Assembly: GCA_003344405.1 (NCBI GenBank)
Contig: NOWV01000139.1
Location: 1-64,000, forward strand
DNA length: 64,000 nucleotides
Direction of reading: 5' to 3'
Source of the DNA: Trichoplax sp. H2
Taxonomy: Eukaryota
Made by a program: the position numbers and the translations under genes. The notes under the pieces are model-generated. The model searched no databases. It saw nothing but the letters and a program-made list of their open reading frames with translations, and was not told the origin of the DNA. The number at the start of each line of letters is the position of its first letter. The stretch's first letter is position 1. This document shows, one piece after another, positions 1 to 64,000 of this stretch.

Positions 1-88
1 CCACGTCGAATCTTGTGTATGCGCTATCATTACAATTCACCTTTACTCTATGATATATAACGAATTAATGAAAGAGAGTAGTAATAAC

Positions 89-384
89 CTTTTTCCTTAA
101 GGCAGTCCTAAAATGACGATCAAGCAAGTCTAGCTCGTCGGGCCTCTAGTTTTAACAAGGTTATAAAATAGGTCTATCAATGTACTGGTTCGTGTTCAGT
201 GGGTGCTACTGAATTTAGCATTACTGTAATTGCTGAGAGCTTGTCAACATTGATAGTTCATGTAGTACATTAACTTATTTCAATATGAGTACGAGAATCA
301 ATATTCAATATCTTTCCTTACTCTAAGTAAACTGGCTACATATTTTATAGCGTTTTCGGCAGCTTCAGAAGAAGTTTGCTCCAT
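89..384 (-). CDS. EXOC3: Exocyst complex component 3 (Sec6), first two coding exons (384-322, 145-89); gene continues off the left edge
   Basis: Spliced translation MEQTSSEAAENAIKYVASLLR|RPDELDLLDRHFRTALRKK resembles the EXOC3 N-terminus (human [40 protein letters not shown]). GT-AG sites are in phase 0. Confidence 0.8.
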
Positions 385-1640
385 GTTTATGACGGGCTGG
401 CAAGTGGAGACGTTGAAATGTTGAAGGCGAAGGAGTACTGGGCTGGAGTCCAGTTTGCTACAGTATAATGTACTGTACATTCTAAAGCTACTACTGTACT
501 GTACACACTGTACAATGTACTGTACATTCTAAAGCGACTACTGTACACTGTACACCGTACACTTTCCTAGCCCATATTGTACTATACAGTACAGTACTCT
601 GGTTTTAAACTACACAATGTGATGCATCAAACAACCCAACGTAAGCAATAGCGATTGGTATAATTATAGAATAAATCAAGCAAACTATAAGCGGACATTT
701 TCAGTGATTTGGACAATCTCTAAATTTTAGTATGGCCGCTAAAGAAGAGCCGAGCTGACAAGGGATAGCGATTACTGAATCGCAATTTCTCTGTATAAAT
801 GAAAATTGGGGATTGAGTTCTTGCTTACGAAAGAGATTTAGCAGTCCATTGCTCTGCTCTACTGTAAAATAGGATGAGCATTTGATGCAAATGTTTTAAT
901 GAACATGGATAAAACCCACGGCAGTGCCTGTATACTGTACTGTATTGCCCTTTTATTCACATTTTATTCGTGGACCCATCGGTGGTGATCTTTCGCGTAT
1001 TGTTGTTGTACTTTTGACACTTTATTTTATATTACTTTATACTATATTATGAATCGATATCTCGTGCCACTGCCATGAGACATGCGAATCATCTTGACTG
1101 TACAAGCAGGGATTACACGAAATGAATGTAGTAATATGAGCTGCTATCAGAACAGTGCTACGATGCCGTACTGTATGGCAATCTTTCATTTCAAAATGCA
1201 TTGAGCGACTGCATGCACGAGTGGATACTACTAGATACTACTATTATCATCGCAGGGACTTAGTCTGTCCGACTTTTCTGTTGTTTTTGCTCAAGAAAAG
1301 TTCTTCTGAAATCTGTAGCATCCATGGATTTGATCTCCATCATGAGCCTGAGAAGGCTTCTGTATTACAGTCCTGGACTACAGTACTGTACTGCAGATCA
1401 CAGTGTATGGTACTGTAGGACCCCACTCACTGTGTCCAGTACGAAACTGTACTGCGCAAGTGCGCAGTGTCTACAATACTGTACTGTACCGATCTTCTGG
1501 TACACGACTGTCATACGTACAAATCAATATTTGTAATTGTAGACCAACAGAATTGATCGCGGCGCAATTGCAATTTTGGAGACCATTTCGATCAGAAATC
1601 AGGTGGAAAGAATTAGCTGAGGAAATTATCACACTACGCC

Positions 1641-4600
1641 ATGGCTTTTTCTATGTATACAATCCAGTCTTTACTGGATAAGGTAATCAATGAGGAATTG
1701 ATGCTTTATTGAATGATGAAATTCAACAGTAGTTTCCATGACTTACATTCACCGCCTTTGGCAAACATGCTTGTATAGCTTGCTGATTGTGATGATGTTG
1801 CATTAATCAATGAATCAATTAATGATGTTGTCCTTCATCATCGACTACCAAGCAACACCCAGATCATAGCAATGGGATAGTACTAGTCAATTCAATCTTT
1901 GATGATAACCTATAGCTTTACTTTGAAACATCATTGAGCTGTTGTAGGCGATTCATCCTTTAGCCTACTGGCGCGTATTGGTACTTATAATGGACGACAT
2001 AGACGGTTACATGACATACGCCGTGTCCAGCAGTAGAATAACCTAACGAAATTCTTCTCTTTCTTTTCCTTGCATTCCTGTGTGCTTAAAACGGAAATGA
2101 TATCGATATGAGTTCATCTTATCAGTTGGTACTAGTTTTCTATATACTGTACACCGATTCAGTAATTGGTCATTCGTTTTGATAATTTCATGAAGCATGT
2201 TACTTAGCTTTGCCTGTAGAATACTCGCTCGACTATACGATACTATAGTGTGTATTGTAATGTATTGTAGAATCGAAGAGGGAAAGGTTTTAATTTGAAC
2301 TTTAAGCGCAATATTAGTTGAAATACTATATTAACTTCATACTTACATGCAATCTGAAATCTCTAATGCAGATGAATTCTGTCGACAAAGATTATCGTTT
2401 TATGGCTACTAATGATTTAATTTCGGCACTGCAACACGAATATTTCAAGTTGGATGATGAAAGCGAAAAAAAGGTAACAATACACATTTCTATATGCCAT
2501 CTTTTTCTTGTAACATGTTTCATCATTAACTAAAAACTTTTATTGCATTCTACTGGACTTGCTGATTAAAGTTAAATGAAACAGCATAGATATACGCTCT
2601 GTAAATGATTTCTTCCTTTGTATGGGATAATTAGGTTGTAAGTACTGTCATGCGTTTACTTGAAGATAAAAATGGAGAAGTTCAAAATCTAGCTGTTAAA
2701 TGGTTAGTAGAAATTTTAAAGGAAATGCCTACTTTCTAATACTTAACTTGCAAATCACCCATAATGAGCTATACTCTATACTGGCACCCAGTGTACATGT
2801 ATTGATTTATACTACTGTATACTGTACTTTAGCAGGAATAGATGGTAGCGATGTTGTGCACTCGCACATACAAGGTTGCATACTGTGCAAATTGTACAAA
2901 TTATATCGTACATTATACTTGAAGCATGCTAAATTCTAAACTTAGTGACGTAGGGACTATTACAAAAAATCTGTTACAGATTGTTTAAAATTTTACTAAA
3001 AGATATATTAGTTAAATCAAAATTGTAAATATTTCCATCATGGAGTAGAAGTTTCTTTGTTTAATAGCTTCTTTGATTTGCTATTGCAGTCTGGGTTTAC
3101 TTGTGACTAAAGTAAAGGAGAATTATGTCGAACAAATTGCCAATAGCCTATGCGATGGTATGAAGTCAACTTCAGAGCAATTGCGTGATATCTCCAGCAT
3201 TGGTAAGCTAGTAAATAAGTACTAAGATATTTATCAAGGCAACAAATATTAAAATTATCATATTCCGGATATCAATGCAATTGTAATGGAACGACTAGTA
3301 CTAATGGCGACAATTATATGGCATGCAGGTTTAAAAACAGTCATAGCAGATATTGCTTCTCAAACTCAGTTAGCGGTCCTCCTTTGCAAATTGATTGTAT
3401 CTCGCCTTCTTTCCGTTATTCCAAGGGTAAAAATCTTATATCATTATAAATGTGTTCTTTGTATCAATAGATTTAGGATAAGTTACTGTATTGTTGCTAC
3501 ATTTTAAGCTAATTTTAATTCTTACCGAATTTTATATATTGGTATGAATACAGGCTCAAGACCCTTCGGTACAACTTGAAGCTCTAGATATCTTAAGTGA
3601 TATCTTAAAGAAATATGGTGGTATGCATACTTTAACCAGCAAATCTAGTCTTTAGGTTGTACAAAAACCCATTTGAATTCAAATTAAAATTATACACGTT
3701 TTAGGACTTTTAGCCGATCACCATTCCAACGTTCAAGATTGCTTAATAGCTCAAATGACCAGTTCTAGACTAGCTGTCCGTAAAAGGGCAACTATTGCAT
3801 TAGGTAAAGTATTTTACACCAATGATTACTATTATTTTGACTTAATTTATATTTGTAGCTACTTAGTGACATAGTTTCGAACTTTGAAAAAGTATATAGT
3901 ATTAGTGTTAGTATTAAAGCATGACGATATGACTGTTTTTCGTTCTTGATACTGGTACAATAGGACAACTGGTGATCTGTAACAGCAATTCTTTGTTTGT
4001 TGAATTAATGCGATACATAATTGGTGAACTGAATCAGAATCGTTCTTTATCAACCACCAGAACTTATGTACAATGTATTGCTACTATTAGGTAGGCATCA
4101 CTATTTTCGCCTAAATTTTATTTCATTCAATGAACTAATTTTTTCGGCGGTCTTTTCAATTTTATTCAACCAATTCACAAGTCGACAGGCAGGCCATAGA
4201 ATCGGAAATTATGTTGATACTCTCATGCCATTGCTATTTTCCTTTTCCATGCAACAGGATGATGACGAATTTAGGGATTACTGCTTACAGGTATCTTTGC
4301 TATCATTTCATGACCATGCTAGATATCGCTTATGCTATTGGTAACATTGTCGTAATACGTTTCTAACCAAGGCTCTAGAGTCGCTAGTTCTACGATGCCC
4401 GAAGGAAGTTACTCCTTATGTTATGAGGGTCTGTAATATACTGTACTATATACACGTATTAATCAGAATTAGCGCTTAGCAGCGGGGCTACATGCGTTAT
4501 GATGCTTCAAATTGCTCTTTATTATAGATTGTCCAAATCTGCTTGGAGTATCTGAAATACGATCCTAATTACAATTATGATAGTGATGATGAGGATATGG

Positions 4601-7600
4601 AAGACGAATCTGACGCTGACGATGATGATGAGTATGCAGTACTCTTGAAGTGTTGTTGTTGTAGAGCATTATGTAGTTGCTATACCAAATCACCTTATCT
4701 TAAATTATCAACAGTCAAAGTCTAGATCATTTTTTTCCTTTTCTTAATTAGCGATGATGAAGGGGATTACAGTGACGACGATGATGTCAGTTGGAAGGTA
4801 AGCTTCATGAATACACATTCTGACCGACTGAACGATAGCGTTTGGTGGTCACTTTAAATTCTTTGATTGGAACTATCTTTTTTTACGATCTACGGTTTTT
4901 GATTGGATAAAAATAAAGCTGTTGTTGTATTCTTTCAGGTTCGACGAGCAGCATCTAGATGTATTAATGCAGTAATCAGATCTCGACCAGAATTGTTGTA
5001 CGATTTTTATCGAAATGTTTCTCCAACTCTTATATCTAGATTTAAAGGTTAACGTTATTTCAGTTTACGCTCTCGATTCGTTTTATGAAGAGTTTAGTCA
5101 AATAGTTATTAACATGTTTTAAAAAATTTGTAGAACGAGAAGAAAATGTTAAGAGTGACATCTTTTCTGCCTATGTTACTCTGTTACGACAAACAAGAAC
5201 TCTGGCTACCGTAGAAACTAGAACCGATGCTATGGATGAAGATGGGTAAATATACAGAAGTAGTGCTAAAAACCTGGTGATATTGAGTGAAACTTAGATA
5301 CTCAGATGTATAAATACAAGTTGTTATAATATTTCTTTTTTACCAAAATATTTTGTCATAATTCAATATATTTGAGACAGTAAGGTATTTATGATCTAGG
5401 ACTTATATATGCTATCGCCACCTTTTTCTTTTTTTATTATAGTAATGTCACCACAAATCAGAGTAGTAGATTAGTTAAAGATGATAAAAGGTGACTTTAT
5501 AGACGTTGCATATCGCTATTATGATCTTTTATTTAAATGATAATTGCAAATGGAATTCATTACTAGAAATATAGACTTTGCTGACTAAAATAATACTATA
5601 GCAAATTGTCTTAGTTGGTAAAAGTGTAGAACCGCTCAAATGATGGTTTATGTTTTTCACAGTCCCAATAGCATGCTACAAGGACAAATTCCAAGTATTG
5701 TGAAGGCACTCCGTAAAATTCTTAAGGATAAAAGCGTTAAAACAAGACAAGTGAGATTCATAAATTTTATGTAATATAAGGCATTTTATATTAAGTATTC
5801 TCCGTTCTCTGTTGTTTTGTTTATTATTGACAGGGCTGCTTCAGTGTATTGTCAGAAGTTTGTCAAGTTTTGTATGGAGCCCTTAACGATCATATGACCT
5901 CAGTAATGCCTGGCATAGTTTATTCTTTAAGGTATATTGACGGCTTGGGTTGATTGAGGGTTCAAAGTCTTTCAAATTAGTTACTGATAAAACTCTAATT
6001 TATGTTCATTTAGTGACAAGTCATCAACATCAAATATGAAGATAGATACATTGTTATTTCTTCAATGCGTTCTAACGCATCACGAGGCCAACGTCTTTTA
6101 TCCTCACATCGATGTTTTGGTACCGGTAAGTTTCATCCCAAAGTCGTTAGCATACTTACTAGCGTATGACTAATTATAAAATGATTAATGGTATATTACT
6201 TACTTTTTGGTAAAAGCTGGTGATAGATAAAGTATCGGATATGTTTTATAAAGTTATTTCCGAAGCCCTGTTCGTATTACAGCACTTAATAAAAATTATG
6301 AGACCACTGGGTAATTATACTTAAGTAATACGATTTATGGAATATGCTTTGTAAAGAAATCGATCGATGTGCTAATATTGTTTTGACTACCACATAATAA
6401 AAGTGCCTATTTTTTTCTATCTAAAGATGGTAATAAGCAAAGTTTAGCTAGGTACGACGTACATGCGCGAAATATCTACAAATCTACCGTGGCTAGGTTA
6501 GAGACTACAGATATTGATCAGGAAGTGAAAGAAAGGGCAATAACGTGCATGTAAGTTTGTAAACTACGGAAATTTTTGTCATAATTGAATCATTTTATCA
6601 GTAAGGATCATCGGACAAGGATAGCATCATAATGCTGATATTTGATATATAGGGGTCACCTAATTAGTAATATGGGGGATATCTTACCGTCCGAATTGAA
6701 AAGTTGCTTACCGATATTGGTGTCTAGACTTCGTAATGATAGCACACGCTTATGCACAGTGAAAGCTCTTACGACCATGGCTAAGTAAAGGGAGAAATAA
6801 ATTTTTTATCGATAAATTATCTTTGTTTGATTTTGCCTTTATTTTTGGTTCATTTAGTTCGCCACTCAACCTTGATCTAACGATGATATTAGTATGTTTT
6901 ACATTTTGATGTTATTGTTTACTATATTATAGCATTCTATTGTTAGTAATTTGTTATCGTACTTCACTAAATTAACGGTTGGTCTTTCATGTATTTTTTA
7001 GCCTGAATCTATCCAGCTGCTATCATCGTTTTTAAGAAAAAATAGTAGAGCTCTCAAACTTTCTAGCTTAACGGCTCTCAACATACTGATCCAAAAATTT
7101 GGTCAGTTATAGGATTATTTCAAAAATCTAATGTGCAAACATTATCGAATATCTCGAACTGTTTTTAAAAGGCATTAGTCTGTTTTTATTGTAGGGCGAT
7201 TAATGAATGACCAACTTTGTGATAACGTCTTTTGTGAAATTCCATCGCTTATTAACGAAAGTGATTTGCATGTCTCACAAGTAGGCGAAATACCGTAGTA
7301 TTATCGAAATGAAAACCATAATTGCATCTTTATGTTAAAGTGCGTTTATTTATTTATCAGCTTACGTCAGAATTGATCTCTACATTGATTCAAATTAATC
7401 CAAATTCATTCATGAAGGTGACTGCTTCAATATATAGTTTTCTTTTTACTTTGGTTGAAGATTATAATAACATTAAGTTTATGTATTCGACATAGCATCG
7501 AGATATCATATTAAAGGAGGTGTTGGTATTACTGAAATCTCCGTTACTACAAGGTGCTGTAAAATTATAATTTAGAAATTCATGTGAGATCTTATGCAGC

Positions 7601-10549
7601 TAGTGAGTCGTTGCGATAAATATATGGTTATTTAATCTTGTAGGCGGTGCTTTGAATGCGCTTTTGGGCTTTATTTGTCAAGCTATTAGAAATAAAATTC
7701 CTAAAATGAACCCAAATGAAGTTCTCCAAGTAACTACAAGCATGCAGATGTAATTGATTGATATCTTTAAGATGACATCTTTTAGAATAATTCTCTATTA
7801 ATTAACGATCGGTAGATGCTTACACACCCAATTTACTATCCTGAATCTCAAGGCCAAGGCTCGTTAGCAATACATAAGCAGGTAAATTCTAAGATCGTAA
7901 GCGGGTGAATGTGAAAGTAATTGATTCTGATGACGAATACCTTCATCATCATTGATGTTTTCTTTATAGGCTTTTTACTCAGTTGCCAAATGTGTTGCTG
8001 GCATCATTATGGAGTCATCGGATCTAAGTACAACTGTTGTTCAACAACTAATTCGAGACCTTGAAGTAAGCTCTCTATTCATAGCCGCACGAATCAGCCA
8101 TAGCATTGCGTGCGATCATTATATATTTTGTTGGGCAATTTTCTATTCGTTAACTTCTGTATTCATTAAATTTGCAATTTATAAAAAAATGAACTGGACG
8201 CATAGAGCGCTTCTTCATCGGTATCGGTCAAAATGTTTACATTGCTTGCATTGGGCGAAATTGGACGAGTAGTGTAAGTATTTAAATTTGAATCAACTAA
8301 TAGCGTTAAACTACTTCAATATTTTTGCTGTTGTGTCTGATTAGGAACATGAGTGCATTCCAAAATCTTAAATCAGTAATAACATCCGCTTTCTCGTCGT
8401 CATCTGAAGAAATTAAATCTGCCGCATCCTTTGCATTAGGTAAGGATTGGATTGTAACTACTTTGTCAATTTACTTGATATGACAGATCTGGAATTCATG
8501 TTAAATTTAAATCCTTCTTATTTAGGCAACATTGCAGCTGGTAATCTTGCGGAATATTTACCTTTCATATTTAAGGAAATTGAAAGCGAATCTAAGAAGC
8601 AGTACCTTTTATTGCACTCTTTGAAAGAGGCAAGCGCTAAAATTTATATTTTCACTGATGTAAAAATTACACTTTAAACTGATTCGCATGTCGATTGTAT
8701 TTTATCACCTTTCAGATTATCGTTTGTCAATCCTCACATTCGGCAGCCGTGCAGTCACTTGCTCCATATGTTTCCACTATTTGGTATACAACAACCCTAT
8801 TTTTAACTGATATTTATGGTTAGATTGCTAATAAGTAATTATTCTTGTAGGAACTTACTATTCCAAAGTTGTGAAAAAGCGGGCGGCGAAGGAATTCGAA
8901 ACATGGTTGCGGAGTGCTTGGGCAAACTAACCATTTTGGATCCAGAAAATTTACTGCCAGATCTACATGTAGGTTACTTTGATTATTCAAAAGCATTTTT
9001 ATTCATCAAATCTAAAAGATGCTTGCTTATTCATATCGTTATTTCATGTTAGAATCATTTGGCGTCTAATTCATCCTTCGTTCGCTGTACCGTGGTAAAT
9101 GCTGTGAAATTCGCGATATCTGAGCAGGTAATAATTTCAATTTTTCAATGTTTCCGTAGAATAGATTACGGCGACTTTGCTTATATCATTAAATAACTAC
9201 GACCGTTCGTGTATGATAATTTTACTTCATAGCATCATCAAGTCGATTTGAAACTTAAACAATATATGGGAGATTTTTTAAAGTCACTTGAGGACACTGA
9301 TCCGGTAATTATAATGAAAAGGTCATTGCATACTGTTGACGTTGTATACATATGGTAGCTAATTGCTATTATGTTTTAGAATGTCCGACGAGTGGCACTT
9401 GTAACGCTAAATTCGGCGGCCCATAATAAACCTTCTTTAATTAAAGATATGTTGGATGTCATTCTTCCAAGCTTATATGATAAAACTATTATCAGGGTAA
9501 TCCTACATTTCATTGGGGTATTTTGTTTTTGGTCATGTCATGCTTAGATAAGGTTGTTTTTACATTGCAGAAAGATATGATTCGTGAAGTTGAGATGGGT
9601 CCATTTAAGCACACAGTCGATGACGGCTTAGACATTCGAAAGGTACGTTACTGTTTGTATATGATTGTGCTTTAGTGGAATAGTTTTTATTCGGATTGAC
9701 TCATGTTATATCTGTATTGATGCTGCATAGGCCGCTTTCGAATGTATGTATACCTTACTGGATACTTGCTTAGATAAATTAGACATATTTCAATTCCTCA
9801 ATTACGTTGAAGAAGGCCTGAAGGATCACTATGACATCAAAGTCAGTATTCATGAAGTTATTACTTGCTATTATAAAATTTCTTAATTGCGTGGTACAGA
9901 ATCGATTGGGTTTAAGTTGTACAGACCATTCATGCAATATATTTGTCGGTTTAATATATAGATGTTGACCTACCTCATGCTTATTAGACTAGCAACTCTG
10001 TGTCCGAATGCGGTTCTCCAACGTAAGTTGCGAATTTAGATTAACATTCGCTATAATCTGGAATAGATTTTCCGTTTTTTTGCTGTGATATTACTTGGCT
10101 ATCTGAGAAACTTTATGCCTTATTTGCATTAAAAATTTCGCTGTAGATAATAAATTGTCTTAAATTCTATGTTTGCACCATATATAGGCTTCGATAAAAT
10201 ATTGGATCCTTTAAGAGCTACGGTTATGGTTCAGGTTAAGGCTTTAGCAGTGAAACAAGAGTTCGAGAAGCAAAATGAATTGAAAAGATCCGCACTTCGA
10301 GCGTTGACATCATTGATGAAGATACCCGATAGTGGTAACGAAATTTATAATTGTCAACAGAATTGCCGTTAATAAATTAATAGTAGTGCTTAATTAAGTT
10401 GTAATGCTTTTATTTATATAGATAAATCTTTGCAATTAAATGAATTCCTGCAGCAAATCAACAGTAATCCTGCAATTTCTAGTATGTTTGAAACTATCAA
10501 GAACGATGAAAGTGGAAGTGGGACATTTATTCATACAGACTTTAAATAA
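1641..10549 (+). CDS. CAND1: Cullin-associated NEDD8-dissociated protein 1, complete gene with dozens of short exons (exon 1 1641-1682, exon 2 2372-2473, stop TAA 10547-10549)
   Basis: Exons encode hallmark CAND1 peptides: [131 protein letters not shown]. Confidence 0.97.
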
Positions 10550-11798
10550 TTAACATTACTATTAAGTGATAGTGATTTTTTGAAAAGTTCGATATTAATT
10601 TTAAGCGATCAGCTATTAATTATGTATCACATTTGAGCACTTATTGCATAATGGTTAGTGCCTTGCGTTTGGTGATTACCATGTGCAGTAAAATCGCTAT
10701 GGGTAAACCCTTTAATTAATAGCTAACAAAGCTGAATTGCCAACGTATAGGCTTTCAGCTGTAGATTAGCATACTGTACAGCATCGCGTTGTATGCATAA
10801 GTTCTACTTTCGTTAACGTTCCTTCATAGTTGTCAGAGAAATATATCAGTTGAAGCTGTTAATTACTGCCTGTTAAGTTTATTGACTCTGGCTTTAAACA
10901 TTTTCATAAGTTGATAATAAAAAAGGATATTGCTATTGATTTTATTCTCTCTTATCTTTCTGGACTTAGTCCTTACCTTGCGTTGATACGATCGCAAATT
11001 TAAGGGGTTGCAATTCTAAATCAAACTAACTTTGCTATCTCAATAATGTATTTGAAATTATCTTATTGAAAGCATACTAAATAGAAGGACAATCTCTTAA
11101 GTTGGGCGAATGAAAAACTATCGAAAATAATCATTTTCCAGCTAGTTTTTGACTTTTCTGTGAATGACTGTGATACTATGCTACGTACGAAGTACTTCTA
11201 TAGTTTTGTTTACTCGGAATGGTTGTATTTTAGTATAATGGATTAATGTATGATTGAATAGCGTGCAATTATCTTTCGCTTCTTACGTAATGATTATATA
11301 ATCAAGGTAGAAATCATAATTGTACAGTTATAAACACGCTAAGCTTGTTGTAGGTTTCGCGTGACGATTTTTAGCTACTATTATCTATTTCACTAACTTA
11401 AGAAAAAGTGTGCAAGCGTGCAAAGCACATTTGGTTGTTTATTTATCTTTTAACCTAATATTCAGAGACCGATCTCCATGAAAGAATAGGTGATATTAGA
11501 ATACTAACACGGTAATCTATTATTACATATCTGATAGTTAGGTAGCCTAACTCAGGCCTGTGCCAGGGATATTATCACTACTTATCAGCAGGATAGTAAC
11601 AATTCTTATCAACTATAGAAAAACAAACGGCAAAGGTACAATTCATTTCATTTATCTCCATAGGAGTTATAGACATATTGAGCACTGGCATTATTATCAA
11701 TTTGATTATCATTACTCATAAGAGGAACGCTAGAAGTAATCAAGGATTAAATGCTACAAAATGATGGTAAAATGTGCACTCCAACATTGACCCTCGAG

Positions 11799-13757
11799 TT
11801 ACTTGTCTTGAATTTTCTCTTTGAATTCCTGAATTTTTTGGTCATGTCGATCGATAGCATCTTGATGATGTTTCAGTTCTTCTTCATGAAATTTTTTTAT
11901 ATCATGGAGCTTTTGTAGCTGTTCTTCTTGCTATAAAAATATATTGAGACTTACTATTTTGCTTGCCACTCTCGCAATGAGCGAGACTTTTAGACACGGC
12001 ATGTATCCATGCTGCTTACGTATTGCGTAAAGAAAGAAATAAATGCTACAAAACTTACTAATTTCCTAAAGTACTGATCCTCCTGCGCTTTTTCTTTCTT
12101 ACCAAACGATCCACCAGCGTCTCTATAACAAGATTGAATTACTCAATTTACTCATATTGCGTTTCTATCAAAATCTTAACAATCATAGATACGCGTAATG
12201 ACAGTACTACATATAAAATAAGCATCAATGATTGAATAAATTGAAGCGAGGCTTCTGACAAGCCATTTCTTCGATACTTTAATTTAGTAACGGATTCAAT
12301 TTGCTACTCTATTTTTCATTTATAAAAATTTTTAGCTTGACTGATGATTGAGTATTCAAAAGTTATAAGTCATCGTTAATGCATTTGAATAGGATTTAGT
12401 ACATTGTAACAACTGTTCCTATCAAAGATTCAAGATAGGCAAATGACATTAGTCACAGATCCATTGCAAACTGATCAATTTACCAACATAAAGGAACCTA
12501 GATTAGGTAAAAGACACTGTATAATACAACGATTCTTTAGTGATTTATTGTTTCTAAAAACACTCGACAATTACAGTTGATTCTGGTTGTACACACGCGT
12601 ACGCTAATTAATTCTCGAAGTCTACTTGCGGATATTGATTTCTATGGCGTGCAGCTACTATATTTCCACTATTTAGAGCATTAAATAGTACTGTACATAT
12701 ACATAAGCATGTACTATAGTTGATTAAGACATTGCACTCCTGCTATAATTACAGAAATTGCTCTAGATTATAAACTTACACAGGCATAACTATCGTAATC
12801 TACATTTTGTTGTCAATAAAGCGTAAGATAACATGATTTTGATAAACAAAAATAATTGATTTAATTGCCTATTTGAACAGAAGAATGCAATAATACTGTC
12901 ATTGCGATCTTATTTTCTCATCCATTGCACGTATGTTGGTTAATGTTGTACGCAAATTTGTTATTCATTCAATGTATTTCGAAAGCTAACCTGATCGAGC
13001 CAGCTTGTCGATCCTAGAAAGAGTAAGTTACAATCATGATAATTAGTATACCTTGTATGGTTTGTGGAATATCATATTGCATTTCATAAATAAAAATTTG
13101 ATCTCACTTAAAAGCAGTCAGTGAAATGCTCTTACTGCTCCATAATATAATGAAAGGTGTCAATTAGTGCAAGATAGAAAATAATCAGTAGAACCTAAAC
13201 TATTTATTCATAACAGCGAAGCATTTATGCATGAGCGTTATAGTCAAAGTTTATGACTAAACACTGTCTTATAGGCAAATTATTTGAAAGTCTAAGAAAA
13301 TGTTGTAAGAAGCAAAAGTTCGAGGATAGAATAACTGAATGCTTATAAAACTGGGCTGTTGTCGATAGAAGACACACGATGATGATCCAAAACTTAACAA
13401 CAATGCTAACAGATCACGGTATAAGTATACAACTGAAAAGAGAAATAGCATTTGCTTGAGGCATGGTATCTTTTTCTACCAATATCATCCTGGAGAAGAT
13501 TAGAATTTCAGTAGAATAGCAGCATATACTGTATTATAACCGTGGAATATGACAGTATCCATTCATCATCATCGTCTACCATTGCTATCAATGTTATTAT
13601 CCATTTCTAGATTCGCTAGCAGACCGATTTGATGGATTATCGATAGAATGATTACCTGACTATAGGCCCTGGATTGGAGAGCAGCAGCAGCAAAAGTTCG
13701 ATAGCTAGAGGTCCTAACAGCAACAGAGGCCAATCGCCTGGATACTAAGGATGCCAT
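11799..13757 (-). CDS. ATP5IF1: Mitochondrial ATPase inhibitory factor 1 (IF1); exons 13757-13656, 13013-12991, 12122-12059, 11930-11799
   Basis: Arg/Ala/Ser-rich presequence MASLVSRRLASVAVRTSSYRTF..., then AGSIRDAGGSFGKKEKAQEDQYFRKL (IF1 signature) and a His-rich coiled coil FHEEELKHHQDAIDRHDQKI. Splice phases are consistent. Confidence 0.93.
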
Positions 13758-15345
13758 AACTGAAAATATCACTGCTAATACGCAAAATTTGGCTGGTAAA
13801 TTGGATGAAAGTGGATGCGGTAAATAATTTAAAATATATAAAACTATACTAGTATTGATGGACTATTTAATGACTAATGACTACGGGCAGATAGATGTAC
13901 AGACTGATCACGTAACCTTTATAAAATGTATTCCTCTAGTAAGATTTTGGACAAGTCTCTGCTCAAGGTAGTAGAATTAATTTTACTAGCGATCTCTACT
14001 GAAGTGGACAGCCATCAGCCGTGGGCCACTAAAATAGCACAAATGCTACCTAGAATTGGATAAAAGTATTTAATTTTAGCGGCCCAATGGTACTGCCACA
14101 GCGTAGAGGTACAATCGATTTTAAAAACATGGCGATCTAGCCTTGTCACTGCTTGCATAATCCTGTAAAATCAATCTATTCCCACTACCTATCTTCAACT
14201 TGAAATAGCAGGGTAAAATGGTTGTCAAATCATATCATCTTCTAGATAGCATTAAGATTACGATAACTACAATTTAATGATTGGTTATGGTGGTATTTTC
14301 GCCATCTATTTGACCCATATTAGGAGCAAGGATGCAAAAAGGTAATATTACATCAGCGGCAAGGAATTTACCAATTTGCATAGCTAACGTGCTTTACATA
14401 TTTATTATTTACGTGTCTAAAATCTGCTGTACTCTGCTCAAAATTCAACATTGAATTCAATTGGAGATTGACTCCTTGGTTATCATTTTAATCATGGATT
14501 GCAAATTTAAATCGAATGGAAACTTGCAGTAACTCAGCACTGAATTCATCCTAGTTAAAAAATGGAATGCCAGTGCTGACCGTAATTCATTATTGAGTTG
14601 TTGACTAATCCCCTGCTGGGCTTCCCGTGTCTTTTTCTAATAATATCGTGCAAGGATTTGGTCATGGACTACTCGAAGAAGTGGAACAACCCTCGTTTAC
14701 TAAAATTATAATTACTAGTAGTAGTCTCTGGCCTCAGTTAACACTAGCTATACCGATAGTACAGTGACTAAAAAATGCCCAAATTAAAAGACTATAGTCG
14801 TCGATATTGATTGTTGACATCGCTGCCGACTGTCCATGTCCATATCCATACGCTTGTAGTAGTGTACTAATGGATACTCCAATCATCGGCATATATAAAA
14901 GCAATCCTGTTGTCTAGAGCCAACAAAGAATTGAAATCTTTTTATCCCCTAGGCAGTCTGCGATGATGAATGCACGAATAATTAATAAGAAAACCTCATT
15001 AACATACTAACTACTGTAAAAGAGTAATCCGAACTTGGTATAGCAGGCACAAAGAAACGAAACAAGTTTTCTAGCGGATTAGTTGGTTACTTGCGACCCA
15101 TTGTCTTCCAACATTGAATTATATTTTAGCCTTGTTATTTACGAACTATAGTTGAACAAAATTAGGATAGTAAAGCCTAGTTACTATCGCTAGCATAGTC
15201 TTATAACTTGGAGTTTATAGTAGAGTTTCATGGGGACGACTGCTTGACAATAAACCCAAGAGTATACTATTACAACGTTGGGTAGAAACCACTTCAATTC
15301 TAGTACTGCCATCAGGAAAACGCCAAATCCAAGGCGACAATAATC

Positions 15346-18300
15346 ATGGAGAAAGTGTGTTTTATTTTGGCTCTGACAGCCATCTACGGTAAGAAAGATC
15401 GATGTACTGATTTGAGGGGTTTCGGTTGTAAACTATTTTGGCCTACTTGCACTTCCACTCTTTCGATGCTAGCGATGGGTCAATATTTGTTTCAACGGGA
15501 TTGTCATCTCCTCGACTATACAAAGTAGACTCCACTCGACACAAAATGGCCGTGGTTGAGGACTCATTAATGATTATACGATCGGATTTATCATGTCCAC
15601 AAGGATGAACATTTTCGATCTTATCCCTTTCGTTGAATCCTTTTTATTGGATCGAGATAGATAGACATTAGAATAGATCATTTCTTCTTCCAATCGAACC
15701 GATAACGATGATCATTTCAAAATGGCAGCGTGTACCAATCATAAATTTTCAACCAATGCAGCAGTTCCCTCCAGTCAGATCATTTTAATTATAGAAAAAT
15801 GCAATGATAATCATGGCTATGTTCTCTCTAAGTAATTCGCTGGCTGTAGCCTACCACTTCAGTATTCAGCATGATGTAAAATCTGCATGGTATGTCTTCC
15901 GATGGCTTTTTCTAAAAGCCAATCCGATCGGAAGATTCACAGCTTTTTCGATATTGTTCACACCTGGGTGATATGGAGCAACTTTTTCAACTTTTATACC
16001 ATGCCACTGATGATCAACAGTTTACCTACAATATAAGATGTAGACATAATTGTGCTTAACTCACGCCATGAAGAAATGGCGCACAACGATGCGTCAACAA
16101 AATCACCAAATCCTCTACAACCATACAGTTTTATTATTTGTTTTTCATGTTAACGGTTGACCTAAGAAATTAAAGCATTTTACTCTTTCTTTCCCTTTGA
16201 TTGTAAGTCAAGCCGTGCAAGTTGATTCTAATTAATTAGGAACCTTAATTGGCCGTCATGACATGTACACTTGTACAGTCCATAGATCCTTTTTGGATAA
16301 TTAACGCTCACCTTCACACAAGCGGTTCAACATTTTCCTACAGTACGCGTATTTCAAGTGGTTGTCTTATGGGGTTGAAATTGTCGGAAATAGACACTTA
16401 ACTATGTCCAAATTGATCATGGATCTGTTCCATCTTGACAGTTAATTAAAAAATAAACCGTGATCGTTGCAGAATTGTAATTGGTCTCTATTTGTTGATA
16501 TCTTGTAGGCGCTGTCGCTCAAAATATTCCTACTTATAAGCAATGGATACCCAACACTAATTACAACAATCCCGATAATTGGAGTAAGAAAAGATTGCCG
16601 TGCAGTCAAGATACAATAACATTCCAAAAAAGCGTAAGTCTAATTCGTCAAAGTTGCTCTTTATTTTGCACTTTTTTCTACTATCCGTACGGTAATGGTA
16701 GGGGTAAAAAACAACAGGATGAACCTTCTAGGAAAGAATGTAGCGTTAATTTATCGACATCGAGTTGCTTAATACGATACGTTTGGTTTCAAAGTTGTTT
16801 CATTAATCTACTGTATTGAGTGAAAAGATTGAAGTATAGTCCATCGTAGAAATACTCGCTTATTAATCTTCTGATTGACTGTATCAATTTTCGTTTCGGA
16901 CTATCATGAAATAAATTCTTCTCGCAGGAAGGAGAGTATTTATTTATTTACTTTATCTGCGTGTATTTTATTTCTTGTCCAGATGAAACAGTTATGGATG
17001 GAAAAGTTACTGTATATGAAACACATAAGCATGAATAGACAGTAACCGTAGTTCATGAGCTATTATTTCTTGATCTTGTTGTTTAACTGGATGTATCCAA
17101 TCTTTATTTTAGAACTACACGGTCTACCTTCAAAATACTTTATCGGTACAAGAATTGGTAAGTTTGATCCATCATGAAAGTGCATAGCCCGCTCTACAGA
17201 GTCCATGTTTGTCTCACCTTGAGATGGAAGCCCTGCGGCTATACTGTACTGTTCGCGGTGAAATATGGTGCAATGATTTTGCATTATCCTTGAAGCATTG
17301 TACCACTTGCATAATGTGATTTCTTTCTATCACCATGATAATTAATAAGAATATTCCATACAAATACTTTATTTAATTCAGAAAGGTTCCTTCCAGTTAG
17401 CCATAAACGACAATAGGATCCTTTGACGGAATAGACTTTTTCTAACCTTTAGATAGAGTACAATAGATTAGTATTATGAACCATTTCAATTCCATGTTTA
17501 CTGTCATCGTCCTTCGATACTTGCTAAAACAGATCAGTACCATAAATCATTTCAATTTCATGATCACTGCCATCTTCCTTCGATAGCTGTATAATTATTG
17601 AAATAGATAAGTATGGCGAACTATTTCAATTTCATGCTCACTATCACCTTCCATCGATAGCTGTTGAAATAGATCAGTACGATGAATCAATTTCATGATC
17701 ACTGCCATCTTCCTTCGATAGCTGTATAATTATTGAAATAGATCAGTATGGTGAACTATTTCAATTTCACGCTCACTATCACCCTCCGTCGATAGTTGTT
17801 AAAATAGATCAGTACGATCAACAAATTTCATGATCACTGCCATCTTCCTTCGATAGCTGTATAATTATTGAAACAGATAAGTATGGTGAACTATTTCAAT
17901 TTCATGTTCACTATCACCTTCCATCGATAGTTGTTAAAATAGATCAGTACGATGAGCCAGTTCAATTTCATGATTACTATCATCTTCTTTCCATAGTTGT
18001 TGAAATAGATCACTATTATCAGCCATTTCAAATCGATACTCGCTGTCCTCATCTTCCTTCGGTAGTTGTTGAAATAGATCAGTATTATGAACCATTTCAA
18101 TTCCTTGCTCACTATCATCTTCCTTTCATGGATGTCGATAGTTGTCGAAAATTCGTAATATTTACTACAATTAACTTCTACAGTACCAATATAGTTCTAC
18201 CTTATCATCCTCACACCTTACATACTGGAAATTCCTTTACTGTATATTTATTATTCGACACTGCAATGCTATTATACTGTACATTCTAGAACGATTGTCG

Positions 18301-21300
18301 GCCTAATAGGTTGCTAGATCTGTTTCTGTGTTGCCCTATCTTGTTCACTCCTTCCGTACAGGAAATTTACTTAGGTGTTAAATGCTTAGGTGATTGTTAA
18401 GGATGAAACTATTGTCACTCAAATGCGTAGCTAGCTGTTATTGATTATGCAAAGGCTAAAACTAGTCTCGCTCCAATGCATGACTAGATTGTGTACTGCT
18501 CAACCATCCATACTGGAAGTTTTACGAGATGTAAAAATGATCTTTGTCATCAATTGTTCAAAGTGAAAATTACGATCACTCTATTACTAGATTTTGCCTG
18601 TCGATGGCGACTTTGTTCTTGAGGAAGGATTTACTATCGAAGCACCACCGACACCATCGTCTTCACCGACTTCATCTCCTTCATCTCCTCCATGTCAAAC
18701 AGGTATTATTCCAGTGATATGATAATAGGAGTCCTACGTTAAATAGATCCAATGTCAGAAGGAAAACTGCATGGATAATTTCAGCAGAATGAAGGAGACG
18801 CTATTATATTTTCGACTTGTTGAATGATGACCATTCAATTTTACCAAAGTTTCATGATATTGGCTTATTACTGTTTAACGACAACTTGTTCTCCGCTCTG
18901 TATGCTGTAATATCGACATGTACTGCATTCTAGTCTACTGTTGTAGTAAAATGTACCGAATAGAAATAACTAAGTAAGTCATTAGTTTTCGCACCGTACA
19001 AAACTCGAAATACGAATATAAATACTACACTTGGTTTCATGTCGTCGTATAAAAAATATCGATCCAATTCTGTATAAGTGATCCTATAATTAGAATTAAA
19101 TATTTGAAAATCGCATAACATAGACAATTTCATTTCTTCAATACGTGTAGGTGGATCGCCTAACGTTTTTATCGGAGATATCCCTAAAAATTGGTTCAAC
19201 CCGTCTAACTGGTTCACTGTTGATGGACCTACAGGATCAAGCATTCCTGGAAAGGTTGCTTCAAATGTTATGCAAACCGAACAGATACCTTGCCTAACTG
19301 ATACGGCTATTTTTCCGGTGGGTGTTTAGGCTAAATTAAGTCTTCGTCATCTTGCCTGTATCAGTAACTTAGTGAGAGTATACATAGGATGATTGCATGA
19401 AAAGATATTGCTTTATTTAGTAGCTTTCAAAACTAATTGATGTCACAATATGCTATCTTATCACTGTACTTGTATTCAATATTCTATGACGATAAAATAA
19501 TAATAATATCAAAGTTATTACCTCTCTTGTCATAAAGTGGTCAACTAAACGTTCAATTTTATTATGTCTTTTTCAATTTTTTTAGTCTAACGCTTTTGCA
19601 GTTAATATCACACTGCCAGTCATTGTTGGCTCAATTTTAATTAATGGTCAGCAGTATCTTGGCCAGCAGTTTGCTAACTATTTGGCCACACCTGTAGCTC
19701 AAAATCAGTTTTATTTTGGATTTGGAGCTTCTGTAACTGTCCAAGATAGCACTTGCACTAATAGTTCAGGATGCCCGTGTGGTTATTCAGGTGGAGTGGT
19801 AAGTATAAATGTTAGTTTGTTCCCTGACAGTTCTTGTCAGAACTGATATCGACGCTATTTAATAAGACATATGTATTTAAATTACACGGGTATAGCTATA
19901 GCTATTAATAACATTGTAAGCTATGGCATGCAAAACTTAAACTCCTGCTACGTAGAATATTCTATTGATGTAATACTATCCTTTTATCACAGTTTCAATA
20001 TGAAATATGTAGGCAATCAATTTGTCCGCGCATTTCTTGTTCCAAACCGCTTGCTCCACCTCTTGGCAGTTGTTGTAAAATATGCGGTAAGTTATTTACA
20101 TGATACAAAAATTCCTTATTTGTAGTTCAATTCAACTTACTAACATGCAGAGTAAACTTATTTACGGTAATGTTGTCTTGAAACTAGGAACCGTTATGCA
20201 GTTTTCCATTTCTAGTACCTTTAATATTACCGAATTTGAGCAACAGATCAAAGTGTCCTTCTTAAATGCCGCAGTAAGTAATTAAGAAATATTTGAGCAG
20301 ATTTCTTCTATTATTGGTATTACATGATTACATGAATGATTATCGATCATGACTGTACGTTCGGGCTTACAAAGTTTGGTTGAAGTACCGTAGAAGGGAT
20401 TGATTGCCATCTCTGTCTTTATAAGTTATTTAACTTTCCATATTTCCTAATGTATATTGTAACCGCACTATCACTAGACCAACGTATTATACAACATACA
20501 AACTACGGCGAATGGAACAGTTTTGTTGATTTTACAAGATACTAATAATGGTAAGCTATTGCAATTATTCCTATTGTAATATGTTCTTAATAATCTCTTT
20601 ACCTTTTTACCCTTCCTTTGTAATCAATTTTTACTATAAAAAGCATGATACAAAAGTAAAAAGTAGCATTATTTTTTAATTACTTATGGTAGCTAAAATA
20701 TTTCATTTTAGGAAGTACCTCAGGAACTGCTGCTATTAATGTAGGGAAGAATATTTTTGATAAGATTCGTTCAGGTTGGTAGAAATTACTTCAGAAATAA
20801 AGCTATCTTAAGGGTCTAAAATGAATGGCCCAAATTTTTGTTGCTGCGTAAACGCCTATTTTGTAGTATTTATCAACATTAATCTCGGGAATGACCGGTG
20901 TATTTGTATTTATTTATTTTATTTATTCCATTTGTGCTAGTATTTTCCGTTATCGTAATCATAGCGTAAATGAAATCTAATGAATCTATTTTATAGAGTA
21001 ACTTGATTTCATTGACTTATGCACATATTTTCCGTGATTGTATTTAATTTCTCATGGGCAATCCCCAAGATTGATCGGTCATTCCCTAGGATTGAGCGTA
21101 ACATATAGGTTTATATATATACGCGTACACTGAACAGTTATTATAATTAGTAATAATATCGTAATTGTTAAGAAAGTATGTAATACTTATTTCATAAGAC
21201 AGAAGAAATCATTAATGCAGCTTTCATCCTATCTAGACAAAAGCTTTAATATCACCTCGGAAACGCTGCAGGGATCCGACGGAACTGTTATTACAACCAA

Positions 21301-22329
21301 ACCTACAACACCTAGTAAGTAATGTAAAACGTTTTTTTAATTTGTGACAATCTCGATACTATCGTATGTCTATGCGTATTGTAGGAAATATACTTTTGAA
21401 AGAAATTTTTTCTAAAATAACGTGAAATTAACCATTGAATAAATGAAAGATGGCATCAGATTTTATATCTTGGTTTTCTCCGTGTTATATAGATAATGCT
21501 GTTGGTGTTGGCGTTGGAATAGCGCTGGCTGTCGTTGCCGTCATTCTGCTGTTGTCAGTAGCATACTACTTGTACTTCAGGAGGTAATTGTTTAAGAATT
21601 TTAGTAATGCGTAATTATGTGGTCGTTTATTGATCTCTAGATATATTGAAGTCAATAATGATGAGGCCAGTAGCAGTCATTTGCGAGATTTTTCTATAAA
21701 TAAGTTTCTCTTAAAATTTATTTAAAAAATTACTAGAAAATCTGCTGACGAGCAAGATCTATCCACTGCAACTACACCATCTCGAATTTCTAAAAGAATC
21801 AATAACCTTGGTCGGCGCATGCGAAGTACATTGAGAGGTCGTACATCGTCGAGTCTACTTACTTCCATGGAATTAGGAACACGTAGTGAAGCAGGTATGA
21901 TATAGTAGAAATGATAAAGCCAAAAGTAATTCAAGACTACAGCAGTCCTCATTGATTTTCATAATGTTTTACTTTAATTACAAGTATACCTACCTTTCTA
22001 GCCTTAAAATACTATTATGGTTGATTTTTAGAACAAAGTGTGGTAGACGTAGAGGATAAAGCTGGCCTGAGCTATGAAAATCCTTTATACAAAACTACCG
22101 TTAAGGTTAGCAGACGAAACCTTTGTAGGATGAAATTTAATGATAAAAGCTGGATATAATTGGCGTATCCAAGCTGTTCCAATTTACTTTCTCGTGATGC
22201 GCGTATAATCAAAATTACTTTTAGAAGATTTTTTTAATAAAGATGCTTTTTTGTCTAACTTTATAGGAGGAACCCGAAACTGCGTTTACTTTACAGGATA
22301 CTCAAGATCCAACTGCTATCTATGAATAA
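15346..22329 (+). CDS. AMN: Amnionless (cubilin partner) homolog, 15 exons: 15346-15388, 16509-16633, 17113-17157, 18591-18702, 19151-19317, 19586-19798, 19993-20086, 20188-20273, 20478-20550, 20712-20774, 21237-21314, 21493-21583, 21737-21894, 22032-22105, 22267-22329
   Basis: Collinear with human AMN: signal peptide, KQWIPNTNYNNPDNWSKKRLPC ([22 protein letters not shown]), ILPVDGDFVL (LLPLDGELVL), TEQIPCLTDTAIFP (AERVPCRHDDVFFP), CTNSSGCPCG...CPRISCSKPLAPPLGSCCKICG Cys-rich region, single TM helix, cytoplasmic YENPLY. The frame stays open across all junctions. Confidence 0.9.
15870..16290 (-). pseudogene. Possible decayed DDE integrase fragment (Ginger/KRBA2-like or retroelement rve) inside AMN intron 1
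   Basis: Minus-strand peptide pieces CHDGQLRFLIN*, DLQSKGKERVKCFNFLGQP and QWHGIKVEKVAPYHPGVNNIEKAVN occur in the order expected for rve core motifs. They are interrupted by stops and frameshifts. Confidence 0.3.
17461..18125. repeat. ~66-bp tandem repeat, about 10 units, with alternating A/B dimer structure, in AMN intron 3
   Basis: Recurrent AATAGATCAGTA...TTCAATTTCATG.TCACT..CATCTTCC.TCGATAG.TGT at ~17462, 17528, 17601, 17667, 17736, 17803, 17871, 17938, 18003, 18072. Confidence 0.95.
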
Positions 22330-25101
22330 GCGGGATTTCAGTTCTGCTAAGTGTTTTAATAACTACGTCTTTGCATGGTCGTTGACTATTTTTAATGAAA
22401 TTTGCCATGTTTGTGCAGTTTCTAGAAATTTCGCATTTTATTGGATATCTTAGTTATGATGTACGCGTATACAGCAACTTTGCCGTAAGGTAATAAATAA
22501 AATGGTTCAGTTCAAAGAAATGAAAGCGTTTGATTGCCAATTGAATTGTACTAGTTTCATTTTTTCTCTGCGCGTACTGCAGGATTGAAATTGGCCTGTA
22601 GTACCACTATTTTCATTAGAACATAGTATTATTGCAGTGCAAGATTACATTATACCGAATTCATTATAAAAAGTTAATCATCTGTAGTATTTACTACGAA
22701 TGCCATGAAAATCCATGCTGTCGTAACTTTGTTTGATCTTGAGCTTACAATCAGTATGCTCCTTTACTCAGAATTTATGGTGCCTTGGTACAGTTAACGA
22801 TTATATTATCATACACTGCCTTTGTTTAAGGATTTCAAGCATTCGTTAAGTGATAGATATTACTGCGTTTGCAGAGGAATATTTAATAATCTGACTTTAG
22901 TTTACCTCAATACTATTTGGATATTTACAACCACAACTTGAAAGATACTCTGTAATGTGTATTAGTAGAAGAAGTATACTTGTATTAGTACTGTACTCTT
23001 AGATTATCTCCTATATTAAAATTGGCCAATCAATGTTATAATTACTTTGATTCATCTAATAACGTATCAAAGCGAAATGGGCAGCACTAAATAAGTGCAA
23101 ACAGACACGCTGCATATACATTTAATAGAAGAAGTAATTAAGCCTTATCAACAGGTAGGCTGATATCTAAATTATTTTGTAGCGATTTATTTTTAGGAAA
23201 TCAAGTATAGTTAAAGAATCGAAAAATTTTGAATAAAATTATTTATTAATTATTAACAGATCGCTACTCCAATTAAGCCAAATTTCGCATATAATCTTTA
23301 ACGACAGAAATAGCTTAAAGAATAACAAGTAACAATTTTCACATTGCTTTTAATGTTGTATACAGACTGTAATCTATGTCGTTCATCTGGATCATTCATG
23401 TTCGATCAACAAATAATGTCTTCATGTTTAATGGTATACAATTTATAACATTGTGACACAAAAATAAGTATCGTTTTCTATTTGTAACGAATGAGGTCTT
23501 TATCGAAAATTAAAATGATATGTACCAGGCTGAGCAGGATACTGGCTTAGATATTGCAAGGGCTGCTGACGAACGGTCAATACTTGATTACTTCCCTTAT
23601 AAAGGGGAGTATCGTATAGGCAAATTAATTGCAATAAAGAAAGTGATTTGAATATTAACAATTTCTAAACACTACCTCCAGATATTATTATAATTTCGGT
23701 TCAATATACATAGGCTAAAAATACGCTATTCTTTTTAGGTCCCTAAAATCCGAATCAACCAGTTATTTCTCTAATCACAACTTTTGAATTTAGTGGCAAA
23801 ATATCATATTGAAATCGGCATGCTATGAGATGAAGGAAACTTATCGAGCGAAAAAGCCTAACAACGCCTATCAGTAAAGGGCTAAATTATATCGTCATCA
23901 CGCGTGCCTTATGTTTTCCAATTTTTTATGCAAAACACATTTAAAGACTTGCTACAAATACTATCAGTATGATTATAGAATTTACTCGATCTTTCGATCG
24001 AGTAAATTGTACTGTCTCCTATTATAATAATTTGAAATCATTACGGTCGTAAGATGTGCTGAAAATATTTTAATTTCATTAATTTACGATCATTCCAGCT
24101 GAACTGCATCTACAAATGAATTAAAATTTGTGGTACTTTTTTGAATTTTGCGCAATTATTAATAATTCGACCGAATTAGGTCAAATAACTGTGAGGTAAA
24201 ATTAGATGAGTATATCATCGCTCTGTAACTTTTGATGTGGATCCATAATTTTACCATGTGAAATAGCACAGCCTAGATGATAGCCGTTAATATATCTAGT
24301 AAAGTTGGCGTATTATCATGGTGTGTTGTGCTTGTGGAAAGGTGGAAGCACAATTTGTGTATTAAAAGATCCAATTAACAAACTACTCTTGGAGAAACTA
24401 ACGAGTAAAATAATGATGTAGATGTATAACACTAATCAAATACAAAAAGCTGGTCAGGTATCTTAGATATACCAAATCTCTGGTGAAAATTAATTTTGAA
24501 TGGAAAGCAATTTAAGTTTAGAAACTGAAATTTATTAATAATATTGCGATTAAGCCTTACATCTTATCGAGCCATTATGATATTTATCATTTTTAACCTT
24601 ATATTATACGGTTAGTAAAGGGTTTAATTAACAAGTAGAAGATTTGACGTAAGCTAATGACCACGTACGAAGATCATTCTATCTATATTTATTAGAATTT
24701 GGTAGTAAAATTCTTAATACTAAAACAAGGAGCGACATATTGCGTTAATGATTAAGATAGAAGCAATTGTATAACAAAGAATTAAAAATTTGGAAGTTAC
24801 TAAGTAATTTTCCGAGTCCTAATAAAAGTAGCGATAAAATTATCAAAAATTTACTATTGAAGAGAAGCAATAGTAGTAGTGAAATTAAGAATCCATCAAT
24901 GGCGGAAACTTAACCAAAGACTTCGTTATGCGTATGATGGTTTACATCCTTTAAATGGGTAATAGGTTGATTATTAAAATTTATGCAATAATGCCATTCG
25001 CATTAAAAGGTAACGAGCTAGTAGAACGGAGTAATTGAAAAGCGATTTAACTGAATGATTCCTAGTTAAGACCTAATACATTTTTTCGTTCTGCTAATCT
25101 C

Positions 25102-28100
25102 TTAATTTCCAGGATTCATTTGTTTTTCTCCAACATTTGGCAATTTGTCATACAGCGGTGGTAGTTGAGTTTTACTCGTAGCGCCAATGTCAGTCTGATT
25201 GTAATTTAATGCGACTTGTCCAGCTTGTGGTGTCTGAACGTAAACTGGCGCTTGTTGGAAAGCTATAACTAACGAAAAATATTAAAAACATAGGATTATA
25301 AATTTCAAATCAAATAACACTGAGCTTTAATCGTTAGGTTAATGGATTCAGAGAAACTATAGATTGATTGTAGCTAATTAGATATTGGAGGTAAGACAGT
25401 AATATAGCATGATGTAGTCGGTATGATATTACTAAAAGAGTAATTAGGATGGAATACTTTTCAAAAGAAAATTTGAGCCTCTTTAGCTAAGGTAGAAGGG
25501 CTAATATTTATACGTAATTTTAAACATGCAATCATCAATTTTACAATCCGTTTTCATGGTATCGCATAGATAATTATAATCATCGAAAGAAGTGTTATCA
25601 AACGACATAAATATGGCAATATAATGAAACTTATAAATTCGCAGATTTTGGAAGAACTGAATAATTACCAGAATATACTACTCGATTAGTAGTTATTTTT
25701 ATACTGTAAAACTATTAAAGACTATTATAATAGTGAGATTGAGTAAACTTTGTATACAGAATCATATCCGGTAAGCAGTCCGTCATTTGTACTGCTTATA
25801 AGGAATTCATGAATCCAGTTTGTGCTATTAAAACTTTAAAGTGCTTGACGACAATTACATGATTTACCTTTACTTGATAGCGCTACTCGCTAAAAGTTTT
25901 ATATACCATATCTGAGTTAATATTAAGATTCTTACCTGGTTGATTAGGATATTGAGTTGGATATTGAGTTGGATATTGTTGAAATGCTACAACTTGGCTA
26001 GGACCAGTTTGATAGTGGACAGTAGTAACGTTCTATATGTTTAACAAGGGTAAATAAAGTATAAATTAACTCTGATTAACAGAAAATAAATACCGCATTA
26101 ATTTTTAGGTATATTCAAGTAATTAAGTCTATAGGCAACTTAGCTAAATATCATGAACAACAACTAATGAATCAAAATCCGATGCGGTTCTTATAGTCAT
26201 AGAAAGATGATCGCCGACATATCCTGTTAGAGATTACAGTACCACATTCTAACGATGTATAATTACTTGAACTTAGAGTGTACTTCAAACTCATATCGAT
26301 CACACTTTTCATAGTCTATCTAATGTTAACGACATCCACTAAGTTATTAAGTATTTTAACACTATCTAATCTTTTCAATCAAGAGTGTTAGCTAAAGAAA
26401 TGACGATAACTCTTAGCGAAAATGCCCGAAATACGGGTAGTGGTATAAAATAAGGAATCGGCTGAGAAAGTTATCCAAGACTTACCGTTGCCGTTGTATT
26501 ATTACAATAAATGCCATTTCCTAAAATAACGACTGATGTTAGGGACAGTATAAATCCAGAGACGGATAAAATGATAGAGACGATGTTGAACCATATAGTG
26601 CCTCCAAAGTATAATCCAAAACGGTTGCTAACCATGTAGGCAAGGCTAACTATGAAATGAGGAATGGACAAAATAAAGCTAATAATGGCGAACGCGAAAT
26701 ACGAGTTCATCTGTGTATCGGGGAAAAAAACATTGAAACAAGTCAGTTCATTCCAATCATCACTTAATAAATATCAAAACTTTCCAAGTTGCTGCTAATC
26801 AATGATTACGGACATACTGTATCTAGACATGAATAGTAAAGAGTATAGTAAACTTTCACCCTGGGTAACGGTTTAAAGTAGTTAAAATCGCTTCTAAAAG
26901 CAAAAATTTTTCTAGCAGTCTAGCGAACAACTTGATGATTTTAATCAGGTCTTAAAATATTGGTATAGCAAAAACATACTACAATTTAAAAATTTGACCT
27001 TATAGTAAGTGTAAGGAAGAAGGAAATTGTCGTCCAATCGTAAAATTAAGTAACAGTTGCTTAATGTTAATGTTATTAGCTATGGCTTAAAAGATGTAAA
27101 GATCGACGCTTATTAGACGAAAATTGTTCGTCAATCGTTATTGATCATCTATTATAGGAAGGATTATAGAATATTATTTACCATTACATACTGATCATTT
27201 ATATAGTTATTCTGTTCGATGCCATAGCAATTAGTAGCAATTAGGCTATAGATTCTTTGAGGCTGATAAAAGTAAGATTATACGAGGGAGTAGATCGGGC
27301 GAATTTTACTAGTGCTTTATTTCATTGATATAAAATCAGTAATTTAAGATTCTATTGAATGTTATTTCATTAGTACTTATAAATTGATATTTTAAACAGG
27401 CTAATTTCTATACTATTTTACAAATGCTAAAATGTCTCTTACCAGATGTGAATTAGCACGATTCTTGTGAGAAGCGATAGCAAATATGCCACATAGGATA
27501 TACTGAAATAAAAGATAATAGAAAACAATATTTAGTCATCCTTAAGTCATGATACTGTGTAGACTGTATACTGTATTGTAGGCAATAGATCATATGGACA
27601 TAGAGTAGAACATGGTAAAATAAATTAGAATGGGCAGAAATACAATTTCTAGATTTCTGAAACTGAATAAATAACATTAACTAAACTTTTTCTAACTAGA
27701 GTGGAATGGATTATCACTTAGTAGAACGAAGTATAATAATTCAGATTGGGAAAAAATGTAATTTCTAGTAATCTAAAACGGAGTAAATAACATTAAATAA
27801 ACTTTTCCTATTAAGAGTGCAATGGATTACTAATTACTAGTAAATATCAGTGTCTATTCGCTGTTCATAACCAGTACATTATACATATTACTGATATTAG
27901 CAATCTATTCCGATAACTTACAAATACGCCAGCCCAAATATCAGCTCCAACAAAGACCGTTGCGTTGCGAATATAGATATAATGGCCGTGACTATAATAT
28001 GAATAAGCAGTGGTGAAAATTCCAACGATGCCAACTATAAAGCTGACAATACCCGTAATGAGCATAGTAACACCAATCCCATAGCAAGTTTTACGGCGAT

Positions 28101-28188
28101 TTTCCGGTAATATTTTGCCAAAGTTACCGCAGCAAGCTTGATAAACTACTTGAGGTTGCTGAGTTTGTATTTGTACTTGCTCACCCAT
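25102..28188 (-). CDS. MS4A/CD20-like four-TM protein, paralog A; exons 28188-27922, 27502-27443, 26710-26486, 26032-25936, 25262-25102
   Basis: Q-rich N-terminus, CCG motif, TM1, IWAGVF|YILCGIFAI TM2 (CD20-family-like WxG...G motif), TM3/TM4 exon, tail LPPLYD. Canonical splice sites with intact frame. Confidence 0.8.
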
Positions 28189-29220
28189 TTTAATATCCAA
28201 TCTTGCTTGTATTGTTGAGATAAAGATTACTTTGCTTTATTTGGAATAATTTTGAAAGATGGAATGAAAGTCGTGTTAGAGCGTGCAAATTAAAAATAGG
28301 ATTTCCATTAGTTGATATTAATGGCAAACCGTTTGATTAATTTTTAACTTAATATATATTGCTCTAACAGATAGTTAAGGATAGGGAATAAAGAAGTTTA
28401 TCATTCAATTTCTAGGATGATCGACTATAGTTTGTTTTCTGTAAGTTATAGCCCGCGCTAGCATGACTGTCATTTTCATAATTTATCATAATATCAAATC
28501 ATTTTCTAGCCCTACCTTGTAACCAAGTGATCTAAGAAAAAATTGATCTTCTTTGTTTCTCCACGAGCGTAATTCTGACCCACTTAAGCGATAGCAATCG
28601 CTTTTTACAACGATATTACAGCCTCTGTAACAATAATTTTCTGTCTAATTAATTCCGCAGCGAGAATTTGACTGGTAGCTATTTTAAGTATATGGCGTTT
28701 AAACTCTATGACGTAATGCCTATAATGGCTATACTGGGTATATGAAGTGCTTTCGACCTCTTGAAATAAAATATAAATGGGATCGCCATCAATTAGATCA
28801 GTGACGTCTTTTAAATTGTTAGCAGAACAATGTCGAAAAGAATAGAAATAGAAGATTGATCTATTTAAATTGACTACCATTATTTACGGAAGTTTGAATA
28901 CTCCGCTCACTTTGCTATCATTATTAATGGACAACATATATCATTTCTAGCTGTTAGAATAATTCTTTGCTAACGTAATCGTTTATAAGTTAACGATTGT
29001 GTTAAATGATCATAATTTTGAATTAAAGATGGGATCGCTTGATTAGCTTACTAATACCTAATATATCAGATCTAAACTAGCCTCTTTTCTCCTCTTTTTT
29101 AATACACTTTTCTACTATTGTCTTAGTATATAGTTTTATTGTTATTAAAAGACTTAATTCATAAGCTGAATGAGGATAATAAGATGCATTGCAAGCCCAA
29201 CGAACGATACGACGAAAAGG

Positions 29221-29330
29221 AAATTAAAGTCCTCATTCTGCTGATTAAAGTACATAAGATTGATTAAATATAGTATCCGATATTTAATCAATCTTATGTA
29301 CTTTAATTAGCAGAATGAGGACTTTAATTT
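29221..29330. repeat. Near-perfect inverted repeat: 51-bp arms, 8-nt loop, one mismatch
   Basis: Arm 29221-29271 is the reverse complement of 29280-29330 except for one G/T pair. Confidence 0.97.
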
Positions 29331-29939
29331 AACGCTCTGAATTTATAAAGAATAAACTAAGCATTAGAATCTTTCCTTTCAGAAGTGCATATAGATAACA
29401 TATCGCATCTTTCTTCTAATATATCAAGAGTTTATTATTATCAGATTAAATAATTAGAGCAGTAAAATAGCGATAACAAAGTTGATTTGACTGTATTTAA
29501 TCCCATATGCTCTAATTTAGCTTAAGCTGAAGATATGAACTTTAGTTCTGCCTTCCTTATACTTTATGAGCCATTTCAACACAAGAATGACATCAGAAAG
29601 ATAGGAAACATGCAAGTATTCTCGATTTGTGTTACATTGAATTATATTATTGATATATATGTAATAACATGCCCGAAATTACGCTGTATTGAATCAGCTT
29701 TTCGCCATTTTGATCTGAAGATGGAACTTTAGCTTGGCTATTTTCTCTTACTCAACAACTTAGATATAGACCAATTACTATTATCATTCTTTTTATTACG
29801 AAATCGATTTAGTTAAAGTTAAATAATAATATAACTAAGTTGATAAAGTAAAAATAAGAAGTGCAAGCTTGTATTTAAAGGGCGATGTTTAAATCTGAAG
29901 ATAGAACTTTTAGCTTATCACTCAATCTTAATGGATAGG

Positions 29940-30505
29940 AGTTACGAAGCGAAGCACCGTACATGTTAATTAAGTAGATTTCGTTATGTAGCCAATGGCA
30001 TTACGGTAAACAGTAATTTTGCATATTAATCGTGCATAGTTTTGCTAGAAACCAAGATGTAAGCGTGTTCTGAAATTAATTAGTATAATCTTTATGGATA
30101 CTAATATTGGCTTCACATTAGCACCAGCCGGGCGGTGCGAGCAAGGTGCGAATAATCTGCTGAGCCTCGTACCTTTAATTGGCTATTTATTAGTTATCGC
30201 CTATTAAAGTTGCTTACTAGTTGCATCTATAGTAAACTTTATAGTTTATTGAGAGTTGTTTCCTTGTACAAGCCATGTAAATATTATGCTGCTAAATTAC
30301 CACGTTTGCACCATAAGTTTGGTGGTAGGGTATAAAAGGAGGAGCGAATGCTTAGCTTCTCAGTTCGCGATTAGATAGCGTTCCTGCTACTCTATTAATA
30401 AAACTTTACTTAATTCTTAGAACAGCCTTATTCCTGTGGGATTGTACTGTGAGTAGTATAGGGCTACCGCACAGTAGACCTCCAGGTGTAGTGGAGATAG
30501 GAACA
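29940..30505 (+). mobile_element. Possible degenerate solo LTR (boundaries uncertain)
   Basis: Locally GC-richer. TATAAAA at 30331, TCAGTT initiator ~31 nt downstream and AATAAA at 30397 give the U3-R-U5 order. No convincing TSD. Confidence 0.4.
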
Positions 30506-32170
30506 AGTAATCTATTAGGTTGGGACAGTAGTTCGCAAGTCAAGTTTGTGATAATAGGTTAGACATGAATTTTCGATACCACACTCATATTTCATGGTAC
30601 TTACTTTTAAAATTGATATTTCATTAAGTGAAATTAAGGTATAGCTAAAGTAATAAATAAATTTGAATTAATACTCAGTGATTGATATCTTTAGCAGAAG
30701 GTACTTTAGCCTAGCTCTTTCCTTTCATAGAATGGATCAAACATGACAGTGTCTCGGTTATTATCCTCTCTAATAACACCAATTTCTGAGGTATCATGCG
30801 ACCAAATAATTTACTTTACTAACTAATTTAACTCAGAATTGATACAATAGCAGTAACAACATCAAGAACATGCTTGATAAAGTACCGATATTGCAATGTT
30901 TAATTTATGACGGTTATTTAATCTTTTCTAGTTTATTTTCGATCTATTAATATTTTATTGCTAAACTATTGATACAGTATACGCACGGAACTTCAACCTT
31001 TTTACTAGTATTATAAATACAATTGCTTTCATACAGAATAATGCAAACTTGATGGTTTGCTAACAGTTTAAGTTGCTACAATTATTGAAAGGGTTATCAT
31101 AACCTTTCAATAATAGGAACTATTCGGTAAACTATTATAGGTAGATTATAGATTTGTATTATTTTGACTAGTGAATACGTAAATCAAAATATACGATTGC
31201 TTATCATAAGTTATTAGATATAACAAATTCGTAAATCTACATCGTTAAGCGACGAAAGATTTAAATTATTACATCGCGTATTACTTTCATTTCATAATGA
31301 ACTTAAACAGATGAATAGCATGCTAATAAATTTCTGTTTCTATAGTTAACGACTGCAATTATAGAAGAATAATGTTACAAATTTGCATTTGAACTTTAAA
31401 GTTATTGCAAATTACATTTTCTATGCTAATTTTATCTACTATAATTTTAGATAGATAAACTAAAAATTCGATATTAACTCGTGAAATTAGGTTTCGAAAT
31501 ATTTCACTAATTCGGTGCATTTAAGACTGACTATAATTAGCAAAGCTGCATGTTATGCCATAGTGCAATAAATCAATTATAAATTAATAAAAGTTGAAGC
31601 TAAATTTACCAAGTAATGCTACTGTCCTCTATCTCATAAGAGTTGTACTGTAGTGCTGGTACTCTTAGTTAACTAATTTTACCAATGAGCATAAACAATA
31701 AACGGCAGAATTTAAGGTAAGCTAGATAATATTAACTGGACATATTGATTAAGGTAATGGAAAGCAGGAAAATATGATTTTCGATAATGCACGAAAATCC
31801 CATTACATATGAATACAACAAGCAGTTTATGAGTAAATACCGTAATACAGATTCAGCAGTATCTAATTGAGCTCACAAAGTTATTCATATATATTGCTAA
31901 AGCCATTCAATATATAAATTTTGAGGTTGTTTTCTTCAATAAATAGTATTCGCGATGCAATAGCATTTTGCAAAAGAATTATTATTAACAAGCCAGAAAC
32001 CAATATTCTTGATCTTACCACTAGTTAATTACTTTTATTTGCGATCAGCATGATTTGAGATTTAGAGTTAAATTATATTTGCTACTGATCAATATTGAAT
32101 ATTTAAAGCCATACATTCTTTTTATTGTCTCTCGATATCGAATATGGATATTATACTTTGTATACCGTAA

Positions 32171-34313
32171 TCACTCTGAGTACTGCGGCGGTAGTGGTTG
32201 CTCAAGTTGTTGCATTGGTTGATCAATTATAGTTTCGGTAGTTATATATCGAGATCGGTCGGATAGGCCTGTATGGACGTAAAGTGGTTGAAGAGGCTGC
32301 TGTGCTAAAACTAGGTTATGCAATCAATTCAAGTCTTAGGAATCTGATTAGTTTATGTGTTATAACGTACTGGTATTTCGGTTGATTTTTATTATTTAAA
32401 CTTAATAATCTAATTTTGTTTCATTATAAAGGCTAAGTATGAGATGTCAACTGGACTAAACTTTAAGAATAATAAAGTGAATTGATGAAATAGTGATTAC
32501 AATCAATTCTTATAGTAAGATTTGGCAACAACCCAAACTTATTATTATTATAAATACAGAAGAATCTTTTTATGTAGACTTGAAATGATACTGCTGTCTA
32601 TCTACGAGTAAATAAATTAAATATGCAGTAGCTGTTCATATTTTGAAATTACTCCTACAAGACGTTTTTACTTATACTATATCATTGCACTAGTGTCGTT
32701 AGACTCACCCAGTTGATTTGGAATATGTTGAATTGTTGGTACTTGATTGCTGTCGCCCTGATGATGGGCAGGAGACATTCTCTTTTATTTATTATACAGA
32801 AAACAAGAAAAATCAAAATATTAACAAATATTAAGAAAAGTCAGAATTGAAGTTTACAAGAATAATTTAACCAATGCCAGTCTCCATCATAAATCGTTAC
32901 GATCATAAACTGGAAGGATAGTATAATATAAGTAAAATATGATATTTTGCTTTTACTGTGGTATTTCTCCACTCTAACGAAGATGTCAAGATAGTAAGCT
33001 GTTACTTGAGAAATATTAATCTTAATTTATGATATGCATTATTAATATATTTAGTTACAGAATTCACGGGATAGCCAGTGGTTTACGTGCATCATAAGAA
33101 TGCACTACAATCCTGTAGATAAAGATTCAATATTCTCATAGCTAAGCCGTATGGAACTATAATTCTATGAAAATTGATGACACTTGACGATGTAGATTTA
33201 AAATTTAGAATAAACTATTTAATTCATTTGCTGTAAGCTAAGAAAGGGTATATGTGGTATATTACTATGAAGATATACATAGTTTAAGCCTTAGGGCTAC
33301 TTATTATTTCATTAATTTTATCAAACAATCCAATTCTACTTACAGCTAAAGTTGGTTTGCAATAAATGCTATTACTTAAAATAATGATCGACGCTAGCGA
33401 GAAAGAGAAGGCAAGGGCTGATAATAATATGGATACTGCATTGAACCAAACACTTGCGATAGCATTGGCATTAAGCATAGTACCAAAACTTATACCACAA
33501 TGAGCCAAGGAAAGTAAAAAGCTTATAATAGATAAAATAAAGAAAGTATGTGCCTGTAGAAAAAGAGTGTTCCATATCTTACTCACTGGTTGAAATCAGA
33601 ATACTCGTTGTTAATACTCTTCATCAATAATACCTTATACTTCAGGAAATAAACCTTAAGTTAAAAATATTTAAAACAACTTACCAAATATCGATTGAAA
33701 CAATTTTTATATGTAGAAATGGCAAAAATTCCTGTTAAAACATACTAGATAGTAGAATAGACGGAAGGTATTCATAAAAATTTTCATCAAGTAAAATTTT
33801 TAGTAACTGGATTCGCATATCTTAAAATCCAGTTAGAGTCGAGATTATTTAAATTTGGCAGTTATGGTATACGTATACTCATGTTAAGTTATTTTATGCC
33901 ATATTCAAATTAGTAAAAGCTCATATTTAAATAATATCAAAGCCTTTAGATGCATAGGATCCTATGATTGCAAGGTATTTTATCCGTTTAAATTATTATG
34001 ATATAAAATTTTGATTTATATCCATCGTTTAAAGACTTACAAAGATTCCGGCCCAAATATTCGGGCCTATAAAAGCACTCATATTGTAAAGATGAATATA
34101 AGTTCCGTCATTATTATGATGATAGGATGAAGTAGCAAATAATCCAACGATGCCAATAGTAAGACTAATTAGGCCAGTAATAAAAGTACTAACGCCTATG
34201 CCAAATACTACCGATCGTACACGATGCGGTAATTCCTTTGCAAATGGAGCTCTACAAGGTTGGTACGTAATACGAGATTGTGGAAGATAAAATGGTGTTT
34301 GATAATTTGCCAT
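32171..34313 (-). CDS. MS4A/CD20-like four-TM protein, paralog B; exons 34313-34041, 33744-33685, 33553-33344, 32781-32709, 32310-32171
   Basis: Same exon layout as paralog A; IGPNIWAGIF|YVLTGIFAI; WFNAVS; tail LPPQYSE*. Confidence 0.8.
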
Positions 34314-37290
34314 ACTGAAAGGTATTGCGGAGTATTGATCTGATGATTTGAAACGATTCCTTCGCTGATAGAGCAGTTAGTAAAAAGTGACATTTAATTT
34401 GCATTAGTCTTTTTGTTGACCTTAATCTTTACGTTTTCAATCACATTAGTTATATTTACCTTAGAATAAGATCTGCCACACTTTATAGAATTTTCAAAAT
34501 AATTCTCTGTTACTAAAGCTCCGATACTTAAAGTACCTTATTCTATAAGATATATACCAACAGCATTTGAGTATTTATTACAGTATAGTTCTAACATACT
34601 TTATCATTATTTAACAATTAATTGACTCGTAAATGGATATAGAATATATCTGACGTTATTTGCTCTATATTGCGTCACAAAGCAACCATTTCTTAGTATA
34701 TTAAAGGATCTGCTTGACTTAAATCCTCTGGGCAATGACCTTATTGATTATTTATTAATCTTAAAATAACAATTTTGATCTTGAAGGGTCTAAGAGAAAG
34801 GCAAAATAGCTTCAGGGCCTAAATCCATTCAATCTTGTCGATATCAAGAGTTATTTATTTAATTCTGCTAAAGAACAATGTCAGATTGTATCCTAAAAGT
34901 AGGTGTTGAATATCTACATTCCTAATTTTCCCTGGAGCAAAATACTCATTAATGAATTTAATATGCTGATTGCTAAGTTCTTCTCATTTTTCTATATTAA
35001 CATTAAAGAGCGAGCGTCATATTTGAGGTAAATGTTATCAGCTTCTATTCAAGTGTGACTTAAATTAGAAGAAACTTAACCGCCAATTGAGTAGCAAGAG
35101 CTAAGCAAGGTTGTTTACGTTAATTTTGCTGGCTACTCTATTGCAACAAAATTATGATATTAATATGATATTACGATGACACGATTACATTTATATTACA
35201 AATCCTTCTAACAAAATAATGCAACTAGATACTTTATTTACTTTATTCTCTCAAGATAAATTGGTAATAAATTAAGATTTCATGACTACACTATCAGATT
35301 ACAATTGTAATCCGATAATACCAAGTTCTTCATAATGAATTTGATGATTTGCTAAGTGTGGCAGACATCTGGTTCTAGAACTATTTATTTATGATAATTT
35401 GAGTTATTATTGCAAGCTGGTGAATTACTATTGCATATAAGACAGCATTCCAACTAAAGCGCAATTTATTATTGTAAAATTTACTTAATTCTATAACAAA
35501 TTTTGAGAGCGAGCTAAGCTTCTAATACAGTGACAATAGACTGGTATTATAAAACTTGAAATAGCAGTAGCTCTTCTAAATGGATTTAATTTCTCAGTAC
35601 AAACGCTATCTTAGACTAATTTAATATACAGTATTTTGGTAGATTATATTTCTATAACTACACTTAAGGAGTACCGTTACAATTATAGTAATATGAACGG
35701 TTGTTAAAAATGAACTTGAATTATTAAGTCAGATATTGTTTCGGACAATTTAGTATCTAACATGCACATTAAAATTGCTATAATATACTAATAGAAGCTT
35801 TTAAACTTATGAAGTAATTGATTTTTATAGTCTTTACAAATGAATTCAATTACGGCAAAGCAATAAGACAACGTATTTGTGATTAATTATGATTTTAATC
35901 TATACCAATAGGATATCATCGGAACTATAGGTAAAAGTAGTCGTTACAGGCTTATTTATTCAGGCTAATTATGATAATTAGCTTTATAATCCATTAAAAT
36001 CTTTGATATAAGTAGTATTTTATTTAGAGTCTGTGAAAGAATACTGATCAAAGAGTCAAGAATAGGGGGAGTTGAAAATTTTTACTTTATGTTCTCGTCA
36101 AAATATTTATCAAGTAAGTTTCAAAAGCATGAAAGGATATTCTCTATCGGTATAAAAATAATACCATAGGTATTGATCTTAATTTCGATAATGCTAATTG
36201 GCATTGAGCTCGATTTTTCTGATAAGTTGTACGCTATTATTTTAGACTGCTTAAGGCAGATTTGATAAAAATAAATAGTCTATTAGAAAAATTTTACTCT
36301 ATTCCTCTCTGTATACGGCGTATCTAGATAATTGCTTACTTATAATTACGAAGCTACGAATGCTCAGGCAGGCAAGTTAGCTGAAAATAAAAGGACCTTG
36401 ACTTTTCTCTGCTCAGCTTCTAGTATGATATTTATAGACTCTCTGCATTTCTTTATTTATCAGATTGCCAGCCTTAGTATAATGAAGTCATATTTTGATC
36501 GACAGGTTATGATTTAAGGTATAAAGTTGTCGTTTAGTATTAAAAAATAGCTAAGAGTTCGTAATGTTCATTTAAGAATTAATATTCACGCACAAAGAGA
36601 TTGACTGACGCAGCCTAAAATTTTTTAAACTATAACCGTCGATTACAGTATAAATTTTTTCTCTTTCGAGTGCTGTATATGATCCTGAAGCTATTAGAGT
36701 TTTATTCAAGTATGAAATGTTGTTGATGGACTAATCTTGATCTATTTAATTAAAAAATTTCTATCTGAAAAAAGCAGAGCTTTTGCTTTTTTACGTTTTA
36801 TCGTGTTAAGTATTTATACCCAAAAGATCAAGCTCCTGTTAATAAGAAAATTAATACAATACATAAAAATGCTTTTATTAATAACTGAAGCTAACGTGCA
36901 TTTTTACAGTCATTGCTTATCAATTACGATCGCAGTAGTTCGCAATCTTATAATGATAATATTCTATTGAAATTCTGCATAGTTATCTCTAATAAATACT
37001 TATATTATTTCTATTTCAGCAAAGCAGTATGCAATACTGAGCTGACTTCATAAATACGCATATATAAATACGAAAATTTACTAAATAATGATACTTAAGC
37101 TCGAAAACATTTAATTCTGAGTTGACCATGTAAAAGTATATTAACACGAGAATTTATATCATAAGATGACATTGTAAGATTGTTACTAGTGATAGCTTTA
37201 AACTGCAGACCCTTTATTCTAATTGAAGTATTTACTTAAGTAATTATTATTTCGATATTTAGTCGTGTTAATTTACAATTTCACAAATAT

Positions 37291-39658
37291 TTATCTGCTT
37301 GCAGGAATTTGTGCTGTTGTCGAAGGTTGGAAATTGGCGTATTGTGGAGGCTGTGCTACTTGATCGACAGGCACTTTAGTAGTCATTGAAGTTTGTGGCA
37401 TAGCTACAGCTTGCATATACACTGGCTGACCGGCTGGATATCCGGTAGCTAAATAGAATTAGAAAGGATAAGCTATTATGTGTATATCTCTAATGATGCT
37501 AGTTGGAAATGGTCGTAATTTTAAGTTAGTTGCTGATTAATGGTTGATCTGTTTATTTTATAATCGGAGGGCTACATACAAATCATATATATATATATAT
37601 ATATATATATAACTACCTCTGAAAAAGAATAAACACAGACAGTAATCATATTAGCAACACTATACGTTATTATATTAACAACTAACCTATTTGTCCAGGG
37701 TATTGCTGAATTGTGACTGGCTGAGCTGCTGCTCCTTGATAGTAAACAGCTATCGCATTATGCTAATCAAATTGTCGGAGGAGGGAAAAATTTAGATTAT
37801 TTTAGTTCAGATAATAAATTAAAAATTTTGATCTTCCTTAATACTACTAACTTATAGTTTTCAGCTCTTTAGTTAATAAATTGGTTATAAAGTGCAATTG
37901 TAAATATATAATTGCACGATTATACCGTAACTCTTAATATTAAGAGCTCTACTGAAATGTAATTTTTGGACATTGCAAGCATGGTAGCAAATTTTAGAAT
38001 TCATAGTATGACTTACAGAATTAAGATAAACTGTATATGCAGAAGATTTCTAATTTATAAACTTACGTTGTGGCTAGGTCCGCAGTAAATATGATGACCT
38101 AAGATGACAATACAGGTCAAGGCGAGAGAAAATCCCACAATTGAAGTAAGAATGGAAACGATGTTGAACCAAATGCTATACCTAGCATGGTAATCAAACA
38201 TAGTGCCAAGGCTTATGCCAAAGTGAAAGATGGACAAGATGAAACTGATTATCGAAAAGGCAAAAAAAGAGTTGATCTAAATGGAAAATTAAATCAAATC
38301 ATTTCTATGAGACATACTAAATGACAAGACCACAGAATATTTTTGTCAACAGCATTAGTGTAGTTAGCCCGTTAATATATCAATCGGAAAACTATACATG
38401 TAAAAAATGAACCTTCTTACCAGATGATGGTTGATTCGATTTTTCTGGGATACGATTCCAAAGATGCCGCATAAGATGTACTAAAATTTGATGAATAAAA
38501 ATAATTTATATCTGGCCTACAAAAGAAGTTAAACTCGAATTGTGCCTAAAGGATCTCCGCGATAAATTTTGTCAGTCAATAATATACTGAAAGTAAAATG
38601 TGATCGAAGGTACAGAAATACTATAATACAGAAAATTTTGTAGTATGTTTACTTTTATGGGATAAGAAACTGAGTGATGCCTGATAGAAAGATTTCTTCA
38701 GATGAAATCTAAACTTTTGCCGGCCAAGGCAGCTGCATGGTAGTGAATATTATGGAAGGCAAAAGAAATCATTTTATGGTACTCCTGGTTAGGCTAACTA
38801 CTGGTAGAATAGAGGTAACTAATGGATAATATGAAGATTTAGTATTGTATTTAGATCTCAGTTTTTGAAGTAGAATTTAAGGCCGTAGTCTGTAGATAAG
38901 ATTTAAACGTATGAATTTAAATTTTCTGTAGCGTTTATTAAATCTGTACGTTAGTTTGTATCTGTATACTGTAGTAAACTGTAGGTAAATTTTGTTATAT
39001 CACCTTGTGTAGCTGATATGGAAATGATATTTTCTAGCAGGATTGCTACTGATTGGCCTGAGTGCACTTAACTTTAATTATTTTCTGATTTAGAAAACAT
39101 TACTTCATGACCAGGGTGATCCTTACAAATATAAGTTTGGGTCTGGTGTTAACACTATAGTAACGTCGCTTTAACAAGATTTAAGTTGTTTCGAGAGTAG
39201 ATATACTCGCACATGATTGACAATACAATTGAACATAAGATTTGGATAGATCGAAATTTAGATCACTTTTCCAAGAATAAATCAATCAAGCAAATGTAAA
39301 ATCTTAAAACTAGTTTATGAAATCTATTACAGTATAATTTACTTACAGGAATTCCAACCCAAATGTTAGGGCCAATATTAACTGCTAGGTTGTAATAGTG
39401 ATAAATGATTGAGGTACGACGAGCAACGCTATGTAATGGATGATAGAAATTGTAGTAGCTGCTGGTGGTAAAAAATCCAACGATGCCAACAGTCAAACTA
39501 ATTATACCATTAATAAGCATGGTGATACCAATGGTCGTGGCCAAAGTCTGCATTTTTGGCGTTAAAGTTTTACCAATTCGACTACAACAAGTTTGGTAGA
39601 CTACTTGTTGTGTCTGCTGAGGTTGATGTATAGCTTGTGGTTGATTTGGATTAGCCAT
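37291..39658 (-). CDS. MS4A/CD20-like four-TM protein, paralog C; exons 39658-39347, 38480-38421, 38276-38067, 37762-37687, 37448-37291
   Basis: MANPNQPQ..., TCCS, IGPNIWVGIP|YILCGIFGI, WFNIVS, tail QPPQYA. Confidence 0.8.
37585..37611. repeat. (TA)n microsatellite in paralog C intron 4
   Basis: About 13 AT dinucleotides seen directly. Confidence 0.95.
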
Positions 39659-40422
39659 TTTCAACAAGCTTTCCCTTCAACTGAATGATTCTGGATGATA
39701 AAAATAAATTTTTTTTTGGAGATGCGTAAAATACAAACATTAAGCGTATCAAAAAGCTCGAGAAGTCAGTAACATACAATACACTGATGAGTAGAAGATT
39801 TAATTAAAATATAAAGTAGAAAATTACTGACTCACGCGTACATTTAAAAAAAAATAATTACAATATTCTACAGATTGTTTTTACTGTTGAGATCTTAGCA
39901 AATAGAATATTCTATATTATCCCGGTATCTTCGATTGGATTGAATTTTACCTGATTTCAAGCTGTGAATTGGAGTTTTATCGTATAAATGATTTGGCTAA
40001 AATGCCTTTATTGATATGATCAACCAAGCTTAAATAGCTTAAAACTATATATAGCAGTAATTTAAAAGTTTAACAATTGCTTATTTTCAATAACTAATGG
40101 CAAGACTGGTACAGCCGAGTACGCAAATTATCCCATTGTTTGGAGCAATCTATAGGCGGTATGATTTTGTAGAGTAGGTAACCAGAACTTTGTTATCTTA
40201 TAGAAAAATAACAATATAATGGAGCAAAACCATACAGAAAAGGATAAGAAATAAAAAGGCTGCCTACTATTTCAATAGCAAGCTGTGTTATCGTCTATAA
40301 GCATCTAATCAGCGACTGTTCTACGCAGAAAATAAGTTGGTGGATATACTGGTATCATAATTGATTTTAATTCTATATTAGTTATTCATGACGTCATTTA
40401 AACTCTAGTGGAAGTATAGCTG

Positions 40423-41052
40423 TGTCACAAAACAGCTTTGCAACAAGATAACGTGATATACGATCAATAAGGCAATTCCTTGAACCACGTATCAAGGAAC
40501 GATATCTGTACTATCACAAACACTTTTGCTCTACTAGCAGACTACACAAAGACTTAAACGCCTCGTATTTTACGTTAAACACTAAGTTAGAGAATCCCCT
40601 TTATTTCACGATATACTGCATTTATATACTATTCCTCGATAGTTCATGAGTCATAGTTAATACAATTAACATTAGAATCATTTACTGCATTAGATATTAA
40701 TTATAGCTACTGCTCCCTTAATGCAGACAACAGTATTTACAAACATAGATATGTAATGACTAATACAGAATAGTCAGATTGCGATATGTCCTATCACGGA
40801 ACATTTCCATGATAATTTACAATCTACCATAAGTAAATTACAATCACAATGATTCGAACTGTAAGTAGATGATTTGCATTCCCTATTATAACTATTAATT
40901 TCAGTATGTGTATAAGTGTCACTGTCATAAAATGTCAGAGCTATATTAAAACACAGTATATCCAAATTAGAAGTTAACTAAATAAGGATAGTCTAAAAGA
41001 ATTATCCTAACATAGATATTTCTACTCTAATACAGTATTTAACACTGTCACA
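40423..41052 (-). mobile_element. Solo LTR copy 1 (630 bp) with 5-bp TSD AGCTG
   Basis: TGT...ACA termini. AGCTG flanks both sides (40418-40422, 41053-41057). Highly similar to 47861-48483. TATAAA then AATAAA on the minus strand suggests the orientation. Confidence 0.85.
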
Positions 41053-43599
41053 AGCTGTTAGATCTTATTACTTAAACTAAGCTTTCATGGTGTTGCAGGA
41101 TAGAAAATCATGTCGAATTTTTAAAAGTATAAAAAATATTCAATCGTAATAAAATTATCAACGATGATGATTAAAATTAATTTGCTACCATTTCGTAATG
41201 GCTGCTATGTAATTGCTATAAGTGATCAGCTTGATCATCGTTAAGGTTGTGAAAGAATACGAATTCGATTATACACTGATCCATGTTCAATTACCTTATG
41301 ACTATATAATCGTATTGAAAAGAAATTATTGTTACATGAGTTATCCACTTGATCAAGATTGGATCATAAATCAAGGGTAAAACGGTATTTTGCTTGCGTA
41401 ATAGTTCAACTATTCTCTTATTAATTCATCTTATGATATATAACATTATAGCTATAAGTAATCGGCTAGACGACTAGGGCCGCAAAAGAGACTGAAATAA
41501 TGTCTTGCTTTCGTCAGTTTTTAATTATTTCTGACGATTGCATCCTTCTGAAAAAGAATATATTGCAATGAGTGATCAGTTTGATTGTGACTTAGGAGTA
41601 TAAAAGAGAAGTGGCTTCCATCTTGAATTAATAAAATTCTTTCAATCATTTTATCATTGCCTTAAGTCCTCAACTTGTTAATAACTAAGTAGTAAAAGAG
41701 ACGAAATAAGATATTATTCCAATTAAACTGAAGTTTAAATGAAGTACAATTGTGGATGCTTCATTATTATTATTTAGTCATTCGAAAAAATCATTGGGCT
41801 TACATACTGAGATATAAAATACAATTTTTTTATGCTATTTCTATATTGCCTAAAGGTGTCATTCTAGCACTAATACAGCTGATTCAATATCAGCTTGATA
41901 ACTGAAATACAAATAAAAGGATCTTACTATAGTTAGGGTATATTTAAATTGTTTTCGAAAAATAAAATTATTGACGAGTGTAAGCGTCTCAACTATAGTT
42001 TAATAAATATATACCAGTCGATACATTTTCAAAAAACAACGGCCTGAATGTTCTGCTAAACCGTTAATTCATAACTTCATGATGTCTAACATAAAATAAC
42101 TGCAGTTACACTATTAATAATGATCAGCTTCATGATTAGAGTCGCAATAAGGGCTGGGAAAAGGTTCCTCTTCAATAAGTGGATATCAATTGAAAAATTA
42201 AGTTAATTACAGAAATAGATACTTCCATTACAGTTGAATGATAATAACTGAGTTTAATTTCCAAAATAAATCATCGGTTTTAAATAGCCGTAGCTGTAGA
42301 TCAATATATCTTTCCATGAATTTATTTGTAATTTGTGGAATACTGTATAAGAAGAGATCTTAGCGTTGTTGAAGCTAGTTGCAGCTAATCTAACATCAAG
42401 TTGATGACTTGTGATAGTGTTAATAGTTCTAAAGAATGCCATTGCAAGGTCATTGGGGAATGATATTGAAAGTAATATGAACAGAAATTTTTAGCTTTGT
42501 TTTAATGCCTAGTATAATGTCAAATACTTGTATAATTTCAAATAAAAAACGATAGCATAATTACTTCTAGAATGCCTACTATACTGTTTATAATAGTAGC
42601 AAAAGTTGCTGTCCATTTGTGAACCCTAAGGAGGTATATAAGCCCAACTCTCTTTTTATTGGGTGAGGTATATTATTATAATAAGGCAAATAAGTTATCA
42701 ATTTGATAGTGTTTGGAGTTGTAATAGAGCTTAAAACTTAGTCGTTGATACGAATAGTTTTAATACCGTCATAAACTGATTAATAACTATTTCAATCGAA
42801 GTCATACCGTTAAATATCTGTAGCTACTTAAAACTTTTAACAGTGTCAGTAAAATGCGTGAAGGAAATGAATCAATTTGCAGTACCATCTTTCTAGGGCA
42901 GCCAGATATTAGGCTTGTATTGAAAGATAGACGCACGCTGCACTTCATCACGGAGTATGAATATGGAATGTCTTCAGTAATGCTGGATTTTTATTAGCAT
43001 GATTAGAACTAGAATGGTTTTGCTACAGTTAGATCTATCTAGCAGCAAAAAGATATTCTATTTTCATAGGCTGAATACTTGTGATGCTCACTGTTCTTAT
43101 TAATTGCTAAGTTGAACCATTTAAACTGATATATTTATAGCAGAAATTTGGTAATGTTAATATTTTGAATGCCATTGCTAAAACATTAGGCTTGCTTGAT
43201 TTATCCTCGAACTTAACTATACAAGATTATTAATCGTCATCACTAATCTGAAGGGACTTGTTGGAACTGAAGTTTGTAAATTTAATTGTGGTTATTATGA
43301 TAGTTTGTCCTGTGATGTTTACGTTGTAATTATCTTAATTCCAATGGTATGGATACGATATCATATTTAGGATGGCTAACCTGAACTGATCGTACTGAAC
43401 TCATTCGGTTGTAATGCAGACAATAAGATAGCGACAAAAAATTAGCTTATTTAGCTGATGCTTAACCTATGTAATCTGCTATTCGTAATAACTAGTCCAA
43501 GCTGCTGCTTTTCGGGCTGAAGTTTCAATTTTTAGAAGGCCACAATATGAACCATGCAGTTACTGTCATTAAGTTAATTTATTTAGCTTATGAAGGACT

Positions 43600-44085
43600 T
43601 TTCAGGCCTTCACAACGCGTAAATTTTGTTACTACTTCGGCTAATGCTATTCATCGATTCACAATTGACCATTTCCACACGCTGCAGCGCGATGCGAAGC
43701 AAATTGCAATTACGACTCGTAAAGATCCAATTTTAAGGCAAGTAACTACGTCCAACAAGGTTGGCTTGCCGCTTTTCAACCCGACCTATACATATTTTGG
43801 AAATATCGTATTGAACTTACAACGCAAGACAGATGTTTACTATGGTGATCGTGCTTAATTAACCCTCCAAAACATCAAGCAGATATTTTGCAACTCTTAC
43901 GTAAGTTTCATTCAGGCATGCTAAATATAAAAGAGTTTAGCACCCCTTCACTTTTAGTGGCCTGATACCAGTCAATACATAACAGCACTGGTCCAAAATT
44001 GTCTTCAAGGTACTGAACATGCAAAAAATTCTCTATTTGTACCACTTCACCAAAGGGAATATCTGACCACATCCTAAACGTTCAT
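43600..44085 (+). mobile_element. Decayed Ty3/Gypsy-type pol fragment (RNase H-integrase linker and integrase zinc-binding region)
   Basis: Across frameshifts it reads DAKQIAITTRKDPILRQV..YVQQGW..IELTTQDRCLLW*..PPKHQADILQLLRKFHSGM..WP..LVQNCLQG..PLHQ, matching the typical Gypsy 'T.KDP.L..V..Y...GW...L.....L.WG.RV..P......L..LH..H.G....WWP......V..C..C' pattern. Confidence 0.8.
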
Positions 44086-44689
44086 TTTGTAGTGATAATA
44101 ACGTTCAATTGGTACCGCTGTGTAAACTATTCCAATCAGAATAAATTTTAATAATCAGTTCTACAGTATGTGAAATTAACATTCGTGAAGAGAAACCTAT
44201 TCTTAATTTTATTAAGGCATATTAAATATCAAGTAGAACTTACTACTCATAATATTGGTATATTTGCTACCGTGTGACTCCATTTACTGTAATACGACAC
44301 ATTACTCAAACTGGCTATAATCTGTTCAATTTATTTTTAATACCGTAGACAATATTAATAGTATAGGGTTTTAATCATGAAAGATTTTAAAGCATCACTA
44401 GATATGCGCTATACGCGTATTATAGTCAAAATATATCATGATTAAAGCTAGGTATTTTCGTCTTTATCAACTGATTACTTTAGAAACAACTTCACTAGAA
44501 GCCCTACTGAGCAATAAAATGAAGATAAGCTATTTCTTTTTTCGTTACGAACTGATAATCTTGTAAGTTATTGTAAGTTATTTAAAGTGTAATGAAATGA
44601 AAAGTGTAGAGATCAAGCTATGAAACTTTAACAAACTTTGATTCTACTTTCGTTGCACTCCGGTCGACTTAACGATAATACTTTGATAC

Positions 44690-45444
44690 CAAATAAAATT
44701 TGGGGAAATAACCGAACAACAATTTATTTCAAAACAAAAATGGAGAGAAGTATAAACCGAACAACCTTACAAATACTTAGCTTTAAGTATTATTAAAATA
44801 AATGACAGACTTAAAAACTGTCAACGACCAAACAACCTTTCAAAAAGAAGAACGTTTTAACTTACGACAATTCGACCCCGAAGGCCTTTTAAATTCAACA
44901 AGTTCTTCAAATAAAATCTTCTTCTACTCTCCCTCTCAATTTTCTAATTGCACTATCATTTATAGGCTTCGTAGAGCCGTCTGAGGTATTTAAAACTGAA
45001 CAGTTGCTAACCAATCGCTCTTAAGGTCCGTTTTAGAAAACTACTTTGCACCATTTAAGAAAACAAAAATCATTCAAAGTTCAGACACAATTTACCCTAC
45101 GATTCCCTTACAAACACTGTAAAAGTAACAAGCTAACTATAAAAATACATCAAACTTCATTTCTAACATAATTTCTATCATTAATACACTATAAAAGTCT
45201 AAAAATCAACCTTTAAACATCAAGATTTAGTCATAAAAACAACATTCTAACTACCTAATAATCAACACAACCTCTGCCAATTTCCATCTTATTTTCTATT
45301 TTCCTCACTAAATCTCCTAATGTGACTTCAAGTCACGTCATAAAATTCCAAAGTTTCAAATTCATAACAAAAAGTCCAAATCTCAAAAATCAACTCTTAC
45401 GATATTTTTCACAAACAAAAATGAGGTCCTATATTAGTAGAGAT
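44690..45444 (-). mobile_element. Strand-skewed insertion with a Helitron-like 5' terminus (left boundary uncertain)
   Basis: The minus strand begins A|TCTCTACTAATAT at ~45443, as in Helitron 5' ends. The G-poor composition stops abruptly there. No clear canonical 3' hairpin-CTRR end. Confidence 0.4.
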
Positions 45445-45686
45445 ATCTTATCGATCATGAAAATTATATACGTTAACATTGTCAACTAAAAGTGTATGAA
45501 CAATCTAATCAGTTGTATATAAATGGCACAATGATGTTCGTAGAAGCTCCTAATATACTAATTGGGAAATTATAATTATTTATAAGATGATAGAAGATTT
45601 TTCTATTAGTTGTTTCGAAGTGAGGTCTTCCTGTAATGATTAATTCCTATCCTCCGTTAACGTTGGACTTCCAATAAATTGTAGTA

Positions 45687-45807
45687 AAAGCTATTACTAC
45701 TCGTTAATATTTTCTTTTTCTTGGTATAAAAGCTATTACTACTCGTTAATATTTTCTTGACCTTGGTATAAAAGTTTTATTACTACTCGCTAATATTTTC
45801 TTGACCT
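45687..45807. repeat. ~42-bp tandem repeat x3 upstream of paralog D
   Basis: AAAAGCTATTACTACTCGTTAATATTTTCTT...CTTGGTAT repeated three times with few changes. Confidence 0.9.
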
Positions 45808-46455
45808 TTGAATTTTATTATAATAACTTTACCAATACTATTCAATAGTAAATGAAATACTTACTAGATACTGAGTAAAAGTCACTGCTATTTTTTGATT
45901 TCATATTGGCAGTGATCCTAAGGTGCATAATAGATCTTTGCTAAATGATATTGTTTTTCTAGATATCTTGAATGAAATCTTCAATTCAATAATAGCACGT
46001 ATGAATATAGTTCCATCTAATCCTCCAATCAACGTGCTTATTATGCTTTCAATTAATTGCTATTTCTTAGGCAATCCGCTTTGGCCAATTAACTTACCGT
46101 GATGACAATAAATGCATTCATTTCTATTGGATTTTATTTCCTTTGTTTCGCTATAGTATATTCCATCTTTTTGCCGGCTAAATTTCGGCCCATATTTAAA
46201 TAATAACCATTAATTCAATTTTCAGATTTATTCTTAAAAGCCAAACTTGGTTTTATAAAAGATTGAATTTCAATTTTTAAGAAGCTAGAAAGGTTTTAAG
46301 TAAGCCTAAGAAATTTCAATATCAGAAAGAGATTTTCATTTCTTAATATAATTATTGCGATGTGTTATTTAGTTGAAAAATAGGTTAAAAAATTAAGATA
46401 TTGATATTTTTCGTCGTATCTTTTCACAGGGTTACTCTTCTCTGAAAGTGAAGCT

Positions 46456-49400
46456 ATGGCTACTTTGCAACACCAGCAAAATCCACAGCAATATCAATTT
46501 CAACAGCAGCAACAAATACCACAATCAATACAGGTTCAGGCTCCATCAGTAAATTATACCGGTACTACATGTTGTGGCCCTTTCCGCAAAGTTTTAGTTG
46601 GTAGATCGCGTTCTACCGCTTATGGAATTGGCATCGCTATCCTAATTACTGGTCTAGTCAGCTTGATTACTGGTATAGTTGGATTCTTTGTCAATGGATC
46701 CTGGGTCTATTTTTACGGTCGTTATAGATATATAATTAATCCTACTCCCTATATTGGTGCCAATATTTGGGCCGGGATATTTGTAAGTAAAAATATCAAC
46801 ATTAATAGATGATCTCGTTTAATGAATATCATTAATACTTTCCATGTCTGCAATAATTTAAATAGTAAAGTACATCGGTATTTGATCCCCTGAAAGCTGT
46901 ATCGATTTATATCAGCGTTGATTTATAGTGAAATTGTAATCGAAACTTATAGATTTTGCTTTATCGATAATACTCGCACCACCGATAGCTCTTGAACTAA
47001 TATGCTATTATGATTTTTTAGAGAGGGATTGCTATTAATTGGAAATCAATAGTAGTGTTAAAGAAGCTTCGCTTATTCTTTAGACTAAAATTATCTCATT
47101 CCTTGGAAATCTTTGCTAACACAGCTATTTTGGAATAGACAGTGATGAAGTAGATTAAAATCAAATAGCGAAAACTTTATTACAATAATTTGTACCCTGA
47201 CCAAATTACCAATTAGTGAATTCTATCCATTTCTTAAAAACCTAATATAAGCTTAACTGTAAATGCGTACTATACTTACAGTCAATAATATCTATAAGTA
47301 CATACATAATCTTACAATTTTACAATTTAAAATAATGTTTGACTTAGAATTGCACAATATTGTAACCTTAATCTTGATCTATATTGGGGACTACATAACG
47401 GCTATATCTAAATCGTTACGTGTAATTACTGTATTCAGTACATGGAAATCATTTCATACTATGATATTTCATTTAGAACCAATAACCTAAGTTGTTTGCT
47501 TGGCTATTTCAAATAAATTATATACTACTATACTTCCTTGTGATTAAAGAACAAAATCATCTTATATCTGGCTATTCCTTTTTAAAATTGTTGCTATTTT
47601 GATATTTCAATAATTGTACAGTTGAATTCGATTTCGTTTCCCCCTATGTCTCCTCTATCCAACGTCTTTCATGATAATCATTATTTTTCTAAGAATTGCG
47701 TTATTCAATTAATTCTGTTTTGACGGACTGAAATCAATTGCTTTTTTGCTTATTTATTTTAAAATAGTAGTTTTTGAAGATGACTTCATGATCTGAATTA
47801 TTGCTGACAATCGAAATTGATTTTATTCCTTGCCGCTTCGTTTATATTTTTATACCTTATTGTCACAAAACAGCTTTGCAACAAGATAACGTAATGTACG
47901 ATCAATAAGTCAATTCCTTGAACCACGTATCAAGGAACGATATCTGTACTATCACAAACACTTTTGCTCTACTAGCAGACTACACAAAGACTTAGATGCC
48001 TCGTATTTTACGTTAAACACTAAGTTTAAGAATCCACTTTATTACACGATATACTGCATTTATATACTATTCCTCAATAACTAATGAGTCATAATTAATA
48101 CAATTAACATTGGAATCATTTACTGCATTAGATATTATAGCTACTGCTTCCTTAATGCAGATAACAGTATTTACGAACATAGACATGTGATGACTAATAC
48201 AGAATAGTCAGATTACGATATGTCCCTATCACGGAACATTTCCATGATAATTTACAATCTACCATAAGTAAATTACAATCACAATGATTCGAACCGTAAG
48301 TAGATGATTTGCATTCCCTATTATAACTATTAATTTCAGTATGTGTATAAGTGTTACTGTTATAAAAAGTCAGTGCTATATTAAAACACAGTATATCCAA
48401 ATTAGAAGTTAAATAAGGATAGGCTAACAGAATTATCTTAACATAGATATTTCTACTCTAATACAGTACATAACACTGCCACACTTACAATTAGTGATTC
48501 AAAATGATTTGTTTTAAACCATAGAGATTATTAGATCCGAATCTTTCTCACTCTCATTTCTTAGCAAGATTTAAATATAGTACATTTAAAATCGCATGAA
48601 TGCTCAAATACCCGTACTGATTTCATTTTCTTAACGTTTTCTAGTACATCCTGACTGGTATCTTTGGAATTGCTTCGTCTAAAAATCAAACCAATCCTCA
48701 TTTGGTTAGGAAAAACATTTGATTCTAAATACTTTACGATGCCTCAACTTATTTTCTAGATAGAATAAACACATAGTAATACCTTTAGTCCTAATCAGAT
48801 CGCAAAAGTTTGATTTCTCGTATTGTATTAAGCATATCTCCCTTCATGTTTATGAAAATAGTTGAACTCTTATTTTGCTTTTGCCATCATTTCCTTAATT
48901 CTGGCAATACCGCATTTTGGTGTGAGCCTCGGTATATTGGTGCAGTTTATCCATGTCTTGGGTCGCACGATATGGTTTAACAGTGTCGCCTTAATATTAT
49001 CCATAATTGCTTTTTCTTTGTCCTTGTCATCCTTGGTTATTTTGGGCAATAATGTGTATTGCAATCAATGTAAATCGACTGTAAGTGACGTTGAAAAGAT
49101 GGAATAATGTTATATTCAGCCGTAAAGTACCGTTTACTTACGCGGTAAAGTTTTCTTTACATCAGTCACGATTTATTATTAATCTACTCTGAAATACCAT
49201 AACAAAATCTGACAATTAACTGGACTTATACACTCCAGTATTATTGTTACCATAAATCAAATTCGATAAAGTTTAGTATAGAACTTCTTGCAAATCATAT
49301 ATTAATCTCCAGAGTAAAAAATTTCTAAAATTAGCTAACTTTATTACGTTATTGAAATAAATTATACGATCAAATTTCGGTAGGCATTTGGAAACTAAAT

Positions 49401-51521
49401 TTACCATACTTTTATATACAGTGATATCTAGCTAGATTAAAAAGCCATTAATTCTGCTTTTACAAGCATAGTATTTAGCCAAAATAATGAGGCAATAATC
49501 TTACTTTTATTTTAACGTAAAATTATCGAAAACTTATCCTACGATTTTGTAATCATGTTAAGAAATGGGACAATCGCTTTAAATCATCCAATAACTTATA
49601 GTAACCTTTGTAGTACTATTCTGGGCCTATTAATTCATTTTCGGTCCAAAAAATCCTTAAACAGTCTACAGAAAAGTTTAATAAAGATAGTGCTGCTCTT
49701 TACGTGATAGCTCACAATTTCTACGATACTCGGCATTTAGAAGTTATTTATCAGCAGAATATTTTATAATCAAAAGCACGTAAAGGGTTACTTATGGATT
49801 ATTTAGAATTTTTAGAATGCGAAAGCAATCTGAGCGATCTCAAAACGGCATTATTCAGTTATTAAAAATGTGAATAGACAGGAGAGGATAGGATACCGTT
49901 AATGTAACCATGTTTTGATTGGCCTATCCCCTGGTCGATGACTGATTAGTATATAATTGCCTTTATACCAACTTAAGTTACTGCTATGTTTTAGCTTTCA
50001 AAAATCATCTACGCATATAGTATTATTTCAAGCTAATATAACCCGTAGATAAGCAATATAGATCTCAAAAAGGAACGAATCTTGATAAATATATGTTCAT
50101 CTCTAATTTAAATGTTTTGTTTTATGACAGAGTTTCTATCGTATTAAAGTATGATTATTTAAGCCTTTATTGCTTAAAAATTCATACTATATACTCATTA
50201 AAAGTTAAGAAACTTGTAAATGTAGATATTGATACATCTTTGATTCATACCTTAACACTGAAAATTTCAAGCGTTCAAAAGTTATCCACTATATAATTCA
50301 ATTATACGCTACTGTATACTTTCAGTTATTGATAGTAGAGGTTCATTAGAAATTGACGTAATCCTTCAAACCGATAATTCTGAATCTTTAGCGCTATTCC
50401 GATCTATAAATTTTTGAAATTTAGTCTATACAATTATTTTAAGCTATGTTTTTTCTGTGATCGGTTTATGAAACTGTAAGGAATGGATAAAAATGTTTTA
50501 AGTGGTCTTATATCAATATTATTTAATGGTTTAATTTATCTATAGACTGTTTCGGCGGTCCACTATCAAGGCGCTAATCAAGTAGTAACCATTCAGCAAT
50601 ACCCAGCACAACATCCAGCTCCTTATGCAGTCCATTATTCTGCTCAACCTGGTGCGTATCTTTTGTATCATTACAAATACTTTGCTTCCAAAAAACAGAT
50701 ATTACCCATCACTTTCAGGAAATATTAAATTGCAAACTTTTCGAATTTAATAAGAGAAATAATTGCTGCAATTCTATCAAAATAAGTAGCTATAAGTATC
50801 ATTCATATGAAATTCCAAAATACCAGTAGGTAATTGGTAGTGTAGACATCCAAAGTAAAGTCTATCGACATACTCGTACTATTTAATATCTGAAATTTTA
50901 CGATAGATATTTTTTATATAAAAAGATTCATTCTAACAATAGGCATCAATTCCGATACTGCAATCATAACATTAACTTCTATATTTAATTATAATACTAT
51001 ACAGTTCATTTAAATTTCATCAACTGTAGTCCAAGTTAATGCAGAGCTAGAATCTCGTGAAAAATATTATTAATCAAGTATATAAAATACATATAATGCT
51101 CATCGTGATAAGGAATACTATGATATAAAATATTGCTTTTTAGCTTACATACGAGTATACTCAAACTAGATCCGTAATAGAATATCTTATCTGTATGCAG
51201 TCGAATTGTAAATACGTGGAATAAAGCACATTTAACATAAAAGAATTTTATTTACAATTTCAGGAAATTTGTTTAATAGCCTATTTGAAATCACTATGAT
51301 CTCGGATGCATTACTAATGTACTATGGAAAATAATTTTAAATTTATACTTTTATTATTAGTTATGACTTTCCAACCAACTGTTCCGGTATATGTTCCCAA
51401 TTCAACAACTGGGCAATATGCAGCCGCTGCTAATCGAACCGCTATTAACAATCCAGAGAAATCTCAATTGCCGTCTTATAGCAATTTACCAGATTTACAA
51501 AGTTCAGCTAACCAGCCTTAA
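46456..51521 (+). CDS. MS4A/CD20-like four-TM protein, paralog D; exons 46456-46782, 48645-48704, 48862-49080, 50546-50651, 51361-51521
   Basis: Poly-Q N-terminus, TCCGP, IGANIWAGIF|YILTGIFGI, TIWFNSV, tail LPSYS. Its TM3/TM4 exon is most like paralog A. Confidence 0.8.
47861..48483 (-). mobile_element. Solo LTR copy 2 (623 bp) in intron 1 of paralog D, TSD CTTAT/CTTAC
   Basis: End-to-end similar to 40423-41052; TG...CA termini; 5-bp flanks match at 4 of 5 positions. Confidence 0.85.
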
Positions 51522-53170
51522 ACGATAAATACACGGTGTAATTCAGAATATCCTGTCTATATACAATGGAAGTTATTCTATGCAACGATAATTACTATAT
51601 AACATATATATTATCGTGTTTTTATCGCCTATGCAAATAATTATGACATATGACTTCATATATAAATAATGCTAGGTTATAAGTCTTGCTTTGCATACCA
51701 GTAATGTACCGTAACATATAAATTCCCATACTTACAAAATTGATGGCTTATACTAAAACATGGTTAGATATCATTTATTCGAAACCCTGTAAGAACTAAG
51801 CATAAGCAGCTATGCTATAAGTGATGGCATCAAAGCTGACCACATATTCATTATCCTTAATTTCCATTGATTTGCCAAGCTGAAATGCTTAAGAAGACAT
51901 TAGCATCAGAAAAATTAATTAAATTTCTTTAGAATCAAATCTAAAAGTGCAAGTAATTCCTGGTAAGGCTAGCCAGTTTGCAATACCTGATGGCCTCTAC
52001 TATCGAGATAATGAATTTTTACAAGCTCGCTAGTATTTATAGTAGCCTTTTACTTGCTTACTCAATAGCTTTCTAAAACAAAAATATTGCAAAATGTACA
52101 GCAGAATAAGCCGACGTAGAATCTTATTTAAATACTAATATTGTATTAATTAATTACTCATAAAGCAAAACAAACCGCAAGTATGTTAAATGAGCACATT
52201 ATCGTAAACCGTCAGTAAAACGACGGGAGTTTGCACTAGTATCTCCTAATACTTATGAAGATAATGATGAAAAAGTTAACTAATATGGCTTTAGTTTGTT
52301 AACATCAATTAGTTTAGTACTTTATTTCGTCTTCGGCCTATTTAATAAACTTGTGTAGGCAGATATTGTCTCTGATAATTGAAATGTCCTTACCGTAAGA
52401 AGTGTAGTTGTAAAATATATCAGACTTTGCTCTGTCCTACTTTAATATACTTTGCACCCGTAGAAATTTGTATTGCTTCGATGATTGGATCTTGCCTTGT
52501 TATTTTTGATCACACCATCCTTCAATGTACAGTATATACAGATTTTAGCATGTTGAAATTAATTGACTAGACTGTCGATTTGCAATGCTCGTATTTGACT
52601 TATTTTTTGATATGTGTATATAGTATTGATTACAAAGAAGTCATTAAACTCAATAAGTAAATTAATAATCCAACCTAAATCAGTTATAGCATTTAGTTAA
52701 TTATTGAAAATTTGAAAAGGTAAGGTATCTCATACATCTCTTGCTTATTCCTTATCGTATGACTGTTTTATGATGATCCACTTTCTAGTCAGTGTTCAAA
52801 TAGACGATAAATCAAGCTTGTTTTAGGAACTCAGTTTGTATACCGTATCTATTTTGTTATTTATGAACTGGAGAATTGAATACTAATTGTTTAAAAGAAT
52901 ATCATACTATCAATTTCTCATGATTAATGCATTTGGTCGTACTACATAAAGCATAAATTTCTACTTGCATAATAAATATTTTCAAAATCTACAGTATTAC
53001 AGAATAAATTCAAAAGCTAAAATTTATTAAATTATAATTTAACAGTTTTACGTTCTTACCTTTCGATAAAACGAATGAGCTTCTACTTGATATTTTTAGG
53101 AAACGTATTTGACAATTTGTAGAGTCTAAACAGATATTGCAAGTTTTAAAATACTATATCTGCCGCAATA

Positions 53171-55807
53171 ATGGTGCAAAACATGCCGCAAACCCAAATT
53201 ATGGAGCAACCGCCAGAGCCTCATCAGCAATCGCAAATGCTTGCAAGTCCTTACATTATTAATCAGGGCTATGGCGGATCTGTATCCAGAGTCCTACCGC
53301 AAAGCATTCAAATCCGTATCCGCACCGTAGGCTTATTTATGTTGATTTTGGGTCTACTTTCATTAATTCTAGGAGTTATTGGGTTTTTTCTTGATGGATA
53401 TACTATCTATGACGATACCCCCTCATTTTCTATTATTTGTAATGTACGAGCTTACGTGTACCTTGGAACCAACATATGGTGTGGATTTATTGTGAGTATA
53501 CTGTTGTGTAAAGATCCTGTAAGCCTTAGCTTAATAATATAGTACGATAATCCTTAGTAGTTCTCTATGATTGAACGAGAATAGATTATTGATTCCTCAT
53601 ACGAATCGATTAATTCGTCTTTTGTGATATTGAGGCAAAAATTTCTTCTCATTGTTCATTCTGACTTGTTAAGATTTGCTAGTATCATCTAAGAATATCG
53701 GTATTAGCAATATTCATCTTCATCGTACAGATTGATTAGGATTTTCTAAGATATTTTATACGATGGCTAATAATTTATTATCGTTAATAATACTTTCATT
53801 TGATTGCAGTATGCTCTCAGTGGAGTATTTTCTCTCCTATCCAATCAATTCAGGGATAATGCTCATCTGGTATAGACTACGCTGATGTTATAATAGCTTA
53901 AACAGTTTATAACTGAAGAATTTTGCTAATTTATTTCGGAAGCTTTCGATCTGATATGGCTTCTAAATGATTACTTTCTATTTGCAGATGAATACTTTTT
54001 ATGCTTTCAGTATTATCAGTTTTATTATGTCTTTGGCTCATTTTGGCTTAAGCTTCGGGCTAATGTTTCATGATGGACAGCATTGTATCTTATGGTATAA
54101 TGCTGTTTCTATGCTGATATCTATTGGTAGTTTTGCTCTCTCTCTCGTTGTCATGATTGTACTTGGCCATCAAATATATTGCAGATCTAATCTTCGGGTA
54201 AGTTAAAATACTACTTCTGGCTGCTGCATGCCATTGCATAGTTCACTCAGGTAAACGATTAGTATTAAGCTTAGCATATAAAACAACTACAATCGCATTC
54301 ATATTTATGTTTCTGAGAAGTACTGCATAGTATCATTTATAATTATGAATGTCTACTTTTTGCTTTGCTCTTTTTCAAGAATAAAGCATGTTGTTAATTG
54401 CTAAATCTGGCTAATAGCAAATTAAAATCGTTTAATTTTCAACTGCTTTTATATAAATTGGTCTTTAATTACAGAATGCGATTTCAGTTCATTATATGAC
54501 TGGCCATCAAGTTGTTGCTTTCGGCCAACCAGGTATTTTGTTAATTCTTTACAGATTACTCTTAATTGGGATATACTGTAATAAGCACTAAAATAGAACT
54601 ACTTTAATCGTAGTTAGCCTAATTTCGTTCCAATTCATTTGAGAAATATTCTAACGTATATATTAATTGCCTCAATTATTTACGCTTTTAAATAAATCGG
54701 AAGTTTAACTTAACTACGAGCACTTAGCTTAACTATTATTCTTATTAGCCAGTAAGTTTACCTCAAAATTATTATGCATAAAATTAATATACCGAAATTA
54801 TTACGTACAGTTACAAGGCAATTGCTATTATAATTTAGTCCAAGATGTCAGTATATCTAAGGTAGCTATAATTTACGAAATCAGGCACTTTGCAAAGTTG
54901 AGTAACTTAATATTATTACACTACTAAATTATTACATCGGTGCACACCGGTATACAGAATAGGAAAATTTGAGCAATTTACAGATTTCAATTCAATTCAA
55001 GGATGATTGTTAATATTTTATCATTAATATCATTAAAATTTTCAAATTATTATGGCATAATTATTATGTAAGAAAGAATCACGCAAAATTTATTAATTTA
55101 ATTAAGATCATTCAGCGATAATAATGTCTTCTATACAGCGCATTATTATACTACTAGCAGAAAAGAGAGTAAATATAGAACTCTGACTTTTTATGATTGT
55201 AGCTAACCCTTTAATTCTGTTCTTGAAGAAATCCAGGAACAAAAATAATTCTCTTCTCGATCGTAATTTAAGATCGATAGACATATTCTTTTTACTTTCT
55301 TTACAAACACTATAATAAGTTGTTTAAAATTTCACATTAATCAATTTATAGAATACATTTAATTGAGTAATTACCACACTGCATACCAGTTTCTAATCGA
55401 GGAATAGTAGTTGCGAATCGCTACAATGAAATAATGTTTAGTATCAAGAACTAAACTCTTAGCGATTTTAATATTTTCTAGCAGCGATTATACTTAATAA
55501 GGCTACTCATATGATTCTCTAAAAGTGCGCTTAATTAAGATGCTTTAGCCATTACTACATTGCCTTGTAGCATAATTAAATGCCGGTATCATCTTAATTT
55601 GCTATGAATGCATTCTTAGTACCAATGGGAGTCGCTTATTCCGCTGGGCAACCTGTTTATGTCCAAACAACACCTAATCTACAGTATACAACTGAGATGA
55701 ACCGGGCTGCAATCTTTCCACCACAGCAACCGCCACCTCAATATGATCAATTGGTAGCAATAAATCGAAACGATAATTCGAAGGAAACAGAGAATATCAT
55801 CGGCTAA
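53171..55807 (+). CDS. MS4A/CD20-like four-TM protein, paralog E; exons 53171-53491, 53810-53869, 53988-54197, 54475-54532, 55620-55807
   Basis: LGTNIWCGFI|YALSGVFSL, WYNAVS, tail PPPQYD; same exon phases as the other paralogs. Confidence 0.8.
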
Positions 55808-58800
55808 TTGTCTTGCACTTTGATTGCTAATTTTTACTAACTTGATCTAAAAGCTTATGCAATGGATGATAAACAACTCATTAATTTAACCCTGTACATA
55901 TAGTTTAAGTTAATGTTATAACTAACAGACAAATGGATATATACTGAACTTACTCAAACTCACGAGGTACGCCGATTATATTTATTGGACAGTATTCTTC
56001 ATTTAGTTCTATAATATTAAATTGTCTTTCTCTCAATGTAAAATCCGTGATATTTTCAACTTAAGTTTATTTCTTAGTATGGTTCTTCAATAATGACAGA
56101 TGATGTTAATCATGTACTTCAAATCGTTATGAGACTAAAAATTTTGTTAACATAACTACTCATGTTTAGCTTTAGATGATCAGTAAGGATGCTAGTGGCA
56201 AAATTTTGATAATCTCTAAGACAGCGTTACAGACATAAATACGTGCAATATTATTATTTTTTACTAAGATGCAATCACATTCATTATTGGATTCTAATTA
56301 CTAGTTTAAAGTGTTTAGTCATTAATAATCAGAATTTAATTGCTTGTAGTTATTACTACTATTCTTAAATCGTATCTTAAAAATATTAATAGAATTTAAT
56401 GTTTCGTTATCAAGCTGATTACTATTTCTCAGTGACTTATGAGATAGCGTGCACTTTACAAAGTAGTACTCAATAATCTTAAATACGGTAGAGCTTATCA
56501 TAATTAATACAAATATATCCATGTATCCATAGCGAGATTAACTAACTTAAATAACTATAATAGTACTGTCGACTAAAGTTTATGAACAATGTAATCAGTT
56601 GTTATCTTTACCACATTTGGAAAGATAGATAAAAATATACGTTGCGATGGTGCTAGTAAAAGCCTTTACTATATTAATTATTAGTTAACGTTAGCAGTAG
56701 TCGCTCCGGGCTAGGACAAACTAGTAGAGACTAGAAATCAGATCACTTGTGAATAAAAAGTGCTAGTGGTTTGAAAGAAACCTGAGTAGTTGTGTGACTG
56801 TGAGGAAAGAGTTAGTTTTCCCTTAGAAGAAGACTTCCAAGTTAGTGGAAGACATACACAATTACTATAGCACCTGACATAACCAAATCACATGTAGGAT
56901 TTGTGACAACTACATAGTTGTGAATCACTGACCACAAGTTGGATGTGCGATTCGTAATCTTAGCTTTCATATGAAATAACCATCGATGCAACTGCAAATT
57001 CACTATCATTACTTTTAGTCAGTTGAGGATTAAGTAGTTTTTGGCTAAGTTCTGTATTCGACTTAAGGGGGACGTCTCGATGGGATATTATTACTCGTAT
57101 TATTTACGTCATATAAGATGAATGACTTCATGTATGCTGCTGTGTGATGTTACTAAAGGTCTAACTTGGAAATAGGTGATTAATATCATGTTAAGATTTA
57201 GAATAATTTTATAATTGCTTTAAAAATTTTAAAAACTCGGATCTTTCAACCATTAACATAAACGGATATTTTATAGTAATGCAATCTTTAAGTAGTGTAA
57301 AATAATTAGCAAAAAGGCAAGATAATGTGGCTTTAATCTGTCAATTTATACAAGTATGCTAATCATTTTTGAGAAATTTGAAAGAATTTTTTTTTCGTTC
57401 GGTATCTATAGAGATTTAATTAGACTAAATTCTACTGAAGTTTATTTGGCGGTTGCATACCAATGTGATCTAATTGCCTATATGCATATGTGATATTATC
57501 GAGTCGAATCAATAGTATACAAGTATTATATCGAAAGGATCAATCCCTATTGGTGGTCTGAATAACTTTTTAAATTGATTAGATAGGCTCCTTTTGAACC
57601 AAGAACCAATCACATGATCATCAATTGTATCAATATTAATATTTTACTACGCTCAGTTTTAGCTTGATTGGTTCCGCTATAACCCATTGTAGATTTAGCT
57701 ACATACTAACAAATAAAAGTTAAATTTTAAAGCTTACAATTTATTATATCTTTAGTAATGAACTAATACGCTAACAGCTGCGTTACTGTATGTCGTATAG
57801 CATCTCAATAGTGTTGACATTAGATGACGCATTTTATGTAGATAGAAGTTATACTAGGGTAGGTTGTATTCCCAATTTTGTTAGTGTCGTGGTAATTCAT
57901 TGTTTCAAGTTTTAATACTTGAAGCCTTATTAGTATCGATAATTAACTAATAACATTACATTAATCCTAATCTGTGATATTTTAGATCATTACCGTAACA
58001 GTTTTCGGTCAGATCGGAAAAGAAGAAAAATCAATTTTCAAGGTAGTAGTCAAAAAAACTTGCTTATATTTATTTTATTTTACTAGTGCCTTTATTCCCG
58101 TATTTCGAAAATAGGAGAGAATAACAATTTTGTTATTCTAATAAAATAGCACTCTTTGATTAAGCATGAACAGAAAATTGTTAAATTTTTCTATAATGCA
58201 TATGTACTGTATGAAATTTTACATTCTTAATTGCTTAATACTATAAATTAACGTTGATCAAAAAACAAATTGCTAAGTAGATCTTTATTAGAAAATTAAT
58301 GCTCGTGCTTGCATTGATACTTTTGCTTCTAAAAAGTCATAATTTATATTGCTTATTGGTTCTTGACTACGAATACATCTTTACAAACGGCAATTATATT
58401 ATAATTATTCTTCCATCGGCCTGCTACGATTATGAATGTGCAAATAAAAATGAAAAATTTTCTTTATTTTGGTGTCTCACAAATCACAAATTTGAAGAAA
58501 ATTGAGTCGCCTATCGTTCCTAGTTGATTTAATTTTATTCGGTTGATTTTCGTAACATATTACTTGATGAAATATTTCATGAAGACATATTTAAGGGTAA
58601 AGTATGATTAGTATGCTTCCGTTGCTGCTTATAGCTACGATTTATTACTCGCATTTAACTAAAATGGACATAAAATCTTACTACAGAGCAATGAAATATG
58701 CCGTAGTATTCCATTTATATTTGAAAATTAATTCGCTCGTTTTTGTAAGCCGTTATCATTTGTTTCATGATTCATTCTTTAAACAAAATAATCAAGTAAA

Positions 58801-59959
58801 CTGTGCAAGTTAATGTTTTAAATGAAATCTTTTCTTCTCGACTAGTATCTGCCAAAGCTAACTCAAAGTTCAATTTGCATAGGAAAAACTAATTAACTCA
58901 TTTTATACGTATTATATCAATCTCCTGTGAACAAAGTCATCATTTTGGGTGGTTATAGTATTCTTGCAACTACCTTAATGCTAAAATATTGCCATATGGA
59001 AGTATATGTAAATTAAACTTTTCTTCTTCATTATTACCATCTTATGAGCTTATAGTTCAGAGTAACTCGAAAAATTAGCGTCCTTTTCAACCATTTTCCA
59101 TTTGTTATACCAATTTTTCAGTGAAACCATATCAATATATTGTGTATGGTACTCTTATGTTGAATCTTAAGCTGCTATTTGCATACAAGAATTATAGCTA
59201 TTTCCTTCTTATATATGCACAATGTAATAGTAATAGCACTATTCTGCAAGTTTTAATGTATGCTACTCTGTGGTTCTACCTGAAAGTATACTTTTTCTTC
59301 GTGACTTATATCTATTCTAACACGTACAGTTCAATTTACGTTAAAAAATTTATCGTAACGACGTTTCCTGAATTGCTAAAACTACTTCAATTTATTCTAT
59401 GTGTCTGTTATGGAATCCGATTACTTTATAACGTGAAATTAGTAAAAATGCATCATACTATACCTACAGTACTTTAATTAAACGTTTACGAAATAGGGAT
59501 TTTTCTTAATGTTGCTGATCAGTGTGCTTGTAATTCACTTTACTTCAGATTACTTGCTAACTTTCTTCCAAAAATTTTTTTTGCCCAAGAGTATCGCTTT
59601 TTAATGTATGCCTCGTATTCTTACAAGGAATCGTAAGATATTTTAGCAGACGATAAAGTAGAAAAATTTTCCCACAAATTCTTACTTTCTTAAATTCTTA
59701 CTGCCAGACTATCTTCCTAAAAATTCTTACATTTTTTTCAAGACTATAGCCTTTAGTGCGCGCTTTGTATTCTCACAAGCAATTTTAAGTCATTTAAGTG
59801 ACTAATAAATTTGTTATTGGAAACAAATTTTGTTGAAGGTATACTTGGTAATTTGTTCATGCACTATTTGAAACCATTTTTGTACATTTCAGCAGTCATT
59901 TTAGATAAATCATCTGGTTAGAGGTCGAACTTGACGTGCAGCCAAAGTCTTTCTTCATC

Positions 59960-62832
59960 ATGACTACCGTAATTAATACGCCAAATTTGCAGACTATTCC
60001 AGCTCAGCAACCTCAAATATTGCAGCACCCACAGGTAATGCAACCGCCACAAATAATCCAACAACAACCACAAGTTATTCATACTCCAATTCAGCAAGGC
60101 TGCTGTGGTCCAATGCCAAAAATTATACCAGATAACTTGCGACCTGCAGTATTTCGAGTGGGCATTTGTGCGTTAGTGAATGGTCTTATATCCACCATTT
60201 TTGGTATAGTGGGCTTTTTTACCACCAGTGTTCGAATTCAAGGCCACCATTATACTTATTATTATTCCAACGTTCTGGCTTATATTGCTCCTGATATTTG
60301 GTGCGGAATATTTGTAAGTTGCTCTAAATTGTTGATGTGATCATTAATCGATAATGTAATGAATCCATTTAATGACTGCATGACTAAATAATAGTGATTG
60401 AAATTACTACTAATCCTATTAATAATTCGGATCTGCAATTTTCTATACTTGCGCTGTCTAACTTAAGATGCTTGCGACAATCTTATAGTATGCTTTGAGT
60501 GGACTATTTGCCATATTATCGGATCGCAACAGAAGGAATGATCATCTAGTAAGAATTATAACCCATTTTGAACAGATAGTTTAAGATTTAATTTTACTTA
60601 GTCACTTCAATCTGAGCTCAATTAAGTAAAATTACGCAATGATGAAGTTTGTATATAGTGAATTCTATACTATATTTGACGGACAATATTAACTTTATAG
60701 ATGAACAGCTGTTATTCCTTCTCTATTATGAGCTTCATTTTGTCGCTCTTCCATATTGGTCTCAGCTTTGGCTTTATTTTTCATTACCCATCTCATTTCA
60801 CAGTTTGGTTCAATATTGTGTCGCTGATATTAGCGTTGTGTGGATCGGCTTTCTCCTTAACCCACCTTATAATCCTTAGCCGCAATTTATATTGCAGATC
60901 GAATGATTCGGTAAGTGTGAAGGTTGTTAATGGTCGTTACTTCTGAGTTAAAATATCGAGAAATAAAATTGTCTAGGTCCGATTAAATTAGCATGCAATT
61001 ACGCTAAAATATAGCAAATACAAATCTATTATTTATAATCCTTGCTTAATCTTGAAGCTAGACCAATCGATAAATATAATTGTGAACTAAGGTTTCGGAA
61101 ATGTGAAATATGCTGCTAGACAGCTTATTCGCATTCATCGATGTATAGAATTCCTTTAATTAGTACGGTAAATATCATGCCAAAACATGAACAGTATCTA
61201 TCTAAAAGGTATAATTTCTTCAGACAGCTTATTTGCATTCATCAATGGTCTATATTACTGTAATTAGTACAATATCATATAAAAACATGAACAGCATGCA
61301 CCTGATTATGGATAATGCCAATAAACTACTAATAATCCATTCTTAGTCTTGATGCCAGACTGATCGATAAGTGTTTTTGTGAAGTAAGATTTCAGAAATG
61401 TACGGTCTCCTACTAGATAGCTTATTAGCATTTATTGATGACCTGCGGTATTCCTCTAATTAGTGCAATGTAATGTCAAACATGAACAGCACGCCCCTAA
61501 AAGATAAGATTTCTTAAGATAGATTATTTATATTCATCGATGTGCAATACTCCTCTAATTAGTGCCATAAGTGTCAATGTGAACTAAAATTTTCAGAAAT
61601 GTACGATAGACCGCTACAGTTTATTCGTTTTCATCGATGTGCAGCAGTACTCTAGTCGGTATAATATTATATCAAAACATGAACTGCCTGCATCTAAATA
61701 GTGTAATTTCTGTTGAGAATACCTATAATATTATTCCAACTTCTCCATTCTAAGCTATTTAATTCGATAAATTATAAGTTATTTTTTATGCAAGATACAT
61801 CATTATTCAATGTCTATTTTTACTCATTACAGAAAATGGTTGCTGTTCAGTATAACGGAAGCAATCAAGTTGTCACTTTTGGACAACAAGGTATTTCCAG
61901 CACATTTAATAGTACTTTTAATACAGCCACCGGTAATTTATAGCGTAGATTTTCATTTATGATTTAAAGATAGTATACTGATGCAGTCTTGCCTAACAAA
62001 TTTCCTCGTATAAAAATTATGATATCTTGGATTACAGTTCTTCAAATTACGATTAAATGATCACTTATAGAGGGTTTAACAGAACTCCACCAGGAAGTTG
62101 TTTGATTTTATTCTACTTAAAAGTATTAGCAGTCGGTCGATATAGAGAGTTTAGAGGTAACAGATTCATATGCAACCATGACTGTTAATGCATTAGATTA
62201 TTTAAGAAGATAGTCATGATGGAATGGTATAATTTGGGTGAACTTTATTAACTACATAATAGTAGATTTAGTTTAGATACCATATACCGTTGTTTTGCAA
62301 TAATCTCATCAGATCGACAATTGGAGAATGTTTACTTTATGAATCAAGGTAGTATATATTCAAAGTATTAAACTTACTGAAAAGTTTTCATGCCTTTTAT
62401 TGATGCACTTTTAATCAAACAATTGCAATATCATACCATAAGTCACTACAGTAATCTTATTAATGCCCTTAAATAGAGGAAGCACTTGCTTCATAAACGT
62501 AGTTGATACACTGTACTTTAGTTGGGTACTTTAACTGAAGCATCATGTGCCGGCGAATTTAATCTCTATAATTGCTCTATATACAATAAATTCTGTTGCA
62601 ATTTAATCGTGATTAATATTCTATCACGAAAGATGGTATACCGCTTCTAATTCAGGATTTAATTTTTGTATTAGCTATCGTCTATCCAACGTCTCAGCCA
62701 GTATATTTACAGGCTGCACCCGGGGGACACTATACTACAGCTATGAATCCTAATTCAGTAGCACCTACATCAATTCAGCAAGTAGCACCTCCACAATATG
62801 GAAATTTACCTCAAACCAAAATATCAAATTAA
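59960..62832 (+). CDS. MS4A/CD20-like four-TM protein, paralog F; exons 59960-60313, 60489-60548, 60701-60910, 61833-61890, 62675-62832
   Basis: Q/P-rich N-terminus, GCCGP, IAPDIWCGIF|YALSGLFAI, WFNIVS, tail PPQYG. Confidence 0.8.
61060..61710. repeat. Degenerate modular tandem repeat (about 5 copies of a ~100-bp core) in paralog F intron 3
   Basis: AGA(C/T)AGCTTATT.GCATTCATCGATG...CTCTAATTAGT...AAACATGAACAG recurs near 61118, 61222, 61415, 61518, 61617. Confidence 0.85.
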
Positions 62833-64000
62833 GGAGAAGTTTAGTAATACCAATATCGCTTCTTCTTGGAAAACCTTTCCTAAAAAATAGCTACGGACGT
62901 GGATTAAGCCTTTTAAAATGTAAGAAACGTAGTATTGGTGTTTAAACTAATTTTCAGGGAGTTTAACTTTTACTATTAAACGAATTAGAATGCGGTAGAT
63001 GCAGGCTTTGCTTACAGTTAAGGGTTCATTCTAGCTGTTTTTATATCATGTAAATAAAGTACTGCAGGTTGGAATATTCTGATTTTGTTGACTGTACTGC
63101 ACATGTGGTATTGGGATTAGTTAATAGGACTAGGAAAGAATTTAATTTATGTATTAAATCTGTGAAAGTGTGTGGTGTAGCCCCCCTCCCCAAATATAGC
63201 TTAGATTACGATTCAAGATTGTACGAAAGGAGGCTAAATTGCGAGCAGGGTTGTAAGACTGCATAAGTGTCTAATTGTGGAAGATATTTACAGTACGTAT
63301 TGCAGTAATTGTATTGAGATGCTTATTTTAAGAATTTGAGATAGTAATAGATAGCGTTAATTATGTTCGTACTATGAGATTTGTATTGTGACGCTTTAAT
63401 TAGAAGCGCGAATTATGAATTGATAGCACGATAGTAAATTTATATATGATTTTGAAACCTAATTGCTAAAATATGATTGTGTTTGAAAGAAAATTATTTT
63501 GTAACTAATTGTATGTAAATTGTGAATATTGCTGTGATAATTCATATAGTCCAGAGATAGTCCTATTGAAGCTAGCTAGTTCTTGGTAGTTGTAATACGA
63601 ACCTAATCTATGTAATAAAGTGAAGTTTACAAGAAACTGCATTTTTGGGTATTTTTGAGAAGACAATTTATCATAACGTGATTTTAAGAATTCTATCTAA
63701 CTGTGAAATCCAACTAGTATTACAGGCATCTTCATTAAGATTAGCCACAATTTTAAATAAAAATTTTACCTCAAGATTTAATCTCGCTCATTTATAATAG
63801 ATTGAAAACTAGTACTAACTGCATTTCTGTTCATCTACGATTAGAAAGATATATTGTAACTTTGTATATCTATTTCAAGCAATAGTTTTAATAGCTCTTG
63901 CAACTTTTAGAATAACATATTTGCTCATTTAATAAATATTCTGCATATAAATATTTCTGATCTACAACCCTTTAATGCTCGCAAATATTTTCATATTATA

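Follow-up and report, generated by a model that had tools for sequence, protein, structure and literature searches.

A tandem array of predicted CD20/MS4A-like four-helix proteins with a tyrosine-rich first outer loop and PY tails in Trichoplax sp. H2

Why would a nerveless animal keep a row of related four-helix genes whose outer loops differ so much from copy to copy? The window analysed here, a stretch of 64,000 nt from Trichoplax sp. H2, carries six intact CD20/MS4A-like four-helix genes, with A, B and C on the minus strand and D, E and F on the plus strand. A first-pass annotation, made from the letters alone, had read them as an array of six receptors in which a CDR-like TM1-TM2 loop serves chemosensing or non-self recognition, and all six loops that it quoted were located where expected. 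The count of six stands for the window, but the array continues beyond it as far as about 107 kb on the contig (G000:C174) and comprises 14 loci there, H and M being broken; genome-wide there are about 27 family loci. The array genes are already present in public annotations, and a published table gives some of them the label CD20.

All six window genes consist of five coding exons flanked by AG acceptors and GT donors, are free of internal stops, have intron phases 0, 0, 0 and 1, and encode proteins of 249-290 aa. Exon 2, bounded by phase 0-0 introns, measures 60 nt in all six, as had been proposed, and in 12 of the 14 modelled paralogs, the exceptions being I (66 nt) and L (63 nt). On the minus strand, gene A (25102..28188; 269 aa, tail PPLYDKL) is encoded by exons 28188-27922, 27502-27443, 26710-26486, 26032-25936 and 25262-25102, with a TM1-TM2 loop of 21 aa at 27952..28014; the public model of A places the last-exon acceptor 6 nt further upstream. 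Gene B (32171..34313; 249 aa, tail PPQY two residues before the end) comprises exons 34313-34041, 33744-33685, 33553-33344, 32781-32709 and 32304-32171 and a 22-aa loop at 34071..34136; its exon 32781-32709 has an A-rich acceptor and comes from the gene model alone, the RNA check having covered D-F. Gene C (37291..39658; 271 aa, tail PPQYANF), whose model is identical to the database protein P0167, consists of exons 39658-39347, 38480-38421, 38276-38067, 37762-37687 and 37448-37291 and has the longest of the six loops (39377..39469, 31 aa). On the plus strand, gene D (46063..51521; 290 aa, tail LPSYSNL) has a 5′ non-coding exon ending at 46299, coding exons 46456-46782, 48645-48704, 48862-49080, 50546-50651 and 51361-51521, and a 21-aa loop at 46690..46752. 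Gene E (53171..55807; 278 aa, tail PPQYDQL) has coding exons 53171-53491, 53810-53869, 53988-54197, 54475-54532 and 55620-55807 and a 24-aa loop at 53390..53461, and gene F (58040..62832; 279 aa, tail PPQYGNL) a 5′ non-coding exon ending at 58040, coding exons 59960-60313, 60489-60548, 60701-60910, 61833-61890 and 62675-62832 and a 21-aa loop at 60221..60283. The RNA check covered D, E and F, and contigs from three of four runs, drawn from three studies, span every one of their 12 coding introns in spliced form; the other run, X5, shows none of the listed D-F joints, and runs X18-X21, with small shares, were left out of the splice evidence. Because RNA contigs also place the additional 5′ non-coding exon in D and F, 'five exons' here refers to coding exons.

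Do these proteins belong with CD20? Eleven public proteins were scanned with the Pfam CD20-like model (PF04103, gathering cut-off 27.9 bits). The orthologs of A (P0001), C and E (P0007) rise narrowly above the cut-off (28.2-28.3 bits), three are sub-threshold and five have no match, three of these five being models without some exons. Since introns split the domain, it was missed on single window exons (no match in 8 of 8) and in a genome-wide search with the CD20 model, which recovered no array gene. The array family profile matches FceRI-beta with an E value of 2.4e-15 and CD20 with one of 9.5e-8. Predicted structures of the A and C orthologs contain four long helices, with pLDDT mostly >90, and their best fold match is FceRI-beta (Z 17.6, rmsd 2.3, 143 aligned); CD20 matches at Z 12.6, and MS4A2 and CD20 chains occupy ranks 1-7 in Foldseek (best E 1.6e-3). 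Other close fold matches are a dystrophin-glycoprotein complex chain (Z 16.5), which we take to be sarcospan, a uroplakin chain (15.7) and synaptogyrin (12.3). A CD20/MS4A-like four-helix fold is predicted from these models, in agreement with the first-pass annotation. Occludin/MARVEL, the UniRef label on P0001 and P0009, was set aside, with no MARVEL match in Pfam and synaptogyrin far below FceRI-beta, and so was claudin identity (Z 10-11, again far below). A homodimer prediction for the P0001 core scored 0.00 and was counted neither for nor against any reading. Both ends are predicted to be cytosolic and the TM1-TM2 and TM3-TM4 loops to lie outside or in the lumen, because none of the six proteins has a hydrophobic leader (maximum KD11 ≤0.84), the 15 residues preceding TM1 contain 2-4 K/R and the loop of 21-31 aa contains 0-2, and solved MS4As are homologous. 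In a quick tree built without named vertebrate rows, all 19 placozoan rows group together (SH-aLRT 95), which supports the proposed expansion within placozoans, separate from the ascidian one. An earlier study (PMC2826416) concluded that MS4A-like genes are absent from invertebrates and put their origin at jawed vertebrates; at the family level, the profile matches and predicted folds described here speak against this.

How variable are the outer loops, and under which selection? Mean pairwise identity among the six paralogs is 0.51-0.59 in TM1-4 and 0.46 in the intracellular loop, against 0.20 in the TM1-TM2 loop (21-31 aa, 27% Tyr+His), so that the conserved scaffold and the variable, aromatic-rich loop seen earlier are both confirmed. 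The second outer loop, on which the first-pass annotation was silent, is 8-12 aa long and equally variable (0.16). With our own GY94 code and relative branch lengths fixed from a protein tree, omega is 0.13 in TM segments, 0.41 in loop 1, 0.36 in loop 2 and 0.25 in cytosolic parts; the loop does evolve faster than other non-TM parts. Diversifying selection on a CDR-like loop does not emerge: loop omega lies below 1 (2dL 44.8) and M2a fits no better than M1a with 11 or with 6 paralogs, at low power and with synonymous sites close to saturation. Judged by their fourfold sites, which differ at 0.62 with saturation at 0.71, the array paralogs are old. Between two Trichoplax protein sets, compared at the amino-acid level, outer loops changed at 8 of 202 positions against 10 of 1213 elsewhere (p 0.002), and K has three loop changes. 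The B loop is 18/22 identical in its probable ortholog P0026 on a placozoan-like contig (19/23 in TM1), the C loop is conserved at 17/31 in another placozoan against 13/23 in its TM1, and three D-like loops are strongly divergent among placozoan-like contigs. Among the sites listed in the RNA contig comparison, loop-coding exon 1 differs at 1/353 nt in D and 1/423 nt in F, and exon 3 of D at no fewer than 4-6 in 220 nt. The structure model has a beta-hairpin in the loop of A (residues 62-66 and 69-73) and none in that of C (pLDDT 63-79). A loop of the same type occurs in 28 of 65 non-placozoan homologs (tunicates, brachiopod); the Tyr-rich first loop is therefore not a placozoan invention, nor peculiar to the array.

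The first-pass annotation also passed over the C-terminal tails. An [LP]PxY motif is present in all six window tails, and also in G, whereas shuffled tails average 0.55 of six and none of 5000 shuffles attains six; PxYxxPhi is found in five of six, a number reached by 0 of 20000 shuffles. Outside placozoans, [LP]PxY occurs in 37 of 64 tails against 6.2 in shuffles and is therefore kept across phyla, and PxYxxPhi occurs in 11 of 30 evaluable tails (background 0.2). The motif is not universal in the array: the last exons predicted for I, J, K and N lack it, and the tail of L was not found. None of the six window tails contains an ITAM. In the genome, WW matches adjoin HECT matches at three loci (C508, C397 and C208 of G000). 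From these data we infer that the PY tail is a NEDD4-ligase and sorting signal.

Where are the genes expressed? Published single-cell module tables (PMC10580291 Table S3), which give co-expression rather than localisation or per-cell counts, place A in the pan-peptidergic module of two species, C (0.662) and E (0.739) in pan-peptidergic modules, and B in a peptidergic-kappa module (0.914) if it is TrispH2_008319, as it probably is from gene order. D belongs to the unannotated Tadh.thistle1 module (0.829) and to a TrH2 fibre module (0.545); this weak fibre-cell link is confined to D, and the non-self recognition first proposed is weakly supported. F falls in a gland module (0.529) in T. adhaerens and, in the H2 data, in an unannotated cathepsin/cubilin/DMBT1-rich module (0.732), and IRAK4, NACHT and DMBT1 genes occur in a module common to F and K; G and N are in lipophil modules (V-ATPase, EHD4, tetraspanins). 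The modules thus divide the paralogs by cell class: A, C, E and probably B are peptidergic, F is gland, and G and N are lipophil. None of the three results that would have overturned the first-pass annotation was obtained: the fold match, the predicted outer side and the rate of the loop, and expression, for which D-F RNA contigs also speak, all agree with it.

Which known systems does the array resemble? With vertebrate MS4As (FceRI-beta/MS4A2, CD20/MS4A1) it shares four-helix fold and order, tandem clustering and variable outer loops, a likeness at the family level. Vertebrate MS4As have a short first and a larger second extracellular loop; the array has the opposite size order, and in the profile alignment FceRI-beta has an insertion of about 10-14 residues at the second loop. 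The array also differs in its PY tail and lack of an ITAM. In human MS4A1 and MS4A2 the short exon that covers late TM2 and the inner loop is 57 nt long; our literature search found no published description of vertebrate MS4A exon structure. TMEM127 is a single gene, not an array. It is described as a four-helix PPAY adaptor of WWP2 (PMC7342019), and we liken it by architecture, not homology (four helices, cytosolic ends, PPxY near the C-terminus). ENTREP/FAM189A2 has CD20 homology and, according to PMC8811627, binds ITCH through PPxY motifs that promote ubiquitination of CXCR4; it combines, like the array, a CD20-like membrane part with cytosolic PPxY, but is reported to cross the membrane once and to have two motifs and a tail of 343 aa, whereas array proteins have four helices, tails of 73-94 aa and one motif each. 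Ascidian MS4As (Ciona, Botryllus), according to a preprint (10.1101/2022.08.15.492342), are clustered; palp axial columnar cells are enriched for nine of them, and in Botryllus positive selection is seen in the extracellular loops of paralogs. Both sets are clustered, lineage-specific duplicates with diverse extracellular loops and, as far as the modules suggest for the placozoan, sensory-secretory expression, and the tunicate homologs found here have a Tyr-rich loop and often PPxY; they differ as separate expansions, with positive selection found in young Botryllus clades but not among the old placozoan paralogs. The preprint's main text, as far as accessible, mentions neither Tyr-rich loop nor PY tail, and a search of the MS4A/CD20 literature found neither described; the preprint's supplements, outside that search, may cover tails or loops. 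Searches of placozoan MS4A or CD20 literature found nothing on this array among the papers listed, no paper listed by a cnidarian search dealt with MS4A, and the supplements of PMC12013895 gave no match.

The best explanation that we can offer, at slightly less than an even chance, is that the array encodes cell-type-specific membrane adaptors or co-receptors that link ubiquitin-dependent uptake to a partner or ligand, and that the loops differ because paralogs specialised long ago and constraint is weak, not through an ongoing arms race. An old tandem CD20/MS4A-like family would have been divided among placozoan secretory cell classes. Its tail (PPxY, mostly PPxYxxPhi) would bind WW domains of NEDD4-type HECT ligases and also a tyrosine-based sorting adaptor. 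Through its helix bundle and two variable outer loops, each protein would select a partner membrane protein or ligand differing by cell type, and the complex, once ubiquitinated, would be taken up or routed via endosomes and granules. We favour this reading because the PY motif is in every window tail, is kept across phyla and has WW-HECT loci in the same genome, because ENTREP and TMEM127 offer precedents and the best fold match is a receptor subunit, and because paralogs fall in different modules, including lipophil and cathepsin/cubilin-rich ones. The lack of the motif in I, J, K and N and the low share of PxYxxPhi outside placozoans count against it, as do the loop-enriched changes between Trichoplax sets, also expected from selection on a ligand-binding face. 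PY motifs are also found on proteins that are substrates only, so the tail suits a chemosensor desensitised by uptake equally well.

Such non-GPCR chemosensors, like mammalian MS4As, would bind small food or microbe molecules through aromatic loops and trigger Ca2+ entry and secretion on peptidergic sensory-secretory and digestive cells, the PY tail resetting the receptor. This is possible, if on balance unlikely: the peptidergic modules of A, C, E and (by gene order) B, the last in one subtype, fit it, as do the outer loops being the most variable part, the B loop kept as expected of fixed specificity, the ascidian palp enrichment and Botryllus loop selection in the preprint, and the ligand-evoked Ca2+ signals that mouse and human MS4A1 confer on HEK293 cells (PMC11026480). 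Yet positive selection was not detected among the array paralogs (at low power), three of the four peptidergic members are pan-peptidergic rather than subtype-specific, F, G, K and N sit in gland, lipophil or unannotated modules, and the MS4A literature searched yielded no ligand or signalling results for invertebrate members. Expression in secretory cell classes would also suit four-helix proteins with a structural role in apical membranes or in those of secretory granules or endosomes, working in the manner of sarcospan, uroplakin or synaptogyrin, to which the close fold matches point; their luminal loops would drift under weak constraint, their variety meaning little, and the tail would sort only its own protein. 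The C loop, unstructured in its model, agrees with this, and so does the 4% loop divergence between Trichoplax sets, about neutral if nucleotide divergence is, as inferred, 1-2%, but a loop omega below 1, a Tyr-rich make-up kept across phyla and B and C loops as conserved as their own TM1 make it rather doubtful. Most improbable is that the array serves as a repertoire for non-self recognition or allorecognition, its loops being CDR-like and shaped by diversifying or balancing selection. Length-variable Tyr-rich loops, the A hairpin, gene births and deaths (H, M), the divergent D-like loops, the K changes and the modules of D, F and K point towards it; against it stand M2a equal to M1a, old paralogs, the missing ITAMs, a C loop without hairpin, and a loop-coding exon 1 that, among the sites listed, is no polymorphism hot spot.

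What does the array mean for the family? Clustered invertebrate MS4As with variable loops were already reported in ascidians (10.1101/2022.08.15.492342), the genes are publicly annotated and the roles of array proteins are putative, which limits the surprise. Nevertheless, one of the simplest animals has about 27 family members, split by cell type, several of them in peptidergic cells, which are studied as neuron forerunners. A bolder and doubtful extension would be pre-neuronal MS4A-type chemosensing, in which peptidergic cells use MS4A-like receptors of their own, one of these occurring in just one peptidergic subtype, with the Tyr-rich loop reading environmental ligands and the PPxYxxPhi tail resetting them. 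The design would then be ancestral to the whole CD20/MS4A family, with independent expansions in placozoans, tunicates and other invertebrates. The Tyr-loop, mostly PY-tailed design is also present in other marine invertebrates, and Tyr-rich first loop and putative NEDD4-binding tail seem to mark a wide invertebrate branch. As the function of most MS4A proteins is unsettled, the array bears on their ancestral role, which may have been sensing or ubiquitin-linked trafficking.

The array of MS4A-like genes is real and is expressed, and represents a lineage-specific expansion within a known family. Its six members in the window, A (25102..28188), B (32171..34313) and C (37291..39658) on the minus strand and D (46063..51521), E (53171..55807) and F (58040..62832) on the plus strand, each contain the first loop (TM1-TM2) quoted for them in the first-pass annotation, and exon-by-exon models confirmed the intact frames and shared architecture described there: in every one of the six, the coding sequence is spread over five exons, the second of 60 nt, without internal stops, and splice sites are canonical, with intron phases 0,0,0,1 and products of 249–290 aa. 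The human genes MS4A1 and MS4A2 carry an exon of 57 nt at the corresponding position. RNA contigs on 43,400–63,300 support splicing of D, E and F at each of their 12 coding introns in three of four runs, from three studies, and revealed further, non-coding 5′ exons for D and F. The model of C is an exact copy of a database protein, and exon 1 of A matches a protein of Trichoplax adhaerens at 100% identity, which places the organism among Trichoplax placozoans. Several public models omit exons (P0003, P0004, P0006 and P0011, which correspond to F and to the further paralog G, miss one or two helix-coding exons); every exon of F, including those skipped in public models, is backed by RNA. E has a long 5′ leader, with RNA contigs that extend unspliced over about 1 kb upstream of the start codon (52190–53491) in two runs. 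Exon 4 of A carries a 12-nt repeat encoding a TQYP unit (25947–25978), a repeat that is one copy shorter in the T. adhaerens protein.

Around these genes, the window holds other features. Upstream of the array lie exons of an amnionless gene (16499–19843; Pfam PF14828, E 1e-10), between which a 66-nt tandem repeat is found in about 10 copies (17462–18125). A dispersed repeat (about 630 bp, 92–97% identical) is present upstream of C (40423–41052) and in intron 1 of D (47861–48483); over the latter copy, divergent RNA contigs pile up to great depth, as expected of a multi-copy element. RNA-contig depth is also high at 52000–52700 and at 44600–45400, a stretch with many variants that is probably a repeat. 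Between A and B, at 29221–29330, lies an almost perfect inverted repeat with arms of 51 nt and a gap of 8 nt, and an open frame of 120 codons that separates C from D (43496–43858), without a Pfam match, is presumably akin to a retrotransposon remnant.

Do these proteins belong to the MS4A family? Of 11 public proteins, three narrowly exceeded the Pfam CD20 cut-off, three scored below it and five gave no match. A profile from 96 homologs matched FceRI-beta (E 2.4e-15) and CD20 (9.5e-8) among solved structures. As anticipated in the first-pass annotation, the predicted structure of the A ortholog has four helices (29–59, 82–102, 107–140 and 145–177), with a predicted beta-hairpin in loop 1; its top fold match is FceRI-beta (Z 17.6, rmsd 2.3, 143 aligned), other matches being a dystrophin-glycoprotein chain (Z 16.5), a uroplakin chain (15.7) and CD20 (12.6). 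Foldseek ranks 1–7 were all MS4A chains, none with E below 0.001. In the predicted structure of the C ortholog, the 31-aa loop 1 is unstructured. Because no leader peptide was found in the A–F sequences and basic residues are concentrated just before TM1, both ends are predicted to be cytosolic and loop 1 to lie outside, in agreement with its proposed extracellular location. The placozoan genes differ from vertebrate MS4As in that the long loop is the first, the second (TM3-TM4) having only 8–12 aa. Five of the six window genes have a Cys immediately before TM1, a possible lipid anchor.

Among A–F, identity is 0.20 in loop 1, 0.16 in loop 2, 0.46 in the inner loop and 0.51–0.59 in the helices, and Tyr makes up 20% and His 7% of loop 1. 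Our own codon model of 11 long-loop paralogs gave omega values of 0.13 for helices, 0.41 for loop 1, 0.36 for loop 2 and 0.25 for cytosolic parts, so that loop 1 indeed evolves faster than the cytosolic parts (2dL 17.7). Diversifying selection on a CDR-like loop found no support: omega of loop 1 is below 1 (2dL 44.8), and a site model permitting omega >1 gained nothing with 11 or 6 genes, at a low power due to near-saturated fourfold sites (differing at 0.62 vs 0.71 at saturation) and uncertain loop alignment. Compared with T. adhaerens proteins for eight paralogs, outer loops changed more often (8 of 202 residues) than the remainder of the proteins (10 of 1213; p 0.002) or the cytosolic parts taken alone (5 of 560; p 0.008). 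Only two of the eight outer-loop changes fall in window genes; three affect the first loop of K (exon 1 at L016:7309-7653, on a piece of the contig past the window), and no other observation on the array hints as strongly at recent selection. DNA difference in 3′-end pieces of the RNA runs was 0.6–2.2%, and a 4% loop change would be close to the neutral expectation for a DNA divergence of 1–2%. In a more distant placozoan, loop 1 is identical at 18/22 residues in B, 17/31 in C and only 4/21 in G. Divergence, omega and this last comparison together indicate that the loops are the least constrained parts, some fixed per paralog, with no arms race shown.

The array extends past the window to about 107 kb, with 14 loci on the contig (C174 of the searched genome, G000), 12 of them with intact exons 1–3. 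Two paralogs are broken: H (L014:9400-10000 and L015:1-320; C174 ~71.4–72.3 kb) is without the long loop and is interrupted by stops in exons 1 and 3, and M (L018:1-1000; C174 ~102–103 kb) has a stop early in exon 3, its public id still having a module row. By exon-match count, other contigs carry at least 7 (C273), 4 (C297), 1 (C339) and 1 (C234), giving a genome total of about 27 family loci as a lower bound. First loops are short (8–12 aa) in N, M, the modelled C273 genes and C297-type genes. A quick tree with 85 rows placed all 19 placozoan rows in one clade (SH-aLRT 95); its non-placozoan rows had been gathered with the placozoan profile and included no named vertebrate. Exon-1 fragments from other contigs, set apart from two that are identical to H and L, have partners in A, B, C, D (three), E, G, K/L and N; we read these fragments as another placozoan's, and on that reading the array would predate the split between the two.

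The loop is not peculiar to the placozoan array. When 1.84 billion proteins were searched with a profile, 172 matched at E 0.001 or better, 150 of which were listed, and among the 65 non-placozoan rows of an alignment of 96 proteins, 42 have a first loop of at least 15 aa, 28 of these with at least four Tyr. Named sources among 20 homologs checked were Phallusia, Clavelina, Ciona and Lingula. Clusters from molluscs, echinoderms and cnidarians, at 0.90–0.93 in the ESM Atlas, are a lead. An older paper denied invertebrate MS4A-like genes (PMC2826416).

A feature overlooked in the first-pass annotation is the tail, which in all six window genes carries one [LP]PxY (PY motif) 2–20 residues from the end (shuffle mean 0.55 of 6; 0 of 5000 shuffles reach 6). 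In five of six tails the same Tyr begins a YxxPhi, Phi being hydrophobic (0 of 20000 shuffles reach 5), and the PxYxxPhi arrangement is as in ENaC. Certain vertebrate MS4As reportedly end in PPxY. The motif is found in 37 of 64 non-placozoan tails vs 6.2 in shuffles, with the added Phi in 11 of 30. A–G keep it; it is absent from the predicted last exons of I, J, K and N (G000:C174 76–107 kb), which, on these predictions, counts against its generality. No ITAM was found in the A–F tails. Three loci in the genome have WW matches adjoining HECT matches, and PPxY and LPxY are ligands of the WW domains of NEDD4-family ligases (PMC8811627, PMC7342019). PY motifs are common to the six window genes, ENTREP, a CD20-homology protein (PMC8811627), and TMEM127, a four-helix protein (PMC7342019), the latter two being adaptors through these motifs.

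Where are the paralogs expressed? In the co-expression modules of Table S3 of PMC10580291, in which membership does not mean exclusive expression, the pan-peptidergic module includes A in two species (0.744 and 0.792), C (0.662) and E (0.739), and the peptidergic kappa module includes TrispH2_008319 (0.914), which by gene order is B. D falls in an unannotated module (0.829) and the fibre module (0.545), G in the lipophil module (0.923, 0.898), J in the pan-epithelial module (0.596) and N in lipophil (0.917) or 'unknown 1' (0.935). F and K belong to the gland module in T. adhaerens (0.529 and 0.558) and, in the H2 data, to an unannotated module in which cathepsin, cubilin, DMBT1, IRAK4 and NACHT genes abound. 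Five neighbours numbered 61151–61157, two of them shown as family members, are in the gland module; ids 008324, 008325, 008328 and 61175 have no module row in that table.

We tentatively propose, as the likeliest of the readings considered, that A–F-type proteins may act as membrane adaptors or co-receptors, in which the conserved MS4A bundle would be the scaffold, the outer face would differ by paralog and cell type, and the tail would bring in sorting machinery along with a ligase of the NEDD4 type. An overlapping reading, in which the proteins are chemosensors and the PY tail resets them, is possible if somewhat unlikely; it draws on the peptidergic expression of paralogs, on the precedent of mammalian MS4A1 (PMC11026480) and on ascidian MS4As, which are clustered, with diverse outer loops and enrichment in palp cells, and in Botryllus under positive selection (10.1101/2022.08.15.492342). 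That these are structural granule or apical membrane proteins with drifting loops is unlikely, and a CDR-like repertoire for non-self recognition is very improbable.

In a literature search of mostly freely readable papers, we found no description of the Tyr-loop and PY-tail design or of the split of paralogs by placozoan cell type, and, as far as this search shows, these two are the novelty. The array is less singular than the first-pass annotation held, but easier to test.
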